Assembly (NCBI GenBank): GCA_965222225.1 | Contig: CBDCTK010000002.1 | Span: 3,840,001 to 3,904,000 of the forward strand | Direction of reading: 5' to 3' | Source: Candidatus Poribacteria bacterium | GTDB lineage: Bacteria > Poribacteria > WGA-4E > JAJDTR01 | Length of the DNA stretch: 64,000 nt | In this document: piece after piece, positions 1-64,000 of the stretch | Numbering within the stretch: the stretch's first letter is position 1 | Layout of the letters: each line of letters opens with the position of its first letter | Made by a program: the position numbers and the translations under genes | Notes under the pieces: generated by a model | Database searches by the model: none | What the model saw: the letters and a program-made list of their open reading frames with translations, nothing else | Told to the model about the DNA's origin: nothing

Positions 1-14
1 CGAAGCTAAACGCA

Positions 15-764
15 ATGAGCGAATGGACTATCGCGCAGGAGGATCCGGGTCACTTCGATCAGTACCGTGCGCAGGGATGTATCATTCCCTACTGGCGGTA
101 TCCCCACCCCGCTTTTGCCGAGCCAATCGTTTATCCGCGCGCGATTGAGGTTTTCGCCGAACTCGGATTCGACCATCCCACGGTCTGGAGCGGATTTGTG
201 ATTAGCAAACCGCCGCACGCGCCGCCACTGTTCTGGCATCAAGACGGCGTGCTGTGGGAACACCCCATCAGTTACACCGTTCAGCCGCAGCAATATTTTA
301 TGATGTATTACTTGGTTGACACGAACCGTCATAACGGGTGTTTGCGCCTGGTACCCGGCTCCCACCTCAAACGTCACGCGCTACACGACCTGCTTCCGAG
401 GGATGACGACGGCGTCAAAAGCGCGGCTAACCTGGAGCACGCCGCCTTCCGGTACACCGAAGGCGAAGTCGATGTGCCCGTCAAGGCAGGCGATGTCGTC
501 ATCGGCGACTCGCGTCTGATGCACTCCGCCCACGCCAATCAAAGCGACCAACGGCGCACGGTGCTCACTATCTGGTATTGGCCCTGCTACGACGAGTTGC
601 CGGAGGATGTCAGGAAGTTGATTGCCTCGCACGTCACGCAAAGCACCGATTGGTGTCGTTGGGTCGAGCAGACGCGGGATGTCACGGCGCCATTTATACC
701 AGTTTACAACGGGGACGCCGAGCCGCCGCCGTGGAACAATTCGCCAAGCGAAAACCTACGATAA
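15..764 (+). CDS. Phytanoyl-CoA dioxygenase (PhyH) family Fe(II)/2OG oxygenase; may start upstream of the window
   Basis: WHQD (HxD), NGCLRLVPGSH and distal HSAHAN motifs; frame is open to the window edge. Confidence 0.85.
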   Translation: MSEWTIAQEDPGHFDQYRAQGCIIPYWRYPHPAFAEPIVYPRAIEVFAELGFDHPTVWSGFVISKPPHAPPLFWHQDGVLWEHPISYTVQPQQYFMMYYLVDTNRHNGCLRLVPGSHLKRHALHDLLPRDDDGVKSAANLEHAAFRYTEGEVDVPVKAGDVVIGDSRLMHSAHANQSDQRRTVLTIWYWPCYDELPEDVRKLIASHVTQSTDWCRWVEQTRDVTAPFIPVYNGDAEPPPWNNSPSENLR

Positions 765-792
765 CGACATTGAAGGGACTAGGAAGAATAGA

Positions 793-829
793 GATTGACC
801 GAGAGGACAACGAGGGAGATAGAGATCCC
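793..829 (+). repeat. Degenerate copy of the GATCAA/GCGATAG hairpin element
   Basis: GATTGA CC GA GA GGACA AC GA GG GAGATAG AGATCCC. Confidence 0.65.
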
Positions 830-898
830 AAGAATCCGGCGGACGTGAATGGGGTTGTCAATGTATTTGATTTAGTGTTTGTGGCAAATCGATTCTGA
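830..898 (+). pseudogene. Remnant of a dockerin-like/EF-hand C-terminal repeat
   Basis: Translates NPADVNGVVNVFDLVFVANRF*, resembling DVNGDGVVNIxDLV; no upstream gene body. Confidence 0.5.
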
Positions 899-943
899 TC
901 ATGGCAGTGGACAGTAGAAACCGAATTTGAACGGAGATTATGT

Positions 944-1732
944 ATGGCGAACTATATTTCGAAGGTGAAATGGCAACATTACCGCGAGGAGGGGTATGCC
1001 CGAATTGGTCGGGTGGCAACTGATGAGGAACTTTCAGCGCTCCAAAGCCGAATTGATGATATCATGCTCGGCAAAGCGCCGTTGGACTATGACCGGCTGA
1101 TGATGCAACTCGACCGTGAACCGGGCACGGAGGGGCCGGGACCTCAAACTAACGGTCACAAAGGGGCGACGCTGTCGTATCGAAAGATTCAGTCGCTTGA
1201 GTTCGATCCGCTTTTCCTTTCATACTTGCAGAAACCGGTTTTCCGCGAGGCGTGCGCGAAGGTGTACGGCGACGAAACTCGCATCACCTGCTATCGAGCG
1301 ATGTTTATGAACAAACCGGCGCGTGAAGGCACTCAGCTGAACTGGCATCAAGACCGATGGTCGCATCTTGACCGGGAGCCGTTACTTACCATCTATACGG
1401 CGCTTGACCCGGCGACGGCGGAGAACGGTTGTGTCCGGATTATTCCGAACTCTCATCGTAACCTTGTCCCCCTGACTCGACCTGACGAACGCCGCGCCCA
1501 GGTGGAGAGGATTGTAGCGGAGTCCGAGTCGATTCCGCTTGAGTTGGAAGTGGGCGATGTCGTGCTGCTGCACAATTGGATGTTTCACAGCTCCGGGGTG
1601 AATTCTAGCGATGTGCCGCGCCGAGCGTTTAGCGTGTGCTACATGCCCGCGGAAACGAAGTCTAGCGAAGGGCTAACGTATTCGCGAATTTTTGGAGATG
1701 GGGCGTTGTCGGTTAGCCAATTAACCGGATGA
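944..1732 (+). CDS. PhyH family dioxygenase
   Basis: WHQD, ENGCVRIIPNSH, HSSGVN..RR motifs; GGAG RBS. Confidence 0.9.
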   Translation: MANYISKVKWQHYREEGYARIGRVATDEELSALQSRIDDIMLGKAPLDYDRLMMQLDREPGTEGPGPQTNGHKGATLSYRKIQSLEFDPLFLSYLQKPVFREACAKVYGDETRITCYRAMFMNKPAREGTQLNWHQDRWSHLDREPLLTIYTALDPATAENGCVRIIPNSHRNLVPLTRPDERRAQVERIVAESESIPLELEVGDVVLLHNWMFHSSGVNSSDVPRRAFSVCYMPAETKSSEGLTYSRIFGDGALSVSQLTG

Positions 1733-1951
1733 AAGTGGCTAAGAGTACGCTCCGAGAGCCTGCTTTTGTGATGGGCGGCGAAGCGATTTTTGGTGATTTG
1801 AGAGGAAGAGGCGCCGCAGTTTGACAATAATGCAAGGCCTGAGGTGAGTTAAATCGGACAGATTAACAATAGAAATTCCGGAGAGAAACACCAAAACAAC
1901 GTGTGTTTAACGTGTGTTTATAGTAAAATCAATAGTTATTTATTCACTGAG

Positions 1952-2020
1952 GTAGGTTCGGTTTCCTAACCGAACCGGTATTTATCCAGTGTCGCAGGTG
2001 CGGTTGGAAACCGCACCTAC
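1952..2020. repeat. Inverted pair of GTAG-headed REP-like hairpins
   Basis: GTAGGTTCGGTTTCCTAACCGAACC and GGTGCGGTTGGAAACCGCACCTAC. Confidence 0.7.
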
Positions 2021-2057
2021 CGAAATATGTGTAAATGTGAATAGAGTTGGCCATACA

Positions 2058-2687
2058 ATGTCCCAATCCATCAATATAGAATTCATATGCGACCAACTGC
2101 GCCTGAAGGACCAGAAACTCGCCGAGGTCATTGATATCGTTGGTGCGTGCACCCTAGCTCCCGGGTGCGCCGCCTTCAATTTCTTGTGCGATGCCATTAT
2201 CCGTCAGCAACTCTCAAAACATGCCGCCAACACGATAATTCATCGCTTTCATGAACTTTTTGACTGCGGAAATCCCACGCCAAAGCAACTCCTGGCTCTA
2301 CCAAAGCAGGAAATACTTGATGCGGGCATATCGAATCGGAAGTGCGGATACCTAATGGATTTGGCGCACAAAACCGAAACGCAACAGCTAAACTTCTCGA
2401 CACTCGAGGAAAAGAATGATTGTACTATTCGACGCCTCCTCAAGGAGGTGAAAGGTATAGGCGATTGGACTGTTGACATGTATTTGCTTTTCGGTCTTGG
2501 CAGGATTGACGTGTTTCCCGTGAACGATCTCGCGCTGCGGAAATCAATGTCCTCTCTTTACGGTTTGACCGTCAAAGACCTCGAAGGTGCTAAGAAAGTA
2601 GCACAGAAATGGAAACCATACCGCAGTATTGCTAGCCTGTACATGTACAAGCATGGAGATTTGCAAACCCAAGAAACCCGCACTTGA
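2058..2687 (+). CDS. DNA-3-methyladenine glycosylase, AlkA/HhH-GPD family
   Basis: IIRQQLS, VKGIGDWTVDM (HhH), FPVNDL and WKPYRS motifs; ATG start chosen downstream of the REPs. Confidence 0.88.
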   Translation: MSQSINIEFICDQLRLKDQKLAEVIDIVGACTLAPGCAAFNFLCDAIIRQQLSKHAANTIIHRFHELFDCGNPTPKQLLALPKQEILDAGISNRKCGYLMDLAHKTETQQLNFSTLEEKNDCTIRRLLKEVKGIGDWTVDMYLLFGLGRIDVFPVNDLALRKSMSSLYGLTVKDLEGAKKVAQKWKPYRSIASLYMYKHGDLQTQETRT

Positions 2688-2782
2688 ATGTTAGCGGTTT
2701 CGTATGGATTTCCGTTCAACCTAACCTACATAACTGGGGTATAGCCGCGCTAACGGCTTTGCTACAGAGGTTCGTCATAGAA

Positions 2783-2807
2783 GTAGGGAACGCAGATCTG
2801 CGTTCCC
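2783..2807 (+). repeat. GTAG-headed REP hairpin (identical copy at 26380-26404)
   Basis: GTAGGGAACGCAGATCTGCGTTCCC palindrome. Confidence 0.75.
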
Positions 2808-2835
2808 TGAACTCGTATGCGCCCACGAGCGGCTC

Positions 2836-3705
2836 TCATCGAGAATGCTTTATCCGTCCCCACGTTGTAGCGAGTTTGTCAATAGACTCCACTGCGGTGG
2901 TGCCGCCTACCGTTTGGGCCATGTCGGCGTTGATCTCGTCCGCGCTGAGCCACCGATCCCACATCTTGAAATTGACCGCCGAACAGTTGCACGCTTGAAC
3001 CTGTTCTCCTGCACTATTGGCAAATAACGCGTGCAGGTTCATCGGGCGTTCGGGGTCAAAGGTTACCTCGGACGGCACTTCACCTGTCATCTCGCCATCA
3101 AGATAAAACGTCACCACAATCCCGCTTTCAAAGGCGACGTGCATGAAACGCCAACGGCCTTGACCGAGATCCAAACCGGTATCCGCGATGGACTCGTGAT
3201 CTTCCCGCACGCCGATGACGGGCTGCATGATATTCACATTGTCAATCCATCCCCAATCGCCCTCGTCAAAGGGAAGCATCACGCGCATGGTCTGGTTCTC
3301 TTCCGGGGCATTGGAATGGATGCCGTACATGTGATGTTCCTCCGCCTCGCCGGGAAACCGGCTGCCGTTGATTCTCACCAACGAGGTCCACGTCCAATTC
3401 TCAAGGAAAACCACGGGAGCCTCGTCAAGGGGTTCATCGTTGGCGAAAACCGCGTGGGAATCGGGCACTGTGTAATATTTCGTGAAGAAGGACATGCCGG
3501 CAACCTCCACCGTGCCCTCTTCAAGTTTGGGATGGTCGTCGGTTTGCGGCACTGCGCCGCCAGCGGAACCGCTGTTTGCCCACGTCTCGGCATCGTCATC
3601 CTGTGTGTTGGCGTCAAAAAACAGTACGGGCGGTTGCGCGAGCGCCATCGGGCACGCCAGTACAACGATGAAGAGTAGGCTCAATGTTCATCTTGTGTGT
3701 GTCAT
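2836..3705 (-). CDS. Secreted LamG/concanavalin-like protein with C-terminal KLATTWGRIK motif; in-frame TGA at codon 6 (possible pseudogene, or restart at TTG 3684)
   Basis: Signal peptide, WRFMHVAF..FYLDG and FKMWDRWLSADEI LamG-like motifs; AGGAGG RBS precedes ATG 3705. Confidence 0.7.
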
Positions 3706-3993
3706 GGTAAACCTCCTTTTATCCTTTCACTTTTTTCGTGTTGAGGGTTGGAATTAGCAGTAAGAGAAATGAGGAAATTGGAGGTTTGACGTTCACAAAT
3801 CCTACGCTAGTGCTTGTCGCTTTAGCTCGACTTTGTACAAACGTACAGCGGTTGGGTTGTACGGAAAGCCATACAACACCAAACCCGTAGGCGGGGCATC
3901 TTGCCCCGCCATGCAACACCGAAATTCGAGTGACACCCAACACATTATCTGCATGATACTGGAAACCGCTACCGACTTTTTCAGTCGAGTTTA

Positions 3994-4177
3994 GAACCTG
4001 TTTGGAAAGTACATTTGCAGGGCGCGCACTGCGATCAACTGACTGGATAAGAAAGGCGATAGCTAATCCCGTGCGATAGAAGTCCCGATAGGTGTATAGC
4101 AGGCGACCACAAAAGCATGAAAAAGCCGCGCCCAAAGTGACTGAAATTGCTTTGCCACCTATTATTCAAACAGGCTC
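3994..4177. mobile_element. MITE, GAGCCTGTTTGAA-TIR family, carrying the hairpin element at 4033-4091
   Basis: Ends GAACCTGTTTGGA / TTCAAACAGGCTC, flanked by TTA on both sides. Confidence 0.8.
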
Positions 4178-4224
4178 TTAAGGTTTTTGCTAGTCACTAA
4201 ACACTTTCTCCAATTCTTAATGCA

Positions 4225-4683
4225 CTACCTCAATTCGTCGATGCCCAAAACCCAGTTGTTCCATTTGCGATCCGGGAAACCGCCTAGGGATCGGTAGAAT
4301 TCCTCGGCAGCGATGTTCCCGGTCATGACAGTCCAAATCAGTTCAGCCGCACCAATGGACTTGGCATGCGAAATCACTGCCGCCATCAAGGCCTTTCCCG
4401 CTCCCATATGTCGTGCTGCCTCAACAACAAACAGTTCTTTGAGCACGAGCTTTGGTCGAAGGGTGTAGGTCCAAAGAATCGGATATGTGACAGCCATCCC
4501 GACGAGATCATCGTCTTGTTCAGCAACAAATGCGGTGAATAAACGCGCATCGCCAAAACCATGCCGAAGGATGCTCTCCCGTGTCACGGCAAACTCGTTG
4601 ATATAGTCCTCAAACCTCGCAAGCTCCTGCATGAGTTCGAGCAAACGATCAGCGTCTTGCTGATTAGCCAATCTAACGCGCAT
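4225..4683 (-). CDS. GNAT family N-acetyltransferase (diamine acetyltransferase-like)
   Basis: ELARFE, LKELFV..ARHMGAGKALM acetyl-CoA motif, N..A..FYRSLG. Confidence 0.88.
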   Translation of the reverse strand: MRVRLANQQDADRLLELMQELARFEDYINEFAVTRESILRHGFGDARLFTAFVAEQDDDLVGMAVTYPILWTYTLRPKLVLKELFVVEAARHMGAGKALMAAVISHAKSIGAAELIWTVMTGNIAAEEFYRSLGGFPDRKWNNWVLGIDELR

Positions 4684-4905
4684 TTAGTGGTACCGGTCCT
4701 TGAGGAAATCGTTGAGGTAGCCCAACCCTCCATGCGACATCCACGGAATGGGCGATTTGGCAAGTGCCGGAGCCGCGTATTCCAACACAGAGCGCATATT
4801 GATGTCTTCACGACCTTCGGCAGCAATAAAGTAAATCTTCAGACTGATGCCGTCGAAGTGGGCCAGGCCGTGCGATTTGTATTGTCTTTTCTTGTATTGC
4901 CCCAT
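4684..4905 (-). CDS. Short hypothetical protein, probably a truncated gene abutting the GNAT gene
   Basis: 73-aa ORF with GGAG RBS; stop is adjacent to the GNAT start. Confidence 0.4.
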   Translation of the reverse strand: MGQYKKRQYKSHGLAHFDGISLKIYFIAAEGREDINMRSVLEYAAPALAKSPIPWMSHGGLGYLNDFLKDRYH

Positions 4906-5206
4906 ACGTCGGTTTCTCCCAATTACTATCTAATTCGGATTTTACGATAGGCGTCTGACCAGCCCACATCTTATAATCCCGATTCAAAGAGACGAATTCA
5001 AACCGAGACGATACCACCCCTTATGTTGACTACTTGGGTAATCCGCTGTATCCTGTGTCATAAGGACAGACCTTTATTGCTGCTCGGTCTTGTTCACCGA
5101 ACGATGATTGTGTGCGCCACGGCTTTGTGTCAGGGCGTTCTCGTTTGTAGCGGATTAAAATAATCCATTGCACTACGGACTGTCAAGGTTCAGGAAAAAA
5201 AGATAC

Positions 5207-5416
5207 TATAGTCATTGCAACTAAGAATTACACATGTGTTTATTAACATACCCAAATTCCCACCCATTCCCGTAGGTCGGGATCAACCGAACGAATAGTG
5301 AGGGCGATAGAGATCCCTTCCAGCCCGACCCGCTCAATGGGAAACGTCGCAAACCGGGAGATTGTGAGCTAAGTCGAGTCAATCAATGCTCATATGTGTA
5401 AATATAAATGACTATA
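5207..5416. mobile_element. Putative second MITE with TATAGTCATT..TTACACAT imperfect inverted ends; contains a REP filled with the hairpin element
   Basis: Left TATAGTCATTGCAACTAAGAATTACACAT, right ATGTGTAAATATAAATGACTATA. Confidence 0.55.
5272..5330 (+). repeat. REP with inserted GATCAA/GCGATAG hairpin element (5281-5317)
   Basis: GTAGGTCGG GATCAA CC GA AC GAATA GT GA GG GCGATAG AGATCC CTTCCAGCCCGACC. Confidence 0.85.
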
Positions 5417-5654
5417 ACTGCGTAATAATTCGATAAGAAGGACTTGCCGGCAACGTCAACGGTTCCCTCTTCGAGCTTGGGCGCCTCCTCGGTTTGAGGC
5501 ACCGCGCTGCCAGCGGAACGGCGTTTACCCGCGCCTTATCCTCGCGTACCTGTGTGTTGGCGTCATAGAACAACAAGGACAGTTGAGCGAGCGTCATCGG
5601 TCATGCCAATACAACGATGAAGAATAGGCTCAATGTTAACCTTGTGTGTGTCAT
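5417..5654 (-). pseudogene. Truncated, degraded duplicate of the 5' end of the LamG-like gene at 2836-3705
   Basis: MTHTRLTLSLFFIVVLA* then ..FYDANTQ; similarity extends through the upstream region (5655-5762 vs 3706-3812). Confidence 0.8.
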
Positions 5655-5822
5655 GGTAACACTCTTTTTATCTTTTCAATTATTTCGTGTTGTGGGTTGG
5701 AATTAGCAGTAAGAGAAAAGAGGGGATTGGAGGTTTGACGTTCAAACATCCTCTGCTAGTGGTTATTGCTTTGAAGTACGGAACAACAGTCGCGGAAGCT
5801 CCTACAGAGAAATGGTGGGGCG

Positions 5823-5914
5823 GGGACCTCTATCGCAAGGGATTTGCTATGGGATCTCTATCGCATTCGCTAATCGCTCATTTGATCCTATCCGGTCGCT
5901 TGATCCCAGTCTAC
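5823..5914 (-). repeat. Nested hairpin-element cluster within a REP
   Basis: Minus strand GTAGACTGG GATCAAGCGACCGGATAG [GATCAA AT GA GC GATTA GC GA AT GCGATAG AGATCCC] ATAGCAAATCCC TTGCGATAGAGGTCCC. Confidence 0.8.
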
Positions 5915-5944
5915 AGACTGTCATTGTATCACAATCTGCGACTG

Positions 5945-6934
5945 TTATAGTAGTCCGGCGGCGCGGAGCACCGTCTCCTGCACGGTAAATTCGTGGTCTA
6001 GCGAGCGGTCGGGAGACTTCTCGCCGCGGATGTCCGCCACAAGCGCCTTGAGATCGCCGATATGAGACGGTCGTTTCTCAATCTCTACCCGCTGCCAACC
6101 TTCGGCATAGCCATCCCGATCTTCATCAAGACACAGCCGAAGCGCCGGCGGATCTACCGGTTCGAGTATCGCGCTGCCGCGCGTCCCGTAAACCTCCAAT
6201 CGCCTTGATTCACCCGACGATACCTCTGCCGCTGCGGACTCGATGGTCGCCATTGCGTCCGGATATTCAAAGACGGCGGCGGTGTTATCTTGTGCCCAGG
6301 GGAAGGTACTGTCCAGGTTCTGCGAGAAAGATGTCACGCGCTCGGGTCGCCCCAGCAGCGCGACGATAATGTCGATAAGATGGGGGGCGAGAATGAACAT
6401 GATACCGCCCTCGCGTTCGCCGCGGGAATCCCACCGCGCCCACAGGGATTCATCGGAGCGGCGCGTCGAGATGCGTCCGCGAACGGAGAATAGCTTTCCC
6501 AGTCTCCCGGAACTTGCCCAATCAAGGACGAACTGGAATCCTGCGTTATAGCGGAACATATAGCCGAGTTGGACACACAGCCCCTTCTCGCGTGCAATGT
6601 CCAATATCGACCGGAACGCCTCCAAATCGTCGCCTGCCGGCTTGTCGAGCCAGACGTGCTTTCCATGTTCAACCGCTGCCCGCGCAAACTCGAGGTTTTC
6701 GGACACCCGTCCCTGCGCCGCGACTCCCACAATGCTCTCGTCGTCCAGTATCTCCGCCGCGGACGACAACCAGTGAACGCCCTCAAACGCGTCGTTGGTG
6801 CCGAGTGTTTCGCGAGATTGCGCGGACGGTTCATAAATGCCTACGAAGTCGACATCCTCGCTTGTCTTCAGCGTCCGCGCCTTGCTGGGGGCGTGGTCAT
6901 GCGAAATGCCGAATTGTGCAAACCTGAGTCTCAT
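5945..6934 (-). CDS. Gfo/Idh/MocA family oxidoreductase (paralog 1)
   Basis: GKHVWLDKP, LGYMFRY, GG..F....HLID motifs. Confidence 0.9.
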   Translation of the reverse strand: MRLRFAQFGISHDHAPSKARTLKTSEDVDFVGIYEPSAQSRETLGTNDAFEGVHWLSSAAEILDDESIVGVAAQGRVSENLEFARAAVEHGKHVWLDKPAGDDLEAFRSILDIAREKGLCVQLGYMFRYNAGFQFVLDWASSGRLGKLFSVRGRISTRRSDESLWARWDSRGEREGGIMFILAPHLIDIIVALLGRPERVTSFSQNLDSTFPWAQDNTAAVFEYPDAMATIESAAAEVSSGESRRLEVYGTRGSAILEPVDPPALRLCLDEDRDGYAEGWQRVEIEKRPSHIGDLKALVADIRGEKSPDRSLDHEFTVQETVLRAAGLL

Positions 6935-7101
6935 TCTGCCTTGCCTCCATAAAATTTGAGTTTAGTGACGGACAGTGGCTTAATTTTAAAAGATAATAGA
7001 ACTTGCACAGTAACAGGAGGTCGCTCCTACAAGTATTGTAGCGTCGAAACAGCGAATAAGCTGCCCTACGGCAATCTCTTAGGTGTTCAATCACGCAAGT
7101 C

Positions 7102-7930
7102 CTATAGCAGCCCGACTGCGCGGAGCACCGTCTCCTGCACGGTAAATTCGTGGTCTAGCGAACGATCGGGGGACTTCTCGCCGCGGATATCCGCCACAAG
7201 CGCCCGGAGACTCTCGACATAACGCGGTCGATCCTCTACTTCCACCCGCTGCCACCCTACGGCATAACCATCCCGATCTTCGTCAAGGCACAGCCGCAGC
7301 GCCGGCGGTTCCAGCGGTTCGATTATCACGCTGCCGCGGGTTCCGTAGACCTCAAAGCGTCTCGATTCTTTCGTCGACACTTCCGACGCGGTAGACTCGA
7401 TGGTCACCAAGGCGTCAGCGTATTCGAAGACAGATGTGGTGTTGTCACGGTACCAAGGGACGACATGGTCCAAGTTCTGCGAGAAGAATTCCGCGCGTTC
7501 GGGCCGTCCCAGTATGGCGACGACAATGTCGATAAGGTGACACGCGAGGATGAACATAATGCCGCCCTCGCGCTCGCCGCGCGAATCCTTCAGTTTCCAT
7601 GATGCGGGATCCGAGCGGCTCGACGAGATGCGTCCGCGAATTGAAAATATATCGCCCAGTTTCCCGGAATTCGCCCAATCAATGAGGAATTGGAATCCCG
7701 CGTTGTAACGGAACATGTAACCGAGCTGGACGCACAGCCCTTTCTCGCGTGCAATGTCCAGAACCGCGCGGAACGCCTCCAGATCATCGCCCGCCGGTTT
7801 GTCAAGCCAGACGTGCTTTCCGCGCTCAAGCGCCGCCCGCGAAATCGACATCGTCGTTTGATTTCATCGCGATCGCCTTGCCGGTGGCGTGGCCGTGCGA
7901 GATGCCGTACTGTGCAAACCTCAATTTCAT
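7102..7930 (-). pseudogene. Gfo/Idh/MocA oxidoreductase paralog 2, frameshifted by a 161-bp deletion
   Basis: ATG 7930 gives MKLRFAQYGISHGHA..DVDFAG, then joins out of frame to RAALERGKHVW; 829 nt vs 990 nt in the neighbours. Confidence 0.85.
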
Positions 7931-8009
7931 TCAGGGTTGCCTCCATAAGATTTGAGTTTAGTCACGGAGATGGCTCAATGCTAAAAGATAATGGAACTCA
8001 CGCAGCAAT

Positions 8010-8204
8010 GTAGGTTGGGTTGAACGAATAAACACCAATCTCTATCTACGCCAAGAGGATGGCAGTCCTTAAATGGACACCCCATATGTGTAACGATAGA
8101 GTGAAACCCAACTCAATCTAACTACAACCAAATGTTGGGTTTCACTCCCAGAATCCAAATGTAATACTTGATATGTTTCATTTGCGTTGTTCAACCCAAC
8201 CTAC
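8010..8204. repeat. REPIN-like inverted doublet of GTAGGTTGGGTTGAAC REPs
   Basis: GTAGGTTGGGTTGAAC..GTGAAACCCAAC..GTTGGGTTTCAC..GTTCAACCCAACCTAC. Confidence 0.75.
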
Positions 8205-8221
8205 GTCCAACTTGTGGTGGT

Positions 8222-9211
8222 TCATAGCAGCCCAACTGCGCGGAGCACCGTTTCCTGTACGGTAAATTCGTGGTCTAGCGAGCGGTCGGGCGATTTTTCG
8301 CCGCGGATGTCCGCCACAAGCGCCCGGAGGCTGTCGATATAGCGCGGTTGATGCTTCACGTCCACTCGCTGCCAACCTTCGGCATAACCGTCCCGATTTT
8401 CGTCAAGACACAGTCGCAGCGCCGGCGGTTCGAGCGGTTCGAGTATCACGCTGCCGCGGGTTCCGTAGACCTCCAAGCGTCTTGATGCACTCGACGACAC
8501 TTCCGATGCGGTCGACTCGAGCGTAACCATTGCGTCCGGATATTCGAGGACGGACGTGGTGTTATCACGAAACCAAGGGAAGGTATGGTCCAAGTTCTGC
8601 GAGAAAAATGTCGCGCGTTCGGGGCGCCCGAGTATGGCGACGATGATATCGAGAAGGTGACATGCGAGAATGAACATAATGCCGCCTTCGCGTTCGCCGC
8701 GGGAATCCCATCGTGTCCACGAGGCCTCGTCCGAACGGCGCGTCGAGATGCGTCCGCGAATTGAGAATATATCGCCCAGTTTCCCGGAATTTGCCCAATC
8801 GAGGAGGAACTGAAATCCCGCGTTATATCGGAACATATAGCCGAGTTGGACACACAGCCCCTTTTCGCGTGCGATGTCCAGAACCGCGCGGAACGCCTCC
8901 AGGTCGTCGCCTGCCGGTTTGTCGAGCCAGACGTGCTTGCCACGTTCAACCGCCGCGCGTGCGTATTCGAGGTTTTTGGACACCCGTCCCTGTACCGCGA
9001 CCCCCACAATGCTCTCATCCTCCAACATCTCCTCCGCGGACGAGAACCAGTTAACCCCCTCATACGCCTCATTGGCGCCGAGTGTAGCGCGAACTTCCGT
9101 TGACGGTTCATAAACGCCCGCGAAATCGACATCGTCGTTTGTTTTCAGTGTCTTCGCCTTTCCGCTGGCGTGGTCGTGCGAGATGCCGTATTGTGCAAAC
9201 CTGATTTTCAT
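8222..9211 (-). CDS. Gfo/Idh/MocA family oxidoreductase (paralog 3)
   Basis: Same motifs and 329-aa length as paralog 1. Confidence 0.9.
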   Translation of the reverse strand: MKIRFAQYGISHDHASGKAKTLKTNDDVDFAGVYEPSTEVRATLGANEAYEGVNWFSSAEEMLEDESIVGVAVQGRVSKNLEYARAAVERGKHVWLDKPAGDDLEAFRAVLDIAREKGLCVQLGYMFRYNAGFQFLLDWANSGKLGDIFSIRGRISTRRSDEASWTRWDSRGEREGGIMFILACHLLDIIVAILGRPERATFFSQNLDHTFPWFRDNTTSVLEYPDAMVTLESTASEVSSSASRRLEVYGTRGSVILEPLEPPALRLCLDENRDGYAEGWQRVDVKHQPRYIDSLRALVADIRGEKSPDRSLDHEFTVQETVLRAVGLL

Positions 9212-9378
9212 TCTGCCTCACCTCCATCTAAATTGAATTTAGTAACGGATGAATCCTTGAACCGTGTTAATTCTTGCCGAATGTCCGTCGTACTGTCAAG
9301 CAAATTCAGCGGAAGCGACAGAACAATCGTACCGAAGGGGGGAGATTCGGGATCTGACGATTGTTCATTCCAAAAGAA

Positions 9379-9495
9379 ATCGCGACCGGGAGAGGATCTC
9401 TATCGATAAAAGGAACGGACAGTGACTACGATAGTATCCTACTCACTACGGGATTTACTATCGCCTTCACTATTCGTTCAGTTGATCGCTCCTAC
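9379..9495 (-). repeat. Hairpin-element cluster within a REP
   Basis: Minus strand GTAGGAGC GATCAA CT GA AC GAATA GT GA AG GCGATAG TAAATCCC plus further partial units. Confidence 0.8.
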
Positions 9496-9575
9496 GGTTG
9501 GTAGCGATTGTTGTTGACCGAGAAGCGAAAGCGGGGTAAAATTCTCCCGCATTTGTCATATGGAATCACCTCTAA

Positions 9576-9786
9576 GAGCCTGTTTGAATAATCGGTGGCA
9601 AAGCCATTTTTAGTTATTTGTCGGAAGTTTTTTCATGTTTTCATTGTTGGCTGCTACATACCTGTCGCCCTGCTGGGGCTTAGGTGCACGGGGTTTTTGG
9701 TGTTTCTATACACCTTCCGCCCCTCTGGGGCTTTAGATGCTAGTGCGCAGTGCGCACCCTACAAACTGTACTTTTCAAACAGGCTC
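9576..9786. mobile_element. MITE, GAGCCTGTTTGAA-TIR family (copy without hairpin element)
   Basis: Perfect 13-bp TIR, TAA target duplication, internal REP-like hairpins. Confidence 0.88.
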
Positions 9787-9850
9787 TAAGAGTGATGGAG
9801 AGCATTGACTTTAACCAAATCGAATGATGCCGCATCCGAAGGGTTTGAAG

Positions 9851-11227
9851 ATGGCGGAAGAAACACGTTACCTTGTCCTGGATTCGCGAATCATCGCCGA
9901 CGTTGAGGGGGCAAAACTCACGCTTGGTGAAGTGGCAAAACACCCTGCGAACCCGCTCTTCACCGAGGAGAAACCGTGGGAACCCCGCTACGACAACGTC
10001 TACGCCGATGTCATTTATGACGACGACGAAAAAACCTATAAGTGTTGGTACAACCCGTTTATCGTTGACGCGCGGGTGACCAGCACGCCTCCGGAACGGC
10101 GCCATCCCGACATCATAAAGTACAACGATGTGAAACCGACGGATCGAGAGATAGGGCTATGCTATGCGGTCTCAAAGGACGGAATCCATTGGGAAAAACC
10201 GAATCTGGGCATGGCTGAGTTCGAGGGGGACAAAAGGAACAACATCGTCACGCGCCGCCGCGGCGTCGCAGGCATTTACAAGGATGGCCGCGATCCCGAT
10301 CCGACGAGACGCTACAAGATGTTTTTCTCCGCGAGCAGGGGTACGTTCGTGGCGTTCTCTCCGGACGGCTTGCATTGGGGCGAGCAAATTCCCGTACCGG
10401 GGCACGAGGGCGGTAATCGGCCAAGCGCGTTCTGGTCACCGCATCTCGGCAAGTATGTCGTAATCACCCGACGCAATTCGGATCTCGGCAGGCGCCAAGT
10501 CACGCAGACCGAGTCGTCCGACTTTGTGACCTGGAGGCGGGAGAGGAGCATTCTGGAGGGACCGACTCAGCAACTGCAAACCCACGACATGATTGTCTTT
10601 CCGACGTGCGGCTTGTACATCGGATTGGTAGGGGTGATGGTGTTTCCGGAGGAGGATTCCGATCGTGGAGTGAAGCAGCACGCCGAACTGGCGTGGAGCC
10701 CTGACACCGTCACCTGGCACCGGATACAGGAGGGCACTCCGTTTATCGGACACAGCCCCGCCGAGAAAGAACGGTACGGGGAAACACCTTACGACTGGGG
10801 CACCATCTTCGCCGCCGCGCCGATCTTCCATGACGATGAGGTCCGAATCTATTACGGTGCGGGCGACTGGCACTTCTTCGAATGGCGGAACGGCTACCTC
10901 GCGCTGGCGACGCTCAGACCCGATGGCTGGGCGGGATACGAGCCAATCGCTGCTAAAAGCACGGCGGTGGTTACGACGGAACTAGTGGATTTCGACGGGG
11001 AGACGCTTGGGGTAACCGCCGACGTGGACGATGGCGGCTCGGTTCACGTTGAGGTAGTTAATGAGGAGAACGAGTGCTTGGCGGCGATCCAACCTATTGT
11101 TGATACCGTCACTGACGGTCAAGTGGCGTGGGAGGCAGATGAATCCTTTGTCAGCCTGAACAGTAAGCGTGCGCGTCTGAGATTTCGGCTGCGCAACGCC
11201 AAACTGTACGGCTTCCAGACATGGTAG
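9851..11227 (+). CDS. Five-bladed beta-propeller glycoside hydrolase-like protein (GH32/43/130-like)
   Basis: KHPANP, YKCWY, YAVSKDGIHWEKP, SPDGLHW, SSDFVTW repeats; LATLRPDGW linker to a C-terminal beta domain. Confidence 0.7.
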   Translation: MAEETRYLVLDSRIIADVEGAKLTLGEVAKHPANPLFTEEKPWEPRYDNVYADVIYDDDEKTYKCWYNPFIVDARVTSTPPERRHPDIIKYNDVKPTDREIGLCYAVSKDGIHWEKPNLGMAEFEGDKRNNIVTRRRGVAGIYKDGRDPDPTRRYKMFFSASRGTFVAFSPDGLHWGEQIPVPGHEGGNRPSAFWSPHLGKYVVITRRNSDLGRRQVTQTESSDFVTWRRERSILEGPTQQLQTHDMIVFPTCGLYIGLVGVMVFPEEDSDRGVKQHAELAWSPDTVTWHRIQEGTPFIGHSPAEKERYGETPYDWGTIFAAAPIFHDDEVRIYYGAGDWHFFEWRNGYLALATLRPDGWAGYEPIAAKSTAVVTTELVDFDGETLGVTADVDDGGSVHVEVVNEENECLAAIQPIVDTVTDGQVAWEADESFVSLNSKRARLRFRLRNAKLYGFQTW

Positions 11228-11233
11228 CCATAT

Positions 11234-11288
11234 GTAGGGTGGGATCAAGGGAGCGAATAGCGACCGCGATAGAGTTCCACTGCCCACC
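11234..11288 (+). repeat. REP with inserted hairpin element
   Basis: GTAGGGTGG GATCAA GG GA GC GAATA GC GA CC GCGATAG AGTTC CACTGCCCACC. Confidence 0.85.
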
Positions 11289-11437
11289 AGCCTTTTTCCT
11301 TGTGCGTCTGATTGGACGTTCACCTTCAATTATTCCGCAATGTTTGTCGATTCGAATCGAAATGATTATGATGTAAACCGTATATCCGGTCTAACTAGAA
11401 TTCTTCCGATGCCCGGGACGGGCGAGAGGAACCAGAA

Positions 11438-12502
11438 ATGTCAGAAGCAATACCTTTTAATATCCCGATGATTGACCTATGCGACGAGACAGAGCGTCAT
11501 GTGATCATCGCCCAAGGCACCCCTGAAAGCTACAAAGGGCACCCCACGACGCTCCTGATGCCGGACCAAAAAACCATGTTCTGCGTCTATCCGCTGGGTC
11601 ACGGCGGACCTTCGGCGGTTCTCCAGCGGAGCGACGATGCCGGTCTAACGTGGTCGGATCCGCTGCCCGTTCCGGAGAACTGGAAGACGGCGACCAATTG
11701 CCCGGCGATCTTCCGATTTGTCGGGCCGGACGGCGTGGAACGGCTGTTTGTTTTTGAGGGTTTGAAAAAGATGCGTCAGTCGGTGTCGCTCAACCGCGGC
11801 GAGACGTGGACGCCGTTCGAGGAGAACGGACTGAAAACGGAAATGCCCTTCACCACGATTATCGAAGTCTCCGGGAACCGATTGATGGGCGGATGGAGCC
11901 GGCAGGGACCGACGCTCATCAGCTTCTCCGACGATGGCGGCTTGACGTGGTCGCCCGAACGGGTGCTGGTTGAGAGCGGCGGGAAGTTCCCCGATTCAAA
12001 GCCGTGCGAGCCGGCGTTTGTGCGCTCGCCCGACGGGAAGGAAATCGCGTGTGTGTTGCGGGTCAGCAGCAGTATGAAATGCCGCTCTCTCGCAGTGTTC
12101 AGCGAGGACGAAGGGGAATCGTGGACGGATCCGGTGGAGCTTGACCGCACGATGACGGGGGACCGCCACCAACCGCGCTACTCGTCGGACGGACGTCTCC
12201 TCATCCCCTTCCGCGATAGGACGCTGCACAGCCCAACCTGGGGCCACTTCGTGGCGTGGGTGGGAACGTACGACGATATTCGCAACTGTCGAGCCGGGCA
12301 GTATCGCCTCAAACTGCTGCACAGCTACGACGAGGTGAAAAAGCATGACACCGGCTACCCTGGTGTGGAACTTCTGCCGGACGACACGCTTGTCGTGACG
12401 ACGTATGTCAAGTATAGACCCGGTCCTGAGAAGCAGTCCGTGGTCAGTGTACGGCTAAAGCTGGAGGAGATTGACGCTAAGGCGAAGAGCATGCGCGGTT
12501 AA
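11438..12502 (+). CDS. BNR/Asp-box exo-alpha-sialidase-like protein (copy 1)
   Basis: Asp-boxes SDDAGLTW, SLNRGETW, SDDGGLTW, SEDEGESW; C-terminal GYP. Confidence 0.82.
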   Translation: MSEAIPFNIPMIDLCDETERHVIIAQGTPESYKGHPTTLLMPDQKTMFCVYPLGHGGPSAVLQRSDDAGLTWSDPLPVPENWKTATNCPAIFRFVGPDGVERLFVFEGLKKMRQSVSLNRGETWTPFEENGLKTEMPFTTIIEVSGNRLMGGWSRQGPTLISFSDDGGLTWSPERVLVESGGKFPDSKPCEPAFVRSPDGKEIACVLRVSSSMKCRSLAVFSEDEGESWTDPVELDRTMTGDRHQPRYSSDGRLLIPFRDRTLHSPTWGHFVAWVGTYDDIRNCRAGQYRLKLLHSYDEVKKHDTGYPGVELLPDDTLVVTTYVKYRPGPEKQSVVSVRLKLEEIDAKAKSMRG

Positions 12503-12593
12503 ACCATGGGAAAGACCATAATCAACCCCCGTTTCAAAACAAAATCTTGGAATCGGTTTAGAATTGCCGCCTAACTCGTATCTCTAATTTGCT

Positions 12594-12618
12594 GTAGGAG
12601 CGATCTCCGAATCGCGAC
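12594..12618 (+). repeat. Empty REP GTAGGAGCGATCTCCGAATCGCGAC (identical copy at 14406-14430)
   Basis: GTAG plus imperfect palindrome; unfilled counterpart of 40382-40440 and 54220. Confidence 0.75.
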
Positions 12619-12643
12619 CCTCGGTTTGCGGTAACGCGGTTCT

Positions 12644-12872
12644 GTAGGTTGGGTTGAACGGTCAAACACGAATCCGTGCCAAAGCGGAGGGAGAATCTGA
12701 CTTACAACAACATCCGCCTGTGGATAGACAAAGTGAATCCCAACACCGTATTTCCCGAGTAGCGTATCTGTCGGTTTTCTCTATGCTTGGTGAGGCTATG
12801 AGCGCCATCAAGCACCGGAACGTACGCGAAGGTTTAGGGGTTTGTTGCTCGTTTCCGTTCAACCCGACCTAC
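12644..12872. repeat. REPIN-like inverted doublet of GTAGGTTGGGTTGAACG REPs
   Basis: GTAGGTTGGGTTGAACGG ... CCGTTCAACCCGACCTAC. Confidence 0.7.
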
Positions 12873-12980
12873 GAAATATCGCTGAGAAGTTATACCATCT
12901 TGCTTAAATAACAGTGCATATAGTGCTTTCCATGGTCTATTTTGACAACTGTTTCCCTTCACGCGAAACCCCGTATGCGG

Positions 12981-13070
12981 GAATCAAGCGAGTGAATAGC
13001 GAGTGATCAAGGGAGTGGCAAGCGACCGCGATAGAAATCCCATAGAAAATCCTGTGCGATAGAAGGTCCC
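12981..13070 (+). repeat. Nested hairpin-element cluster
   Basis: AATCAA GC GA GT GAATA GC GA GT [GATCAA GG GA GT GGCAA GC GA CC GCGATAG AAATCCC] ATAG AAAATCCT GTGCGATAGAAGGTCCC. Confidence 0.8.
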
Positions 13071-13247
13071 ACTGTTAGTTTGCGGATTCCAAAATCTAAC
13101 GGATTAGGCAGAATGCGCGGATGATGGAATATTGCCACGAACAACCGAATTTCATGAATCCAATCGGATAGGACCTACGCAAATCTTTCCCATTACGCAT
13201 TATGTATTTCGAGACATTCAGTTACGGAAACCCCAAAGGAGTAAAAC

Positions 13248-14312
13248 ATGTCAGAATCGATACCTTTTAACATCCCAATGATCGACCTGTGCGACGAGAC
13301 GCACCGCCACGTGATTATCGCCCAAGGCACGGCTGAAAGTTACAAGGGGCACCCTACGACGCTGCTGATGCCGGACCAAAAAACGATGTTCTGCGTCTAT
13401 CCGTTGGGGCACGGAGGACCTTCCGCGGTGCTCCAGCGCAGCGACGATGCCGGTCTGACGTGGTCGGATCCGCTGCCCGTCCCGGAGAACTGGAAGACGG
13501 CTACCAACTGCCCGGCCATATTCCGATTTGTCGGGCCGGACGGCGTGGAACGGCTGTTTGTTTTTGAGGGTTTGGGAAAGATGCGCCAATCCGTGTCTCT
13601 TGACCGCGGTGAGACGTGGACGCCGTTCGAGGAGAACGGACTGAAAACCGCAATGCCCTTCACCACCATTATCGAAATCTCCGGGAACCGCTTGATGGGT
13701 GGATGGAGCCGGAAGCCATCGACGCTTATCAGCTTCTCCGACGATGGCGGCTTGACATGGTCGCCCGAACGGGTTCTGGCTGAGAGCGGCGGGAAGTTCC
13801 CCGATTCAATGCCGTGCGAGCCGGCGTTTGTGCGCTCGCCCGACGGGAAGGAAATCGCGTGTGTGTTGCGGGTCAGCAGCAGTATGAAATGCCGCTCTCT
13901 CGCAGTGTTCAGCGAGGACGAAGGGGAAACGTGGACGGATCCGGTGGAGCTTGACCGCACGATGACGGGTGACCGCCACCAACCGCGCTACTCGTCGGAC
14001 GGACGTCTCCTCATCCCCTTCCGCGATAGGACGTTGAATAGCCCGACGTGGGGCCACTTTGTGGCATGGGTGGGAACGTATGACGATCTGCGAAATTGCC
14101 GAGCGGGGCAGTATCGTCTCAAACTGCTGCACAGCTACGACGAGGTGAAAAAGCATGACACCGGCTATCCCGGGGTGGAACTCTTGCCGGACGACACGCT
14201 TGTCGTGACGACGTACGTCAAGTACAGACCGGGACCTGAGAAACAGTCCGTGGTCAGTGTGCGGTTAAAGCTGGAGGAAATTGACGCCAAGGCGGCTAGC
14301 GGGAGGGGTTGA
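13248..14312 (+). CDS. BNR/Asp-box exo-alpha-sialidase-like protein (copy 2)
   Basis: Near-identical 354-aa paralog of 11438-12502. Confidence 0.82.
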   Translation: MSESIPFNIPMIDLCDETHRHVIIAQGTAESYKGHPTTLLMPDQKTMFCVYPLGHGGPSAVLQRSDDAGLTWSDPLPVPENWKTATNCPAIFRFVGPDGVERLFVFEGLGKMRQSVSLDRGETWTPFEENGLKTAMPFTTIIEISGNRLMGGWSRKPSTLISFSDDGGLTWSPERVLAESGGKFPDSMPCEPAFVRSPDGKEIACVLRVSSSMKCRSLAVFSEDEGETWTDPVELDRTMTGDRHQPRYSSDGRLLIPFRDRTLNSPTWGHFVAWVGTYDDLRNCRAGQYRLKLLHSYDEVKKHDTGYPGVELLPDDTLVVTTYVKYRPGPEKQSVVSVRLKLEEIDAKAASGRG

Positions 14313-14636
14313 GCCGTGGTGGAAAGATAGTAATCAACCTCCGTTTCTTAGTGAAATTGTATGGCTGGTTTAGAATTGCTGCTTAAATCGTATATCTTAT
14401 TTGCTGTAGGAGCGATCTCCGAATCGCGACCCTAGGTTTGCTGTAACGCAATTCATTCCGTATCCGATTGGTAGTTCACTTGCCTGTAGACCGCAATATG
14501 TGTAAATATTAACGTAAATGAATATAGATGCTATTGCGTTGTCCTGAGAACGTTGTGAATTGAGGTTCGGACGGTGGATGTGGTATACTTTATATTCGCC
14601 TAAACCACGGATTTTGAACAAAGGAGTGTGTAATCT

Positions 14637-15434
14637 ATGTCTATGCAACAGTTGCGCACGCTGACGGAGGAACAGGTGGCGCAATTCAAACTCAACGGTT
14701 TTCTAGCGGTTGAGAATGTTCTATCAACCGAAGAAGTGGAAACTCTCGCGGCGCATAGTGACCTTATTGCCGCCGGCAAGGCAAAGAATATCCCGGACAC
14801 TAGCATTCAAATTGAACCGGCGATTCGCAAGAACGGGAAACCTATCGAAAACCAGGTTTTATCGGTACGCAAACTATATAACTTGGCGGTGTATGATGAC
14901 GTGATGTGGAGTCATGTCACCAATCCCAAAGTTGTGGACATCATTGCCGACCTGCTGGGCACCGATGACATCAAGATGTACGGCGATCAGTTTTTCATGA
15001 AATCGCCCAAGGGAGTCGGCTCCGCGCAGCCGTGGCACCAGGATTCCGCCTCTTGGCGCGACATCTTTCCCATGGATCTGGTGAGTGCGTGGACCTCCCT
15101 AGACCATGCCACCGAGGAGAACGGGTGTTTGAACTTTCTCCCGGGGACGCATCGCTGGGGTATGGTGCGAGGCGAGCGGCTTAAGGTATTTTTGGACGAC
15201 CTCGGCGGGAAGCAGTGGCCCATCGTACTGGCGCCGCTCACCCCCGGCAGCATCAGTTTCCATCACAGTCTTACGCTGCACATGAGCAACGCCAACCTCT
15301 CGGGCAAGCGGCGGCGCGGCTACGCGATACACTATATGCGCGCGGCTTCATGGAAAGATGAATCGGTAACGGACGCGCCGAAAATGCCCCCATTCAAGTC
15401 GGTGAGGGGCAGATCGTTCCCCGGACGGGTATAA
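14637..15434 (+). CDS. PhyH family dioxygenase
   Basis: PWHQD, ENGCLNFLPGTH, HMSNANLS..RR. Confidence 0.9.
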   Translation: MSMQQLRTLTEEQVAQFKLNGFLAVENVLSTEEVETLAAHSDLIAAGKAKNIPDTSIQIEPAIRKNGKPIENQVLSVRKLYNLAVYDDVMWSHVTNPKVVDIIADLLGTDDIKMYGDQFFMKSPKGVGSAQPWHQDSASWRDIFPMDLVSAWTSLDHATEENGCLNFLPGTHRWGMVRGERLKVFLDDLGGKQWPIVLAPLTPGSISFHHSLTLHMSNANLSGKRRRGYAIHYMRAASWKDESVTDAPKMPPFKSVRGRSFPGRV

Positions 15435-15630
15435 GCCTATCTCAACCCGTAGACACGACGCGCAAAGTGATACGGGGACGCTCTTCGCAGCGATGTAAAA
15501 ACTGGCTATGAGCCGACAAAATAGTGGATAAGAAACTGAGTTTTCAAGAAAAAACTCGGTTTCTACGTGGAGTCCAGTCCGAAGTGTTTCTACGATTGCA
15601 GATTCGCAACGAAGGAGATTTATCGAGTTA

Positions 15631-16680
15631 ATGAGTAAATTACGAGTTGGTATAATTGGTTTGGGCGGAATAGGTGATTCCCACTGCGACGCCATAGCGG
15701 CGCTTGACAATGTAGAGGTCGTCGCTGTCGCCGACCTTTTGGAGGAGAAGCGACGTGAAAGCATGGAGAAGTACAATGTCTCCAAGGGGTATGCGTCTCA
15801 CACCGAGTTGCTGAAGGACGACAACGTCGACGCCGTGGCTATCACGCTGGGACATCAACTCCATCATCGCCTCACTGTGGATGCTTGCAACGCCGGCAAG
15901 CACGTATTGGTAGAGAAGCCGATGGCGATTAGTCTGGAACAGTGCGACGAAATGATTGAGGCTGCCGCCGCCAACGATGTCAAGCTGATGGTTGGGTATA
16001 CACAACACTTTTATGGCACAAGCCTGAAGGCAAAGGAGATTCTCGATTCGGGCGCGCTTGGTCCGCTAATCACCGCTGTCTGCTATATGTCCAAGAACTG
16101 GGGTTACTCCTGGCGCCGTCCGCAGTACCGAAGCCGCTACCACGGCGGGGGTATGTGGATCACCAATGGCGTTCATGTGGTAGATCGCCTTACGTGGGTG
16201 ATGGCGTCGCAGGCGGCGTCCGTATCGGCGTCTATCGGTGCGCGCGCGCACTATCAGGCAAGCGACGATTCCGCCACCGCCTTCATTCGATACAAGAACG
16301 GTCTCGCGGGTGTCGCGGTTGCAGTAGGCTACGCTGACGGCGCGCCGAGTTACGAATGCCATGTGATTTGCGCCAACGGATCGCTGCGATTCAGTCAACA
16401 CGGCGAAAAGTTTGTCAAGGTCGGAAAGGGCGATAAATGGGGAGACGTGCCATTTGATGATCCGCCATTTGAGTTCCAAAACGAGTGGAAAGCGTTTGCC
16501 GAAGCGATTGAGCAGAACATAGAGCCGCCAACGCACGGGGAATGGGGTCGCCACATTATGGAGATTATGTTCGCGGCGGAGGAATCGGCGATTACGGGCA
16601 TGGAGATGGAGCTGGAAGATGTTGGCTGGAGCAATCAACGGTCTGGCTCGCCCGTAACCCGCAACCACGGCTGGATTTAA
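15631..16680 (+). CDS. Gfo/Idh/MocA family oxidoreductase
   Basis: RVGIIGLGGIG Rossmann motif, AGKHVLVEKP, GGG....NGVHVVD. Confidence 0.92.
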   Translation: MSKLRVGIIGLGGIGDSHCDAIAALDNVEVVAVADLLEEKRRESMEKYNVSKGYASHTELLKDDNVDAVAITLGHQLHHRLTVDACNAGKHVLVEKPMAISLEQCDEMIEAAAANDVKLMVGYTQHFYGTSLKAKEILDSGALGPLITAVCYMSKNWGYSWRRPQYRSRYHGGGMWITNGVHVVDRLTWVMASQAASVSASIGARAHYQASDDSATAFIRYKNGLAGVAVAVGYADGAPSYECHVICANGSLRFSQHGEKFVKVGKGDKWGDVPFDDPPFEFQNEWKAFAEAIEQNIEPPTHGEWGRHIMEIMFAAEESAITGMEMELEDVGWSNQRSGSPVTRNHGWI

Positions 16681-16825
16681 GGCTGTAACAATTAATGCCT
16701 CGCCCACATCCTCATTTCCCGTGTGCGGAGCATCGTGCCTTTCCGGCATCCCCATTTCCTGTAGGCGGGGCATCTTGCCCCGCCCGTGACCTCCGTTGGA
16801 GCGCAGCATTGAGTTGAATTTAACA

Positions 16826-16895
16826 AGATCTCTATAGAGTTCCCTAATCCGTCACTTGATCCTATCCAATCGCTTGATTGTTCAACCCAACCTAC
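16826..16895 (-). repeat. Partial nested hairpin elements in a GTAGGTTGGGTTGAAC REP
   Basis: Minus strand GTAGGTTGGGTTGAAC AATCAAGCGATTGGATAG GATCAAGTGACGGATTAGGGAAC..ATAGAGATCTT. Confidence 0.7.
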
Positions 16896-16942
16896 GATGG
16901 TCGCGAGCTGGAGCTCGCTCCTACAACCCTGGAGGAATTAAC

Positions 16943-17956
16943 ATGAAACGCAACAGCGACCTCCTGCAACACTTCATGGAGCAAAAGCCGTCGTTAGCCC
17001 CAAAACTGGCGTGGCAGGCGACTTCCGTTGAAGAACATCGGGCGTGGCGCCGGGGTTTTGCACGGCGATTGCGTACGCTCTTGGGACGTACACCCCCCGC
17101 AGTGCCTCTCCAAGTTGACTGTGTCGAAGAAGTGGAGACAGAGGGATTCACGCGGCGCAAACTCTACATCCGTTCCGAGGAACACTACTGGGTGCCGGCA
17201 TACCTTTTTCTGCCGAAACATCGGCGTGACGCGGCGCCCGCCATCGTTTGCTTGCACGGTCACAGCGGTATATATCCTTACATTCGCGACGGAAGCGAAG
17301 AACAGCGGGCAAAGTCCAAGAAACTCGATCTGGATTACGCTCCCTACTTTGCCGAAAACGGATATGTGACCATTGCCCCCGTCCAGCGCGGTTGGAATGA
17401 GACCTCCGAGAGTGTCAGTCACAAAGGAAGTGGTTGTCAGCGGATGGTAATGAACAGCTTTCTTACCGGCATGACGCCCGTCGGCTTGCGATGCTGGGAC
17501 GCCTCGCGTCTCGTCGACTACCTGCGGACGCTGGAAGCCGTCGACTCGTCGCGTATCGGCGTCGCAGGGCTGTCGGGCGGCGGTACGATCGCTCTGTTCT
17601 GGGCGGCGATTGAGCCGAGAATCAGGCTCGCCATCGTCGCCGGATACTACTGCACCTTTGCCGATTCCATTTACTCTGTTCATCACTGCCTATGCAACTG
17701 CGTTCCGCACATGCTGGAATGGGGCGAGATGCGGGAGGTCGCCGCCCTGATTGCGCCTCGGCCGCTCCTCGTCATCAGCGGCACGAAGGATCCCATCTTC
17801 CCGATTGAAGCCACTCGACGGGCGTATTCGGACTTGGAACCGGTTTATAATCTCCTCGACGCCCGTCGGGATTTGGAAAAGGACTTCTTTGACGGACCGC
17901 ACGCGTGGAGCAACCGAAAGACGCTGCCTTTCCTCAAGAAGCATATAGGGATTTGA
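16943..17956 (+). CDS. Alpha/beta hydrolase (dienelactone hydrolase/acetylxylan esterase-like)
   Basis: CLHGH, GLSGGG nucleophile elbow, LIAPRPLL..G..D and C-terminal H; GGAGG RBS before ATG 16943. Confidence 0.85.
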   Translation: MKRNSDLLQHFMEQKPSLAPKLAWQATSVEEHRAWRRGFARRLRTLLGRTPPAVPLQVDCVEEVETEGFTRRKLYIRSEEHYWVPAYLFLPKHRRDAAPAIVCLHGHSGIYPYIRDGSEEQRAKSKKLDLDYAPYFAENGYVTIAPVQRGWNETSESVSHKGSGCQRMVMNSFLTGMTPVGLRCWDASRLVDYLRTLEAVDSSRIGVAGLSGGGTIALFWAAIEPRIRLAIVAGYYCTFADSIYSVHHCLCNCVPHMLEWGEMREVAALIAPRPLLVISGTKDPIFPIEATRRAYSDLEPVYNLLDARRDLEKDFFDGPHAWSNRKTLPFLKKHIGI

Positions 17957-18076
17957 AACGCCCAGCCCAGCCATCCACACTGACATGACACGTCCCGCCC
18001 TTCGCTGTTGAACGGTTTGAATTGGCGTGAAGACATTGGGGTAGGTTACACGGGCGGTCATCTGATACAAACCTAA

Positions 18077-18286
18077 GAGCCTGTTTGAAAAGTACAGTTT
18101 GTAGGGTGCGCACTGCGCACCAGCCTCTAACAGCCCCGGAGGGGCGGAAGGTGTGTAGAAACACCGAAACCCTGCGTACCTAAGCCCCAGCGGGGCGACA
18201 GGTATATAGCGGGCAAATACACAAACATGAAAAACTGTCTTCAAATGACTAAAAATAGCTTTGCTGCCGACTATTCAAACAGGTTC
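18077..18286. mobile_element. MITE, GAGCCTGTTTGAA-TIR family (copy without hairpin element, inverted relative to 9576)
   Basis: TIRs GAGCCTGTTTGAA / TTCAAACAGGTTC, TAA duplication, interior homologous to 9576-9786. Confidence 0.88.
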
Positions 18287-18439
18287 TAAGATAGCCTTTA
18301 GTTGAACGTGCAAATTGTACTCATTTGGTCAATAATAGGGATTTTGAGATGAACACCTCCGCTCTGCACGCCAAAGCGGCTCGTGCTGATTGATAGATCT
18401 GTGCTTGAGGTATTCATCATTGATGCGGAGGCCAGTGTT

Positions 18440-18753
18440 ATGTCAGGATTGCGCAAAGAGCTGACACAGAAGCTTAATTTAATACCAGACGTTTATGTTA
18501 ATCTATGGAAAGATTCCGATTTGCTCTGTGTGTTCTATAAAGATAAAGAAGTAGCTCACTTCCAAGGTAACAATGAGCTAGATATAAGGCTAACAAGGGC
18601 TGTTATAAACGTGAAGGGCTTTCGCCCCCGAAGAACACAACTAGCCACCTAGGCAGGTCCAAAAATTCAACGTGGATAGTGCAAGGATTCAGGCGTTCTG
18701 CGCATGTGGATGAAATGGTAAGGTTAGTTAGAATAGCTATTAAACAGCTTTGA
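18440..18753 (+). pseudogene. Frameshifted small AT-rich gene, DUF5519/luciferase-like family
   Basis: MSGLRKEL..KEVAHFQGNNELDIRLT continues after a 1-nt shift near 18608 as REGLSPP..STWI..VRLVRIAIKQL*. Confidence 0.55.
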
Positions 18754-19061
18754 CTTAAGGGAGTTATAAGTTGACGGTAGGCTCATTGAGGCATTTCCTT
18801 CGTCAACCCTCGTTTTCTAGACGTTTATTATTCGGCTTGAATCCAGTGAATATCGGGTTTGAGCCGTTTTTTTGCCCATCAAACTAAGGGTTTTTGAACT
18901 TCTAACCCAACAATCCTTGTTGATTCGGGCGTACAATCCGGGTGAAATGGCTATCATCTAATGAAGATTGTTGGTTTCATCCTTAAGCGGTTTTCTGCTA
19001 TAATCTTGCGGGACGGCAGAATCCAACAACCGATCTATAATACGCACCGAGGGGACTGATT

Positions 19062-19925
19062 ATGCAAGACTTTCGGAAACCATTCCCGGCTTTGACGCCC
19101 ACCCAACGTCTGCATCTTGAGGTTTACGGCTACGTTGTCATCGAAAAAACGCTGTCGGAAGAACGAGTCGCCGCACTGCTTGATAAAATCTATGAGATTG
19201 AAACCTTCTTTCGCGAAACCGGAGAGTATCCGTACGGGCTCGTCGCGAATGCGCACAGCAAAACCGATCCGAATTATTTCCGTATCGATAATCTCCCGCA
19301 CATTGCCGAGTGTTTCTTCGAATACTTAACCGATCCGTATTTGGTCGGGCTTGCCCAAGAAATCGTCGGCACGCACGTCCGGCTGTTGCAATCCGATGCC
19401 CATATTATTCGGTATCCGCCGGAAAAGATGGAGCGGCAGAACTACGGATTTCACGGCGGGTGGCACGCCGAATTTGGCCGCACGACGAACGGTCTGTACC
19501 ACTGTCCGTTCATCAAAACGCTCTCCAATTTAACGGACTTGGACGAGGAAGACGGGGGCACGGCTGTTATTGCGGGTAGTCACAAGCTGTGCGGAATCCA
19601 ACGACAGGACATCATCGAGGTAGGGTTGCAAGATCCCGAAAAACTGATCCATCACGTCGTTGCTCCGGCGGGATCGACACTCCTACTTTTTGAATCCCTC
19701 TTGCATTCGGGCGGAATATGCACTTCGGGTAAGGAGCGCGTCTTTATTCTTGGCGGGTACTGGCCCTCAATGTTCCAACCGCATCAAGGGTATGAGCCGA
19801 ATGAGGAATTTTTGAAGACGATTCCCGAGGAGTATCATCCGGTGCTGACCGGCAGCAGGTGTTTCCAATTGGAGAATTTCACACGAGAACTTGGCACGCC
19901 TGCTGAAAAATATCCGTTCGATTAG
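19062..19925 (+). CDS. PhyH family dioxygenase (divergent)
   Basis: GYVVIE..LS, LTDL..EDGGTAVIAGSH, PAGS.LLFESLLHSG; HxD replaced by FHGG/WHAE. Confidence 0.8.
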   Translation: MQDFRKPFPALTPTQRLHLEVYGYVVIEKTLSEERVAALLDKIYEIETFFRETGEYPYGLVANAHSKTDPNYFRIDNLPHIAECFFEYLTDPYLVGLAQEIVGTHVRLLQSDAHIIRYPPEKMERQNYGFHGGWHAEFGRTTNGLYHCPFIKTLSNLTDLDEEDGGTAVIAGSHKLCGIQRQDIIEVGLQDPEKLIHHVVAPAGSTLLLFESLLHSGGICTSGKERVFILGGYWPSMFQPHQGYEPNEEFLKTIPEEYHPVLTGSRCFQLENFTRELGTPAEKYPFD

Positions 19926-19982
19926 CTTGCAAATCATTGTAATAATCTACCGTTCACCGTTTCTAGGAGATTCTAAACGGAT

Positions 19983-20128
19983 TTGGGTTTCACGGGACCT
20001 CTATCACGCGGGATTTACTATCGCTTTCGCTATGGGATTTACTATCGCACTCGCTGTCCGCTCGGTTGATCGTTCGTTTGATCTCAGTCAATCCTATTTC
20101 GGTCGCTTGATTCTTCTACCCAACCTAC
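19983..20128 (-). repeat. Multiply nested hairpin elements in a GTAGGTTGGG..GTGAAACCCAA REP
   Basis: Minus strand has four GATCAA-type left halves followed by three GCGATAG..TCCC right halves. Confidence 0.8.
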
Positions 20129-20167
20129 AGCTATTTAAGTCCTATGAAATACGCTAAAGGATAGACA

Positions 20168-21346
20168 ATGCACACGAAAAATAAACCCAGCAAAATCACA
20201 CTTGGGGCGCTATTGGCGCTCGCCATATTGTCGGGAATACCACTACTGAGTCGTGCGGTGGAAGCCCATCAGCAGAACGTCGAGATTGTGGGCAAAGCCT
20301 CGGTCAACCACGTGCCGAAATTTACGACACCCGGCACAATCAGCGCAACAGGAATTGTCGAAGTGAATGACAATATCGGCATTGGGACGACGGATCCGGA
20401 GAATAAAGTGCACATCTTCGGGAACGTTCTTCAGGTGGAGAGCGGAGGACCCGCGCTATGGTTAAAGGAAAGCGATCAACAGAGCTACCGAGCGGACTAC
20501 GGCTACTGGCGGATTATCGCCGACCACAACGCGCTATTCTTCGAGGTTTGGGAGAACGGGAACGGTAAACCGGGGCATGAGTTCGACATTCAGGATGAGT
20601 TCATGTCCTTTCAGCGAACCCAGACCACCGTACCGTTGGCGAACCATATCATTCAGTGGAATTACGATTTTTACGGTCAAGGGGTGCGAGATCTCAACAT
20701 CGGCGCCAACTGGGCGCAACCAAGCCGGCCCCAGAAGCCCCGCACGTTGTCGCTGATGTCGCTCAATGGCGAAATCAATGAGCTTGTCTACGCCATGCGC
20801 ATTCTTCCGAACAATGCGCGCCCACACGTCATATTCCCCAGTGGTAATATCGGTATCGGCGAAACTCGTCCGGAGAACCTCCTCACCATGAAGCGGTCTT
20901 CCGAGACGGATCCCATCGCGGATGGGTGGACGACATACAGCTCAAGACGATGGAAGACGGACATCAAGCCCCTTGACGGTGCGTTGGACAAAGTTCGGCG
21001 ATTGCGCGGCGTGTCTTTCGACTGGCGCGCCGATGGAAAGCAGGACATCGGGCTGATTGCCGAGGAAGTGGGCGAAGTGGTACCCGAGGTGGTTGTGTAC
21101 GAAGAAAACGGGCATGACGCCAAGTCGGTGGACTATGCGCGTCTGGTTCCCCTGTTGGTGGAGTCTATCAAGGAACAGCAGGAGGTGATTCGGAAGCAGG
21201 ACGCCGCGTTGACCGAGCTCAACGGCAGAATGGCTAAAGTTGAAGCCGCGTTGCGGAAATTTCAGAAAGCGGCAGTTTCGCAGATAGGGGTTGAACAAGG
21301 GGTTGTGCAGCCGCTCGGCAGGTTGCATAGCCGCGAATCAAATTGA
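20168..21346 (+). CDS. Signal-peptide protein with C-terminal Peptidase_S74 tail-fibre intramolecular chaperone domain
   Basis: NIGIGTT.P repeats; SSRRWKTDIK..L..LRGVSFDW..GLIAEEV..V.PE.V..VDY..LV..L; terminal coiled coil. Confidence 0.8.
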   Translation: MHTKNKPSKITLGALLALAILSGIPLLSRAVEAHQQNVEIVGKASVNHVPKFTTPGTISATGIVEVNDNIGIGTTDPENKVHIFGNVLQVESGGPALWLKESDQQSYRADYGYWRIIADHNALFFEVWENGNGKPGHEFDIQDEFMSFQRTQTTVPLANHIIQWNYDFYGQGVRDLNIGANWAQPSRPQKPRTLSLMSLNGEINELVYAMRILPNNARPHVIFPSGNIGIGETRPENLLTMKRSSETDPIADGWTTYSSRRWKTDIKPLDGALDKVRRLRGVSFDWRADGKQDIGLIAEEVGEVVPEVVVYEENGHDAKSVDYARLVPLLVESIKEQQEVIRKQDAALTELNGRMAKVEAALRKFQKAAVSQIGVEQGVVQPLGRLHSRESN

Positions 21347-21364
21347 TTGGCAGGATAAAGCGAG

Positions 21365-22390
21365 ATGAAACAGGCACTGCGTTCCACCGTGTTTTTCCAA
21401 AAGGCGCTCGGATCGTTGTTAGGTGGCTTAATCGGAGACGCCATAGGGACACCGACTGAGAACATGCGTTATCCCGAAATTGAAAAGCAGTTCGGTTGGG
21501 TAGCGGATTTTGAATGCGATGGAACCGACGACACGGTAATGAAATACCTCTTGGCAGAGGCGCTTATCCGCACCGAGGGGTACGCGACCTATGACGATTG
21601 GGCTCAGGTCTGGCTTGACCAATGGGACGACATTTTTGGCGTTAAGGTCAACAAATTTTTCCAGTCAGTGCTGCATACTGCGGTTAAATTACGTCGCCAC
21701 TGTATCCCTAGAATGGCAGCGCTGGGTAACATGCCCAGTTCGAGTTCGGCGATGTGTATCGCACCGGTAGGGATTGTAAATGCTTGCAACCCGCGGCAAG
21801 CAGCGGAGCAAGCCTACAACTTGGCAAGTCTCATCCACATCCACGATGTCTCATTTTGCCAAGATGGCGCGGCTGCGATTGCTGCTGCGGTCGCCTCGGC
21901 ATTTTATCCGGCAGCAAGCGTTGACTCCATTCTTGACGCGGCGCTCAACGCCGTAGTGCCGGTAAGTGGCGAGGAAATGTTGGAGCTTATCACCAAGGCG
22001 CTGACAACAGCAAGTGAGACGAAGGATTACAGGACATTCCGGCAAACTGTATACGCCAATGAGGGGCATTTCTTCCGTCGGATTGCCTGTGACTCGCGGG
22101 AGACGGTTCCCATGACTCTGGCACTTTTCCGCCTCGCTGAAGGGAATGTGGAAAAAATGGTAACCTACGGTGCCAACTTTGGACGCGATGCGGACACGAT
22201 TTCCACTATGGGCGGGGCGATCGCCGGAGCTTATCAGGGCATCAAGGGAATTCGATCGGACTGGGTGCAGAAAGGGCGTCAGTTCACCAGCGTCGATCAG
22301 GATGAACTAGCGGAACGGCTCGTCATCACGGCGCGTGCCAAATTTGATTCGCAGGAGTTGGTGCGACAAGGGTTTACCGCGATCTTGTAA
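21365..22390 (+). CDS. ADP-ribosylglycohydrolase family protein
   Basis: GSLLGGLIGDAIG, GTDDT, AMCIAPVG, GRDADTI..MGGAIAGA. Confidence 0.88.
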   Translation: MKQALRSTVFFQKALGSLLGGLIGDAIGTPTENMRYPEIEKQFGWVADFECDGTDDTVMKYLLAEALIRTEGYATYDDWAQVWLDQWDDIFGVKVNKFFQSVLHTAVKLRRHCIPRMAALGNMPSSSSAMCIAPVGIVNACNPRQAAEQAYNLASLIHIHDVSFCQDGAAAIAAAVASAFYPAASVDSILDAALNAVVPVSGEEMLELITKALTTASETKDYRTFRQTVYANEGHFFRRIACDSRETVPMTLALFRLAEGNVEKMVTYGANFGRDADTISTMGGAIAGAYQGIKGIRSDWVQKGRQFTSVDQDELAERLVITARAKFDSQELVRQGFTAIL

Positions 22391-22429
22391 GGCTTGTGTT
22401 AAGTTGGAAGGACTTACGCAATTCGGTTT

Positions 22430-22608
22430 GTAGGAGCGATCAAGGGAGCGAATAGCGACTGCGATGGAGATTCCTTTATTGCGCGTCTTCTGTAGGAGCG
22501 AGTTTCACTCGCGACAGAAAGTCGTGGCCGGAAGAGGATTTCTATCGCACGGGATTGTCTATTGCACTCCTTATCTAGTCGCTTGATCGTTCTCCACTTG
22601 TTTGATCG
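22430..22608. repeat. REP cluster with hairpin elements in both orientations
   Basis: Plus unit at 22438 (GG/CT, GC/GC); minus unit at 22551-22588 (GC/GT, CT/AG); empty REP at 22492. Confidence 0.8.
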
Positions 22609-22732
22609 TTGATGGCGCCCTGCAAAAAAAGGGTTGGTGCGCATTGCGCGCCCTACAGGACGGTCGTGCAATGAGAATAACGATTGTAGAAAGAAAGAGA
22701 ATCAGAGATTTGAAGATTGAACGGAGATTATC

Positions 22733-24349
22733 ATGATGAAAACGTTAACGTTCATCCTTATCGGTCTTGTCTGCGGATTCGTGTCGGTAACACCCCTTGC
22801 GGGCGAAGAGGTCAAGCTGATTGGTGTCGATCAAGGTGCGACGAACAGCCACATGTCCGTCGATATTATCGGAGACTCCATCATTCTCGGGGGCCAAATA
22901 TTGGCGCACAACATGAAGGACAGCTTCGCGACAATTTTCACATGGGATGCGAAAAGCTGGAAACGGACAGCGGAACTTCACCCCGGTGACCGCGACCCGG
23001 CGAACCCCGGCGCTGGCGACTTTGGATGGTCGGTCGCCGTTGACCGCATCCGTTGGTGGGGCATCACGAACTATGCTATCGTCGGAGCACCGCTGGACGA
23101 TGCTGCCGGCGCTAAGTCCGGATCGGCTTATATCTACGCCCGCACCGGAAACAACTGGAAACAGCAGGTGAAACTTATCGCCGATGATGCAGCAGCTGGC
23201 GACGCTTTCGGGTATGCCGTCTCCGTTTACGGAACCACGGCGGTCGTCGGTGCACCGAAGGACGATGACTCCGGCAGCAACTCGGGTTCAGCCTATGTGT
23301 TCGTGCGCGATGAGAACAGTTGGACGCAACATTCGAAACTCGTGCCGCAAGATTTGGGCGGATCCGATGCTTTCGGAGAGGCAATCTTAATCGTAGAGGA
23401 CACCGTTATCATCGGGGCGCCCGGACATACGCACGGTGAAATAAGATTCGCAGGTGCCGTCTACGTCTTCGTACGCGAAGGCGTGGCGTGGCTGCAAAAA
23501 GCCAAACTCACGGCAGACGACGCAGCAGCCAGCGATCGATTCGGAAATGTCCTCGCCATGAGCGGAAACACCCTCATCGTTGGGGCGCCATTGCGTGATA
23601 CGCAGGCAGGAAAAGACGCGGGCGCCGCCTACGTTTTCTCTCGCGACGGCGACCTCTGGAAACAGAGGGAGAAGCTCAAAGCCAAGAGCACACGGAAGAA
23701 CGACCATTTTGGCACCAGCGTCGCAACCACCGGAAAAATTGCCATCATTGGAGCGAATTTGCACGAAGAAAACGCGCTCGCCTCAGGTGCGGCATATTCC
23801 TTCGTAAATGTTGACGGGGTCTGGGAGGAAAGGGACAAGGTCGTGCCCGCGGACGCCGGTTTAAACACCCGTTTCGGCACGTGGGTCGCCATGAGCGGTA
23901 ACACTGTCGTTGCGTCTGCCGGGGTGACGCCGCACCCCGTCGCCGGAAGAAGTACCGGAACGGCAGCCTATGTGTATAATAGCATAGAGGATTTCAACAC
24001 ACCTCCGTACGCTGTTCGACCCGTTGGTTTAACCGTGACGACGCTAGGCAAGCTGAAGCGCACGGCGCTTTATCAGAACTTCCCCAATCCGTTCAACCCG
24101 GAAACATGGTTGCCGTATCGTCTGGCGGCAGATGCTCCGGTGACGTTTCGCATCTACAACACCCAAGGGCAACCGGTGCGAGAGTTGGATTTGGGCAGCC
24201 AAGCGGCGGGTGATTATCTGTCCCTAGAAGCGGCTGCCTATTGGGATGGCAGGGACGAATTGGGCGAGATTGTTTCGAGCGGCGTCTATTTCTACACGCT
24301 TCAGGCTGGCGTGTTCCAAGCCACGCGGCGGATGCTAATTTTGAAATAG
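22733..24349 (+). CDS. Secreted FG-GAP repeat beta-propeller protein with FlgD-Ig/T9SS-like C-terminal domain (paralog 1)
   Basis: Signal peptide; FG.SV...VGAP...G.AY repeats; QNFPNPFNPETW..YWDGRD..G..VSSGVYFY. Confidence 0.88.
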   Translation: MMKTLTFILIGLVCGFVSVTPLAGEEVKLIGVDQGATNSHMSVDIIGDSIILGGQILAHNMKDSFATIFTWDAKSWKRTAELHPGDRDPANPGAGDFGWSVAVDRIRWWGITNYAIVGAPLDDAAGAKSGSAYIYARTGNNWKQQVKLIADDAAAGDAFGYAVSVYGTTAVVGAPKDDDSGSNSGSAYVFVRDENSWTQHSKLVPQDLGGSDAFGEAILIVEDTVIIGAPGHTHGEIRFAGAVYVFVREGVAWLQKAKLTADDAAASDRFGNVLAMSGNTLIVGAPLRDTQAGKDAGAAYVFSRDGDLWKQREKLKAKSTRKNDHFGTSVATTGKIAIIGANLHEENALASGAAYSFVNVDGVWEERDKVVPADAGLNTRFGTWVAMSGNTVVASAGVTPHPVAGRSTGTAAYVYNSIEDFNTPPYAVRPVGLTVTTLGKLKRTALYQNFPNPFNPETWLPYRLAADAPVTFRIYNTQGQPVRELDLGSQAAGDYLSLEAAAYWDGRDELGEIVSSGVYFYTLQAGVFQATRRMLILK

Positions 24350-24416
24350 TAGCACCCACGCAGTTGACCCGCCAAGCTCGACTTTGTACAAAAATACAAT
24401 TCTGAATTGCCATCTT

Positions 24417-24551
24417 GTAGGGTGCGCACTGCGCACCAGCCTTTGAAAGCTCCAGCGCGAGATCAAACGAGTGAATAACGAGGGATCAAGCGACTGGATA
24501 GGGAGCGTAGAAGTCCCATAGCAAATCCCGTGCGATAGAGATCTCGACAGG
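24417..24551 (+). repeat. MITE-interior-type REPs with nested hairpin elements (24461-24546)
   Basis: GTAGGGTGCGCACTGCGCACC..CTCCAGCG, two GATCAA units and three right halves, then CGACAGG. Confidence 0.75.
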
Positions 24552-24724
24552 TTGCATAGTATCAGGAACCGCTTGAGACTTTTTCAATGGTCAACCAAAA
24601 AGACCAAATGTCTAAAATCTCCTCCATTTTTCTTCAACGCTTGATTGACACCGTTTGTTATCCCGCTTAAATGTACAAAGTCGAGTTAAACAGTTACGTA
24701 CAAACAATATAGCACGGCAAGGAG

Positions 24725-26359
24725 ATGGTCATGAAAACGACTCAGTTTATCCTCATCAGTCTTGTTGTTGGCATCGCCATGGGGAGCGCCAGTCACGCCG
24801 CCGAAGGCGAAATCAAGCTCATCGGAGCTGAGGAGGGAGCACGCAATAGAACACGTATGCCCGCCGATGTTGTCGGAAATGTCATAATCGTCGGCGTACA
24901 TGATGTGGATGTCAACAACATTCCCGGCGCGGGCAGAATCTACACACGGAATCGGACAAAGTGGGAACAGACCGCGGAACTCATCGCCCACGACCGCAAT
25001 CTAGATCAAGCCAAGCCGGGGCAGCCGGGATTCGGGTTCGCCGTCTCCATCAGCGGTCGTCCCGGGAGGACAAGCGCGGACTATGCCATCATCGGAGCGC
25101 CGGGCGACGACGACGCCGGGAAAAACGCCGGGGCAGCCTACATCTACGCTTTCAACGGGAAAGACTGGAAACAGGAGGTGAAACTTACCGCTGTGGACTC
25201 AGAAGCGGGAGACGCTTTCGGGTATGTGGTCTCGGTTGATGGGACCACTGCGGCGGTTGGCGCGCCCAAGGACGATGATGCCGGCAGCAATTCGGGGGCA
25301 GCTTTTGTCTTAGTGCGCGATGCGAATAGATGGAAGCAGCATGCGAAGCTCATCCCCAAAGATTTGGCGAAATCGGACGCACTGGGTGAGGCAGTCGACA
25401 TTCAAGGGGACACCGTAATCGCCGGGGCGCCCGGGCACACTCATGGCGGCGTAAGGTTCGCCGGCGCCGTTTACGTTTTCGTGCGTGATGGGGATGCGTG
25501 GAAGGAACAAGCTAAACTCACGGCCGACGATGCGGCACCTAGCGACCGATTCGGAGTTTCGGTTGGCATTGAAGGCGACACTGTCATCGTCGGATCGCTG
25601 CTGAACGATGCTGGCGGTAAGAAAGATGCCGGCGCCGCTTACATCTTTGTCCGTGACGGAAACAACTGGAAACAGCAGGCAAAACTGATTGCACCGAAGA
25701 AGCGAAAGGGCGACCATTTCGGTGCAGCGGTTGCCACCACCGGTAAGATTTCCGTCGTTGGCGCACCGCTCCGCGAAGAGGGCGGACTCGGCGCGGGTGC
25801 CGCGTATTCATTTGTTAACGTTGACGGCGTCTGGAAAAATGCGGAAACGGTTGTGCCCGAGGGCGCCGCGCCAAACCTCGTTTTCGGCTCCGCGCTTGCC
25901 ATAAGCGGCGATACGATTGTCGTTGCTGGCGGTGCCGCCCCTGAAGTCGCTGCCGGATTCGGTAATGGTACAGCGGCATACGTTTATAGCGGGGAGAAGC
26001 ACTTTGGCACACCACCCTTCGCTGTCGAGCCGTTTGGATTGAAGATCGCAACGCTGGGACAGGTCAAACGCACCGCGCTCTTTCAAAATTTTCCCAATCC
26101 GTTCAACCCGGAAACATGGTTGCCGTATCGTCTGGCGACAGATGCTCCGGTGACGTTTCGCATCTACAACACCCAAGGGCAACCGGTGCGAGAGTTGGAT
26201 TTGGGCAGCCAAGCGGCGGGTGATTATCTGTCCCTAGAAGCGGCTGCCTATTGGGATGGCAGGGACGAATTGGGCGAGATTGTTTCTAGCGGCATCTATT
26301 TCTACACGCTTGAAACTGGGGCGTTCCAAGCCACGCGACGAATGCTGATTTTGAAGTAG
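24725..26359 (+). CDS. Secreted FG-GAP repeat protein with FlgD-Ig/T9SS-like C-terminal domain (paralog 2)
   Basis: Same architecture as paralog 1. Confidence 0.88.
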   Translation: MVMKTTQFILISLVVGIAMGSASHAAEGEIKLIGAEEGARNRTRMPADVVGNVIIVGVHDVDVNNIPGAGRIYTRNRTKWEQTAELIAHDRNLDQAKPGQPGFGFAVSISGRPGRTSADYAIIGAPGDDDAGKNAGAAYIYAFNGKDWKQEVKLTAVDSEAGDAFGYVVSVDGTTAAVGAPKDDDAGSNSGAAFVLVRDANRWKQHAKLIPKDLAKSDALGEAVDIQGDTVIAGAPGHTHGGVRFAGAVYVFVRDGDAWKEQAKLTADDAAPSDRFGVSVGIEGDTVIVGSLLNDAGGKKDAGAAYIFVRDGNNWKQQAKLIAPKKRKGDHFGAAVATTGKISVVGAPLREEGGLGAGAAYSFVNVDGVWKNAETVVPEGAAPNLVFGSALAISGDTIVVAGGAAPEVAAGFGNGTAAYVYSGEKHFGTPPFAVEPFGLKIATLGQVKRTALFQNFPNPFNPETWLPYRLATDAPVTFRIYNTQGQPVRELDLGSQAAGDYLSLEAAAYWDGRDELGEIVSSGIYFYTLETGAFQATRRMLILK

Positions 26360-26459
26360 TTGAAACTTCCTTAATGAGTGTAGGGAACGCAGATCTGCGT
26401 TCCCAACTACGCTCGACTTTGTGCATTTGTAAGGTGGGCACTCTGCCTTACATTTTTAT

Positions 26460-26515
26460 GTAGGAGGGGATCAAGCGAACGGATAGTGAGTGCGATAGAG
26501 ATCCCATTGCCCCGA
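26460..26515 (+). repeat. REP with inserted hairpin element
   Basis: GTAGGAGGG GATCAA GC GA AC GGATA GT GA GT GCGATAG AGATCC CATTGCCCCGA. Confidence 0.85.
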
Positions 26516-26632
26516 TGTTTTATCTATAGCGTGCCATTATCCCTGTCGGAATATTTCCCTCATCAAGAAACACTCATTTTTCACTCTATGACTAGCTTTG
26601 AGAAAGTGTTACTTGGTAAAAGTTCAAAGGAG

Positions 26633-28267
26633 ATGGTCATGAAATTGACTCAGTTTTTCCTCATCAGTCTTGTTGTTGGCATCGCCATTGGGAGCGCCAG
26701 TCACGCCGCCGAAGGCGAAATCCAGCTCATCGGAGCTGAGGCCGGAATACGCAATAGAGGTCGAATGCCCGCCGATATTGTGGGAGATGTCGTAATCGTC
26801 GGCGTGCATAATGTGGACCACGACAAGTTTCCGGGCGCCGGCAGAATCTACACACTGAATCGGAATAAGTGGGAACTGACCGCGGAACTTACCCCTCATG
26901 ACCGAAAACTGAATATACCGAATCCGGGGCAGCCGGGGTTCGGATACGCTGTCTCAATCAGCGCGCCGCCAGGACGCAGAAACGCGGACTATGCCATTAT
27001 CGGAGCGCCGGGCGATGACGAAGCCGCAGAAAACGCCGGGGCAGCCTACATATACGCCTTCAACGGGCATGACTGGCAACAGGAGGTGAAACTTACCGCT
27101 GCCGACGCGGGGCAGAGAGACGCTTTCGGGTATGTGGTCTCGGTTGATGGCACAACCGCGGTGGTTGGCGCGCCCGGGGACGATGATGCCGGCAACAATT
27201 CCGGGGCAGTTTATGTCTTCGTCCGCGATGCGAACGGATGGAAACAGCACACCAAGCTCGTCCCCAAAGATTTGGCGAAATTGGATGCATTCGGTGATGC
27301 GGTCGGGATCCAAGCGAGCACCCTTATTGTCGGGGCGACCGGGCACACACATGGCGGCGAAAGATTCGCAGGCGCTGTTTTCGTCTTCGTCCGCGATGGC
27401 GATACGTGGAGGATGCAAGCCAAACTCACGGCTGACGATGCGGGTGCCGGTGACCAGTTCGGCGCTTCGGTTGGCATGGAAGGCGACACTATTATCGTAG
27501 GAGCCAAAAAGCACGATTCCGACGGCATAAAAGACGCCGGCGCCGCATATATTTTTCAGCGCGACGGAAACACTTGGAAACAGCAGGCAAAGCTAACTGG
27601 GCCAAAGAAGCGAAACGGGGATCACTTCGGAACAGGCGTTGCCACGAGCAGGAATATCGCGATCGTTGGCGCGCCGCTCCGGGAAGAGGGCGGACCCAGC
27701 GCGGGTGCCGCGTATTCCTTCGTGAATGTTGACGGCGTCTGGAAGAATGCTGCAACGGTGGTGCCCGACGTCGCACATCCAAACCTCTTTTTCGGCTCCG
27801 CGATCGCCATAAGCGGCGATACTGTCATTGTCACTGGCGGAGACGGACCGGAAAAGGGCGTCGGAGTCGGTAACGGAATAGTGGCGTATGTTTATGGTGG
27901 AGCAGAGCACTTCAATACCCCGCCTTTCGCCGTCGAGCCATTTGGTTTGAAGGTCACAACTTTGGCTCACCTCAAACGCACTGCACTCTATCAAAACTTC
28001 CCCAATCCGTTCAATCCGGAAACCTGGCTGCCGTATCGTCTGGCGACAGACGCACCGGTAACGTTTCGTATCTACAACATCCAAGGGCAACCGGTGCGAC
28101 AGTTGAATCTGGGCAGGCAAACAGCGGGTGATTATCTGTCCCGAGAAACGGCTGCGTATTGGGATGGCAGGGACGAATTGGGCGAGATGGCTTCCAGCGG
28201 CGTCTATTTCTACGCGCTTGAAGCTGGGGCGTTCCAGGCTACGCGACGGATGCTGATTTTGAAGTAG
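26633..28267 (+). CDS. Secreted FG-GAP repeat protein with FlgD-Ig/T9SS-like C-terminal domain (paralog 3)
   Basis: Start set by homology with paralog 2 (AAGGAG ATGGTCATGAAA). Confidence 0.88.
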   Translation: MVMKLTQFFLISLVVGIAIGSASHAAEGEIQLIGAEAGIRNRGRMPADIVGDVVIVGVHNVDHDKFPGAGRIYTLNRNKWELTAELTPHDRKLNIPNPGQPGFGYAVSISAPPGRRNADYAIIGAPGDDEAAENAGAAYIYAFNGHDWQQEVKLTAADAGQRDAFGYVVSVDGTTAVVGAPGDDDAGNNSGAVYVFVRDANGWKQHTKLVPKDLAKLDAFGDAVGIQASTLIVGATGHTHGGERFAGAVFVFVRDGDTWRMQAKLTADDAGAGDQFGASVGMEGDTIIVGAKKHDSDGIKDAGAAYIFQRDGNTWKQQAKLTGPKKRNGDHFGTGVATSRNIAIVGAPLREEGGPSAGAAYSFVNVDGVWKNAATVVPDVAHPNLFFGSAIAISGDTVIVTGGDGPEKGVGVGNGIVAYVYGGAEHFNTPPFAVEPFGLKVTTLAHLKRTALYQNFPNPFNPETWLPYRLATDAPVTFRIYNIQGQPVRQLNLGRQTAGDYLSRETAAYWDGRDELGEMASSGVYFYALEAGAFQATRRMLILK

Positions 28268-28408
28268 TTGGGACTTGCGCAGATGATGCGGCTGAACATG
28301 GTTGGGGAAAGAGAAGAAGGAATCCGGCGATTTGAAGATTGAAGATTGTTGCAACAAGCCTACTATGGGAGCAAGTTTTGCTAACGACAGGAGGTCGCGA
28401 TCGGGAGA

Positions 28409-28486
28409 AGGATCTCTATCAATCAACTGACCGAACAAGGAAGGCGATAGAAAATCCCACTCCCTATCCATCGTTTGATCCCCGAC
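28409..28486. repeat. Plus-strand hairpin element inserted into a minus-strand copy
   Basis: GGATCTCTATC [AATCAA CT GA CC GAACA AG GA AG GCGATAG AAAATCCC] ACTCCCTATCCATCGTTTGATC. Confidence 0.75.
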
Positions 28487-28546
28487 AGAAGGCGCGAAAA
28501 AATTCGCTACTACGGACCGAGCAGTTAGGGAGTGCGCCGAGCAGGG

Positions 28547-29224
28547 CTAGGATTTGATGACTTGATTATGGGAGTGTGTTCCCCGAACTGAAACGAGTGG
28601 GTAAACCAAGCATCGTTTGCCAAGAAGTGTACCGGGATTCAAAACCGAATTGCATCCGACTTGTGTACCGTCGTCGATGATTGCGCCGAGTTTCTGCTGC
28701 CCGGTCGGGTATCGGTTTCCATCAAGATCTCGAATCGTGACCTCAGTCTTTACGATCTTCTTGTTCGAGAGTTTTGTGCCTGCCCCCAGATTCACGTCGG
28801 AACCGAGTATCGAATCGCCGATGTAATTCCAATGGCTCACGCTAACACCGTCCATCAGTATGGAATGTTTAACCTCGGTTGAATGGCCAATGATGCAGTT
28901 TCTACCGATTACGGCATGGTCACGAACATACGCCCCATGCCGAATCTCTGCCCCATCACCAATGATCGCCGGACCCTTGATATAGGCGTTCGGTTCGACG
29001 ACCACGTTTTTTCCGAGAATCACATCCTGCCCGACAACCGCCCCCTGCATGACATGCGCACCGGGAGACGACGATAATTTCGCCACTTTGCCGGTGATGT
29101 ATTCCTCCAGTCGAAGCAGCGCCTCCCAGACATAGACATCCCCATCAAATAGTTCGCGATGCTCAAACCGGGCAAGTTCAAAAAGAGCCTCGGGAAACAC
29201 TATCCCTCGGGAATGGGCTGGCAT
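28547..29224 (-). CDS. Hexapeptide-repeat (left-handed beta-helix) sugar acetyltransferase, GlmU C-terminal-like
   Basis: GPAIIG..AEIRHGAYVR, IGHSTEVK.S, HWNYIGDSILG..VNLGAGT, KLGAII; directly downstream of glmS. Confidence 0.8.
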   Translation of the reverse strand: MPAHSRGIVFPEALFELARFEHRELFDGDVYVWEALLRLEEYITGKVAKLSSSPGAHVMQGAVVGQDVILGKNVVVEPNAYIKGPAIIGDGAEIRHGAYVRDHAVIGRNCIIGHSTEVKHSILMDGVSVSHWNYIGDSILGSDVNLGAGTKLSNKKIVKTEVTIRDLDGNRYPTGQQKLGAIIDDGTQVGCNSVLNPGTLLGKRCLVYPLVSVRGTHSHNQVIKS

Positions 29225-29235
29225 GCCGTCTCCTC

Positions 29236-31017
29236 TTATTCGACGGTAACGCTCTTGGCAAGGTTACGTGGCTGATCAACGTCTAGTCCTCGGTGCACGG
29301 CAACGTAATAGGCGAACAGTTGGAACGCCACGGCAATGAGAATCGGGCTGGCGAATTCGTGAATTTGGGGCAGGTAAATGGTATCTTGGATCAATCCCTC
29401 AATCTCCAAATCGCCTTTCGTCGCAATCGCGATAATCCTTCCTTTTCGCGCGTGAACTTCTTGAATGTTGGATAGCATTTTTTCGTGAACATCCGACTCC
29501 GATACGATGCAGACGACGGGCATGTCCTCATCGATCAGTGCAATGGCGCCATGCTTCATCTCTCCGGCGGGATACCCCTCGGCATGGATATAGGAGATTT
29601 CCTTGAGCTTGAGCGCTCCCTCTAGCGCGCTAGGGTAGTTGATATGCCGCCCAAGATAGAGAAAATGATTGAATGTCAAGTAGCGTTTTGCGATGTGTTC
29701 GATAGAAGCGGATTGGGTCAGAACCTTCTCAACTTGCGCCGGCAAATTGAGTATGTCGTGTAGGAGCGCTTCGGTCCCATCGACACCAAGAAGCTGCCGC
29801 AGGTGTGCCACGTAAATCGCGAAGAGGGAGAGAACGGCGTACATGTTGATGGTGACATCGACCTCCCGCGTAATGGAGCTGCCGATGACGTTGGTTATCG
29901 CGATTGTCGTCGCGCCGTGCTCTTTGGCGTAGCGAACCGCCGCCAGCGTGTCGGTGGTTTCACCGGACTGAGAAATCGCAACGACTAGTGTACGGGGGGT
30001 GATGACTGGTGAACTGTATCGAAATTCGCTCGACATATCTACCGACGCAGGGATGCGAGCGAACTTTTCGATGGTGTATTTTCCGACAAAACCTGCGTGA
30101 TATGCCGTGCCGCAACCGAGGAAAACAATCTGATTAATCTTATCGGGATTCCCAAGGCTGTCGCGGAGAAGTTCGAGCTCCGGGAAAACGACCCTGCCTG
30201 CTTGGATGCGTTCACTGGTGGTTTGCCGCAGGGAACTCGGCTGTTCCATGATTTCTTTAATCATGAAATGGGGATATCCCTCTTTTTGAACTTGCGATAT
30301 GTCCCAATTAACAGTCGTAGCGGTGCGTTGAATCGACTTACCGGTTAACGTTGAGATTCGAACGCTATCCATAGTGATGTCAACAATCTCATCATCTTCA
30401 ACGTAAACGACTTCGTTGGTATGCTCAAGCATTGCCGTGACATCACTCGCAACAAGGAACTCATCCGTTCCGAGTCCAATCAACAGCGGGCTGCCTTTTC
30501 GTGCGGCGACCATGCACGTCGGTTCGTTTGCCGAGATAACGGCGATTGCGTAATTTCCTTCAACCTGCTGCAAGGCACGTTGAATCGCTTGAAGGAGGTT
30601 GCCTTTGTAGAAACTCGCTATCAGATGGGGCAGCACCTCCGAGTCGGTTTCAGATTGAAATCGGTGCCCGGCGGCTTCGAGATATGTCTTGATGTGGCGA
30701 ACATTCTCAATGATTCCGTTATGTACGACCGCAATCTCTTTATTTGAATCGAAATGCGGATGGGCGTTTATTTTATTCGGGATGCCGTGCGTAGCCCATC
30801 GGGTGTGTCCTATGCCAACATTCCCGATGCACTGCTCCGATTGAAGTTGATCGACTAACTGTCCCAGTTTTCCCTGCGACTTCTGAACGAATATCCCGGC
30901 ATCATTGAGAACCGCGAGACCTGCGGAATCGTATCCGCGGTACTCCAACCGGCGTAAGCCGCCAATAAGAATGTCCGTGGCTTGCCGTTTACCGATGTAT
31001 CCGATAATGCCACACAT
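29236..31017 (-). CDS. glmS: Glutamine--fructose-6-phosphate transaminase (isomerizing), with an in-frame internal deletion
   Basis: MCGIIG, LEYRGYDSAG, GHTRWATHG, SQSGET.DT, EGALKLKEISYIHAE, DQPRNLAKSVTVE. Confidence 0.95.
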   Translation of the reverse strand: MCGIIGYIGKRQATDILIGGLRRLEYRGYDSAGLAVLNDAGIFVQKSQGKLGQLVDQLQSEQCIGNVGIGHTRWATHGIPNKINAHPHFDSNKEIAVVHNGIIENVRHIKTYLEAAGHRFQSETDSEVLPHLIASFYKGNLLQAIQRALQQVEGNYAIAVISANEPTCMVAARKGSPLLIGLGTDEFLVASDVTAMLEHTNEVVYVEDDEIVDITMDSVRISTLTGKSIQRTATTVNWDISQVQKEGYPHFMIKEIMEQPSSLRQTTSERIQAGRVVFPELELLRDSLGNPDKINQIVFLGCGTAYHAGFVGKYTIEKFARIPASVDMSSEFRYSSPVITPRTLVVAISQSGETTDTLAAVRYAKEHGATTIAITNVIGSSITREVDVTINMYAVLSLFAIYVAHLRQLLGVDGTEALLHDILNLPAQVEKVLTQSASIEHIAKRYLTFNHFLYLGRHINYPSALEGALKLKEISYIHAEGYPAGEMKHGAIALIDEDMPVVCIVSESDVHEKMLSNIQEVHARKGRIIAIATKGDLEIEGLIQDTIYLPQIHEFASPILIAVAFQLFAYYVAVHRGLDVDQPRNLAKSVTVE

Positions 31018-31563
31018 TTTTTGCTCCTTTGCGCCTAGCATAAAGCGCCCTGTTTTCTTGGGGAGCCGCTACAACTCCGCACAAAAAGAACGACGGACAA
31101 AACACGATTGCAGACTCACCTAAATTCTCTCCTGCGGTGTTCCTTTGAGCCGAATATACGCAAATGCGCTTATGGAGATTTTGAGCAAACGCCATGCCAA
31201 CTGTTTCGGATGGGTGGGGACAACTTTAAGCTGCACGGATCCAATCTTTCATAGGTCGAGAATGCGCGGAGCGCCCGCTCTTTGCGCATATATGCGCCCG
31301 CGACTCATCTTTTCGGCACAACTCCGAAATTGCTACTTCCTACACGTTTTAAACCCGTTGATACTGTGGCAAATTTTCACAGTATCCGTTTGGACACGCC
31401 TCAATCCCGCATCTTGGGATTGGAAGGATGGAAGCGTAGAAGGTTGGAAGATTCGCTTCCATACCTCCTCAATCCTCTGCAGCGAAAGGTTGAGCATTCC
31501 AACCTTGATGGAAAACCGATGGATTTTCAATGGGGAGCAAATCAGGTTATATAGCCAGCTATT

Positions 31564-31971
31564 CTACAATTCAATTGGAGGACGGTTGAAACGAGAACGA
31601 ATTCTGTTTAGCGTGTTCAGCACGAGCGGACGAGCAATCAGCTTGCGTTCCAATTTTTGCTTGCCGGGAAAATCGCAAAGAATGACACCCACGAGAATGG
31701 CGGCGGTACCTTGACCGGGCGTGAATAACATTACCACCCCCGCGATCAAGGCAATCACACCGATGACGTTTTTCAGAACTCGCAGAGAACTTCTGAGAAT
31801 GGGGTTTTTTATGCGATTTATATGAGCTTTGTGCCTGAAATAGTCCGGAGGGAGGGAGATGATGAATGCGGAGAAGCCTATGACAGTTAAGATTGCCGTC
31901 AGAGCGGAGAGAATGACAATCCAGAGCCAGTATTTTAGAGCCCAAGCAACGATGAGTTTAATTACAGACAA
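31564..31971 (-). CDS. Small membrane protein, PGPGW-like family
   Basis: LPPDYF, KNVIG...AG..MLFTPGQG, DFPGK..LE. Confidence 0.7.
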   Translation of the reverse strand: MSVIKLIVAWALKYWLWIVILSALTAILTVIGFSAFIISLPPDYFRHKAHINRIKNPILRSSLRVLKNVIGVIALIAGVVMLFTPGQGTAAILVGVILCDFPGKQKLERKLIARPLVLNTLNRIRSRFNRPPIEL

Positions 31972-32209
31972 TAACCTGTTCCTGATTTGACAACCCGATA
32001 CACCTGTGGACGTACAGTCCGAGAAAAAATACCATCAAGCGATGAGGCGAAACTGATGATAGCACCTCTCTAAAATGCGTGTCAACGAAAAAAGATTTCA
32101 GCCTAGGGCTTTTTTTCTTTGGATTGTCCTTGGGCTGCCAATTTGTTATAATGGAATCTGTGATTATCCGCGACTATTCTGTCTATGTATGGATAGATAG
32201 GAGGAAGTA

Positions 32210-32812
32210 ATGGCAGCCGAGGAGTTGAAACCCTTGCAGGTAAAAGAGATTATCCGTTCGGAGATTCGCCAACTCCCGGAAACACGTTGGATCCAAAATC
32301 TTAGGCACCCGTCTTACCACCTGCGCCAGCCAATCCCAATCTTAATCGAAAGGGAGGGGGATGTTGTAGCCGCCAACTACGACGATCTGGATTTGAGCGG
32401 CAAAGGCGAGGACGTGAAATCGGCAATCTCGGACTTGTGTGGGAAGATTGTAGCGTGTTACAATGGCGCGCGGGAGTCTGCCGATAGAAATGCCGATTCG
32501 CCAACCCAGGAGAATACCTTTCTCAGACAAATTATTGTTGAGATTCAACCCGCTGCTTGGGACGAGGTAAAAGAACTTTACCGAGAAAGGTTGAAAGGGT
32601 TTTCTTATGTTCAAAAAGTCTACATCAACATTTCCATGCCGGATTACGCGGCTGTCATCATCATACTTTCAGAAGAATCTGTGGATCGAATTGAACAGTT
32701 GGCTGAAATCGATCTGGCGATAAATCTAAAATTTCGTCCACTCTATTTCTTCGTAGAATATGAATCCTCAGAAGATAACCTTGATTTGAAGAACTTTGTA
32801 CGTTTTTATTAG
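32210..32812 (+). CDS. Hypothetical protein; possible HicB-like N-terminus fused to an MNT-like antitoxin domain
   Basis: Strong GGAGG RBS, 200 aa, precedes a HEPN-like gene; domain calls from pattern only. Confidence 0.55.
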   Translation: MAAEELKPLQVKEIIRSEIRQLPETRWIQNLRHPSYHLRQPIPILIEREGDVVAANYDDLDLSGKGEDVKSAISDLCGKIVACYNGARESADRNADSPTQENTFLRQIIVEIQPAAWDEVKELYRERLKGFSYVQKVYINISMPDYAAVIIILSEESVDRIEQLAEIDLAINLKFRPLYFFVEYESSEDNLDLKNFVRFY

Positions 32813-32882
32813 ACTTCTCCCCTAGCCCGTTCCCAAATCTCTAGTATTCCCTGCCGGAAGATGGGGACGGAGAATTGCTCAC

Positions 32883-33265
32883 ATGCCAACGACACAAGCG
32901 CACCAAAACAAACAAAGTAAGGCTCAGCTCGCCCTCTTTAATCTTCAACAGTCTCAAAACAGTCTCAAAACCGTCTTCACCACGCCGACTGGATTGTGAC
33001 TCTCGCCTTCTACAAAGCCTTGCACTCGGTTGATTCTTATTTTGCCGAGTTGAAGATTCATCCACAAGGGCATCGCGAAAGAAATCGGCGCGTGCAAGAA
33101 TATCTTGGAAGTATACATAGACAGTATGCTGCGTTGTATAGAGCGAGCAGAAGAGCACGATACGACGACTTTACGTACCAAGATAAGCCTTTAGAGGTTG
33201 GTGTTCTGATAAATCGTTCGTCGAGCATTGAGAGTTACATCAATTCACTTTTGGAAGCGCATTGA
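32883..33265 (+). pseudogene. HEPN-like protein frameshifted by an 11-bp tandem duplication
   Basis: AACAGTCTCAA x2 at 32947-32968; removing one copy gives MPTTQAH..DWIVTLAFYKALH..H..R..SRRARY. Confidence 0.7.
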
Positions 33266-33336
33266 ACCCACTCAACCCGTTAGGGTGTGTTGACATTTAT
33301 GTGAGACACCCACCAATGCGAACACCGTACCAATGA

Positions 33337-33448
33337 GGAATTTCTATCGTCCTCGTTGTTCATTCGGTTGATTGCTCCTTATTCATTATTCAGTCGCTTG
33401 AGGGGATTTATATCGAACTCCCTTTTCGATTACTTGATCCCGCCCTAC
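33337..33448 (-). repeat. Tandem degenerate hairpin elements in a REP
   Basis: Minus strand GTAGGGCGG GATCAA.. with three units, the last AATCAA CC GA AT GAACA AC GA GG ACGATAG AAATTCC. Confidence 0.75.
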
Positions 33449-33550
33449 CGAGGTTGAGGATAGCGCTTTAATATCGGTTGTGAACTCGTTGGGTTTGGTA
33501 TAGAATAAGATTGTGTTTCTCGAAGACGAATTGGAAGAGTGGGGTAGAAA

Positions 33551-34279
33551 ATGACACAATCGAAACGGGTTGCCCTATGCGTAACGTGCCTAGTGGACCA
33601 AGTCGTACCGGAGGTGGGCGTCGCGTCGGTGCAGTTATTGAGGCGCGCCGGCTACGAGGTCGATTTCCCGGAAGCCCAGACGTGTTGTGGGCAGCCCTTT
33701 TTTAATAGCGGATTCCGAGATCAGGCAATTGATTTGGCAAAGCGGACCATAGAAATCTTTGAACCGTTTGAAGCGGTCGTCCTGCCTAGCGGATCCTGCG
33801 CAACGATGATTAGGGTCGAGTATCCGCATCTGCTGGAAGAGTGGCAGGAGTGGCACCACCGCGCGACCGAGTTGGCGGAAAAGACGTATGAATTGAGCGA
33901 GTTTTTGGTGAACCGCGCCGAATGGAGTCCGGAAGGTGATTTTGAGGAAGTCAATCTAACCTATCACGACTCGTGCCACATGTGTCGTTTGCTGGGCGTG
34001 AAAAAAGAGCCGCGTCAGTTGCTTGAGCGTGTCGGCGGACGGATATCCGAAATGTCGGAATCGGAGCGGTGTTGCGGGTTTGGCGGACTATTTTCGGTGC
34101 GAATGCCGGAAGTGTCCAACGCCATGACTGCCGAGAAGCTGCATCAGGCTTGCGACACGGGCGTGGAGGCGCTTGTCACATCCGATCCGGGTTGTTTAAC
34201 GCAGATGCGGGGACTGGCGGAGGGAAGTTCAATAAAGGTTGAGCATATCGCCACTGTGCTGGAGGAGATGACACGATGA
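33551..34279 (+). CDS. lutA: Lactate utilization Fe-S protein A (CCG domains)
   Basis: TCLVD, QTCCGQP, PSGSC, TYHDSCH, CCGFGG.F; operon context. Confidence 0.9.
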   Translation: MTQSKRVALCVTCLVDQVVPEVGVASVQLLRRAGYEVDFPEAQTCCGQPFFNSGFRDQAIDLAKRTIEIFEPFEAVVLPSGSCATMIRVEYPHLLEEWQEWHHRATELAEKTYELSEFLVNRAEWSPEGDFEEVNLTYHDSCHMCRLLGVKKEPRQLLERVGGRISEMSESERCCGFGGLFSVRMPEVSNAMTAEKLHQACDTGVEALVTSDPGCLTQMRGLAEGSSIKVEHIATVLEEMTR

Positions 34280-35688
34280 CAGCGACATTCTCCGAGTTTC
34301 GTCAACGCGCAAAAACCGCGATTGAAGACCCCCGGCTGCAAGGGGCATTGGATGGCGGAACGGGCAAGTTGTGGGAGCAGCGCCGGCTTGCGTTCGAGGA
34401 ACTTCCCAACTCTGATGTCTTGCGCGACCACTTCAAAGCGATTCGATCGGCGACATTGAGGAATTTGGCAGAGCATCTAGCGACGTTCGAGAAAAATGCC
34501 ATCGCAGCGGGCGCCAACGTTCATTGGGCACGGGATGGCGCGGACGCGCGTGAAATCGTCATCTCAATCGCTCGGGAGCATGGAGTAAAGCTGGTAACGA
34601 AGAGCAAGTCAATGGCTACAGAGGAGATTCACCTCAACAAGGCGTTGGCTGAAGTCGGCGTAGAGGCGATAGAAACGGATTTGGGCGAGTATATCGTTCA
34701 GTTGGCTGAGGAGACGCCCTCCCACATTATTGCGCCAGCCATTCATAAAACTCGCCATCAAGCGGCGGAGTTGCTAAGCCGAGAATCCGGGAGATCGCTG
34801 TCTCCGGACGACCTGACCACGCTCACCGGCGAAGCGCGAAAGCTGTTGCGCGAGCGGTTTCTGACTGCTGGAATGGGAATTTCCGGCGGCAACATGATTG
34901 TTGCCGAAACCGGCAGCGTCGTCTTGGTGACGAATGAGGGGAACGCGCGAATGGTCACATCCGTTCCGCCGGTGCACCTCGCTATGGTCGGAATAGAAAA
35001 GATAGTACCGACATGGGATGACGCCGCCATCTGGCTATCGCTGTTGGCACGGAGCGCGTCGGGGCAACCACTGTCGATTTATACGAGCGTCATCACCGGG
35101 CCATCTCGCGCCGCCGACCCTGATGGGACAGGGGAGGTGCATATCGTTCTGCTGGACAACGGCAGAAGTGAACTCGTCGGCACAAAATACGAGGAGGTGT
35201 TGCAATGCATTCGCTGTGGCGCTTGCCTTAACGTGTGCCCCGTATATCGTGAAGCGGGTGGACATTCGTACGATAGCCCCTACCCGGGACCAATCGGCGC
35301 CGTCGTCACTCCGCTGTTGTTGGGGCGCGAGAACTATGAAGCGCTACCTCATGCGAGCTCGCTGTGCGGAGCATGCAAAGAGGTGTGTCCGGTGCGGATA
35401 GATCTGCCTCGGATGCTGCTTGAGCTACGCGCGGATCAGGTAGCGGAAAAAGCCATACCTTGGAGCGAGAGGAAGGCGGAGGAGACGGGCGCGTTTGTGT
35501 TGAAGCACGAGAAATTGATGCGGTTCATGACAAGCGCGGCTCGATTGGCACAACGTCCGTTCGCGCGAAATGGAAGGCTGCGTCTGCCTCAGCGTCTGAA
35601 TCCGGCGCTTGAGCGTCAATTGCCAGCGCTGGCGAAGCGCTCTTTTCGGGACATGTGGAAATCCGGAGAGTTGGAGGAGAAACGATGA
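34276..35688 (+). CDS. lutB: Lactate utilization Fe-S protein B
   Basis: KSKSMATEEI, ETDLGEYI.QL, TNEGN, CIRCGACLNVCPVY, SSLCGAC..VCPVRI. Confidence 0.92.
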   Translation: MTATFSEFRQRAKTAIEDPRLQGALDGGTGKLWEQRRLAFEELPNSDVLRDHFKAIRSATLRNLAEHLATFEKNAIAAGANVHWARDGADAREIVISIAREHGVKLVTKSKSMATEEIHLNKALAEVGVEAIETDLGEYIVQLAEETPSHIIAPAIHKTRHQAAELLSRESGRSLSPDDLTTLTGEARKLLRERFLTAGMGISGGNMIVAETGSVVLVTNEGNARMVTSVPPVHLAMVGIEKIVPTWDDAAIWLSLLARSASGQPLSIYTSVITGPSRAADPDGTGEVHIVLLDNGRSELVGTKYEEVLQCIRCGACLNVCPVYREAGGHSYDSPYPGPIGAVVTPLLLGRENYEALPHASSLCGACKEVCPVRIDLPRMLLELRADQVAEKAIPWSERKAEETGAFVLKHEKLMRFMTSAARLAQRPFARNGRLRLPQRLNPALERQLPALAKRSFRDMWKSGELEEKR

Positions 35689-36317
35689 GCCAGCGAGACG
35701 AAATCTTGGAGCGCTTGAGAAAAAGAACGTCGAAAGTAGAGATGCCCGGCGCATGGCAATCACAGCGCAATTTTCCGGATTTGGAGGAGCGCTTTACGGC
35801 GTCGTTAACGGCAGTGCGGGGAGAGGTTCGCCGCACGGAGAACCTGGAAGCAGCATTGGTGGAAGTTGACACAATCCTAAATGAGATTTCTGCAAAAAGC
35901 GTCGTCGCCAACAATGAAACGCCGCTTTCCGAGGTGGGGTTGGAGGAACGTTGGCAGGAGCGTGAATGGTATGTCGTCGGACAAACCCAGGGCGATTTGC
36001 GGGGGTTCTGCGCGCGCGCGGACGCGGGGCTTTCCGGGGTTGAGGCGGCGTTGGCGGAAACGGGCAGCCTCGTCGTTCACAGTGGGGTTGGAAAGAGTCG
36101 ATTGGCTACGCTACTGCCGCCGGTGCATATCGCGCTTGTTCCCGTTTCGTGCCTCGTGCCGGATATATTTATTTGGACGGCTTCGCGAAATAAGGAAGTA
36201 CCTATGCCTTCGAACCTCAACCTCATCAGCGGTCCGAGCAAATCGGCGGATATTGAGTTTACGTTGACACTTGGCGTCCATGGTCCGAAACGCTTGGTTG
36301 CGGTGTTGTATGAATGA
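35685..36317 (+). CDS. lutC: Lactate utilization protein C (LUD domain)
   Basis: AETGS, LLPPVH, ISGPSKSADIE..L..GVHGP; ATGA overlap with lutB. Confidence 0.9.
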   Translation: MSQRDEILERLRKRTSKVEMPGAWQSQRNFPDLEERFTASLTAVRGEVRRTENLEAALVEVDTILNEISAKSVVANNETPLSEVGLEERWQEREWYVVGQTQGDLRGFCARADAGLSGVEAALAETGSLVVHSGVGKSRLATLLPPVHIALVPVSCLVPDIFIWTASRNKEVPMPSNLNLISGPSKSADIEFTLTLGVHGPKRLVAVLYE

Positions 36318-36449
36318 ATCCTCGTCACTTGTTCTATCTCTGTAAAAATCGCCATCTGCAAGTTGACGATAAGAAGCTCTCTAGAATCAAGTATGATTTC
36401 CCTGAGATACTAGGTTCTGTTGACATTTATGTTAAGCGTGTGCGTAATC

Positions 36450-36507
36450 GTAGGGGCGAGGATCAAGTGAGCGAATAGCGAATGCGATAGGGATCTTCCC
36501 CTCGCCC
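36450..36507 (+). repeat. REP with inserted hairpin element
   Basis: GTAGGGGCGAG GATCAA GT GA GC GAATA GC GA AT GCGATAG GGATCT TCCCCTCGCCC. Confidence 0.85.
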
Positions 36508-36651
36508 AACGGGTTGGGAGGCACAACCCCTACGGATGCCGGTGCATGCCTAGTCGGGAGCGTGGTTCCCTCGTCCGTTCCTCCTACGGGTTAAGCTGTG
36601 TTCACATGTTAAAAGAACGTGCCAATCACAAACAGAACCCGCAAGGGCGGG

Positions 36652-36785
36652 GATCAAATGAGATCAAGCGAGTGCGATAGTAGATCCCATAGTGAATGAT
36701 CAACTGAGCGAATAGCGAAGGCGATAGACAATCCTACTCGCTATCTGTTCGCTTGATCGTTATCCGCTCGTTAGATCGCACCTAC
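36652..36785. repeat. Complex hairpin-element cluster with units in both orientations
   Basis: Three plus-strand GATCAA units (complete one at 36698: CT/AG, GC/GC) and two minus-strand partial units ending in CCTAC. Confidence 0.8.
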
Positions 36786-37189
36786 AGATGTTCTTGAAGT
36801 CGGGCGGCTACCTTGCGAATTTCATCCATATCGCCCGGTTTGGGCGTCCAGGGCAGAAGTAAAGAATCACCCTCCCATCGCGGGAGAAGGTGCAGATGGA
36901 AGTGGAAGACTGACTGGAATGCCGCCGATTCACTGGAGTGAAAGAGATTCAGCCCGTCCGGATTCAACACGTCCTTAATCACGCCGGCAAGTTTCGCCCC
37001 GACTTCCATGATTTTCCCTGCGGTCGCGGGAGGAATATCGTAGATATTACGGTAGTGCCGCTTCGGAATTACCAACAGGTGTCCGGGGTTACCGGGGTTA
37101 ATATCCATAAAACTTAGGGTTTCACTGTCTTCATAAACCTTCATCGCAGGAATATCGCCCGAAATAATCGAGCAGAAAATACAGTCCAT
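36782..37189 (-). CDS. HIT family hydrolase
   Basis: CIFC, DINP..PGHLLVIPK.H, QSVFHFHLHLLPR triad. Confidence 0.93.
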   Translation of the reverse strand: MDCIFCSIISGDIPAMKVYEDSETLSFMDINPGNPGHLLVIPKRHYRNIYDIPPATAGKIMEVGAKLAGVIKDVLNPDGLNLFHSSESAAFQSVFHFHLHLLPRWEGDSLLLPWTPKPGDMDEIRKVAARLQEHL

Positions 37190-37515
37190 GATTATCTCCT
37201 CGCAATCCTCCCGATTCTTAAATTTTGGTTGTTCAGGGCGATGCCGTTGTTAAATTTGGGTTTGCCAATACCGATTCAGTTTAACAGAATCTCCGTGTTG
37301 GTTCAAGTTTTTTCAAGAGCGGTTCAGGACACGGATGTTGGCTTTAACTGTAGGTCAACCCAACCTACGCACTAGAATCATGGGACGACACAGGGGCCGT
37401 CCCCTGCAATGAATATGTGTAACCGGGAGACAGGGGAGGAAATCGGTGATTCGTTGCAAATGCCTTGGGGCGGTGATATAATAAACCTCCAACTAACACG
37501 GACAAGGAGTATGCT

Positions 37516-38082
37516 ATGCGCAAAAAACGTTGGTTCATTGGATTCATAAGTCTTTCGGTGTTGATTCTCACAGTACTCGGCCTAAACAGGGTTCAGGGGC
37601 AGAGCGATGTAGTACGGCGCGGAAAATACCTCGTCGATACGATTGGCGCGTGCGGACAGTGTCACACGCCGCGTAAAGGCGCGGGACCGGACATGAGCAT
37701 GTATCTAGCCGGACACCCCGCAAATGCGCCCTACCCGAAGTATGACTTCGGAACCATGATGGGGCAAGGGATTTTTATGGTGACCGCGCAAACCATGACT
37801 GCGTTTGCGGCGCCTTTCGGCACCACTTTCGCCACGAACTTAACCCCCGATAAGGAAACAGGGCTTGGGGAGTGGACGGAAGAGATGTTCATTGGCGCAA
37901 TGCGGACGGGGCGCCATCAGGGGATCGAGAGCAATCGAAAAATCTTTCCTCCGATGCCCCTGAAAAACTATTCGGAGATGAGTGACGAGGATCTTAAAGC
38001 TATTTGGTCGTACCTAAGGACGGTCAAAGCTGTGAAAAACGACGTTCCGGCGGCGTTGAACCCAAGGGGGAGGCCGTGGTAG
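37516..38082 (+). CDS. Periplasmic c-type cytochrome
   Basis: Signal peptide, RGKYL, CGQCHTP heme motif, NLTPD.ETGLG.W, PPMP. Confidence 0.85.
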   Translation: MRKKRWFIGFISLSVLILTVLGLNRVQGQSDVVRRGKYLVDTIGACGQCHTPRKGAGPDMSMYLAGHPANAPYPKYDFGTMMGQGIFMVTAQTMTAFAAPFGTTFATNLTPDKETGLGEWTEEMFIGAMRTGRHQGIESNRKIFPPMPLKNYSEMSDEDLKAIWSYLRTVKAVKNDVPAALNPRGRPW

Positions 38083-38091
38083 ACACAGCGG

Positions 38092-38769
38092 ATGAAAATT
38101 CTTGGGATTGATACCTCGACCCCGATTGGCAGCGTTGGCTTAATCGAGGGGGACGATTTTATCGCCGAACATACGTTGAACATCACGCAAGCCCACTCGT
38201 CGCGGTTGATGCCGGCGATTGATCAGGTTTTGAAGTGGGGCAATCACACCGTTCATGAACTCGATGCTTGTGCCGTGGGAATAGGTCCCGGTTCATTCAC
38301 CGGAGTCCGAATCGGTGTTGGTACGGCAAAGTCTCTCTGCTATGCCATCAAAAAACCGATTATAGGTGTTTCAACGCTAGAGGCGATTGCCTATAATCTG
38401 CGCTATACCGAGGGTTTGATTTGCCCGATACTGGACGCGCGTCGGGAGGAAGTTTACGGCGCGGTTTTTCATGGTGGGGCGACGCTGGAACGCAGGTGCG
38501 AAGACCTCTGTGTTTCAATTGAAGAGTTGCTAAATCGCGTTGAAGGTTCCGCCGTTTTCGTCGGTGACGGTTTGGATAGGTATGCCGAAGCGGTGCGAGG
38601 AAGATTCGGCGCCGATGTGATTTTAGCCGACTCGACGTTCAATGTGCCGCGTGGAACAAACATCGCTCGAATCGGGCGCGAACGTCTTTTGCGCGGCGAA
38701 TCGGACGACTACTTCGGATTGATCCCGAACTATATCCGGAAAGGACTGTATGGCAAACCGGAATATTAA
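38092..38769 (+). CDS. tsaB: tRNA threonylcarbamoyladenosine biosynthesis protein TsaB
   Basis: ILGIDTST, HS..LMP, GPGSFTGVRIG, DARR.EVY. Confidence 0.93.
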   Translation: MKILGIDTSTPIGSVGLIEGDDFIAEHTLNITQAHSSRLMPAIDQVLKWGNHTVHELDACAVGIGPGSFTGVRIGVGTAKSLCYAIKKPIIGVSTLEAIAYNLRYTEGLICPILDARREEVYGAVFHGGATLERRCEDLCVSIEELLNRVEGSAVFVGDGLDRYAEAVRGRFGADVILADSTFNVPRGTNIARIGRERLLRGESDDYFGLIPNYIRKGLYGKPEY

Positions 38770-38906
38770 TATCCCACCCGCCTGAAAACCCAACTTCCAT
38801 ATCATGTGACTACGGCAACATCAGTGAAGAAACCCGTCCGTAGGTCGCAACAAACCCGAGAGATTCCCCTCCATTCCTATATCTCACGCGTTTCGCCTTA
38901 CAACCC

Positions 38907-40325
38907 ATGAACCGTGTCTTTGAAAACACATCCGCGCTTCTAGGCGCCCATCTCATCACTCGCTTGCTCTCCTTAGGTGTGACATATTTGCTCATGACTC
39001 GTTACTATGGAGAAAAGGAGATGGGGAGCTACTTTCTCGCCATGTATTTCACCAACTTGATTGCTAGTGTGACTGAGTTGGGTATGCATGCTCCGCTGAT
39101 TCGTGAAATGGCCCTGCGTTTGAATCAAGCGCGGCATTTCCTTGGAAATGCTTTGATTATTAGAACCTTGCTATCAATTGTCGCATTCGGATTGATGCTT
39201 GGGGTGGGACGTCTGTTGAATTATCCGCCAGCCACCATGCAGATAATCAAACTGTTCGGGTTGGCGGAGATTCTTAACTTGGTTGCGCAGTCGTACCGCT
39301 GCGTCTTTCGGGCATTCGAGCAGATGAAATATGAAGCCTTCACCGTTATTGCTGAGCGGTCTGTGGTTTGCGTCGTTGGTGGAGTGTTAATTGTCCTGGG
39401 CGTGAATCTCTACGATTTCTGCGTCGTAATCCTAATCGCGAGTTGCATCAACCTTGCCCTGAGTGTCGTGCTCGTCCGATGGAAGTTTGTCGGGTTGCGT
39501 TTTCGATTCAATCTGGCAATCTGGAGCGTGTTGATGCGCCAAGCGTTACCCTTTGCACTCGGCAACATGTTCCATCTCGTCTATCTTCGGATAGGTGCCA
39601 TCATGCTTGAAAGGCTGGGCCCGGACGGCATCGCCGCAAACGCTTGGTTCGGCTTGGCGCATACCTTCGTAAACGCGGTCACAATCCTCCCGGGCGCATT
39701 CTTGGGCGCGATGTTCCCGGTGATGGCTCGCGCTTTCGAGGACAACGAGAGCGACTTTCGCGCGGCGTACACCTACGCGACCCGATGGATGGTTCTGCTC
39801 GGGGTTCCCACTGCTGTTGGCATCGCCGCATTAGCGTGGCAAATAGTCGCCATATTGCCACCGGACAAATACGCGGCATCACGGGTCGCCCCCGCGTTGC
39901 AGTTGTTGAGTTGGTCGGGCGGGCTTGCCTTTTTGACGACAACCCTCATCACGTTGCTGCGGGCGGCGGATAAACGCACCCAGCTCACGCTGCTTATGGG
40001 AGCAACCACGCTCATAAACATCGGGTTAAACTATCTGCTCATTCCTCGGCACAGCCATATCGGCGCCGCGGTGTCGCTGATTGTTAGCGAATCGTTTCTG
40101 TTCGTTGCCGGCTTCGTTTACATTTCTCGGCGCGTCGCAACGCTGACTACTATACGGTATGGGTTCAAAGCCGTCGTGCTTTCCGCTCTGATGGGCTGCG
40201 GACTGATTGTTCTCAGAAAACTATTGCCGATATGGGTACTCATTCCGTTGGCGATCTTGTTCTATGCAGCGGGAATGGCAATTTGGGGGGAATTGAGGCG
40301 GGACAGTTTCAAGCAGGCACTGTAG
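38907..40325 (+). CDS. Oligosaccharide flippase (Wzx/PST family)
   Basis: Many TM helices, ELG....IRE, AMFP, LNYLLIP..HIGAA. Confidence 0.85.
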   Translation: MNRVFENTSALLGAHLITRLLSLGVTYLLMTRYYGEKEMGSYFLAMYFTNLIASVTELGMHAPLIREMALRLNQARHFLGNALIIRTLLSIVAFGLMLGVGRLLNYPPATMQIIKLFGLAEILNLVAQSYRCVFRAFEQMKYEAFTVIAERSVVCVVGGVLIVLGVNLYDFCVVILIASCINLALSVVLVRWKFVGLRFRFNLAIWSVLMRQALPFALGNMFHLVYLRIGAIMLERLGPDGIAANAWFGLAHTFVNAVTILPGAFLGAMFPVMARAFEDNESDFRAAYTYATRWMVLLGVPTAVGIAALAWQIVAILPPDKYAASRVAPALQLLSWSGGLAFLTTTLITLLRAADKRTQLTLLMGATTLINIGLNYLLIPRHSHIGAAVSLIVSESFLFVAGFVYISRRVATLTTIRYGFKAVVLSALMGCGLIVLRKLLPIWVLIPLAILFYAAGMAIWGELRRDSFKQAL

Positions 40326-40381
40326 TTGACAGGGTCATGAACTTGCTTGAATGGGACGTGGCGAAACAATCGCAATTGCAT

Positions 40382-40504
40382 GAAGGAGTGATCAACCGAC
40401 CAGACAGGGACGGCGATAGAAATTCCCTCCGATTCGCGACTCCGATTGCCGACAGTTAAAGATCCCTATCGCATTCCTTATTCAGTCGCTTGATCCCGAC
40501 CTAC
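40382..40504. repeat. Two convergent REPs, each filled with a hairpin element
   Basis: Plus unit at 40390 inside GAAGGAGTGATC..TCCGATTCGCGAC; minus unit 40460-40495 inside a GTAGGTCGG REP. Confidence 0.82.
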
Positions 40505-40513
40505 CGGAAAGCG

Positions 40514-40864
40514 TTAGACCGCCGATGAAACCGTAAATCCCCCGACCAACGAATAGTTCGCGGCGTATTGATAGAGTTTAGAATTCACCTTCTGAATTTG
40601 GTCGGGTGTGTGATGAGTTCCCTCATTAGACCAGGCAGCATTATTGGCTTCTACACTTTCCCAGAGCGTCAACCAACCGTAATCGGACTCGGCATGTGCC
40701 ACGGCGTCAAGATCGCCTTGGTATCCTTTCAGCAACTCTACCCCTAGGCAGCCGGGCAGCGCGCGAATCGAGGGCAAAAACTCGTGCAACATGAAATCCT
40801 CAAACAACTCCCCTTCAACGTCAGGTTTCAGTTCAATCGTGTGAATGGCACGAAAACGTGGCAT
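40514..40864 (-). CDS. Small protein, dimeric alpha-beta barrel/ABM-like
   Basis: GGAG RBS; LPGCL..ELLKG..W.TLWESVEA pattern. Confidence 0.6.
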   Translation of the reverse strand: MPRFRAIHTIELKPDVEGELFEDFMLHEFLPSIRALPGCLGVELLKGYQGDLDAVAHAESDYGWLTLWESVEANNAAWSNEGTHHTPDQIQKVNSKLYQYAANYSLVGGFTVSSAV

Positions 40865-40962
40865 AAATGTTAACTCCTCACAATCAGCAATGGACGTGCG
40901 CTGCGAAATAGAAGATTACGCTCGATTCAAGCGCATTCCGTACCTCGCAACTCCGTTCTAGT

Positions 40963-42033
40963 TTAACGCCCTCCGATGAACGCTTCCAACATCTCTCTGG
41001 CTTCCGTGTCGGGATACTGCCTCGGGGGTGATTTCATGAAGTAGGCGCTTGGACCGTAGAGAGCCCCGCCGATTCCTCGGTCACGCGCAATCTTGCAGCA
41101 GCGGATAGCATCAATCGACACACCCGCCGAGTTTGGCGAATCCCAGACTTCCAGTTTCAACTCAAGCCTTACCGGAATGTCGCCAAATTCTGTTCCTTCC
41201 AGATGGAGATAGCACCATTTTCGGTCATCAAGCCACGGCACATAGTCGCTCGGGCCTATGTAGACGTTCCTTGGCGAAATGTCGTGGTTAAGTTGAGAGA
41301 CGACAGCGTCCGTCTTGGAGATTCGCTTGGACTCCAACCGCTCTTTCTCAAGCATATTTTTGAAGTCCATGTTCCCGCCTACATTTAGCTGAGAGGTGCG
41401 GTCAACTTTCAATCCACGATCGCACATCAGTTTTGTCAGGACGCGATGAACAATTGTCGCGCCGAATTGTGCCTTGATGTCATCACCGACGATGGGCAAG
41501 CCCGCAGACTCAAACTTGGCACGCCACTGATCGTTCTTGGCGATGAAAACAGGCATGCAATTCACGACACCGCAACCGGCATCCAATGCCTGCGTCACGT
41601 ACCATTTGGTCGCTTCCTCGCTGCCGACGGGCAAGTAGTTAATGAGGACATCAGCCTCACTTTCTCGCAACACGGCGGCGACTTCAACGACTTCGGCGGA
41701 CGACTCTTCCACCGTCTCGCGGTAGTATTTGGCGAATCCATCCATCGTCGGTCCGCGGTGAACGGTGACGCCCGTCTCCGGCACATCCGAGAATTTAATG
41801 GTGTTGTTCGGTTCAACCCAAATTGCCTCGGCTACATCCCTACCAACCTTGTTGCTATCCACATCGAATGCCGCCACAATCTCAATATCGCTTACGTGGT
41901 AGTCGCCCACGTTTACGTGCATAAGGCCGGGCACGAATTCGTCGCCTTTGGCATCCCGATAGTAATGAATTCCTTGAATCAACGAAGAAGCGCAGTTTCC
42001 TAGACCAACAATAGCAACACGAATTTTTGACAT
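40963..42033 (-). CDS. ino1: Inositol-3-phosphate synthase
   Basis: [51 protein letters not shown]. Confidence 0.93.
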
Positions 42034-42502
42034 CGTCTCGATCCTCCAATTTGAATGTATGAATCGCTGTCAGGTGAATGAATCATGTTCGAAGGCAACA
42101 GCTCGCGTAACGACAAAATCAGCGACTCAAGAGCAATCGGATATTCATAGAAATCCTTATGTATGTAGTCCATTTCACAGTATGGCTCTAATCACCGAGT
42201 GCGGGGCTTACCGCGAGTTAGCCTATAGGATAAGATTTTGCCCTCTACACAAAGCGATTGTCGGGTGTACCTGCCGACCTACGAGAAGACATCTTGTAAA
42301 ACAGCGTAATCAGGAAGTATACACCAAAATTCATAAAAGATCAAGAGCATTTGCTGGGATAGAAGCAGGGAATGGCTGAACGGACGGAAGAGTGGAAGGA
42401 GGGAACAGGGTGAATAGAGAAGTAGCGGAGAGGGAGGCCGGGGATTCGATGGTCACCGATGTCACCCTACAGAAAAAGTGCACCACACGGGAGAAAGAAA
42501 CC

Positions 42503-42620
42503 GATCAACCGACCGGATAAATCAAGCGATCGAACAGGGGGCGATCAAGGGAATGAAAAATGACCGCGATAGAGTTCGCATAGGGATCCCAGGGCGATAG
42601 AAAATCCAGATAGAGATCCC
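42503..42620 (+). repeat. Triple-nested hairpin elements inside an AGAAACCGA..CTCGGTTTC palindrome
   Basis: Three left halves then matching right halves in reverse order; empty host type at ~15531-15564. Confidence 0.82.
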
Positions 42621-42700
42621 TTTCAGGAAAAATCTCGGTTTCAACACCTTGGAATTTACAAAGGCTGGCGGGATTTCTACACCTGAACAAAACGGGCTAC

Positions 42701-42742
42701 GAGCCTGTTTGAAAAGTACAGTTTGTAGGGTGCGATCAGCTG
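42701..42742 (+). mobile_element. Single left end of the GAGCCTGTTTGAA MITE, truncated at a hairpin-element start
   Basis: GAGCCTGTTTGAAAAGTACAGTTTGTAGGGTGC GATCAGCTGA. Confidence 0.65.
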
Positions 42743-42992
42743 ACGAGTTCAATCAAACCAAGAGTATAGGTATAAAGATAAACCCACCTACGACATCAAG
42801 AGTCAGTTTGAGTAATGGATAGAAGAGTCATGTCTGGTCACATGAGGAGTGGCTTTTTTGTTGCTTTGCAGTCACTCGCGCTGCAACGCACGCGGAAAAT
42901 GTTTGGTGGTCTCTTCGTGTGCTCGAGAATACGAGAAAAGTAGACAGTGAAACAGTGCGAAGAAAACGGCGGCACTGGCAAAGGAGGTTTTT

Positions 42993-43655
42993 GTGATGAG
43001 AAAAGCGCAATTTTTGGGTTTTAGTCTTTTGCTCACTTCTGTTCTGTTTCTGCAGAACAGTTTTGCCCAAGACTATACCCGATGGGAGTTGCCCGAGGGC
43101 GCCAAATCACGTTTCGGCAAAGGTTTGATAACCGGCAATATAGAGTATTCGCCAGATGGCAGGAAACTCGCGGTTGGGAGCAGCATCGGTGTCTGGCTAT
43201 ATGATACCGCCAACGGTGCCGAAATCAACTTGTTCGCAGGACATACGCGCCCGGTACGTTGCGTGGCGTTCTCTCCTGATGGTACCATACTTGCCAGGGG
43301 GAGTGGTGACACGACGATCCGATTGCTACAGTTGGCACGTTTAGCCGCAGTGTCAAGAGCGACGAACACGTCGCTCTTGCCAAACTACCCGAATCCGTTC
43401 AATCCGGAGACGAGGATGCCGTATCAATTGGCGAAAGCCGCAGAAGTGACATTCACGATTTACGATATGAATGGGTGGAAGGTTCGAACGCTGGCGGTGG
43501 GACATCAACCTGCCGGTGTATATCAGAGTCGCAGCCGTACAGCGCATTGGGACGGGCGGAACGACGCCGGTGAGCCGGTGGGAAGCGGAGTATATTGGTG
43601 CACCCTTGATGCCGGGAGTTATCAAGAAACGCGGAAGATCGTCATACAAAAATAG
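42993..43655 (+). CDS. Short secreted WD40-repeat protein with FlgD-Ig/T9SS-like CTD; probably internally deleted
   Basis: QDYTRWELPEGAK.R.GKG, about two WD40 repeats (YSPDG, GHT..V..VAFSPDG), then NYPNPFNPET..WDGRN. Confidence 0.7.
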   Translation: MMRKAQFLGFSLLLTSVLFLQNSFAQDYTRWELPEGAKSRFGKGLITGNIEYSPDGRKLAVGSSIGVWLYDTANGAEINLFAGHTRPVRCVAFSPDGTILARGSGDTTIRLLQLARLAAVSRATNTSLLPNYPNPFNPETRMPYQLAKAAEVTFTIYDMNGWKVRTLAVGHQPAGVYQSRSRTAHWDGRNDAGEPVGSGVYWCTLDAGSYQETRKIVIQK

Positions 43656-43738
43656 CACGTAAGGTTTCTTCCGGAGTAGCTTATCGGGAATCAACAGAAT
43701 TGCGTTTTAGTTCGTTCATGATAGGGTTTGATTCACCA

Positions 43739-44884
43739 TCATTGCGGGATGCTCATCCCAACCGAGATGAAGCGCGCCGCACGCGCGGCAGCCTCAACCG
43801 TAAGGTCAAAAGCGTTTTCAACCGCACTCTCCAACGGCATCGGCGCTGGTACAATATCGATTATGGCGTCGATTCCCGCTCCATGAACGCCCTCGGCTCC
43901 GTCGGCGATACTTCCGGAAACGGCGATCACGGGAATGCCGTACTTCTTTGCAAGCTTCGCGACACCGACAGGCGTTTTGCCAAAAACGGTTTGAAAGTTG
44001 ATTTCTCCTTCGCCAGTCACGACGAAGCTCGCGCCCTCAAGTTGCTTTTCGAGTTGCACGGCGTCAATCACGATCTCCACGCCGGATTTCAATTCAGCAT
44101 TCATAAAAGCGATCAAACCCGCGCCTAGCCCGCCAGCAGCCCCCGCACCCGGAATCTCTCCAACAACTTTCCCCATATCACGTTGAACAACTGAGGCGAA
44201 ATGCGCCAAGTTTGCGTCCAGTGTTTCGATCATCTCGGGCGTCGCGCCTTTTTGCGGTCCATAAACATAGGCTGCCCCGTTCGTGCCCGTCAACGGATTG
44301 TCTACATCGCAAGCGACAACGGTGGCGGTTGCCGCAAGCCGCGAATCTAAATAGGCCAGATTGATTGCGTTGAGTGCACCTAACCCCCCGCCACCGGGTG
44401 AAATCTGTTTACCATCCGATGTCAGCAACTTCGCGCCGAGAGCTTCCGCCATCCCTGCGCCGCCATCGCTCGTCGCACTCCCTCCGATGCCGATGATTAG
44501 CTTCCGACACCCTCGATTCAAGGCGGCTTTAATGAGTTGCCCTGTCCCGTACGTCGTTGTTACCAGCGGGTTACGTCGATCAAATGGCACAAGCGTTAAA
44601 CCGGAAGCCGCTGCCATTTCGATGACTGCCGTAGTCCTATCTCCGAGGATGCCATATTGCGCCTCGATTTCGTTCCCAAGCGGATCCGCAACTCGCTCAA
44701 CTAGAAGCTGACCGCCAGTTGCATCAACAAGCGATTGGACGGTGCCTTCACCACCATCTGCCATCGGCGTTTTTTTTATCATTGCATCGGGAAATACCTT
44801 TCTCATGCCCTGTTCTATGGCTTCGGCAGCTTGCAAAGCGGAAAGGCTTCCTTTGAACGAATCCGGTGCTACAACGATTTTCAT
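43739..44884 (-). CDS. glxK: Glycerate kinase
   Basis: MKIVVAPDSFKGS, ADGGEGT, GIGGSAT.DGG, CDVDNPL.G, GAAGG.G, TGEG. Confidence 0.93.
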   Translation of the reverse strand: MKIVVAPDSFKGSLSALQAAEAIEQGMRKVFPDAMIKKTPMADGGEGTVQSLVDATGGQLLVERVADPLGNEIEAQYGILGDRTTAVIEMAAASGLTLVPFDRRNPLVTTTYGTGQLIKAALNRGCRKLIIGIGGSATSDGGAGMAEALGAKLLTSDGKQISPGGGGLGALNAINLAYLDSRLAATATVVACDVDNPLTGTNGAAYVYGPQKGATPEMIETLDANLAHFASVVQRDMGKVVGEIPGAGAAGGLGAGLIAFMNAELKSGVEIVIDAVQLEKQLEGASFVVTGEGEINFQTVFGKTPVGVAKLAKKYGIPVIAVSGSIADGAEGVHGAGIDAIIDIVPAPMPLESAVENAFDLTVEAAARAARFISVGMSIPQ

Positions 44885-45082
44885 AGTGGAGTTTTCCGTA
44901 TCCGAAGGCGAGAGAGAAGTTTTTGGAGTAGTGAGAAGCAGTAGGACGACTACGTTCGTGAAGAAAAGTGACAAACCCTTACGGAATGTCGGGTGCCGCT
45001 AGCTTACTTTTCGACGTGTCCGTTCTCTTACCACCAAAACTTTAGCATAGCACACAGATTGAGTTCCACTCAACAGTAAATA

Positions 45083-46068
45083 GACATCTTTCCAAAATAA
45101 GCATCTATTTGGCTTGATTTTACGTTATATCCTTTCAACATCTTCTATTGTAGAAAGGATACCCATGAGTCAATTTGAAAAAGCAGTAAAGTTGTCAGAT
45201 GAGCAATTTCTGCGGGCGGTTGGTGTTGATAAGACAACTTTCAACCTTATTTTGGAGCGTGTGGCTGTTTACCTCGAAAGTGTTCGAGAAGAACGGCCGA
45301 TGAAGAAACGAGGAAAGAAATCGGAGGTGGCATTGCCCGATCGCCTTCTATTGACATTCACCTATTTGCGCCACTATCCAACCTTTGCCAGATTAGGCAC
45401 GGAGTTTGGTATCAGTGAGTCTTATGCAAATAAAATCTATCATCAGATACTTGATGTGTTATTAAAGTGCTTTCGATGAAGAATCGAAAGCACTTATTAG
45501 AGAGCAATCTCCAAACAATCGTCATTGATGTCACCGAGCAACCCATTGAACGTCCAACAAAAGGACAGCGTGTCTACTACAGCGGTAAAAAAACGGCACA
45601 CAATAAAAGTTCAATTGATTGCGTGTTTGGCGATGTTAGAAATATTATCGGTTATCTGCCGCAAAGGGGGCGTTCACGATTACAGAATTCTGAAGGAAAG
45701 CCGTCTGGCGATTTCCCCCGAAACTGAGAAGTTGGCTGACAGTGGTTATCAGGGCATAGCCAAACTGTATGCCAACAGTTCGACGCCCATCAAGAAATGT
45801 CGGAGTGGGCCCTTGACTCAGGAGGCAAAGCAATTCAACCGACGGTTGGCAACACAAAGGGTTGGTATTGAGCATATCGTCAGATGGTGTAAGATTTTTC
45901 GCATCACCAAAGACATCTATCGAGGCAAACATCGCAACTATGGGAAAACATGGAATGTGATTGCCGCGATTGTTAACTTGTGACACTCCTCGACAAGTTG
46001 CCAAACAGTGTAGTTATTCTAATCTCCAAGATTACTGTAACTACATAATTCCATTTTGGAAAGATGTC
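45083..46068 (+). mobile_element. IS5-family (ISL2-like) insertion sequence
   Basis: 16-bp TIR GACATCTTTCCAAAAT / ATTTTGGAAAGATGTC, flanked by TA. Confidence 0.85.
45165..45983 (+). pseudogene. IS5-family transposase split over three frames
   Basis: HTH part (YLRHYPT..LG..FGISES), IDVTEQPIERP..YYSGKK, A7 run, LADSGYQG, RVGIEH; extra shift near 45465. Confidence 0.8.
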
Positions 46069-46340
46069 TAATGAGCTTCGTATCAGGAAAACCGGGCAAA
46101 CGATGAATAAGCTCGGTATCGGGGCAAAAGCGCAACTCCGAATAGATTTTCAGAAAAAACTCAAAAAAGTGCTGTGAAACGCCGATTTATATAAAATTTA
46201 TGAAACGACCGCTAGATAACATCGTTTGTGAAGTGTACGTAAGTTTCAGAAATGTGTTTTGAGTGCGTTCTGGGTGTATCTTTCCAAAAGATATATCATC
46301 CTACATCTTGGCTCGACTGGTACATTTGTAGACACCGGGC

Positions 46341-46456
46341 AATCGAATAGCGAGCAGGATTATCTATGGAATCTCTATCGCACTCACTATCGCGGTAGGA
46401 TTTCTATTGTGCTCCGTGTTCAGTTGCTTAATCCGCCGCTATCCGATTAGTTGAAC
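46341..46456 (-). repeat. Degenerate hairpin-element cluster
   Basis: Repeated GGATTATCTAT / GGAATCTCTATCGCACTCACTAT / GGATTTCTATTG and CTATCCG..GTTGA half-units. Confidence 0.65.
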
Positions 46457-46615
46457 GACAGAGATTCGCAGGCTGTTAGGTAGTCAAACGGATATAGTTT
46501 GAGTAAGGATTCGACACTCGGAATTGCCTTAAGAATTCGTTCATAATCAGCGTTTCGAAAGTAATAACAATGGTACTGGTATATTTGTATTCAAATCCTA
46601 AAAATGCATACTATA

Positions 46616-47659
46616 TAGGAGTTACGCAGTTGAGTGAAAATAGGTTATAATTTGAGTATGAATCCCCCTAAATATACTGACACTGACTATATTGATTTCT
46701 TGGTAGCCGCTCAGAAAAGTTACAGTTGTCTTGAATCGGAAAAAGTTCAACCCCAAGCTGATAATCCTCCGGCTCACGATTCGATAACACGGCTCTTGCA
46801 TCGAGAGGAACCCGATACTGGCAAACTGTGGCAAGAATCGAGAAATCAGGTGAAATTAGAATCCGGAATTTTAGTTATAGATGACTCGACTCTGGATAAA
46901 CCTTATTCACAAAAGATTGAACTCGTGACAAAACACTGGTCAGGGAAACACCACCGAGTTGTGAATGGGATTAACTTGGTCACTTTGCTCTGGACGGATG
47001 GCGATAGACATATTCCGTGTGATTATCGAATCTATGATAAAGCCAAAGACGGCTTGACGAAGAATGAGCATTTCCGCGCCATGCTTGAAGAAGCGAAAAC
47101 ACGCGGTTTTGCTCCTGAATGTGTGTGTTTTGATAGTTGGTATGCCAGTCTAAAGAATCTAAAAGCGGTGCGAGGTCATGGTTGGAAGTGGCTTACTCGT
47201 CTAGCTGCCAACCGACTTGTCAGTAAAGATTATTCCGGTAACCGTCCGGTGAGTACGCTTCCGAGTGAATCAACAGGTACAATTGTCCATCTCAAAGGCT
47301 ATGGATTGATTCGAGTATTTAAGGTTGACACTCCAGAAGGTGACATTGAATATTGGGCAACGAATGATTTACAGATGGACGAATTGACGCGTCTCAAATA
47401 TGCCGAATGGTCTTGGACAATAGAAGAATATCATCGCGGGATTAAGCAATTTGTTGGCATTGAACGCGCACAAGTGCGCTCTGCTCGCACTCAAAGAAAT
47501 CATATCGGTTTAGCGCTGAGAGCCTTTCTGAGAATTGAGCACTATTGCTATCATACCGGTATCAGTTGGTTTGATGCAAAACTCTCTATTGTCAGAGATG
47601 CGGTACGGGCTTATTTGGCACAACCTCTTTATACGCTTCAGCCAACTGCGTAACTCCTA
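46616..47659 (+). mobile_element. IS701-family insertion sequence, intact
   Basis: Perfect 17-bp TIR TAGGAGTTACGCAGTTG, flanked by a CTATA direct repeat. Confidence 0.9.
46658..47653 (+). CDS. IS701-family DDE transposase
   Basis: HDSITR.L, VIDDSTLDKPY, FDSWY, W.IEEYHRGIKQ..G. Confidence 0.9.
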   Translation: MNPPKYTDTDYIDFLVAAQKSYSCLESEKVQPQADNPPAHDSITRLLHREEPDTGKLWQESRNQVKLESGILVIDDSTLDKPYSQKIELVTKHWSGKHHRVVNGINLVTLLWTDGDRHIPCDYRIYDKAKDGLTKNEHFRAMLEEAKTRGFAPECVCFDSWYASLKNLKAVRGHGWKWLTRLAANRLVSKDYSGNRPVSTLPSESTGTIVHLKGYGLIRVFKVDTPEGDIEYWATNDLQMDELTRLKYAEWSWTIEEYHRGIKQFVGIERAQVRSARTQRNHIGLALRAFLRIEHYCYHTGISWFDAKLSIVRDAVRAYLAQPLYTLQPTA

Positions 47660-47913
47660 CTATATACTGATATTATATACACAGTTAGCAACAGTTTTGC
47701 CTGCCTAATACATTATACAATCCAGATGTAGTATGTCATTGAAAATCATGCACCAAATAATTCGCTTCAAAGGTTAATATTTTATTTTCAAAACGCTTGA
47801 TTCAATTTCTAAATCGTGCTATACATCGTGCTATACTAAGGTTGTTAAGTGTAGGGAATGGGTATTTCCTTCCCATAAATCCTGTAAGAAAACAACATTT
47901 AAGGAGGTTGACG

Positions 47914-48912
47914 TTGAAAAGTACATACATACTTGCCATTATGTCCCCGGATGGTAGATCTGTGCGGCAGATAGCGGTCGGAAGGTGGTGCTTGAAGTTA
48001 TTATATATTTTCCTCTTTACAGTTATAATCAGCGCACTCGGGGGGATCAGTTACGGGATTTTCTCTAAATCCAGCCACCAGGCGATTGAACAAAAGAACG
48101 CCAACCTTAATGAGAAGGTGCAAACCCTACAAGCCAAACTTGATTCTGAAAAGAGCACAATGGACGAAATTAAGAGAATGGCGGACAAGGTGCGTAGTGG
48201 GTTGGGCATAGACGCGGAAAAAGAAGGAGTGCTCGGACAAGGCGGATCTGGATTTGGCGCCAACTCACTTGAGGATTCTGAATCGAGCGAGGCAATCGTT
48301 GACACGCATTCTACTTCACACTTAGAAGCCTACCCTAGTGAAAAACCGGACTCGTTAAGCACGCGAGTCGCGAAGGCGAAGGCAGCAATTGAACCCGTTT
48401 ACGAATACGTAGAGAAGGAAGAAAAGAGACTGAATGAAACACCTTCTGTCCTCCCCATAATTGCGCCGGAAGATGGCGAAGAGAAAATCTACTGGTACAC
48501 TTCTGGATATGGCCCGCGTCCAAATCCAATAACGAGGCGGGGACGTGAATTTCATACCGGATTAGATATTGCCACCAAAAAGGATACGCCCATCATAGCC
48601 TCCGCACACGGAATTGTTTCATATCGCGGTTACCACAGGCTCTTGGGAAATATGATCAGAGTTAAACACCCCTCAGCGAAAATGGAAACAGTTTATGGCC
48701 ATATGAGTAAGTTCGCTGACGATATGAGCGTCGGGAAAAAAGTCGCACGTGGGGAAGTCATCGGCTATGTGGGTACCAGTGGTCGCAGTACCGGATATCA
48801 CGTGCATTATGGGGTCTGGGAAACCGAGAAAGACTATGAGATTTGGGATTCCAAGGAAGGGCGCTGGATTAATCCGGTGAACTCTATCTTTGGTCATTGG
48901 CCCGGTCAGTAG
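47914..48912 (+). CDS. M23 family metallopeptidase with N-terminal TM and coiled coil
   Basis: HTGLDIA, YGHMS, G.VGTSGRSTGYHVHY; AAGGAGG RBS before TTG 47914. Confidence 0.9.
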   Translation: MKSTYILAIMSPDGRSVRQIAVGRWCLKLLYIFLFTVIISALGGISYGIFSKSSHQAIEQKNANLNEKVQTLQAKLDSEKSTMDEIKRMADKVRSGLGIDAEKEGVLGQGGSGFGANSLEDSESSEAIVDTHSTSHLEAYPSEKPDSLSTRVAKAKAAIEPVYEYVEKEEKRLNETPSVLPIIAPEDGEEKIYWYTSGYGPRPNPITRRGREFHTGLDIATKKDTPIIASAHGIVSYRGYHRLLGNMIRVKHPSAKMETVYGHMSKFADDMSVGKKVARGEVIGYVGTSGRSTGYHVHYGVWETEKDYEIWDSKEGRWINPVNSIFGHWPGQ

Positions 48913-49314
48913 TTTGCAGCGGTTTGCCTAGAATCGTCCTAGGTAGGCATAGGTTAACTCAAACGCCAGATGGTTTTTCGCTATTCTCACAATTTACAAA
49001 ACTATCATATTTTTCGTAGCTAGGCACTTGAGTTTTCAAGGCTATCCCGAATTCACAGCCGCCAAATCTTGGTTTCATTGACCCACGCCTGAATTACGTC
49101 TCTCCCATTTATCAACTTATTATCAACGTACCCTTGCCTCCTTTAAGAAATAATCCGTCCGGTTTTTCCTGATGTGTCCCCTCCAGACATTCATTGCAAG
49201 CAAAAACTAATTTCTGGCCTGTCCCTGATTTTTCATGGCAAAGCCATTTTTTCATTTCGGTTTCGTTGTAACCGGATAGCCCCAATGAATACTATTTCAT
49301 CGGTGGAAGATTAA

Positions 49315-50739
49315 ATGTCACTCTCTTCACATCCCCAACCAAGAATCCCTTTTACAGTTGAGGCTGTTTGCGCAGTCTCCATGCTTTCGATTCTCTTTGT
49401 GCTATCCCTTTCTGCCCAACAGGTTGAAGATTTAACTCAGGGTAGACCGGTTTGTACCGCGATGAATGAGCAACACTTTCCCGACTTGGTATCTGATAGT
49501 GAGGGAGGCATAATCATCGCATGGCAGGATGCGCGGAACGAGAATCGTGATGTCTTTGCGCAGCGTGTTGACGCAAACGGTGAAATGTTATGGATGGCAA
49601 ATGGCGTTCAGGTCTGTAGCCTGCCGAGTGAACAGATCTGGCCGACAGTAGTGTCCGATGCCGACGGCGGAGCGATTATCATATTTGGTGATGGAAGGAA
49701 TAGACATCAAGATATCTATGCTCAACGCATTGATGGAAGTGGAAATCTGCTCTGGCAAAAGGAAGGAATTCCCGTTTGCGTTCATTCCGCAATAAAGACC
49801 GATATGCGAGCTATCTCAGATGGAGAAGGTAACACAATTGTCGTCTGGGAGGACTGGCGAAACGGAAATCAAGATATTTATGCCCAGAAAATTAACGTCA
49901 GCGGTCATCCGATGTGGGATGACAACGGTGTACCGGTATATCGAGGTGAAGGGGATCAGTACGATCCGTTTCTAACGGCAGACGATGAAGGCGGAGCCAT
50001 CGTCGTATGGTGGGACATCAGCACTGACGATTGGGATGTTTTTGCGCAGCGACTGAATAAGGAGGGGCAAGCGGTCTGGTCGGAGACTGCTGTTCCTGTG
50101 TGTACGGCTGCCGGACATCAGAGCACTCCGTTCGTGCTCCCGGATGGAGCGGGAGGAGCGCTCACAGTTTGGCTGGACTATAGAAACGACCCAGGCTTGT
50201 TGAGCAGCGCCGACATCTATGTACAGAGGATTAACGCGGCGGGAAAAACTCTCTGGCAGAAGGACGGTATCGTGCTCTGCGATGCACCGTCAAACCAGCA
50301 AGTGCCCGAAGGTATAAGTGACGCGGCAGGGGGTTTGATTGTCGTGTGGCGAGACGATCGCGATATCTTTTCGGACATTTACGCTCAAAGAATGAATCCG
50401 AACGGGGAACGCATATGGAATAACGACGGCGTTCCTGTCTGTGCGGCGGAAGGCGAACAGCGCAAACCATTCTTAGTCCCCGCCAGTCCGCACGGCGCCA
50501 TTGTGTATTGGCTTGATTATCGCGAAGACTACGGCAATGTTACCCACGACGCAATTTACGCACAGCGGATTGATGGAAATGGAACCTCCTTATGGACGCT
50601 AAGTGGCGTTCCTGTGTGTACTGCCGATGGCAATCAGACGACACCGAGAGCTGTAGCGGACGGCGATGATGGCGCTGTTATTGTGTGGACGGACTCCCGC
50701 GGTGAATCCTCGGACATTTATCTTCGGCGGGTGCCTTGA
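49315..50739 (+). CDS. Secreted beta-propeller repeat protein
   Basis: Seven ~60-aa repeats of SD..GG.I.VW.D.R...DIYAQRI...G..LW..GVPVC. Confidence 0.8.
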   Translation: MSLSSHPQPRIPFTVEAVCAVSMLSILFVLSLSAQQVEDLTQGRPVCTAMNEQHFPDLVSDSEGGIIIAWQDARNENRDVFAQRVDANGEMLWMANGVQVCSLPSEQIWPTVVSDADGGAIIIFGDGRNRHQDIYAQRIDGSGNLLWQKEGIPVCVHSAIKTDMRAISDGEGNTIVVWEDWRNGNQDIYAQKINVSGHPMWDDNGVPVYRGEGDQYDPFLTADDEGGAIVVWWDISTDDWDVFAQRLNKEGQAVWSETAVPVCTAAGHQSTPFVLPDGAGGALTVWLDYRNDPGLLSSADIYVQRINAAGKTLWQKDGIVLCDAPSNQQVPEGISDAAGGLIVVWRDDRDIFSDIYAQRMNPNGERIWNNDGVPVCAAEGEQRKPFLVPASPHGAIVYWLDYREDYGNVTHDAIYAQRIDGNGTSLWTLSGVPVCTADGNQTTPRAVADGDDGAVIVWTDSRGESSDIYLRRVP

Positions 50740-50834
50740 ACGCCTGTTTGAAAACCCTAAGTGCATCTATAAACAGGGCGCTCTTCCGAGGCGCAGGAGT
50801 GAAAAACTGCGAGCCTATGCTATCTACCTAACCA

Positions 50835-52208
50835 TTACACAATCTGATGTTTCTCTACAAGCTGTTTTACGGATTCCAGCGGAATGCCGAGTTGTCGTGC
50901 GATGGCTTCTAAGTCGCCTTGGGATTCCGCGTATGCTTCCGTCAAGAGTTGCTTTTCAAACTCCCGTAGTCTATTAGTTAACGATTGTCCATCAGTCTCT
51001 GCTGTATACGCCGCGAGAATTTCCTGCGGCAAATGATGTATGGAAATTGCGTCTCCTTCAACTTTATAAGTGATTTGTTCAATAACATACTTGAGTTGAC
51101 GTACATTACCGGGCCAGTGATAAGCGTTCATACAATCAAGTGTCTCAGGCAACAGTTTCTTAGGCTTAACCCCTGCCACTTCGGCAGACAAGCGTTCCAT
51201 AAAGTGGTAACACAGGAGTTCAATGTCTTCGCGGCGCTCACGTAGAGGGGGCAGCCAAATTGTCTCGAACGCGAGTCGATCATAAAGATCTTCGCGGAAT
51301 TTGCCCTGCTGCATTTCCGACTCAAGATCGCTGTTCGTTGCGGCAAGAACACGGACATCTACTTTTAACGTCTTCGATCCACCAACCCGCTCAAACTGCT
51401 GGTATTCCAGTACGCGGAGAATCTTTTGTTGGAACTCGTAAGACATGTTTCCAATCTCATCCAAAAAGAGCGTTCCTTTATCTGCCAACACGAAACGTCC
51501 TTCCCGGAACGAAGAGTTGGTGAAAGCGTTATCCTCCTGTCCGAACAGTTCGCATTCCAAGAGCCCTTCCGCCAAAGCGGCACAGTTGATGGTTATGAAG
51601 GCATTTTTCTTTCGTGGACTATCATGATGAATGCCTGCCGCGACCAACTCTTTCCCTGTTCCCCGCTCACCGCGAATTAAAATGGGACGCGGTATTGGCG
51701 CAACCTCCTGAATCTGTTGAATTAATCGCTGGATCTGGGGGCTTTTGCCAACAATATTGTACTTGCCTTTCAATTCTTCGCGGTAGAATTCGCGTTCTTG
51801 ACGTAGGCGTTTATTGTCGATCGTTGTGCGGATAAGGTTATCAAGCCGCATGAGGGCTAGTTCCATGTTTTCTTCGAGGTAAAAATCCTTCTCGACGAAC
51901 TCTTCCGCCCCCAGCTTAATCGATTCTGCAGCGGTTGAGACGGTACCCTTGCCGGTCAAGATGATCACTGGAAGTGCGGTTGTCCTTTTTCTAATTTCCT
52001 CCAGACAAGCGAGTCCACTCATTTGACCCTCGCCGAAATCAAGATCGAGGATGGCAAGGTCAAAGGCGTCACTACCTTTAACAATGAGGTCGAGCGCTTC
52101 TTGGGCGGTACCGACGGAAGTGACCTCCGCCCTTCGTTTCGCGAGCATCTCTCGTAGCAAGTCTTGTATTTCTTCCTGATCATCGGCAACCAAGATGCGT
52201 TCTGGCAT
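50835..52208 (-). CDS. NtrC-type response regulator (REC + sigma54 AAA+)
   Basis: [40 protein letters not shown]; GGGAGG RBS. Confidence 0.9.
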
Positions 52209-52242
52209 TTTCACCTCCCTACCGTGTGCCACACTGTCGCAA

Positions 52243-54210
52243 TTACACCAGCTCTTCAAAAGCAAGATCGCCTCGCGCCTCGTAAAAGATTGGCCGCATC
52301 TGCAGGTTTGTTTTTATCGGAACGGCGTCCGGATTTACCGGGAGATGAATTATGAATGTCGTTCCGCCTCCCTCCTTGCTGCGCAGATCTATACTCCCCA
52401 TGTGATCGCGCACCGTTCGTTGAACGATAGTCAAACCAAACCCGCTGCCTCCCTTTTTGCGCGTATACCCCGGCTGAAAGATTTTTTGCCGAAGTGTATC
52501 CGGAATACCCTCCCCTGTGTCAGCGAAGGAGATTTGAATTTTCGAGGATTGGGACTGATATTCGGTTTGAATCTGCAGGACACCCCCGTCTTCCATCGCT
52601 TCAAAAGCGTTGATTAGGACGTTATGAAACGCTTCTTTCAGTTGGCTCGAGTCGCCTTTGATAAACGGGAGATTCGCCGCTAAATCCGGTTGACACTCAA
52701 TTCTTTTGGCTGTACAAACGGACCTCAGTTTAATTAACAGATTCTCAATGAGCCTATTGATGTCAACCAGTTCCGAGACCGGCGCTTCTGTTCGCAGTGT
52801 GTCCAGGATTTCGGTCAACTGATTATACGAGTCCTCATGTTGAGTCAAGGTTCGATTGAGCATGCTATGCAGCTTGGAGGCAGGGTCCGACTGGCGCAAC
52901 GCCGATCGGAGCTGTACACCGCTAATGCTAACGAGGTTCTTAACACGATGCAAACGGGAAATCAGGCTTTGGTGCCCCTCGGCGCGCGCGACATCAATAA
53001 GTGAGAGAGAAAGTCGAAAGATTATCGCTGCGGCAACCTGTGGACGGAATGTTAGCCAGCCGCGGAGATCTTTTAGAAGTTCCTCGTCATGCTCGTAAAA
53101 GTAGAGTTTCGCAAGATTGTGGTATGGGGCTTCATAATCCGGCTCGAGTTGGATCGCTTGGCGAAATTCCTCGGCGGCTTTCTGAATCTGCTTTTCTTGC
53201 AAATACAAGAGCCCGAGATTATTTCTTACCTGAGCGGAGGGAGCATATTCCAAGCCCGTTTGATAAGCGGAAATCGCCAATTTCGCGTCGGCAGGATTAT
53301 CGTCGTAAAGACTTCCCAGAATAAAATAGACCTGATCCATCTGATCAAAGGTCTTCAACATCTCATTTCTTGATATTAATTGGACAAATTGATCGATTGC
53401 TTCCTGACGATACTCGGGATGATTGTAACGATTCTTCGCATAGAGCAGCCCTAGCGCAAAACGGGCATCCAGATGGTCGGGATCCCGTTCAACTGCACTT
53501 TTGAGGCAGTCAATCGCAAGACTCAAATCTCCTGAACGTTTCAGATGGACATCGGCAAGGTGATAATAAGCATCGGAGTCGTTGGGTTCGATGCTAAGAA
53601 TCTCCTCCAACACCTGTTGCGCTTCGGCCCACATCTGCCGTTTGATGTATAGCACAGCAAGGTTATAACGCGCGGCATAATTCGGCATTCGCGCCACGAC
53701 CTGTTGAAAATCGTGGCACGCTTTTTCAAGCTCGCCCCGCTTGTCATAGAGCGATCCGCGATCGTACCGCGCCTCGACATAAGACGGATCAAGTTCGATT
53801 GCCCTTGTGAATTCATGGATTGCTTCCTGCCACGCGCCGTCAAGATCGTAGTAGTCTTGGAGTAATTGCCCCAGCGAATAGTGATAATGCGCGCTCAACG
53901 GATTTAGCGAAATTGCCCTTTGGAAAGAATCTTTGGCGGCATCGAATTCCCCCTCCTTGTAGTATGCCAACCCTAATCTGTGATGAATAGCGGCGCACTC
54001 CGAATCCAGTTCCAGCGCACGTTTGTACGTTAGGATTGCAAGGCTATAGTGCCGTTCATTGAAATACCAATCTCCCAGAAGACACTGATCTCTTGCCACG
54101 GTGGTAGTTGGAGGATGGGGTTCCGCACGTGAAAGACGAGAGTCTTCGCCTTGGCGAAGACTAGCGGAATTTAGAGAGGGGTTGTGTGCGGGCGAGTAGG
54201 ATTTATGCAT
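52243..54210 (-). CDS. TPR-repeat sensor histidine kinase
   Basis: Many TPRs; H-box LHRVKN, N-box NVLINAFEAM, DTGEGIP, GSGFGL. Confidence 0.85.
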   Translation of the reverse strand: MHKSYSPAHNPSLNSASLRQGEDSRLSRAEPHPPTTTVARDQCLLGDWYFNERHYSLAILTYKRALELDSECAAIHHRLGLAYYKEGEFDAAKDSFQRAISLNPLSAHYHYSLGQLLQDYYDLDGAWQEAIHEFTRAIELDPSYVEARYDRGSLYDKRGELEKACHDFQQVVARMPNYAARYNLAVLYIKRQMWAEAQQVLEEILSIEPNDSDAYYHLADVHLKRSGDLSLAIDCLKSAVERDPDHLDARFALGLLYAKNRYNHPEYRQEAIDQFVQLISRNEMLKTFDQMDQVYFILGSLYDDNPADAKLAISAYQTGLEYAPSAQVRNNLGLLYLQEKQIQKAAEEFRQAIQLEPDYEAPYHNLAKLYFYEHDEELLKDLRGWLTFRPQVAAAIIFRLSLSLIDVARAEGHQSLISRLHRVKNLVSISGVQLRSALRQSDPASKLHSMLNRTLTQHEDSYNQLTEILDTLRTEAPVSELVDINRLIENLLIKLRSVCTAKRIECQPDLAANLPFIKGDSSQLKEAFHNVLINAFEAMEDGGVLQIQTEYQSQSSKIQISFADTGEGIPDTLRQKIFQPGYTRKKGGSGFGLTIVQRTVRDHMGSIDLRSKEGGGTTFIIHLPVNPDAVPIKTNLQMRPIFYEARGDLAFEELV

Positions 54211-54219
54211 CGTTGTGAG

Positions 54220-54353
54220 GTAGGAGTGATCTCCGAATCAATCAACCGAGTGGATAGCGAGTAGGATTTTCTATCGCCTTGGGATTTCTATGAACTCCAT
54301 CACACTCGCTATTCACTCATTTGATCCCTCGTTGTCCACTCGGTCAATCCTAC
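54220..54353. repeat. Convergent REPs with hairpin-element units in both orientations
   Basis: GTAGGAGTGATCTCCGAATC AATCAACCGAGTGGATAGCGAGT ... CTCGCTATTCACTCATTTGATC ... CCTAC. Confidence 0.78.
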
Positions 54354-54458
54354 AGGATTGCGGAAGAAAGAAAACGAGTTTTGAGGAAAAAACACTCGGT
54401 TTCGGGGGAAATAGCGTTGCTCTGCATAGATTTCCAAACGGATTCTTGCCAACCGAAC

Positions 54459-56030
54459 TCAAATGAGAAGCTCGTCGCCGATTGGAAAGAATTGATCCGC
54501 CATTCGTTGCAGGTCCATGGATGTATTATGCTCGAAAGCGACAACCTCGACTCGCTTGCCTTGTTGCTTTATAAGCTCCGCAAGCGCGCAAAAGTCACCG
54601 TCGCCGCTGGCTAGAATTACGACATCAAGCGCTCCTAGCATTGACACGATGTCAATTGCGATGCCCACATCCCAGTCCCCCTTTGCTGTACCATCTCCTC
54701 GGAGACGCAAGTCCTTGCTTTTTATGGTATATCCATTATGCTCAAGAAGGGACAAAAATCCCGACTGGTTTATCTCGGGAATCTGGACGACATAGGCATA
54801 CGCCACGACAAGCTGCCGCGGGCCAACGATGAGATCGAGTAGTTTGATATAATCCACTCGCCCGGCATACCGGTCTTTGGCGGCGTAGAACATGTTCTGA
54901 ACATCCACAAAAACACCAACACTCGGCTGTTCTTTCAGTACCCTATTTTGCAAACTCTGTCTGGAATCGTGTTGACCAAAAAATTGTTCCACTTTGTCGC
55001 GGGTGCGTAGAAGTGCCGACTTTGACATCTCGGAGAACTTGCTCAGTTCTGATACCTGCGACTGGAAGTCCGAGTGCATTCGTTCAATCGTTTGATTACC
55101 TTTATAAACGAGTTCCTCAAAGGATTTCAATTCAACAGCAAACTCCGCTTGCGTAACCTTCTGAAAGGATTGAATTTCCGCAGACTGATTCGACAGTTTT
55201 TCAACCTGCCGTTTGAGGTTGTGAATCTCCAGTTGTAGCTGTTGAACATGTATATCTTGTTCCATGAATCGGTGTTCTTTTTCCCGGAAATCCTCGTTTT
55301 CTTGAAGAGACTGTTGCAGTTGCCGTTTGAGGTCTTCATTATCTTTTTTTTGAGCGGCATACTCATCGTTCAGTTGATTTACCGTTTGCTGGAGTCGGAC
55401 AAGTTTCCGATTAGTTTCGAGATGGGGATCTTCCTTTGGAATTGGGGCCTGTGCGATTTTCTCGGTCAGTACGTCCGCACCAACGTCCAATGCTTGAATT
55501 GCATTGATGCTTTCATTTGTCCTAGTTTTCGGCGAGTGGACACCGCGATTGGTGTCATTAGTTTTTGCGTCATGTTCGGATCTCGTCAAGCTGCCAAAAT
55601 TGGCTATTTCATGGACAGACTGCTCATATTCTTTGAGGAGTTTTTGTCCGTGCCGTTGGACGTCTTGGCGGGAATCAGTCAAAAGTGCCCACACAATCTC
55701 GGTGAAGTCTCCTCCTTCGACCAAAAGTGTGCAAGTTCTTAGGAAAGTTTGAATCTCCTGCAAATCCATATAGCCGACCCGGCGAATTGCTCCTTCCGTC
55801 TTCTGCACGAGATACTCATGCACGACCTGTTGAGCGGTCTCTTGACGAAAAAAAGCCTCGGCTAGATTCTCGATAACCCAATTGACAGAACGAGAGTCCA
55901 TCTGCGCGGGGGCGTCACGGATACCGCATCGGGTTTTTAGGCTGGTTATCTCCTTTTCGTCAAGCAATTCAGTAAGAATCCAAGTAAGTTGGTGTTTGTC
56001 GATTTGAATCTTTATATTTTGCTGAATCAT
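54459..56030 (-). CDS. NYN (LabA/DUF88 PIN-fold) domain protein with long N-terminal helical/coiled-coil region
   Basis: VFVDVQNMFY, KGDWDVGIAID, LASGDGDF, GKRVEV, ADQF. Confidence 0.88.
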   Translation of the reverse strand: MIQQNIKIQIDKHQLTWILTELLDEKEITSLKTRCGIRDAPAQMDSRSVNWVIENLAEAFFRQETAQQVVHEYLVQKTEGAIRRVGYMDLQEIQTFLRTCTLLVEGGDFTEIVWALLTDSRQDVQRHGQKLLKEYEQSVHEIANFGSLTRSEHDAKTNDTNRGVHSPKTRTNESINAIQALDVGADVLTEKIAQAPIPKEDPHLETNRKLVRLQQTVNQLNDEYAAQKKDNEDLKRQLQQSLQENEDFREKEHRFMEQDIHVQQLQLEIHNLKRQVEKLSNQSAEIQSFQKVTQAEFAVELKSFEELVYKGNQTIERMHSDFQSQVSELSKFSEMSKSALLRTRDKVEQFFGQHDSRQSLQNRVLKEQPSVGVFVDVQNMFYAAKDRYAGRVDYIKLLDLIVGPRQLVVAYAYVVQIPEINQSGFLSLLEHNGYTIKSKDLRLRGDGTAKGDWDVGIAIDIVSMLGALDVVILASGDGDFCALAELIKQQGKRVEVVAFEHNTSMDLQRMADQFFPIGDELLI

Positions 56031-56066
56031 TTTAGGCCTCCAGTAGTTGCGATTGTTTTTTGAAAC

Positions 56067-56182
56067 GTAGGATCAAGCGAACGATCAACTGAGCGGATAG
56101 CGAAGGCGATAGTAAATCCCATAGTGAGTGCGATAGAGATTCCCTCAAACGAGATCGACCGAACTGACAGTGAGTGCGACAG
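56067..56182 (+). repeat. Hairpin element nested in the loop of another, plus a third degenerate copy
   Basis: GATCAA GC GA AC [GATCAA CT GA GC GGATA GC GA AG GCGATAG TAAATCCC] ATA GT GA GT GCGATAG AGATTCC. Confidence 0.85.
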
Positions 56183-56232
56183 CTTTTTCCCGCTTTCTCT
56201 GATTATCCGTAGGAACGATCTTCCAATCCCTA

Positions 56233-56808
56233 CTATCTCCGAATGGTTGTATCACTAGAAGAAACAATCCATTCCGCAGCCGCATAAATATCCGCGAATA
56301 CCCGTTGGGGCTGCATTGGGGAAGCAGCACCCACATCATTAGTCAAACTCGATTTGTGACCATTCCCTGTTAATACAAGCAACGGACAAACGCCAAACTC
56401 ATTCCCCGCCTGAATGTCGCTATTTGAATCGCCAATTAAGTAGGTGTTATCTATATCAATTTCATGTTGCGATGCCGCCCGCAACAGCATACCGGGTTTA
56501 GGTTTGCGGCACGTGCAATTCTCGTCATCACGATGGGGGCAATAGTAAACGGCGTGGATACGACCGCCGGCGCCCTCGATTTCAGCCAACATCTTGCAGT
56601 GGATTTCGTTCAGCATCTTGAGTGACAGAATTCCTTTATTGATGCAAGCTTGATTTGTGACGGTGATGAGTTGATAGCCGGCATGAGTGAGCAATCTGAT
56701 TGCCTCCAGAGAGTTTGGCAGAAACTCAAACTCACTCCAACTTTTGACATAATCACTATCGCGATTACGGTTGATTACGCCGTCCCGATCAAGAAACACC
56801 GTCTTCAT
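56233..56808 (-). CDS. gmhB: D-glycero-D-manno-heptose 1,7-bisphosphate phosphatase
   Basis: FLDRDGVIN, VTNQ, CPH....C.CRKPKPGM, IGD..SDI. Confidence 0.92.
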   Translation of the reverse strand: MKTVFLDRDGVINRNRDSDYVKSWSEFEFLPNSLEAIRLLTHAGYQLITVTNQACINKGILSLKMLNEIHCKMLAEIEGAGGRIHAVYYCPHRDDENCTCRKPKPGMLLRAASQHEIDIDNTYLIGDSNSDIQAGNEFGVCPLLVLTGNGHKSSLTNDVGAASPMQPQRVFADIYAAAEWIVSSSDTTIRR

Positions 56809-57821
56809 TCGGCGCTACCGGGGTGGATGCCCTGCATGAGTTGACCTTGATTCACGGCAACGCAACCCACCTCTCCGCAAACGATGCCTCCCGCAAGATT
56901 GGAAAGCCGGGCAGCCTCAAGCATGTCGGCTCCTGCGGCAAGAGCTAACGTGTACACGGCTACGACCGTATCGCCAGCCCCCGTGTCGTCGAACACCTCT
57001 TGCGCCTGTGTGGGAATGTGATCTACGCGCAATTCCCCCTCGCAGCTCCGCCGAAAGAGCGACATTCCCTGCTCGCCGCGCGTAATCAACAACCCATCAA
57101 GATTGAGTCTATCCAATATCTCCTCGCCGACGGCAACCAAGCTTTTCTCATCAGAAATCTTCCTGTTGACAGCAAGCCCCGCCTCTTTATGGTTCGGAGT
57201 GATGGATGTCACGCCTTTGTAGTTCCAAAAATTCTCAACTTTCGGATCGACAACAACCGGTTTTCCGTGCTGTCGCGCGGTACGAAGTACTCCCTCGATT
57301 AATCTACCGCTGACGCCGCCCTTGTCATAATCTTCAAAAACAATGGCATCGACATACGGTACGCGACTGAGGGCATTTTTCATCAGCTGCTCGTGGATCT
57401 TAGTTTTTACGGGCGCATTTGATTCCCGATCCAAACGCACAAGCTGTTGATGGGTTGATGTACTGGTGCTCGAAGTTCGCGCGATGACGCGGGTTTTGGT
57501 GCTCGTGGGCCGATCCGCGTCAATGCAAATTCCACTCGCATCTATCCCGATCTGCTCAAGCATCTGAATCAACTTCTTTCCGTTGTCGTCATCCCCGACA
57601 ACGCCAATCAGGTCGACCCGTCCACCCAAATTGACGATATTCTGTGCGACATTCGCGGCGCCCCCGGTACGAGTTGTTTCGGAGGCAATCTCCAGCACGG
57701 GCACGGGCGCTTCCGGCGAAATCCGATTGACATCCCCCCAGATGTACTCATCCAAGATGACATCACCGATGATGAGGACCTGCCTCCCTTCAAGCTGATC
57801 CAGAACCGTTTGAAGACTCAC
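56805..57821 (-). CDS. rfaE1: D-glycero-beta-D-manno-heptose-7-phosphate kinase
   Basis: GDVILDEY, RISPEAPVPV, GGAANVA, DYDKG, TPN..E, D.TGAGDT. Confidence 0.9.
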   Translation of the reverse strand: MSLQTVLDQLEGRQVLIIGDVILDEYIWGDVNRISPEAPVPVLEIASETTRTGGAANVAQNIVNLGGRVDLIGVVGDDDNGKKLIQMLEQIGIDASGICIDADRPTSTKTRVIARTSSTSTSTHQQLVRLDRESNAPVKTKIHEQLMKNALSRVPYVDAIVFEDYDKGGVSGRLIEGVLRTARQHGKPVVVDPKVENFWNYKGVTSITPNHKEAGLAVNRKISDEKSLVAVGEEILDRLNLDGLLITRGEQGMSLFRRSCEGELRVDHIPTQAQEVFDDTGAGDTVVAVYTLALAAGADMLEAARLSNLAGGIVCGEVGCVAVNQGQLMQGIHPGSAE

Positions 57822-58123
57822 TATACTCTCACATCAAGCACGTTTCAACACAAAAGTTTTTCCCACATCGACTAGGAAGAGTAGGATTGGAAGAATGGAA
57901 GAATGGAAGATTCTCTTCCACGCCACTCTCCTGGCTCCAATATTACCCGCGGCAACGGGCTGACATCGGACGCACGATAATTCTAGCACATCTTGATGGA
58001 CACATCAAGTGTTCATTTTTTGGACGAGTTTACTAAGTCTAATTGAGCAGGGCTTGTAATTTGGTAGGTGTATGCAAAGGCGCGACAAAGAAGAAATACC
58101 GATTTCCGCGGGAAATGGGGTGG

Positions 58124-59215
58124 TCACGGTCGAAAAATAACCTGATAAACCTTGATGTCGTTTGTCCCGAAATCGCTGACGAAAACTCGATCGTCTCTGG
58201 ATACAACGATGCCAACGGGTTCAACGAGTATGTCGCTCCCAAATTCCGTCAGGGGTTCGCCGTTTGGCGTAAAGATCTGCACCCGCCGATTTCCGCGGTC
58301 GGTGACATAAAGGGAGTTCCAGCGGTCCAAGCCAATTTGGTTCGGTTCTCGGAACTGCCCGAGCGCCGTGCCTTCGCCCCCCCATATTTGGACGAGATTG
58401 GCGCTGAAGTCATACTTTTTGACCCGGTGGTTGCCCGAGTCGACGACATAGATGTTTCCATAGGGGTCGACAACGAGGCCCGTCGGATCTCGAAACTGTT
58501 CGTTCTCGCCCCCGAAACTTCCGCGAATTAGGGCGGGGCGACCTTCGCTATCGAACTGAATAAAACGGTTGTTTCCGGTATCGACAACGTAGATTTCCCC
58601 ATTCCGTCCGATTCCGATCCCGTTGGGCAGATCCAACTCGATAGGCGCGCCCGTACTCAAGTTTCCGGAGTCGCCACCAGGGTAATCACCCAACATAAGA
58701 TGAAAAATACGATCCACAAGATTGCAATACTGCACCCGGCTGTTTCCCGTGTCGATGACGTAAAGAATCTCTGTGCGTTGAAAATTGATGGCGGTGGCGG
58801 TCGGCTGATCGAACTCTCCGGTTCGCCATCCACGGCTACCGAATTCCGTGATGAAATTCCCGTCAAAATCAACGACGTGGATGCGATTATTTCCCGAATC
58901 TGCGACGTACAAGTGACCGAGCCGATCCAATGCCAATCCGAACGGCTGAATAAACTGCCCGGCGCCTTGACCGGGGCCGCCAATCGTCCCGACATAGTTT
59001 ACGCCGAGTATTTGCGGGGAGGGTTGAATGCGCGTGGATGGGACTATTTGAGGCGAAGCAATCTTCCGGACAAGCTGGGACGTTCCCGATTGATTTTCGA
59101 GGATGGCATGACCATCGGCAACCGACTGATTGCCGGCTTGTCGCGGTGAGGCACAACTCGCGAATATAGGAAAGACAATAAGATACAGTAATGGATACCA
59201 TCTCCGATACATCAC
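58124..59215 (-). CDS. NHL-repeat beta-propeller lipoprotein
   Basis: Lipobox FASC; F..P.G...D..G.IYV.D.GN.R repeats. Confidence 0.85.
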   Translation of the reverse strand: MMYRRWYPLLYLIVFPIFASCASPRQAGNQSVADGHAILENQSGTSQLVRKIASPQIVPSTRIQPSPQILGVNYVGTIGGPGQGAGQFIQPFGLALDRLGHLYVADSGNNRIHVVDFDGNFITEFGSRGWRTGEFDQPTATAINFQRTEILYVIDTGNSRVQYCNLVDRIFHLMLGDYPGGDSGNLSTGAPIELDLPNGIGIGRNGEIYVVDTGNNRFIQFDSEGRPALIRGSFGGENEQFRDPTGLVVDPYGNIYVVDSGNHRVKKYDFSANLVQIWGGEGTALGQFREPNQIGLDRWNSLYVTDRGNRRVQIFTPNGEPLTEFGSDILVEPVGIVVSRDDRVFVSDFGTNDIKVYQVIFRP

Positions 59216-59832
59216 TTAAGTGTACCTTTGATGACTTCAAACTTGAAGACAAAAGTGGTTTGCGTATCTTCGAAGTCGTTGCTAACTTTCGGCACGATGA
59301 CGCGTAGACTTGTAGATTTAATGCTCCGCTTGCGAAAGTAGAGGAAGAATTGCGTCCGATGATTTGGCATGATCGTCGTTCTTTCGATATCTTCTCGAGG
59401 AAGCGCGACCGAGCTTCCTTCCGTGCGAAGTGTGCGGTCATGTCGAAAGAGTTCCATCGCAAATTCGGGAGGCAACTTCGGCTTAAAATTTTTGCCCAAG
59501 AAGAACGACTCTTGGGACTTGTCAATCGGCTTTGTTACGTTGCCAGCCTGATCCAGCAACTGGCAATCTTTTCGTTTGAACGAAACCCAATTGCTAGTGC
59601 GGTTAAATATCAAAATACCGAATGCGTCAACTGCCTTCACATCGTTCAGCGGCACAGCCATCGCCGTGATGCCGTCTTTCTCGTAAATGACAGTGCCAGT
59701 CTGTGGAAGAATGACCGCCTCCGCGTCAAATTGTGGGACAATCTGCACGGGTTGCAGGGCGGAACATCCCAAGGTTGTCGCCAGTAGTAGGAACGCTATA
59801 ATTTCTGTGCCGAGTTGTGTATATTTTTTCAT
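59212..59832 (-). CDS. Hypothetical lipoprotein
   Basis: Signal peptide with TLGC lipobox; stop overlaps the next gene's start. Confidence 0.7.
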   Translation of the reverse strand: MKKYTQLGTEIIAFLLLATTLGCSALQPVQIVPQFDAEAVILPQTGTVIYEKDGITAMAVPLNDVKAVDAFGILIFNRTSNWVSFKRKDCQLLDQAGNVTKPIDKSQESFFLGKNFKPKLPPEFAMELFRHDRTLRTEGSSVALPREDIERTTIMPNHRTQFFLYFRKRSIKSTSLRVIVPKVSNDFEDTQTTFVFKFEVIKGTLK

Positions 59833-59917
59833 AGGACTTTGGACGCGAGAAACGCTTCCTTTCGTTGATTTTTTAGTGTCATAGGTAGGAGGGAATTCCG
59901 ATTCCCGACGATTGGCT

Positions 59918-60064
59918 TCAACCTAGGGCGGATTCCATCTCGCTCGAAAGATCAAGACTCTTTTGCGCGATCAGGTTGGGCGTGAGCGTGGTGGCTGCTA
60001 CGATGCCGATTAACATGAGCACGCCGCCGAGCGCAATGTACCCCGATTTCTGCTTGTAATTCAT
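59918..60064 (-). pseudogene. 48-aa ORF that is mostly a signal peptide; probable truncated secreted-protein gene
   Basis: MNYKQKSGYIALGGVLMLIGIVAATTLTPNLIAQ..*. Confidence 0.45.
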
Positions 60065-60138
60065 ATATATCTGCCTTTTGTACGGAAAATATGTAGGTTA
60101 GGTTTAGTTGAATATGTGGGAATAGTAAGATTCCATAA

Positions 60139-60297
60139 GAGCCTGTTTGAAAATACAGTTTGTAAGGTGCGATCAAGCGAATGAATAATGAGCGCGATAG
60201 AGATCCTACAGATATGTAGCAGCCAACAATGAAAACATGAAAAAACTTCCGACAAATGACTAAAAATGGCTTTGCCACCGATAATTCAAGCAGGCTC
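60139..60297. mobile_element. MITE, GAGCCTGTTTGAA-TIR family, with internal hairpins replaced by a hairpin element (60171-60206)
   Basis: TIRs, TAA duplication; 159 bp vs ~210 bp for the unfilled copies. Confidence 0.88.
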
Positions 60298-60371
60298 TAA
60301 GATTCCCTTTTCAAGTAAAAACTAGGATTCACCGCAAGTACATTTTCAATCGGATTCTTATAGCTATTCGC

Positions 60372-61217
60372 TTACGAACACTCGGTGGAGGTTCCACGTG
60401 CCTTGGCGAAGAAACCGAGCAGCTTTCCCAGTGTTTCAGGCAAGCCCTCACGCGGAATGTAGCGATCGATGAACGCGTCGCAATTCGGTGCGTCCAGGAT
60501 GCTTTCCATCCTCGTCTGTGTGGCGGCGACAAGCCGTTGTTCCGTAAGGGTGAGGGCAGAGGGACTTGCGCCTTCAGCCAATACAATATCGCCTGTCGGA
60601 AATCTGGTTGAGAGTGCGCCGGCGTTCGCGTCTGTCAGCACAGTTATCTGTGGCAGCCTTGTTTCCGACAGTTTCGCCATTTCGGTTGATAGATAAGTGA
60701 TTTCGGCGAAGGACAACTCGGAGGCAGATGTTCGATCTGTCGCATTCAACTTCGGCACGGCGTCGTTTGAATAAACGCATATCAGCGGAAACCCCTTCAG
60801 CAGCGCGGTACGAATCGCAATGAGCAGTGTGACGAAATGAAGTCGCTGTGGGGGCGCAAGAGGATGAATAACAGTCAGAATGGTCGGGCATCCTGAAATC
60901 TCCCCCTCGCCAGCGGCTATAATGCGATCCGGCAAATCCGGGCAAACGGTTTGAGCAACCAAATCCGTAAGATCGAGGGATTCCAGCAATGATGGCGGTG
61001 CGGAGGTAGGAAAAAGGTCTGTCCATAAGTCGGTTGAAAATATATGGTTCAAACGTTGCTCTGCCGGGAAAGGAAGATAGTACCCACACGAGGGGCAGAG
61101 GTACAGATTGCGTTCTAACGCTTGCCTGAACGCAAGTTCATCACAACCATCGCACTTATGCCATAACCCGTCGGGGCTTTCTTTATGTTCTGTTGCTGGA
61201 TTCACTGGCGTCTCCAC
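60372..61217 (-). CDS. Degenerate acetyl-CoA carboxylase carboxyltransferase beta (AccD)-like protein
   Basis: PDGLWHKCDGC..L.RNLYLCPSCGY zinc ribbon, GDIVLAE, FIDRYIPR..L..TL; catalytic Gly motifs absent. Confidence 0.65.
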   Translation of the reverse strand: METPVNPATEHKESPDGLWHKCDGCDELAFRQALERNLYLCPSCGYYLPFPAEQRLNHIFSTDLWTDLFPTSAPPSLLESLDLTDLVAQTVCPDLPDRIIAAGEGEISGCPTILTVIHPLAPPQRLHFVTLLIAIRTALLKGFPLICVYSNDAVPKLNATDRTSASELSFAEITYLSTEMAKLSETRLPQITVLTDANAGALSTRFPTGDIVLAEGASPSALTLTEQRLVAATQTRMESILDAPNCDAFIDRYIPREGLPETLGKLLGFFAKARGTSTECS

Positions 61218-61299
61218 GAAATCGGTTTTTCATCAGCTAATACCATTCCGCTTGAATAATAGTGCATATGATGTCTGAATTATATCGTTCACTTTCTCC

Positions 61300-61368
61300 G
61301 TAGACGGGATCAACTGACTGGATAAGGAAGGCGATAGCTAATCCCGATAGAGATTTCCTTGCCCCGCC
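61300..61368 (+). repeat. REP with inserted hairpin element
   Basis: GTAGACGG GATCAA CT GA CT GGATA AG GA AG GCGATAG CTAATCCC GATAGAGATTTCC TTGCCCCGCC. Confidence 0.85.
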
Positions 61369-61487
61369 GACTTTGCACGGAGACAAGGCGTCTTATTCCG
61401 CTCCACGCAAGATTCTTTAATTGATCCACGTAATCAATGCACTTGCATTTTAAAGAAATGGTATAATACGCATGCTCGGTAAAATTA

Positions 61488-61838
61488 TCACCCTTCCTGA
61501 AACGATCGTATTGCCTCCTCTTCATTATCATATCGGTCAAAGATAGTCATCAGTTTCGACATAACAATCAGGCTGTTGATGTTCCCGCTGACATTCAGCA
61601 AGGCGATGCGTCCACCCCTGCGTTGGACAGACGTGTAGGCGGCGATGACGATTCCAAGACCGGAACTGTCCATCGCCCGCACATGTTTCATGTTTAGCAG
61701 CATTCTCACGTCGCCATCTTCTGCGCTGCCAATCTCTTCATCAATGATATTCTTGAGCGCGAGGCTTTCGGATTCGGTGATTCTCCCGTCAATGTCTAGA
61801 ACGGTTACTCCTCCCGTTTGGCGGACATCAATGTTCAT
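61488..61838 (-). CDS. STAS-domain anti-sigma factor antagonist (RsbV/SpoIIAA-like)
   Basis: MDSSGLG phosphoacceptor motif. Confidence 0.9.
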   Translation of the reverse strand: MNIDVRQTGGVTVLDIDGRITESESLALKNIIDEEIGSAEDGDVRMLLNMKHVRAMDSSGLGIVIAAYTSVQRRGGRIALLNVSGNINSLIVMSKLMTIFDRYDNEEEAIRSFQEG

Positions 61839-61896
61839 GAAAAACTCCCCGAGGTAGCGATGCCTTCGAGCTAAATCCGGCGATGGCTGACGTAGG

Positions 61897-62322
61897 TTAA
61901 GTGGCGGAAGGCTTGGATTTTACCATTCTGACAATCTTTCCCGACGCCTCATAAGTCACCGAATCCATGTAAGTCTCCATCAGAAATATCCCTCTCCCAC
62001 TGCTTTTGAGACGGTTGGAAGGTTCTAGAGGATTCGCCACGGTTTCGCGATTGAATCCCGCCCCCTGATCTTCGACAACAACCGTCAGTTGTTCCTGGCT
62101 CAAGATAAATTCAAAGCGAGTTCTCTTGCCCGAATCTTCGTTGTTTCCGTGTTTGATGGCATTCACAGCCGCTTCAATCACTGCCAGATTAATCTGCTCG
62201 CTTTCCTCCTTGTCAAAGCCCATATCACTCACGATTTCCGATATTATGGCATCAATCACATATACGAAATGTGTTGAGCTTGGCAGGTTAAGATGAATAA
62301 CGTGGTCGGTTGTCTTCGTCAC
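61897..62322 (-). CDS. Anti-sigma factor Ser/Thr kinase (RsbW-like)
   Basis: LAVIEAAVNAIKHG, DQGAGF, GRGIFLM. Confidence 0.9.
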   Translation of the reverse strand: MTKTTDHVIHLNLPSSTHFVYVIDAIISEIVSDMGFDKEESEQINLAVIEAAVNAIKHGNNEDSGKRTRFEFILSQEQLTVVVEDQGAGFNRETVANPLEPSNRLKSSGRGIFLMETYMDSVTYEASGKIVRMVKSKPSAT

Positions 62323-62408
62323 TGTGTGGCTCCCAACAGGTATCCGGGAATCAAGGTTAGCGCGACTGTCGGAAACTGTCTCTCCGATGAATATTAATGT
62401 CCTTCTTC

Positions 62409-63623
62409 TCAGTCTGTGGTCACTTTCAGGACGACAAGCGTGAGATCGTCGGTCTGCTGCTTTCTGCCGATGAAGTCCACGAGATTGTCCTCGATTGTCT
62501 TACAAATCATCTCGGCAGATAGATTCTTGCTAGACCTAATAACATCCAAAAGCCGTTCCTCTCCGTAAAAAGCGCCGTCCGTTTCACGCTCTGCTTCGGT
62601 GAAACCATCCGTATAGAAAAGAATTGTATCCCCACACTCAAGCTGGACGGTTTCGTTTTCAAACTCCGCGAAATCAAAACTGCCTGCCACCATTCCGCCG
62701 GTGCGGAGTTGATGGATTTTCAACTTCGTGCCCTTAACTCCCAGTTTTCGCTTGTTGTGAACCCCCGTATCCTTCAAATGCAGTGGGTGGCAATGCCCGG
62801 CGTTTGAATAGGTGAAGCTCAGTGTTTTGGGATCCAAAATCCCGTAGACCATAGTCGCGAAAAGATCGGGTTCCGTGTCAATTACGAGAAGATCGTTAAT
62901 GCTTTTAATAACCGCTGCGGGCGATGATTCTTGGCGACAAACCAGCCGTAATGCGGTACGAATCATTACCATCAACAACGCTGCCGGAATTCCCTTTCCC
63001 CGCACATCCGCTATGACTATCCCCAAACAGCCATCATCAAAAGGGATGAAATCATAGAAGTCTCCGGAGACCGACGTGGAACTCCGCAGAACACCGCTGA
63101 TGTCAAATCCGGGGAGATTGGGAGGCGCTTGAGGTAGAAGCCGCTGTTGGATGGTAGCCGCCGTTTTCAGGTGAGTCGCCAATTGTTCAACCCCGGTTTC
63201 GCTGAACCAATCTCCCATTGCGCCAATTAGAGGGTTGATATATTTTGTCGGTTGCGTTCTTCCGAGGACAGCTTTAATCCGCGCCGTAAGTTCCTTCAAA
63301 TCGAACGGTTTGGTGATGTAGTCATCCGCGCCGGCATCCAACCCTTGGAGTTTCTCGTTAATCAGCGCTCGTGCCGTAAGCATGATGACAGGAATTGCGC
63401 GAGTCTGCGAATTGCTTCTAAGATTGTCAATGACTTCAAAGCCATCCATCTTGGGCATCATCAGGTCCAATAGGATGAGGTCGGGCACGTGTGATTTGGC
63501 TTTCTCGATGGCATCCAACCCATTGACCGCCGTAATCACATTGTACCCATCCGAGTCCAAGCTTATTTCGAGCAAATCGAGAATATCGACATCATCATCG
63601 ACTGCCAAGATTGTTTGAGCCAT
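62409..63623 (-). CDS. REC + PP2C/SpoIIE phosphatase (RsbU/RsbY-like)
   Basis: REC (DLILLDLMMPKMDG, GADDYITKPF); GDFYD, IADV.GKG, NAGH, YTDG, DDLT. Confidence 0.92.
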   Translation of the reverse strand: MAQTILAVDDDVDILDLLEISLDSDGYNVITAVNGLDAIEKAKSHVPDLILLDLMMPKMDGFEVIDNLRSNSQTRAIPVIMLTARALINEKLQGLDAGADDYITKPFDLKELTARIKAVLGRTQPTKYINPLIGAMGDWFSETGVEQLATHLKTAATIQQRLLPQAPPNLPGFDISGVLRSSTSVSGDFYDFIPFDDGCLGIVIADVRGKGIPAALLMVMIRTALRLVCRQESSPAAVIKSINDLLVIDTEPDLFATMVYGILDPKTLSFTYSNAGHCHPLHLKDTGVHNKRKLGVKGTKLKIHQLRTGGMVAGSFDFAEFENETVQLECGDTILFYTDGFTEAERETDGAFYGEERLLDVIRSSKNLSAEMICKTIEDNLVDFIGRKQQTDDLTLVVLKVTTD

Positions 63624-64000
63624 CAAACGCCAACGTCCTTTGTCAATTCTATCGGCAGAGTAAACTGAAAATTGCTTCCGCGTCCTTCGTACCCGTCCTC
63701 AACCCACACGGTGCCGCCGTGTGATTCTACAATACTTTTTACAATCGACAGTCCCAAGCCGGTACCTCCCTCCTGACGGGTGTTGATGTTTCCAAGTTGA
63801 TGGAATCGATTGAAGACTTGCTCACGTTCCTTGATGGGTATCCCTTCTCCCGTATCAATGACTTCGATATGTAACGCCCTATCCGCTTTGCCGGACAGTG
63901 TACCGTCGGCGCTAATTCTTACGGCGATTTTGCCGCTCTCGGGGGTAAACTTGATTGCATTGCCAATGAGGTTGGTAAAAACTTGTCCAATTCGTTCCTG
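63623..64000 (-). CDS. Sensor histidine kinase, C-terminal HATPase part (runs off the window)
   Basis: QVFTNLIGNAIKFTP, DTGEGIP, GTGLGLSIV..HGG; TGA overlaps the next ATG. Confidence 0.88.
   Translation of the reverse strand, partial: QERIGQVFTNLIGNAIKFTPESGKIAVRISADGTLSGKADRALHIEVIDTGEGIPIKEREQVFNRFHQLGNINTRQEGGTGLGLSIVKSIVESHGGTVWVEDGYEGRGSNFQFTLPIELTKDVGV

Follow-up and report, generated by a model that had tools for sequence, protein, structure and literature searches.

The locus raises the question of what kind of unit is dispersed along the 64,000 nt analysed here (the window), a stretch of the genome of a Candidatus Poribacteria MAG, and of how that unit spreads. A first-pass annotation had described a dispersed element conserved as a structure, and the element is real: the window contains 31 GATCAANNGA cores against 3.75 expected, a count reached by none of 100 shuffles, and a covariance model of the proposed structure recovered 24 copies (E<=0.0011), of which 20 belong to the 98 sequences that served as the source of the model. 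All twelve example copies of that annotation were present at their positions with the stem letters given; and 8 further weaker or partial matches were obtained, among which the partial copy at 798..832 (+; model positions 10-44; 23.2 bits, E 0.019) accounts for the annotation's start coordinate. The (N)ATCCC tail, for its part, did not hold in the form given, GCGATAGNATCCC at <=2 mismatches not being enriched (7 versus 5.31 expected): the tail varies in both length and sequence, measuring 7 nt in 257 of 559 genome copies and 8 nt in 128, and being unrecognisable in 142. The host genome holds some 500 strict copies and some 1,260 core copies, and 625 of 674 copies lie outside crude ORF calls. 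Our preferred reading, to which we give a probability of roughly 0.6, is that of a REP-like mobile DNA repeat of very small size that is non-autonomous and whose recognition depends on the folded single strand and not on duplex sequence.

The fixed core comprises 30 nt, from GATCAA through GCGATAG. The GATCAA strand forms 2 bp (X), a tandem G.A/A.G, 2 bp (Y), and a GRATA loop. This hairpin is set between two unpaired blocks that do not vary, a 5' GATCAA and a 3' GCGATAG, and its only variable positions are the four Watson–Crick or wobble pairs, which co-vary. Among 496 strict genome copies, those four pairs were 97-98% Watson–Crick or G.T, with a mutual information of 0.50-1.23 bits, versus at most 0.48 bits, and mostly <0.3, for the other position pairs. 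In the 98 copies from several genomes, the paired cells amounted to 96.2% versus 63.3% in shuffles, the double changes at stem pairs were 159 versus 28, the observed covariation score was reached by none of 500 shuffles, and the signal was lost when the partner column was slid by 1-3 positions. The covariation of both stems, as claimed at first pass, is thus borne out, with 96-98% of the positions paired. If ATAG, recurring at intervals of about 12 nt, marked an array of duplex sites bound by a regulatory or nucleoid protein, with the hairpin as an incidental feature, the 12-nt ATAG spacing that compound copies show from the body into the tail and the extra tail modules would be accounted for; but such an array offers no reason for the reverse-complement covariation of four pairs or for the asymmetry between G.T and A.C, and leaves the insertion polymorphism unexplained, so that we regard this reading as scarcely credible.

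The additional claim that only the GATCAA strand folds is supported by the pairing data. In the 496 strict copies, G.T or T.G pairs numbered 198 versus about 16 for A.C or C.A, an excess from which folding can be assigned to the GATCAA strand. Nearest-neighbour folding, in contrast, did not separate the top from the bottom strands, which gave similar scores and weak z-scores: the proposed stems were in the minimum-free-energy (MFE) structure of one of six top strands with DNA parameters (z-scores -1.2 to +1.0), and of four of six with RNA parameters (z -1.8 to +0.5). The claim of one-strand folding therefore rests on the covariation and not on the energies.

Insertion shows a preference for G|C in small hairpins, either at the apex or at the 3' foot. 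GTAG-tagged REPs and the CCCCAG.GGGGCGAYAGG repeat serve as targets, and so do the loop and the G|CGATAG of the element itself; nested and tandem mosaics are the result. Within hairpins (the X pair being cited before the Y pair) we found the copies at 26465..26508 (+; GC/GT, AC/GT, loop GGATA; 63.7 bits), in a GTAGG-type hairpin; 5277..5320 (+; CC/GG, AC/GT; 59.9 bits), in the loop of a GGTCGGG...CCCGACC host hairpin preceded by GTAG; 11239..11282 (+; GG/CC, GC/GC; 58.3 bits), at the apex of the REP hairpin GTAGGGTGGG...CCCACC; 36457..36500 (+; GT/AT, GC/GC; 53.3 bits), in the loop of the host hairpin GGGCGAGG...CCTCGCCC, again with GTAG before; and 61304..61347 (+; CT/AG, CT/AG; 53.4 bits), at the apex of a GTAG.CGGG...CCCCGCC hairpin and bearing an extra tail module. 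Such a module also follows the copy at 4029..4072 (+; CT/AG, CT/AG-like; 47.7 bits), which comes after the ...GCGCACTGC of a REP. The copy at 60167..60210 (+; GC/GC, AT/AT; 62.8 bits) stands after GTAAGGTGC in a MITE copy of roughly 160 nt, while GTAGGAGC precedes those at 9448..9491 (-; CT/AG, AC/GT; 59.9 bits) and 22434..22477 (+; GG/CT, GC/GC; 57.9 bits). A MITE-like host repeat of roughly 215 nt with terminal inverted repeats (9572..9790, -) itself holds a GTAG-tagged REP hairpin and a CCCCAG.GGGGCGACAGG hairpin, both of them frequent targets of the element.

Nesting is seen at 56079..56122 (+; CT/AG, GC/GC; 59.2 bits), within the loop of the outer copy from 56071; at 5848..5891 (-; AT/AT, GC/GC; 58.0 bits), where a partial outer copy precedes it at 5905(-); at 20032..20075 (-; CC/GT with one mismatch, GC/GC; 51.2 bits), in an outer copy at 20083(-); and at 13001..13044 (+; GG/CC, GT/GC, loop GGCAA; 52.6 bits), after a partial copy; the copy at 42539..42582 (+; GG/CC, AT/AT, loop GAAAA; 52.5 bits) belongs to a compound array from 42503. 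Inverted pairs are formed by 22434..22477 with 22549..22592 (-; GC/GT, CT/AG; 51.4 bits) and by 40386..40429 (+; one mismatched X pair; 48.6 bits) with 40456..40499 (-; GC/AT with one mismatch, CT/AG; 47.2 bits), the last preceded by GTAGGTCGG. The copy at 36694..36737 (+; CT/AG, GC/GC; 56.8 bits) is tail to tail with one at 36719..36762 (-; Y pair mismatched; 31.8 bits) that overlaps its tail, and a degenerate or compound copy with two heads and one body lies at 36648..36690 (+; 30.4 bits). Further copies have a degenerate 3' block (54287..54330, -; AT/GT, GT/GC; 45.7 bits), a 3' block that is shortened (24480..24520, +; 42.3 bits; preceded by a partial copy at 24461), or no exact GATCAANNGA match (33334..33377, -, degenerate; 41.8 bits); one more (28422..28460, +; 35.4 bits) is 5'-truncated or degenerate and lies opposite a weak copy at 28446..28484(-).

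That whole copies were inserted recently and repeatedly was evident at orthologous sites of congeneric genomes, whose flanking genes are 85-92% identical. Among 146 copies examined for empty sites, 17 flank-pair matches corresponded to 11 separate loci, of which 9 were simple, with insertions of 34-38 nt. In all nine simple insertions ATCAA directly followed a G, and in seven of the nine the next base in the empty allele was C; the 3' junction was variable, with 0-4 target bases replaced, and no target duplication was found at these loci. The site of window position 11243 is filled in genomes G000 and G003 and empty in G005; the copy at 26469, alone in G000, has in G005 a counterpart whose loop holds a second element; the site of 61304..61347 is empty in G005; and the copy at 13001..13044 has a degenerate orthologue in G009. 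At one stepwise locus, a REP is empty in G000, G005, and G002, holds one element in G001, and holds two nested elements in G009. None of 23 bracketed orthologous comparisons listed a same-place copy with the same stem letters. The earlier suggestion of a very small mobile or functional unit recognised by its single-strand shape is accordingly supported, the filled and empty sites showing mobility directly. The notion that the stems arise by fold-back synthesis, on the contrary, gained no support: most X/Y combinations were present, some copies were chimeras with broken pairs, and the units were inserted complete.

The tandem 38-nt arrays, in which every unit ends in GTAG and the stems differ between units, fit a repeated insertion beside a regenerated target. 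Those arrays also contain chimeric units, a circumstance that could speak for spread with no dedicated enzyme, through template switching or short-patch repair between hairpin repeats at microhomologies (G and C or ATAG), the stems remaining paired via mismatch correction of intrastrand hairpins. To that effect, short target segments are replaced and not duplicated, the return points often share sequence with the donor surroundings (GATAG, ATAG, C), and the targets, too, are hairpins; but microhomology should scatter the junction, whereas the same 5' phosphodiester bond was used in all nine simple events, the element spread to two bacterial families and to unrelated families of hairpins with its 30-nt core kept, and two stem positions still have G.T pairs in 12-22%, so that mismatches are not simply corrected. 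We consider this route rather improbable.

The orientation of the element tracks replication-strand composition rather than transcription: it correlates with the 100-kb GC skew (rho -0.54, p 7e-5) and not with gene-strand bias (rho -0.06), the GATCAA strand being on the C-rich strand in 441 copies and on the G-rich strand in 233, and the GTAG REP families share the bias. Between tandem genes 218 copies are co-directional and 190 antisense, and copy density is equal across convergent, divergent, and tandem spacers. These data weigh against a reading as structured RNA, whether as a cis-acting motif in transcripts or as a small RNA and possibly identical with the published 'Poribacteria-1' candidate, with its shape kept by selection for an RNA function and with the tandem G.A pairs and GRAUA loop as a protein-binding or tertiary-contact module. 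The G.U-compatible covariation on one strand only, the four MFE structures with RNA parameters, and contigs from the RNA libraries of two studies that span the copies at 40390-40495—with strand and ends not shown and a DNA origin possible—would favour such a motif; yet copies lie within other repeats and within each other, the congeners lack copies conserved at orthologous sites, and no Rfam 15 model matched the element at any threshold tried, so that we judge this explanation unlikely.

Spread through an RNA intermediate has been discussed for cyanobacterial small dispersed repeats, and a transcribed hairpin that was reverse-transcribed and then integrated would leave one exact and one ragged junction, as do the exact 5' and variable 3' junctions, with their loss of target bases, seen here; the tandem G.A and the GNR(N)A-like pentaloop are, furthermore, typical of RNA. 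Target-primed reverse transcription, however, places the exact junction at the RNA 3' end and not at the 5' end of the folding strand, no tie to transcription direction and no poly(A) or primer-like feature was found, and the sole reverse-transcriptase candidate of the genome is a single marginal match, which scores 27.5 bits (29.9 when its neighbours are included) where the cut-off is 29.6. We therefore give this possibility little credence.

All the element loci listed in a scan of public genomes belonged to Candidatus Poribacteria, some sponge-symbiont members of which carry roughly a thousand copies of this 35-nt hairpin per genome. Within the phylum, 17 of 151 genomes had the element: 8/8 of genus g1 together with the genome of the window itself, 4/4 of g4, and 2/20 of g6, versus none of the 100 genomes of family f2, a patchiness that is expected of a mobile element.

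The element is probably moved in trans by a Y1/HUH transposase. The host genome has five Y1_Tnp matches, the best of which is an IS200-type TnpA (NF033573, 65.8 bits) whose closest solved structures are Deinococcus ISDra2-type TnpA. No transposase dedicated to the element was found in the loci examined: the repeat that flanks the IS200-type gene across all genera is another one, AAAGCCCCAG.GGGGCGAYAGGT, and the element occurs beside that gene in some genomes as a secondary insertion only. A second Y1 gene is bracketed by element copies in the host genome, but among its relatives the element was at none of the 11 loci listed, ordinary GTAG REPs flanking them instead; and with 18 of the 3,910 crude genes lying between inverted copies, such bracketing by itself carries little weight. 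In the mechanism that we envisage, a Y1/HUH single-strand DNA transposase—a kind for which the genome has at least five genes, of RAYT or IS200 type—would nick G|ATCAA beside the hairpin, and the nicked strand would be transferred to hairpins that the replication fork exposes in single-stranded form. The stems would act as a scaffold only, with the G.A pairs, loop, and flanks making the protein contacts, and the diversity of the stems would stem from many transposition-competent source copies plus short-patch exchange rather than from compensatory evolution at each site.

Compared with known systems, the element departs from the IS200/IS605 'peel and paste' scheme, which as described predicts no replacement of target bases, whereas the element does replace them. 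The active strand of IS200/IS605 is said, after work by Ton-Hoang in 2010, to lie on the G-rich strand, the template of lagging-strand synthesis; the folding strand of the element is, to the contrary, mostly on the C-rich strand. The element resembles REPs: those of E. coli consist of a 5' tag and a stem with a required central mismatch (PMC8266576), and the G.A pairs of the element, as presumed protein contacts, would parallel that mismatch, which TnpA-REP needs, though the 5' tag is GATCAA instead of the GTAG or CGTC of REPs. The way in which the E. coli REPs spread is described as unsettled (PMC8266576). The element provides a rare natural case for the study of mini-repeat spread.

The mini-element that recurs through the window, a hairpin repeat of some 35 nt, is real, abundant, and conserved as a structure. 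Its constant core spans 30 nt, from GATCAA to GCGATAG, and contains an outer stem (X) and an inner stem (Y) of 2 bp each—written here 5'/3', as in CT/AG—placed on either side of tandem G.A/A.G, together with a GRATA-type loop. The window holds 31 GATCAANNGA cores for an expectation of 3.75, which count was reached in none of 100 shuffles. The first-pass annotation had proposed this architecture and had listed the stem letters of individual copies; when we inspected the matches with their flanks, all 12 of the 12 named examples, including three copies with one mismatch, agreed with that description. The tail GCGATAGNATCCC, as it had been written there, is in turn not enriched in the window (7 occurrences versus 5.31 expected), because both the length and the sequence of the tail vary. 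The covariance model R1 has a seed of 98 copies, of which 20 come from the window and the other 78 from public genomes of Poribacteria. It recovered 24 copies in the window at E ≤ 0.0011, of which 20 belong to the model's own seed, along with 8 further weaker or partial matches, one of them at 798-832. In the whole genome of 5.70 Mb, which is assembled in two contigs, the pattern search gave 1,261 cores and 496 strict full copies, with a chance expectation of about 174 cores as computed from the 11.4 Mb of both strands. Copies outside crude ORFs numbered 625 of 674; the element is, as REPs are, an extragenic short imperfect palindrome with more than 100 copies per genome.

Among the 496 strict copies the four proposed pairs are Watson–Crick or G.T in 97-98% of cases. 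The mutual information of those pairs amounts to 0.89, 1.20, 1.23, and 0.50 bits; for the majority of the other pairs of positions it is below 0.3. In the 98-sequence alignment, 96.2% of the cells are paired versus 63.3% after shuffling, and double changes number 159 versus 28 in the shuffles; the covariation score was matched by none of 500 shuffles, and the signal disappears when the partner column is shifted by 1-3 positions. The stems that the first-pass annotation had taken to covary are therefore paired and double-changed far above the shuffles. The same strict copies contain 198 G.T or T.G pairs versus some 16 A.C or C.A pairs, a roughly twelve-fold excess that is greater than a mutational strand bias would give; pairing is consequently required on the GATCAA strand, in keeping with the earlier proposal that this strand is the one that folds. 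As to diversity, 681 relaxed copies comprise 294 distinct 30-mers and 151 X/Y stem combinations, so that the majority of the combinations of allowed letters are present; over-represented subfamilies exist nonetheless, such as AG/CT with AT/AT (55 versus 12.3 expected). With RNA parameters the proposed fold was the minimum-free-energy structure in four of six top (GATCAA) strands, with z-scores from -1.8 to +0.5, and with DNA parameters, which include no bonus for tandem G.A, in one of the six. Under both parameter sets the predicted energies were alike for top and bottom strands and were not significantly below those of shuffles.

We compared the window with the orthologous regions, 100 kb each, of four congeners. 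These regions are collinear with the window, and their genes are 85-92% identical, but the alignments are interrupted between the genes. We made 23 bracketed comparisons, which took in 14 of the 18 element clusters of the window, and none of them listed a copy with identical stem letters at the corresponding position; by alignment, at least two window copies are nevertheless orthologous, the one at 26469 in the congener G005 and the degenerate one at 13005 in the congener G009. A flank-based search with 146 copies produced 17 matches, corresponding to 11 distinct loci, 9 of which are simple events. At 11243 the element occupies the apex of a GTAG-tagged REP whose counterpart in G005 is uninterrupted, while the copy at 26469 has gained a second copy within its loop in that same congener; a further REP displays the process stepwise, being empty in the window genome, G005, and G002, carrying one element in G001, and carrying two nested elements in G009. 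These filled and empty orthologous sites show insertion, in keeping with the first-pass annotation, which had called the element a mobile or functional unit: the element is recently mobile.

The junction rules are unusual. In all 9 simple events the insert starts with ATCAA immediately after a G, the base that follows the junction in the empty allele being C in 7 events and G and T in one event each; none of the 9 contains a target duplication, and the 3' junction is variable, with the loss of 0-4 target bases. The inserts measure 34-38 nt, or 45-49 nt when an extra tail module is included, and they went into small hairpins, either at the apex or at the 3' foot. The sites hit lie in GTAG REPs, in the repeat CCCCAG.GGGGCGAYAGG, and in the element itself, within its loop or at its G|CGATAG; the tail of an inverted copy also serves as a target. 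Insertion into hairpins, including its own loop and foot, accounts for the nested, compound, and tandem forms of the element as well as for arrays with a 38-nt period. In the loop-nested cases the inner copy had CT/AG as its X stem in 13 of 13 and the outer copy AC/GT as its Y stem in 12 of 13, which regularity may mean that the stem letters guide the choice of target or, equally, that a single compound subfamily spreads as a unit. The boldest reading, to which we give a probability of roughly one in four, would be that this 34-38-nt unit is among the smallest independently transposing DNA units whose insertion is recorded by filled and empty sites, and that it moves in an undescribed mode: the hairpin would be nicked at G|ATCAA and passed, in single-stranded form, into another hairpin at the G|C of its apex or foot, with replacement of a few target bases. 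If that reading is true and the enzyme is of the RAYT (TnpA-REP) type, the element would give a direct view of the spread of REP-like repeats and of the reason for the nested mosaics that REPs form.

The repeats that receive the element are themselves part of larger structures. Window positions 9572-9790, on the minus strand, hold a MITE-like repeat that is about 215 nt long and bounded by terminal inverted repeats (AGAGCCTGTTTGAA...), and a shortened copy, at 60140-60300 on the plus strand, has a mini-element inside it. In 10 of 10 genomes of the genus this repeat is found in very many copies, which are 80-93% identical; it contains one GTAG REP hairpin and two CCCCAG.GGGGCG hairpins. Within one MITE copy lies a tandem array with a 38-nt period (C2:1578263-1578671, C2 being the label of the contig in the window genome), each period consisting of the 30-nt element core plus TCTTGTAG; the stem letters of its units are all different, each unit ends in GTAG, and some are chimeric. 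We considered a CRISPR array and rejected it: the 38-nt period contains a constant 8-nt linker and variable stems, there are no spacers, and most copies of the element are dispersed. The densest region of the genome, at 1.5-1.6 Mb, holds 92 relaxed cores ([GA]ATCAA..GA). In the window, copies also occur in the spacers between three tandem paralogous genes (22733-28267), whose products (538, 544, and 593 aa) combine FG-GAP repeats with a FlgD Ig-like domain at the C terminus. Inverted element copies also bracket the gene for a 523-aa protein that ends in an NYN ribonuclease domain (54459-56030, minus strand), which bracketing is probably a matter of chance, given that 18 genes are so placed genome-wide; 17 of these 18 resemble ordinary enzymes, as judged from the first residues alone.

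With respect to orientation, the copies do not favor the direction of the flanking genes: crude gene calls gave 218 copies co-directional and 190 antisense in tandem spacers, and a copy density per kb that was equal in convergent, divergent, and tandem spacers. Orientation correlates in 100-kb bins with GC skew (Spearman -0.54, p = 7e-5) and not with gene-strand bias (-0.06); the GATCAA strand is locally the C-rich strand in 441 of 674 copies and the G-rich one in 233. As the GTAG REP families of the same genome have the same strand bias (for example, 92 versus 34), part of that of the element may be inherited from the host repeats. In the IS200/IS605 family the active strand is reportedly on the lagging-strand template (Ton-Hoang, 2010). 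If the folding strand of the element is its active strand, the sign that we observed is contrary to that rule; were the bottom strand the active one, the rule would be satisfied. Alternatively, the bias could stem from the loss of copies whose better-folding strand is the lagging-strand template. Along the C2 chromosome the GC skew is patchy: at the 100-kb scale its sign changes many times, in place of two clean replichores, which pattern suggests frequent inversions or assembly joins at repeats.

The RNA data that we consulted were Logan contigs, which are silent on strand, ends, and level. Contigs from RNA libraries span some copies and stop at most repeats. One of them omits 26470-26506, exactly 37 nt, as would be expected of an empty allele, and was not counted since its shorter side measures 25 nt; in the public sequencing run X15, a 58-nt skip at 42681-42738 corresponds to the end of a MITE and not to the element. 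For RNA-motif discovery the element serves as a warning: a mobile DNA hairpin without a constant link to transcription can also show strong covariation on one strand, with pairs of the G.U type.

Searched with the strict pattern, public genomes gave at least 80 loci, and all 80 of the 80 among the matches listed belong to Candidatus Poribacteria MAGs. Strict copies numbered 280-761 in each of 10 of 10 genomes of the window's genus (g1), 111-126 in the genus g4—which belongs to another family—and 2 in one genome of the genus g2, with zero copies in the other 16 genomes searched. R1 matched in 17 of 151 genomes sampled across the phylum: 8 of 8 from g1 plus the window's own genome, 4 of 4 from g4, 1 of 1 from g2 (3 copies), 1 of 1 from the genus g11 (1 copy), and 2 of 20 from the genus g6 (19 matches in one of them), with none of the 100 genomes of the family f2 positive; the per-genome counts saturate in this sample, in which 42 candidates were scored per genome. 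The copies from g4 (at loci L042, L048, L050, L056, L064, L085, and L086) have the same 30-nt core followed by a TCTT..CC-like tail in place of AGATCCC; the tail is thus lineage-specific and probably lies outside the recognized core.

For candidate movers we turned to the Y1/HUH class of single-strand DNA transposases, which has five Y1_Tnp matches in the window genome. The best is a 157-aa IS200-type TnpA (C2:3080255-3080728) that passes the cut-off of 55 for NF033573, with 65.8 bits, and falls short of the cut-off of 80 for the REP-associated model, with 30.6 bits, its closest solved structure being that of the Deinococcus ISDra2-type TnpA (E ~1e-5). Its gene is bracketed by inverted element copies, as is a second, truncated Y1 gene, which arrangement would suit a dedicated RAYT; we rejected that possibility, the bracketing of both genes being secondary, since their relatives carry other flanking repeats. 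Homologs of the IS200-type gene are present in 36 of 61 genomes of the order and have another repeat on their flanks, AAAGCCCCAG.GGGGCGAYAGGT, which contains the element as a mere insertion in some genomes of the genus, and the intact relatives of the truncated gene have ordinary GTAG REPs as flanks. Two further Y1 genes have a GTAG REP of their own each. In the two Y1 lineages that we followed, no RAYT having the element as its own flanking repeat (a REPtron) was found. No dedicated enzyme emerged among the Y1 loci followed. The element has the look of a parasite of the resident Y1 systems, or of a substrate on which they act in trans. The IS200-type gene is present in about 15 of 18 element-positive versus about 21 of 43 element-negative genomes, counts from which no conclusion is drawn, the genomes being related to one another. 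At least four distinct Y1/RAYT-like genes have inverted copies of their own repeat family at their flanks (GTAGGAGCGATCTCC..., GTAGTAGGCA..., CCCCAG.GGGGCGACAGG...). The Y1/RAYT-like loci include L013 (C2:3087437-3090769), whose gene contains an in-frame TAG, L014 (C2:3726239-3729466), and L011 (C2:3078872-3082216), whose homologs in relatives have single stops in several instances.

Clean single-unit insertion events are seldom available for REP-type repeats. The element supplies many recent events whose junctions are resolved to the base, its structure is compact and recognizable, and the genome that carries it encodes several candidate enzymes; the spread of REPs therefore becomes testable with oligonucleotides and purified proteins. 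It also causes a fast turnover of the intergenic regions in these uncultured sponge symbionts, a matter of consequence for assembly and strain typing.

In comparing the element with known systems, we found that no Rfam family matched at the gathering score in the window and 140 kb of relatives, and that nothing related appeared at E ≤ 10 in the same sequences or in a 761-nt stretch with three copies. The name Poribacteria-1 had zero occurrences in the literature text searched, the main text of Weinberg et al. (2017) included. The supplement to that work may define a motif of this name. The attC sites of integrons are recombination sites recognized as folded single strands, in which the structure is conserved, the sequence is free, and unpaired bases provide the signal. 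The element would resemble them in these respects; it has, however, no cassette ORFs, no core-site boxes noticed by eye, and a length of only 35 nt, attC sites being larger.

With the IS200/IS605 family and its derivatives that lack genes, the palindrome-associated transposable elements (PATEs), the element shares a strand-specific single-strand logic and a hairpin beside a short specific cleavage motif; moreover, target duplications are absent and orientation is linked to replication. It differs in having a single hairpin where those elements have distinct left and right ends, in lacking a constant 4-5-nt 5' target—the upstream 4-mers being diverse—in replacing target bases, and in that its folding strand lies mostly on the C-rich strand, against the rule reported for that family. 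Membership among the PATEs, than which the element is reportedly some ten times smaller, was rejected on account of the single hairpin, the diverse upstream 4-mers, and the 0-4 target bases lost. ISDra2 inserts 3' of TTGAT (PMC2806898), the reverse complement of the invariant ATCAA of the element. The CCCCAG repeat is flanked by CAAAG on the 5' side and by GCGAYAG on the 3' side, much as the element has CAA and GCGATAG; this likeness and the ATCAA/TTGAT complementarity are suggestive, at the sequence level, as a clue to the mover.

The nearest behavioral parallel would be the small dispersed repeats SDR4-6 of Nostoc and its relatives, reported by Elhai et al. (2008, Genome Res 18:1484) to be units of 21-27 nt that act as mobile elements, with other repeats as well as one another as insertion sites, and whose hairpin is reportedly kept by compensatory changes. 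They are likewise tiny and nested, but belong to Cyanobacteria, are not known to be related in sequence, and are not known to contain the tandem G.A.

The REP/REPIN-RAYT systems and the BIMEs of E. coli are, like the element, short extragenic imperfect palindromes in hundreds of copies and mosaic clusters; a conserved single-stranded tag precedes the stem in REPs and REPINs as well, and several RAYT-like genes with their own REPs coexist in one genome, as occurs here. Tag, stem with a central mismatch, and loop together are also the layout of E. coli REPs as substrates of TnpA-REP. The invariant tandem G.A/A.G between covarying pairs of the element is analogous to the AA-GC central mismatch of those REPs and might serve an enzyme in a like manner; in E. 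coli the mismatch is unpaired and required for cleavage by TnpA-REP, the restoration of pairing abolishing activity, and the same source states the spread of REPs in E. coli to be unresolved (PMC8266576). In REPIN hairpins, compensatory changes across copies are reported to be common (PMC3116915). Unlike a REP, the element has stems of 2 + 2 bp around tandem G.A and, on the 3' side of the stem, a further invariant block, GCGATAG; unlike REPINs, it occurs mostly as singleton, nested, or tandem copies and not as doublets. Its tag is GATCAA and neither GTAG nor CGTC—the GTAG upstream of some 30% of the copies being the tag of the host REP—and it has no RAYT flanked by it in the two Y1 lineages, for which two reasons, the tag and the REPtron being defining of REPs, the element is REP-like and not a REP member. 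What it adds to the REPs is a single-unit insertion into other REPs, documented here by filled and empty sites. Among miniature mobile DNAs it is a further variant of the kind to which REPs and SDRs belong.

Follow-up and report, generated by a model that had tools for sequence, protein, structure and literature searches.

A 34-37-nt hairpin element inserted in REP and other hairpin-forming sequences of a Candidatus Poribacteria genome

The element in the window and in the genome

The window, a stretch of 64,000 nt from the 5.70-Mb genome of a sponge-symbiotic Candidatus Poribacteria bacterium, contains 23 copies of a small DNA hairpin element of 34-37 nt at up to three mismatches and 29 at up to four. 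They lie in REP hairpins, in one another and in a 213-nt MITE, a copy of which with long terminal inverted repeats (TIRs) and CTAAG at each side occupies positions 18073-18291 and carries the main REP_A host (Table 1). In the whole genome 1024 copies were identified, with at most three mismatches over 22 constant positions and at least three of four stem pairs, and none in the reversed-genome control. The hexamer GATCAA by itself is not enriched (52 matches, 48.7 expected). The majority of copies (888 of 1021) reside in crude intergenic DNA, and no consistent orientation bias relative to neighbouring genes was found. No Rfam family matched within the window at gathering scores and no element matches were found in viral contigs. 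The element is among the smallest mobile elements seen.

Table 1 Element copies and empty sites in the window. The sign ^ marks the insertion point; heads are positions of the GTAG of the host REP
Coordinates	Strand	Feature	Head and remarks
4033..4062	+	copy at second site of REP_A-like hairpin (..GCGCACTGCG^)	
5281..5317	+	copy, 0 mismatches, in REP GTAGGTCGGG^CTTCCAGCCCGACC	head 5272; tail AGATCC; paralogue exactly empty, with host G kept
5851..5887	-	copy nested after GGATAG of host copy with REP head GTAGACTGG	head 5914 (-)
9405..9434	+	reversed copy with 3 mismatches, diverged; inserted behind ..CTATCG^ of 9458-9487 copy	
9451..9487	-	copy in GTAGGAGC REP; diverged opposite-strand copy 9405-9434 downstream of core	head 9495
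11243..11277	+	copy in REP GTAGGGTGGG^CACTGCCCACC	head 11234; orthologue empty in G005
12594..12618	+	empty REP GTAGGAGCGATCTCCGAATCGCGAC	another begins at 14406
13005..13034	+	nested copy; host copy interrupted after position 24 (..GAGTG^)	nest also in G005
16832..16861	-	diverged copy nested in host copy sitting 16 nt into REP GTAGGTTGGGTTGAAC	
20042..20071	-	copy nested in loop (..GAACGA^) of host copy near GTAGGTTGGG-type REP	
22438..22474	+	copy in GTAGGAGC-type REP	head 22430
22559..22588	-	nested copy; host copy interrupted after position 21 (..AACGA^)	
24461..24513	+	nest of two overlapping degenerate copies, 4 mismatches each	
26469..26505	+	copy in REP GTAGGAGGGG...CCCCG	head 26460; in G005 extra copy nested in its loop
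28421..28450	+	copy set behind ..CTATC of another copy, in reverse orientation	
33344-33373	-	second copy (cf. 33410..33439)	
33410..33439	-	copy with 4 mismatches, degenerate, following GTAGGGCGG	head 33448
36461..36496	+	copy in REP GTAGGGGCGAGG^TCCCCTCGCCC	head 36450
36698..36758	.	two opposite-orientation copies, one within other	36698-36727 +, 36729-36758 -
40390..40425	+	copy in decayed GTAGGAGCGATC-type REP (GAAGGAGTGATC)	head 40382; empty paralogues 12594, 14406
40459..40495	-	copy in REP GTAGGTCGG	head 40504
42543..42572	+	copy within multi-level nest	
54297..54326	-	copy nested after ..GAGGG^ of host copy	
56083..56112	+	CT..AG-type copy in loop (GAACGA^ATAG) of host copy directly behind GTAG (GTAGGATCAAGCGAAC)	
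60171..60200	+	copy at site 1 of REP_A hairpin (GTAAGGTGCG^) within 213-nt MITE copy	
61308..61344	+	copy behind GTAGACGG, then extra solo tail CGATAGAGATTTCC	head 61300

The element is laid out as (G)(A)TCAA, N1N2-GA-N3N4, loop GRATA, N4'N3'-GA-N2'N1', GCGATAG and a short tail, which is AGATCC(C) or NAAATCCC in the source genus and TCTT in the second genus that holds the element. Its conserved feature is a shape on the GATCAA strand, a 2+2-bp stem with a tandem G-A/A-G mismatch between the two parts. The stem pairs covary strongly: among 974 copies picked by constant positions only, the four were paired in 926, 915, 938 and 944 copies, against shuffle means of 510, 508, 482 and 775; three Watson-Crick types occur at each stem pair (two at pair 12-18), and 380 stem haplotypes were counted. 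Since G-T/T-G cells (425) far outnumber A-C/C-A cells (57), the GATCAA strand is the folded one. No covarying pairs beyond this single hairpin were found in columns -8 to +42, and nearest-neighbour DNA energies of four copies did not support hairpin stability (z of 0.61, 0.84, -1.31 and 0.12). The folded strand is the locally C-rich strand in 694 of 1021 copies and in 268 of 385 clusters; this bias may be inherited from the hosts, as empty REPs are biased likewise.

Hundreds of copies occur in each of nine genomes of the source genus (g1) and about 110-126 in each of four genomes of a genus from another family (g4), the only two genera in which the element is abundant; one further genome (G133) has 13. 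None was found in 101 sampled genomes of the sister family f2, and all element-holding records among those listed belong to Candidatus Poribacteria. In the second genus, apart from the different tail, the 5' flank is not G-rich and the TIR-like ends are missing.

Insertion after G or GA in hairpin-forming sequences

The original prediction described an element that enters GTAG-headed REP hairpins in a fixed orientation and without target duplication, and in these respects it was confirmed. GATCAA starts 8-11 nt behind the GTAG at all ten sites of the main group, at 9, 9, 8, 9, 11 and 8 nt for the plus-strand heads 5272, 11234, 22430, 26460, 36450 and 61300, and at 9, 8, 9 and 9 nt for the minus-strand heads 5914, 9495, 33448 and 40504; in the GTAGGTTGGG REPs at 16895 and 20128, both on the minus strand, the element sits about 16 nt in. 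Over REP families A-D, 111 copies are forward relative to GTAG and one is inverse. GTAG was found within 20 nt upstream of 284 of the 1024 copies, as compared with 226 of 5120 control positions taken on the same strand 120-500 nt from copies.

Both orthologous and paralogous empty sites were found, and they reveal a separate insert in REP hairpins, with no target duplication. The REP at 11234, filled in the window and in two relatives (G003 and G006), is exactly empty in a third (G005), which reads GTAGGGTGGG^CACTGCCCACC and misses the 34-nt insert ATCAA...AGTTC, with no bases duplicated. Elsewhere in the part of the window that is collinear with G005 (9.8-28.3 kb) the copy at 13005 is shared, and so is the copy at 26469, within which G005 acquired a further, nested copy; the regions of 16832, 20042, 22438 and 22559 are too diverged for alignment and 28421 has no partner. 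The element has been active since the species of the source genus diverged. Exact paralogous empty counterparts exist for 69 of 524 strict copies, including GTAGGAGCGATCTCCGAATCGCGAC, and there the host keeps G or GA and the insert measures 34-36 nt. The empty allele type at 12594 and 14406 indeed represents paralogues of the filled site with head 40382; an example of a REP target is GTAGGGTGGGCACTGCCCACC.

Insertion follows a host G or GA, with fixed polarity and no target duplication, at or in the stems of hairpin-forming sequences. The host base before the insert is always G or GA, itself preceded mostly by G/C, and the commonest junction is ..GCG^ATCAA. Both ends shift by 1-3 nt, and CC frequently stands in place of the two host bases that follow GATC. 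The joined flanks of 290 isolated copies fold at -11.9 kcal/mol, against -10.3 kcal/mol for local controls (P 2e-8), and in 204 of them the junction falls inside the predicted stem.

Two narrower insertion rules were considered and rejected. Insertion flanked by GATC with duplication of GATC is at odds with hosts that have no GATC, and it does not account for the extra bases in the filled GTAGGAGCGATC REPs. A fixed cut at RTAG plus 6 nt (GTAG+6 in REPs, ATAG+6 in nests) does not fit the host loops of nested sites, which, judged by eye, often read ATAA, ACAA or ATAT.

The further suggestion of a hyperparasite of REPs holds in so far as REP hairpins are entered, but proved too narrow: only 284 of the 1024 copies have GTAG 4-20 nt ahead, and 740 have none within 20 nt upstream. 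Another copy is the host in 206 cases (182 in the same orientation, 24 in the opposite), and nesting is concentrated after positions 24, 21 and 14. Other hosts are hairpins of the 213-nt TIR-MITE, where every scorable insert is forward and four hairpin positions are used, CRISPR repeats, with inserts in either direction, and the orfA gene of an IS3-type element. Certain subfamilies are tied to certain targets: AG..CT to GTAGGGTGCG^ (31 of 54), GG..CT to ..GTGG^ (18 of 34) and CT..AG to loops (10 of 20). Such ties point to passenger spread for many copies; a 240-nt composite repeat occurs four times. Hairpin-forming host repeats, those of CRISPR included, can serve a smaller parasite as substrates, which is of relevance to the reading of CRISPR arrays.

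Comparison with known repeats and insertion sequences

The closest precedent is provided by the SDR elements of cyanobacteria. SDR1-8 of Nostocaceae were reportedly described by Elhai et al. in 2008 as very small noncoding dispersed repeats, some with a structure kept by compensatory changes and some nested. Our element is likewise very small, dispersed and often nested, with a compensatory-kept structure. SDR elements are treated in PMC4390886, PMC5861425 and PMC13756078; the relevant part of PMC4390886 places SDR5 precisely in a short motif, between nucleotides 3 and 4 of GCG^ATCGC, which is similar to the commonest junction of the present element. The corresponding part of PMC5861425 gives lengths of 21-27 nt (SDR5, 21 nt) and heterocyst-forming cyanobacteria as the only reported source, whereas our element has 34-37 nt and comes from Candidatus Poribacteria; it is set apart from SDR1-8 by length and taxon. 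Furthermore, its genome is not rich in HIP1 (117 sites), at odds with a cyanobacterial origin of the window, and it targets hairpins of many sequences, REPs and CRISPR repeats among them.

With REPs and REPINs the element shares its extragenic location, the 20-40-nt size range, an imperfect palindrome, hundreds of copies and a strand bias like that of the genome's own REPs; REPs inside other palindromes are reported in a passage by Di Nocera et al. However, it starts with GATCAA and has no GTAG head: only 25 of 1024 copies have a GTAG directly before them (distance 4), and the GTAGs 8-16 nt ahead belong to host REPs. Its stem is free in sequence, with pairing alone conserved, it lies within REPs and not beside them, and there is no cognate Y1 gene flanked by inverted element copies (REPtron).

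IS200/IS605 elements carry a hairpin at each end and insert at a defined target of 4-5 nt, and in IS608 the active strand is that on the lagging-strand template. The absence of target duplication, the single orientation, the hairpin on one strand, the exact empty sites and the GC-skew strand bias are common to our element, IS200/IS605 and their miniature derivatives (PATEs), but our element has a single hairpin, a G/GA target, ends that vary by 1-3 nt and a strand bias of the sign opposite to that of IS608. REP hairpins are reportedly also entered in fixed orientation by IS1397/ISKpn1 (IS3 family) and by members of the IS1111/IS110 families (Tobes and Pareja 2006, a reference of PMC3116915); those insertion sequences are kilobase-sized and encode their own transposase, and the search of this genome yielded no gene of the IS110 family. 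TIR-type MITEs are similarly small, noncoding and abundant, and the source-genus ends GGGATC...GATCCC form a short inverted repeat; nevertheless, our element makes no target duplication at either orthologous or paralogous sites, and in the genus with TCTT tails the inverted-repeat ends are missing.

Candidate enzymes and possible modes of spread

The original prediction named a RAYT-like enzyme encoded elsewhere in the genome as a possible source of the element. Y1 genes of the RAYT and IS200-like kinds are indeed present, yet when genomes are compared none of these gene types follows the distribution of the element. In this genome the five PF01797 loci have GTAGGAGCGATCTCC, GTAGGCAYAC.. or CCCC..GGGG units, or no repeat, on their flanks, and none has clean element copies there. 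A RAYT gene (NF047646, 92.6 bits) has inverted GTAGGAGCGATCTCC REPs on its flanks, and the best-scoring RAYT of this genome contains an in-frame TAG. Around the IS200-like genes lie inverted arrays of other hairpin units; the element copies by an IS200-like gene sit within that gene's own flanking units. PF01797 was detected in 34 of 41 genomes, with or without the element, the orthologue-level comparison covering one gene only. One genome (G008) combines 622 exact-pattern copies with a single PF01797 hit, of an IS200-like type that is likewise present in g3, g6 and g9, genera devoid of the element, and went undetected in two of the four g4 genomes. A 247-aa RAYT-like gene is present in two of 41 genomes, plus one fragment. 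Profile searches of this genome found no IS110 and no TnpB. Between adjacent inverted copies we counted 35 candidate ORFs, which, judged by eye and with one of them scanned, are mostly ordinary genes, together with an IS200-like gene and two IS3-type copies.

We regard the element as a non-autonomous mobile unit that would move as single-stranded DNA, most likely by means of a trans-acting HUH-Y1 transposase of the RAYT or IS200-like kind, a reading to which we assign a probability of about 0.4; such an enzyme, working on single-stranded DNA, is our best guess for the mover. The element would travel as single-stranded DNA, and a protein would recognise both its mismatched hairpin and the target hairpin. 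An HUH-Y1 protein may cut 3' of G or GA and join the element in, much as IS200/IS605 elements insert 3' of their target. Nests would arise because the element's own hairpin also serves as a target, and composite hosts, such as the MITE and nests with intact outer ends, could later carry copies onward. Several features speak against this reading: the distribution of Y1 genes does not match that of the element, no such gene has clean element copies on its flanks, the best-scoring RAYT has its in-frame TAG, the one hairpin and G/GA target stand against the two end hairpins and longer target of IS200/IS605, the folded strand is mostly the C-rich one, the reverse of IS608, and insertion looks less exact than Y1 chemistry, as the junctions vary and CC often replaces host bases. 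The lack of hairpin stability by nearest-neighbour energies and the subfamily ties that point to passenger spread also weigh against it.

A bolder version of single-stranded movement is conceivable but doubtful. The element may represent a new class, a minimal structure-defined ssDNA transposon for which a hairpin of about 17 nt read by a protein and about 15 constant bases suffice, and whose target is read as a hairpin. The enzyme would then be either a domesticated HUH protein, acting in trans on a substrate unlike its own repeats, or a member of an undescribed family. If the target is indeed read as a hairpin and not as a sequence, the element would for that reason colonise REPs, MITEs, CRISPR repeats (breaking arrays) and itself.

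It is also possible, albeit unlikely, that a mobile element is moved by an enzyme other than Y1, i.e., an undescribed or housekeeping recombinase, or a nuclease plus ligase, that reads the GA-mismatched hairpin in the two element-rich genera. The failure of Y1 genes to co-occur with the element, the single hairpin in place of two ends, the target of just G or GA and the patchy distribution (g1 and g4, plus the 13 copies of G133) all point in this direction. On the other side, no candidate came from a search of this genome that covered PF01797, PF00078, PF01548 and PF07282.

A dedicated enzyme could be dispensed with altogether if copies were made by template switching during replication, which we hold to be rather improbable. 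A nascent strand halted at a hairpin, with G, GA or a G-run at its tip, would pair through microhomology with the GGGATC end of another copy, replicate about 35 nt as far as the GATCCC end of that copy and then return. This would account for the 5' junction, where 1-2 nt (G or GA) are always common to host and element and G-runs often lie ahead, for the variable 3' junction with CC often in place of host CG or CA, and for the hairpin targets, the GC-skew strand bias, the lack of duplication and the absence of an enzyme that tracks the element. It is harder to reconcile with the same ends in about 1000 copies, with a polarity of 111 to 1 in palindromic REPs whose strands are locally near-identical, and with the TCTT tail of the other genus and its 5' flank, which is not G-rich; restriction to two genera would, moreover, call for a lineage-specific factor. 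We know of no case in which copying primed by 1-2 nt of microhomology reaches such copy numbers.

We consider it quite improbable that the copies have no mobility of their own, now or ever, and that most of them spread as passengers of larger repeats (the 213-nt MITE, REP doublets and duplicated nests), with gene conversion between repeats giving rise to apparent filled and empty sites. The ties between subfamilies and particular hosts, the MITE with its main REP_A host and the four occurrences of the composite are in line with this, and at 11234, where the site of the closest relative is empty and copies of a similar subfamily are present in three genomes, conversion or excision could be invoked. 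Yet the hosts are unrelated in sequence, the 290 isolated copies included, a nested copy was gained at an orthologous site, and inserts are found in CRISPR repeats and an IS gene; the 380 stem haplotypes with compensated pairs require that the copying of the hairpin as such be under selection.

At 34-36 nt, the insert has the length of the spacers in the genome's own CRISPR array (35-39 nt), and cas1 (235 bits) and cas4 adjoin this array, whose repeats contain many element copies. Off-target integration of spacer-sized hairpin DNA at hairpin-forming sequences by Cas1-Cas2(-Cas4) is nonetheless very improbable: spacer integration duplicates the repeat, whereas element sites show no duplication, and most of the roughly 1000 copies are distant from the array. 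Spread through an RNA copy and reverse transcription, for which the one-stranded structure, the G-T(U) wobbles and a tandem GA motif of a kind frequent in RNA could be cited, is hardly credible, as the sole RT-like gene of the genome codes for a defence protein of the AbiA family (TIGR04499, 290.7 bits), orientation shows no bias towards neighbouring genes and no Rfam family matches the window.

The multiplication of very small repeats such as REPs and SDRs is a puzzle decades old, for which the present element offers an unusually clean system, with about 1000 copies, a recognised shape defined by strong covariation, exact empty and filled sites and a clear polarity rule. Its narrow range, two genera against 101 element-free genomes of the sister family, turns the hunt for the enzyme into a manageable comparative task; an enzyme that recognises hairpins generically would be a possible tool to insert single-stranded DNA.

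The element is also of relevance to genome assembly. When contigs of four public runs were placed on positions 4001-24000 of the window to look for strain polymorphism, their ends fell at the element, so that its filled or empty state cannot be read from them. The only clean joint in these contigs is the skip of a 213-nt MITE, from 18072 to 18286.

Anatomy and abundance of the GATCAA element

The genome to which the window belongs contains a real, very abundant and structure-constrained unit, inserted in hairpin-forming sequences of many kinds. With a copy defined by at most three mismatches over 22 constant positions and at least three of four stem pairs, 1024 copies were counted in 5.70 Mb and none in the reversed genome; 23 of them lie in the window (29 if four mismatches are allowed), and the commonest 12-mers of the genome are pieces of the element. 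The hexamer GATCAA alone is not enriched (52 matches vs 48.7 expected). In the element logo, which covers GATCAA and the next ~30 nt, the left edge is sharp and the right edge ragged; the layout of the element reads (G)(A)TCAA N1N2 GA N3N4 GRATA N4'N3' GA N2'N1' GCGATAG, followed by a tail.

Covariation was scored in 974 copies, selected solely by their constant positions. Pairing at the four N-N' pairs holds in 926, 915, 938 and 944 of these, against ~510, 508, 482 and 775 for shuffled columns, with three Watson-Crick types each at pairs 7-23, 8-22 and 11-19 and two at pair 12-18. The same copies comprise 380 stem haplotypes, and no other column pair covaries. Since wobble cells number 425 for G-T/T-G vs 57 for A-C/C-A, the strand reading GATCAA is the folded one. 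The conserved shape consists of two 2-bp helices flanking a tandem GA/AG mismatch, and nearest-neighbour DNA energies did not favour the hairpin in four window copies (z 0.61, 0.84, -1.31 and 0.12); recognition by a protein is likelier than intrinsic stability.

Copies in the window's own genus carry AGATCC(C) or NAAATCCC as their tail. A TCTT tail was found in 12 copies examined from three 4.7-4.9-Mb Poribacteria chromosomes, and also in local arrays of the window's genome. In a tandem array of this genome, the element stands directly after GTAG and carries the TCTT tail of the other element-rich genus. Solo tails (e.g., at window position 61338) are frequent, which deletion between direct repeats in nested copies would explain.

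Coordinates of the element, its hosts and candidate genes (G000, the window's own genome; G005, a related Poribacteria genome; C, contig; L, extracted locus; ^, insertion border)
Feature	Position	Strand	Details
REP with inserted element	window 5272-5330	+	GTAGGTCGG^GATCAACCGAACGAATAGTGAGGGCGATAGAGATCC^CTTCCAGCCCGACC
MITE, 213 nt	window 18073-18291		inverted ends GAGCCTGTTTGAAAAG.../...TTCAAACAGGTTC; CTAAG on each side
Tandem array, period 38	G000:C2:1578372-1578600 (L182)		GTAG GATCAA hairpin GCGATAG TCTT; stems of units differ, compensated
RAYT	G000:C2:3088937-3089269 (L003)		PF01797; NF047646, 92.6 bits (on C-terminal part); in-frame TAG
RAYT-like gene, 247 aa	G000:C2:2563965-2564705		PF01797; without flanking repeats
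RAYT-like gene, 247 aa	G005:C1:3780663-3781403
AbiA-family abortive-infection gene	G000:C2:4500547-4501089 (L180)		TIGR04499, 290.7 bits
CRISPR array	G000:C2:2705500-2707800 (L181:7500-9800)		beside cas1 (235 bits) and cas4; outside window
IS3-type element, copy 1	G000:C2:4078700-4080100		orfB HTH_21 + rve + rve_3; outside window
IS3-type element, copy 2	G000:C2:2516900-2517700		orfB HTH_21 + rve + rve_3; outside window

Targets, polarity and junctions

According to the original prediction, the element enters GTAG-headed REPs in a fixed orientation and without target duplication. Ten of its twelve sites indeed have GATCAA 8-11 nt past the first G of the GTAG head, and the two others, GTAGGTTGGG repeats on the minus strand, have it ~16 nt in. 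Across the genome, GTAG occurs 4-20 nt upstream of 284/1024 copies (peaks at 8-9, 16 and 4-6 nt) against 226/5120 nearby control positions. Four REP families, REP_A to REP_D, comprise 111 filled and 293 empty sites, and their inserts confirm the fixed orientation, with 111 forward vs one inverse. REPs as the target hold only in part: the element also resides in copies of itself, a MITE, CRISPR repeats and the orfA of an IS3-type element.

One level of peeling showed 206/1024 copies nested in another copy, 182 in the same and 24 in the opposite orientation. The hot spots are after position 24 (..NNG^CGATAG, 67 copies), after position 21 (GA^, 24 copies), in the loop (GA^ATAG, 18 copies) and at positions 18/19 (22 copies). 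Separately, 56 cases of GTAGG with a reverse copy turned out, by eye, to be only apparent: they were forward inserts seen from the bottom strand, or GTAGGs arising by chance at junctions. Folding energies of the rejoined flanks of 290 isolated copies were more favourable, at -11.9 kcal/mol vs -10.3 kcal/mol for local controls (P 2e-8), with the junction inside a predicted stem in 204. All target data fit insertion behind a G or GA, at or within a stem and with fixed polarity, rather than 'in REPs'.

When 11 nt of left flank were joined to 11 nt of right flank and matched across the genome, 69 of 524 strict copies had an exact empty counterpart. In unambiguous filled/empty cases, the host retains G or GA of GATCAA and the insert measures 34-36 nt. 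The 5' junction is G^ATCAA or GA^TCAA; the 3' junction shifts by 1-3 nt, the two bases past GATC often being CC where CG or CA would be expected from the host.

Orthologous loci provided the filled and empty alleles that the original prediction called for. At window position 11234, 34 nt (ATCAA...AGTTC) stand between G and C with zero duplicated bases, and the G005 orthologue, with flanking genes ~90% identical, is an intact empty REP, GTAGGGTGGGCACTGCCCACC, bearing out insertion without target duplication. Two further related genomes (G003 and G006) are filled here by a similar copy with other tails, reflecting either two insertions or one precise loss in G005. The copy at 26469 is common to the window and G005, where its loop contains an extra copy (AACGA^TCAACTG...TAAATCCC^GTAG), and that at 13005 is present unchanged in G005; the remaining intergenic regions of the collinear stretch are too diverged for alignment. 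Insertion leaves no target duplication and keeps a fixed polarity, and the element has been active since these congeneric species diverged.

Distribution and candidate modes of movement

Exact-pattern matches were found in 17/151 genomes of a phylum-wide sample. By group, they occur in all nine genomes of the window's genus, g1 (280-761 per genome), all four of g4, a genus of another family (111-126), the single genomes of genera g2 (two matches) and g12 (one), and 2/20 of genus g6 (1 and 13). Family f2 (101 genomes) and families f4-f9 (14 genomes) had none. Among the matches listed (at least 125 stretches), all element-bearing records were Candidatus Poribacteria bacterium, and the viral contigs searched gave no match. 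In G133, of the otherwise nearly element-free g6, 12 of 13 copies are on one strand; they may be newly arrived or stem from a contaminating contig. Full-text searches of Poribacteria literature on REPs, MITEs, transposases and repeats turned up no description of the element, and the accessible parts of the literature citing Elhai 2008 (PMC5861425, PMC4390886, PMC13756078, PMC3116915, PMC3733652, PMC2703918) report no similar element outside cyanobacteria.

Crude intergenic DNA holds 888/1021 copies. The direction of the copies shows no consistent relation to neighbouring genes; those of one local cluster often all point the same way. The folded strand is the locally C-rich one in 694/1021 copies, 268/385 clusters of 3 kb and 114/180 isolated copies without GTAG. 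Empty REPs show the same bias, so that of the element may come from its hosts. GC skew correlates with gene-strand excess (r 0.47) and switches sign repeatedly over the contig; therefore, replichores cannot be drawn.

Five PF01797 (Y1 transposase) matches occur in the genome: an intact IS200-like gene (NF033573), a RAYT, two RAYT-like genes and a fragment. The RAYT, flanked by inverted REPs (GTAGGAGCGATCTCC / GTAGGAGCGATCTCCAGGTCGCGA), is either a pseudogene or read through. One RAYT-like gene is flanked by GTAGGCAYAC.. REPs; the other, of 247 aa, was present in 2/41 genomes, with one additional fragment. Its 99% identity between G000 and G005, against ~90% for genes flanking the window region, and its absence in whole form from the other 39 suggest recent transfer. 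In six genomes of the window's genus, IS200-like genes (L001, L029, L034, L036, L037, L040) lie between inverted arrays of other small hairpin units, either AAAGCCCCNGNGGGGCGACAGG or CGCTCCAGAGGAGCG plus ATGTSRATAG, themselves targets of the element; the 213-nt MITE, too, is built in part from the AAAGCCCCNGNGGGGCGACAGG unit. This arrangement resembles the 'TIRtron' in the accessible part of Di Nocera 2013, which also describes REPs inside other palindromes, as well as RAYT-like genes bordered by other repeats.

We infer that the element would move as single-stranded DNA, probably through a protein reading the mismatched hairpin. Of the candidates available, a trans-acting HUH-Y1 enzyme fits best (probability about 0.4), because its hallmarks are matched by the lack of duplication, the polarity, a structure confined to one strand, the exact empty sites and the strand bias. 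Moreover, these genomes have active Y1 genes, with repeat families of their own. Against such an enzyme speak the single hairpin, minimal target, ragged ends and sign of the strand bias, as well as the absence of co-occurrence: Y1 genes are present, as proposed originally, but none tracks the element across the genomes compared. In another genome, G008, 622 copies stand beside a single PF01797 match; the IS200-like type is also present in genera free of the element, and searches did not find it in two of the four g4 genomes. An unknown enzyme is a serious, if rather unlikely, rival. IS110-family and TnpB searches of the window's genome gave no match, and the sole RT-like gene found was of the AbiA family. 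Enzyme-free template switching is also a serious rival, and more doubtful still.

The MITE, CRISPR array and IS3-type element as hosts

The main REP_A host, GTAGGGTGCGCACTGCGCACC, is part of the 213-nt MITE, which has long inverted ends and also contains two CCCC..GGGG hairpin units, so this 'REP' family spread at least partly by a TIR-MITE. The genome has about 37 full and 70-150 partial MITE copies; inserts in the full ones lie at GCG^CAC, CTGCG^CACC, CCCCGGAG^GGG and CCCCAGCGGGG^CG, all forward where scorable. Both the MITE and nests have clearly carried many element copies along as passengers. No partner of the window MITE exists in G005, and contigs of four public runs pass over it, with a joint from 18072 to 18286. 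Within window positions 4001-24000, contigs assembled from short reads of four public runs also end at element borders (e.g., 5235, 5357, 11243, 12983, 22473); assemblies of these symbionts are broken up by the element.

Several repeats of the CRISPR array (37 nt, GTAGCAACCATTGCC[CG]CGA[CT]GAAAAG[GC]GGACTGAAAG; spacers 35-39 nt) are broken by the element, after GAAAAG^G on the top strand and ..TCGGGG^ on the bottom strand, and therefore in both orientations; parts of the array may be inactivated. A 240-nt composite of element, degenerate repeat and inverted element has four occurrences. In both IS3-type copies the element occupies the identical orfA position, immediately ahead of the A-rich frameshift site, and adds a stop codon there; one of the two IS3-type copies holds an additional nested copy.

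Follow-up and report, generated by a model that had tools for sequence, protein, structure and literature searches.

Among the described systems that come closest to the element reported here are the small dispersed repeats (SDRs) of the Nostocaceae, SDR1-8, with a length of 21-27 nt (PMC4390886, PMC5861425, PMC13756078, PMC3116915). SDR5 is 21 nt long (PMC13756078, PMC4390886), and it is placed between the third and the fourth base of HIP1, after GCG (PMC4390886). According to another paper no SDR was found outside the Nostocaceae (PMC5861425), and a 2026 paper describes the function of SDR5 as still unknown (PMC13756078). How DNA elements too small for genes or for two transposon ends can move has been a question since these cyanobacterial repeats. 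Elhai et al. (Genome Res 18:1484) are said to have reported in 2008 that SDRs have hairpins kept by compensatory changes, with a secondary structure common to SDR4, SDR5 and SDR6, and are nested in one another. Other small hairpin repeats are the REPs, whose motif is a 5' GTAG followed by an imperfect palindrome and which lie on both sides of a single-copy gene for their RAYT transposase (Y1, HUH), and the REPINs, which are inverted doublets. REP hairpins are reportedly (Tobes and Pareja, 2006) the targets of the insertion sequences IS1397 and ISKpn1. Elements of the IS200/IS605 type have two different hairpin ends and are inserted without loss of target bases.

The locus analysed here lies in a 64-kb window (the whole stretch of 64,000 nt examined, C2:3840001-3904000 of the source genome), where positions 42503-42620 had been predicted to hold a triple nested self-insertion of a small hairpin element. 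The letters of this segment are exactly those transcribed in the original prediction. A search pattern taken from the innermost copy, GATCAA NN GA NN GAAAA NN GA NN GCGATAG, gave 21 matches with up to three mismatches in the window, against none in 100 dinucleotide shuffles, and 1021 intact cores with up to two mismatches in the genome (5.70 Mb, two contigs). The commonest 8-mers of this genome are words of the element. The consensus is (G)ATCAA-XX-GA-YY-GRAHA-Y'Y'-GA-X'X'-GCGATAG, followed on the 3' side by a tail of 7 nt (ARATYYY) or 8 nt (NARATYYY). The unit is a non-coding sequence of 36-38 nt in which a short hairpin lies between the single-stranded box (G)ATCAA on its 5' side and the box GCGATAG on its 3' side, with the pyrimidine-ended tail (N)ARATYYY at the end. 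By crude ORF-based gene calls, 983 of the 1018 chromosomal copies fall outside genes. The unit pattern had no matches in viral contigs, and the Rfam covariance models gave none at E values up to 1 in window positions 40000-45000.

The fold of the unit consists of two 2-bp stems with tandem G.A/A.G mismatches between them and a GRAHA pentaloop as cap. The two GA steps are near-invariant and face each other, which produces the tandem mismatches. Among the 21 window copies standard pairs were found in 94.0% of the cells, compared with 56.4% in shuffled alignments (0/500 shuffles reached the observed value), and cells with both sides changed numbered 37 against 14.4 in the shuffles. All four stem pairs covary in this set, and sliding the partner by 1-3 columns lowers the pairing to only 24-56%. 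Genome-wide, all four pairs are standard in 856/1021 units, which carry 238 distinct stem combinations, and every one of the 42 commonest combinations is fully paired. The hairpin is thus maintained through compensatory change. Moreover it is maintained on one strand only, since G:T or T:G pairs amount to 437 and A:C or C:A pairs to 62 (summed from the pair counts), an asymmetry which indicates that the fold matters on the written strand alone. For the innermost unit of the nest the expected hairpin is the minimum-energy fold with RNA parameters (-6.8 kcal/mol, z -1.64, ensemble frequency 0.83) and is not the minimum-energy fold with DNA parameters; at such a length thermodynamic z-scores are weak in any case (-0.4 to -2.0). 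The fourth base of the GRAHA loop is variable (T 0.85, C 0.13), which presumably fits an extruded base in a GNRA-like pentaloop.

The segment 42503-42620 was confirmed to contain three nested copies of the unit and the 3' remnant of a fourth, placed in a terminator-like host hairpin (Table 1). G42503 is shared, being at once the end of the host 5' arm and the first G of the element. The host belongs, as predicted, to a different palindrome family, and the RNA- and DNA-parameter folds both pair 42497-42504 with 42635-42642. The core of U3 has no mismatch to the search pattern, while the 5' part of U2 shows one T.G wobble and a GG where the second GA is expected. A recursive parser, the check that had been named together with the prediction, was applied by cutting out a complete unit, allowing 0-4 lost bases, and testing whether a unit re-forms across the cut. 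At this locus it returned a chain of three (C2, + strand, 3882542), in which U2 was restored with one mismatch and two missing bases from a junction at core position 24, and U1 with one mismatch from a junction at core position 18.

Table 1. Parts of the nest and one further unit copy, with positions in the window
Feature	Position	Strand	Basis
Host hairpin, 5' arm, AAGAAACCG	42495-42503	+	Host family consensus and five rows filled at the same GAAACCG^AG site
U1, 5' part, GATCAA CC GA CC GGATA (third layer from inside)	42503-42519	+	Restored by the parser
U2, 5' part, AATCAA GC GA TC GAACA GG GG GC G (middle layer)	42520-42543	+	Restored by the parser
U3, innermost and complete: 30-nt core (42543-42572) and 7-nt tail AGTTCGC (42573-42579)	42543-42579	+	
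U2, 3' part, ATAG and tail GGATCCC; CG of GCGATAG lost	42580-42590	+	Commonest nest-class form, tail followed by ATAG
U1, 3' part, A, GG (X' pairing with CC), GCGATAG and 8-nt tail AAAATCCA	42591-42608	+	Junction-18 class
Orphan 3' module, GATAG AGATCCC	42609-42620	+	Tail-to-host junction as in other filled host copies
Remainder of host hairpin, loop and 3' arm, TTTCAGGAAAAATCTCGGTTTC	42621-42642	+	Family membership; folds
Unit copy	11243-11278	+	Clean orthologous empty site in G005, GTAGGGTGGG^CACTGCCCACC

The variable dinucleotides had been taken as bracket labels of the three layers. This is correct for the X pair of U1, CC..GG, which does bracket its insert, but the Y' bases of U1 are lost and both GC labels of U2 lie 5' of the insert and bracket nothing. 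The orphan module had been left unparsed. It is the remnant of an outermost fourth unit, U0, which has lost its 5' part: the tail of the module adjoins the TTT / T-run of the host, and the join between U1 and the module has the form typical of insertion at core position 24. Similar 5'-less modules follow 55 of the 767 un-nested units, so that they can be regarded as a regular by-product. They may arise by deletion between two GATCAA direct repeats of a nest, or else the 5' part of the resident unit may be exchanged in the course of the reaction. No empty site for the nest was found in nine sister genomes (seven anchored, two not), synteny ending at about 42350.

The same excision was run genome-wide and restored an outer unit for 254 of the 1021 cores. 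Decoy excisions shifted by 45-120 nt restored one in 62/2042 cases and those shifted by 1-3 kb in 12/2042; shifts of 7-20 nt (248/2042) cut within nests and were left out as an unfair control. When all left and right offsets of the excision were scanned, sharp ridges appeared at net lengths of 34 and 36 nt, with up to 93 restorations per cell against a background of 0-20. The stem pairs split by an insert are complementary in 251/320 cases, whereas in 1000 permutations with the right halves swapped among nests the complementary fraction averaged 0.66 and never exceeded 0.716; this excess is real but modest, because few letters are allowed at those positions. The chains of nested units have a length of one for 767 cores, two for 212, three for 38 and four for 4, and these lengths are lower bounds because inserts lying side by side in one outer unit are not separated. 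With 38 three-deep and 4 four-deep chains, the triple nest of the window is one of about forty in the genome. The restored outer unit has the orientation of its insert for 273 cores and the reverse orientation for 36, and the opposite-orientation nests that were inspected are at or beside the same G23^C24 step. Unit placed upon unit in this way is, very probably, the result of nested insertion of a mobile element.

These insertions recur at particular positions. Among 294 distinct self-junctions, 147 are at core position 24 (between G23 and C24 of GCGATAG), 45 at 20, 29 at 13 (in the loop), 29 at 18 and 16 at 19. At the main hot spots 13, 20 and 24 the outer unit has a consensus G just before the insert, and insertion takes place directly 3' of a G with replacement of the next one or two bases. 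When the tail has 7 nt, two bases of the outer unit are skipped before it continues (...YYY ATAG); when the tail has 8 nt, one base is skipped (...YYY GATAG). The loss of about 2-3 target bases that had been predicted is thus roughly right: two bases are lost after the G in the first case and one in the second, or three and two if the 5' G is counted as borne by the element. A search for complementarity between the last bases of the tail and the upstream flank revealed none.

Five positions in the element's own sequence are reused, and so are the same positions in several hairpin repeat families. Outside the element these targets are GGTGCG^(CA)CTGCGCACC in a REP family of the GTAG type, GGGG^(CG)ACAGGTG in the flanking repeat of an IS200-like gene, and GAAACCG^(AG)TTTT in the host hairpin of the nest. 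The last family, AAGAAACCGAGTTTTGAGGAAAAAACTCGGTTTC, was found in filled and unfilled form; among 70 of the 91 matches to its 10-mer, about 25 copies are unfilled and at least five are filled at GAAACCG^AG by units of different stem type. In the window the copy at ~15531 is unfilled, as had been proposed, while the one at ~54370 is only close to that form. The proposal that hairpins in general, including the element itself, are targets finds support in three further hairpin repeat families as well as in the element, with the refinement that the site is a fixed position after a G and not simply the loop.

The unit is mobile, with sites filled or empty both between species and between paralogous repeats. 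For the species, 71 kb of the closest sister genome, G005, were compared with the source genome. One window copy has a clean orthologous empty site in G005 (Table 1, last row). At another locus an outer unit of G005 is interrupted in its loop by a second unit and the orthologue in the source genome is intact, and at a third G005 has a two-layer nest of which the source genome holds two paralogous copies, both with these two layers and in addition a third, innermost one at G23^C24. An empty site, an uninterrupted outer unit and a nest of two against three layers in orthologues imply that layers are added singly and the innermost last. The layers therefore do record the order of insertion, as had been suggested, and decay grows in the same direction: from level 0 to level 3, mismatches at fixed positions are 3.0%, 4.5%, 5.5% and 14.9% and standard stem pairs 95.6%, 88.0%, 83.6% and 68.8%, a gradient that mis-set junctions may inflate.

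All ten genomes of the genus carry the element, with 334-899 exact copies each, and so do the four genomes of a second genus of another family, with 116-140 exact copies. The other 26 relatives gave 0-2 matches, and a reversed control pattern gave none anywhere. In the collection for the phylum 22 of 176 genomes had a match. The few copies located in three genomes from other genera are confined to a handful of contigs and are probably binning carry-over. The family is carried by two genera of the order only, although the others also have hairpin repeats beside Y1 genes, and the same stem types recur in both element-bearing genera. The source genome also encodes many proteins with type-IX-secretion (T9SS) sorting tails.

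The unit resembles the SDRs in being very small, non-coding and highly repeated, at 36-38 nt compared with 21-27 nt for SDRs. It also agrees with their broad description, being shorter than about 40 nt, non-coding and dispersed, with evidence for mobility and nesting, and shares the compensatory hairpin and the nesting that are reported for SDRs. Insertion is precise in both, after GCG for SDR5 and after G, often after CG or GCG, for the unit. Unlike the SDRs, the unit has itself as its commonest target and replaces 1-2 bases, and its organism is non-cyanobacterial, with only 120 HIP1 sites, and belongs to a small phylum for which the searched collection has 176 species genomes. When a pattern for split HIP1 sites was run on the Nostoc genome G176, it gave 558 matches compared with 117 for the reversed control, and a recurrent family, read on the other strand, is a 21-nt insert between GCG and ATCGC. 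From the published length and site, this family is likely SDR5 (PMC13756078, PMC4390886). It lacks the GATCAA box, the tandem GA and GCGATAG, and therefore the unit is not SDR5 by sequence. Identity by site was likewise rejected, since SDR5 is known only from inside HIP1 (GCGATCGC) and the unit targets other hairpin repeats and itself in a genome with few HIP1 sites. The HIP1-flanked pattern gave chance matches only, from many phyla, among the matches listed for genome contigs.

The likeness to REPs and REPINs is also considerable. These are imperfect palindromes of about 35 nt with a conserved single-stranded motif beside the stem, they occur in hundreds of intergenic copies and their hairpin is kept by compensatory change, and the source genome likewise encodes RAYT-like and IS200-like Y1 proteins as well as other REP-like families with a 5' GTAG. 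In the REP/RAYT system, however, the motif is at the 5' end, in contrast to the GATCAA 5' and the GCGATAG (GATAG) 3' of the stem in the unit, and none of the five Y1 loci of the source genome is consistently flanked by the unit. Close inverted pairs of units do exist, for example 40390 with 40466 in the window and 185144 with 185193 in genome G012, both as single examples. REPINs are inverted doublets; the nests are mostly co-oriented (273 vs 36). To our knowledge neither self-nesting nor base replacement is a reported feature of REPINs; a limited search of the literature on REPs and REPINs gave nothing on either, and a search on sponge symbionts or REPs gave nothing relevant on such an element among the titles listed.

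IS200/IS605 elements and their miniature derivatives (PATEs) share with the unit the dependence on a hairpin, the strand specificity, the entry on the 3' side of a short target word that is not duplicated and the orientation bias relative to replication. The unit differs from such miniatures in having one hairpin, in replacing 1-2 bases and in having its sense strand mostly on the C-rich strand. Like IS1397 and ISKpn1 it uses hairpin repeats as preferred, position-specific targets, but those are full-length, protein-coding insertion sequences and the unit is itself the hairpin, of 37 nt. We therefore file the unit with the very small mobile repeats, in a new phylum and with a target rule of its own.

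Our overall reading, to which we give a probability of roughly 0.6, is that of a non-autonomous, non-coding mobile micro-element whose insertions are stacked and which acts as a folded single strand. The locus would then have been formed by successive insertions of a 36-38-nt micro-element into the host hairpin and afterwards into itself. A single-strand, hairpin-dependent mechanism is favoured by us to a similar degree, and the folded strand would more likely be DNA at the replication fork than RNA. The sense strand lies on the locally C-rich strand in 707 of 1018 copies (r = -0.36 with the GC skew of the 50-kb surroundings), with p-values for this bias overstated because copies are clustered and related, and co-orientation with flanking genes is found in only 353/653. 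The leading strand is usually the G-rich one; if this applies here, the sense strand tends to be opposite to the strand used by IS200/IS605 elements.

An enzyme acting in trans might read the hairpin and the boxes and cut after G. The genome has five loci for Y1 (HUH) transposases, RAYT-like and IS200-like, with three intact Y1 proteins of 157, 247 and 160 aa, and one of these transposases could be the enzyme, which is our best guess but less likely than not. The 'peel and paste' transposition known for Y1 enzymes loses no target bases, and it is this difference from the base replacement seen here that makes the assignment a guess. The intact IS200-like Y1 gene is not tied to the element, for the repeat on its flanks is another hairpin family, and the element has merely inserted into that; the clade of this gene is present in 7/7 genomes of an element-free genus and had no match in 2/4 genomes of the second element-bearing genus. 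A truncated RAYT-like gene of the source genome is bracketed by two inverted units. An intact homologue was seen in six relatives, two of them syntenic (beside the same upstream gene), and 0/6 have a unit within ~1.5 kb. As to the remaining three loci, one has no unit within ~900 nt, and next to each of the other two there is just one unit or unit-like match. Y1 genes occur in 34/41 relatives, including genera without the element, and the RAYT-like clade in 8/9, 2/4 and 4/7 genomes of three genera. No gene bracketed by an inverted pair of units was seen among the first 100 of 159 sites in G012. With two genera that have the element and many that do not, candidate enzymes can be searched by phylogenetic profiling.

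A bolder and rather improbable variant would be an unprecedented 'replacement insertion', in which the folded 37-nt strand is spliced 3' of a G and the next 1-2 target bases, and at times the entire 5' part of the resident unit, are discarded, structure being read rather than sequence. It could be carried out by an unrecognised enzyme common to the two sponge-associated genera, or a small structured strand could be incorporated at the replication fork. If this were true, the thousand copies with their ~240 stem variants would amount to a natural deep-mutational scan of what the machinery recognises.

The asymmetry of the wobble pairs can also be accommodated by spread through RNA, where a transcribed unit would fold as an RNA hairpin whose tandem G.A pairs are sheared and whose GNRA-like pentaloop extrudes one base; a reverse transcriptase or something similar would then copy it back into the DNA of hairpin sites. 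We regard this as unlikely. The tolerance of G:U-type wobble on one strand only, the minimum-energy fold reached with RNA but not with DNA parameters and the variable fourth loop position, which presumably fits a GNRA-like pentaloop, all agree with it, and the genome contains one 679-aa frame with a reverse-transcriptase match of 27.5 bits alone and 29.9 bits with its neighbours (cut-off 29.6). This match is weak, however, and nothing links it to the element. Moreover, DNA too can form stable tandem G.A pairs and loops of the GNA type. The unit has no A-tail or other mark of a retro-element, and its orientation follows the local GC skew and not the direction of the flanking genes.

Returning to the folded DNA strand, its movement could in principle dispense with a dedicated enzyme. 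The unit would spread through replication errors at stalled forks, where template switching or strand slippage leads from one hairpin to another, or through short single-stranded fragments annealing at the fork, and the junctions would be set by microhomology (a left G and a right C/T run). The replacement of target bases in place of their duplication, the hairpin-prone repeats that serve as targets, the strand bias relative to the GC skew and the frequency of 5'-less remnants would all fit this case, and no enzyme linked to the element was found at the Y1 loci and in the relatives examined. Against this, the unit boundaries are very sharp and identical across hundreds of events, units of different stem type entered one and the same site of a 34-nt host hairpin in at least five copies, and upstream flank and tail lack complementarity. 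The restriction of the family to two genera, when other genera of the order have hairpin repeats beside Y1 genes, also speaks against this route, and an enzyme-free origin seems to us a poor explanation, with somewhat worse prospects than the RNA route.

The micro-element reading must finally be set against the absence of any insertion, in which case the nests would result from tandem duplication, slippage or recombination among neighbouring copies of a repeat kept in its place because it serves, for instance, as terminator, mRNA stabiliser or protein-binding site. Many copies do lie shortly after stop codons (window copies 11243 and 22438 are examples), copies cluster in some regions of the genome and the hairpin is under selection. 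The choice of nesting over slippage made in the original prediction is nevertheless borne out: both stem labels differ between inner and outer units, excision yields complete outer units far above the decoys and with split pairs complementary above permutation, and orthologous sites are empty or differ layer by layer in G005. Function in place leaves units inside units unexplained. Tandem duplication is thus already largely refuted by the excision controls, the empty site and the orthologous layers, and we hold it to be very improbable; a host function of resident copies, in addition to their mobility, is possible.

The assembly of the nest was compared with other sequencing runs, X2 and X6, which may not be independent of the source sample. 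An X2 contig covers 41800-42572 with no differences, and X6 contigs cover 42106-42572 with two and 42554-42715 with one. One variant contig of X6 joins 42520 to 42609 with unknown letters between them and is not readable as an empty site. An artefact in which the assembler collapsed or mis-chained repeats deserves almost no credence, for although these short-read contigs break inside the nest at 42572 and no single one spans it, they match both halves and overlap at 42554-42572, 42 of the 1021 cores including this locus reach a depth of at least three, each of the ten genomes of the genus, several of which are assembled in only 1-3 contigs, has hundreds of copies, and the regularity across the genome together with the same nest architecture at orthologous loci of G000 and G005 makes it very unlikely.

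The question of how such small elements move becomes testable with this family, given about 1000 copies per genome, ten sister species (several in one to three contigs), nests that record their order, reused fixed targets and orthologous sites both filled and empty. These properties allow cleavage sites, target rules and tempo to be read from sequence. In practical terms, the element breaks short-read assemblies of these symbiont genomes and offers strain-level markers. In the RNA runs X15 and X16 the long contigs stop at ~42264-42293, and the short, repeat-sized pieces that lie on the nest are uninformative on transcription. In a run that carries the label sponge metagenome, one metatranscriptome contig agrees with 41800-42293 except for a single difference.

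In the region of the triple nest of the element, the mobile hairpin repeat of about 37 nt, another sequencing run (X6) has a diverged variant contig (window 42350-42740). This contig differs at 28 positions within 42106-42349, and it joins 42349 to 42489, 42520 to 42609 and 42680 to 42739, each time across a stretch of undetermined letters. It seems to come from a related strain with the same terminator-like host hairpin and the same outer parts, filled in another way.

Beside the nest lies a repeat of the classical REP-like type, GTAG + GGTGCGCACTGCGCACC, which is frequently embedded in a longer composite repeat (...CCTGTTTGAAAAGTACAGTTTGTAGGGTGC...CCAGCCTCTAAAAGCCCCAGAGGGGCGGAAGGTGTGTAGAAACACC...). 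Some members of this family are empty and others contain the element, and one resident fill, of stem type AG/AT, appears to have been carried along as the composite multiplied. The coordinates of this and the other features are collected in the table.

Coordinates of repeats and genes in the window and elsewhere on the chromosome (C2) of the source genome; G005 is the closest sister genome.
Feature	Position	Strand	Remarks
REP-like family, GTAG + GGTGCGCACTGCGCACC	window 42706-42740		58 sites genome-wide
Intact IS200-like Y1 transposase, 157 aa	C2:3080258-3080728 (locus L140:1255-1728), outside window	minus	
RAYT-like gene	C2:3560268-3560543 (locus L163:1441-1719)	minus	only C-terminal 92 codons left
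~220-bp repeat	window 9570-9790 and 18070-18290		inverted pair 8 kb apart
Separate ~230-bp repeat	window 61238-61466		at least 17 copies in G005, 81-86% identity
Two ~1-kb segments	window 45081-46070 and 46616-47659		6 full-length and 10 copies in G005, 91-96% identity
Secreted proteins with type-IX-secretion C-terminal sorting domain	window 22733-28267 and 42993-43655		large paralogous family

Among 16 examined loci with homologues of the IS200-like Y1 transposase, from several genera, 11 have the hairpin repeat AGCCCCAG(N)GGGGCGACAGGTG..ATAG on either side of the gene, and the remaining five loci carry a variant repeat in which the stem is different, being CGCTCCAGCGGAGCG or, in one locus, CACTCCAGCGGAGTG. 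This hairpin looks like the transposase's own end or REP sequence. The RAYT-like remnant of the source genome lies between two copies of the element in inverted orientation, and an intact homologue of it (193-225 aa) is present in six sister genomes.

The chromosome as a whole shows a patchy GC skew with many sign changes and not two clean replichores. The orientation of the element switches along with the skew, single 100-kb bins holding for example 31/1, 28/1 or 0/13 plus/minus copies.

In a Nostoc genome, reached through locus L046, a recurrent 21-nt insert splits the HIP1 site between GCG and ATCGC. Two CGTAG words occur within the insert, as does a small hairpin in which a base facing a G varies between T and C, and the insert is probably the published SDR5, a small dispersed repeat of cyanobacteria.

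Other repeats were found in the window. The repeat of about 220 bp, with about 17 copies in G005 at 79-93% identity, resembles a MITE, and the two segments of about 1 kb are probably insertion sequences; the GC content falls to 0.41 at window 46-48 kb. The type-IX-sorted secreted proteins form tandem arrays within the window, and long arrays of this family are present in every sister genome.
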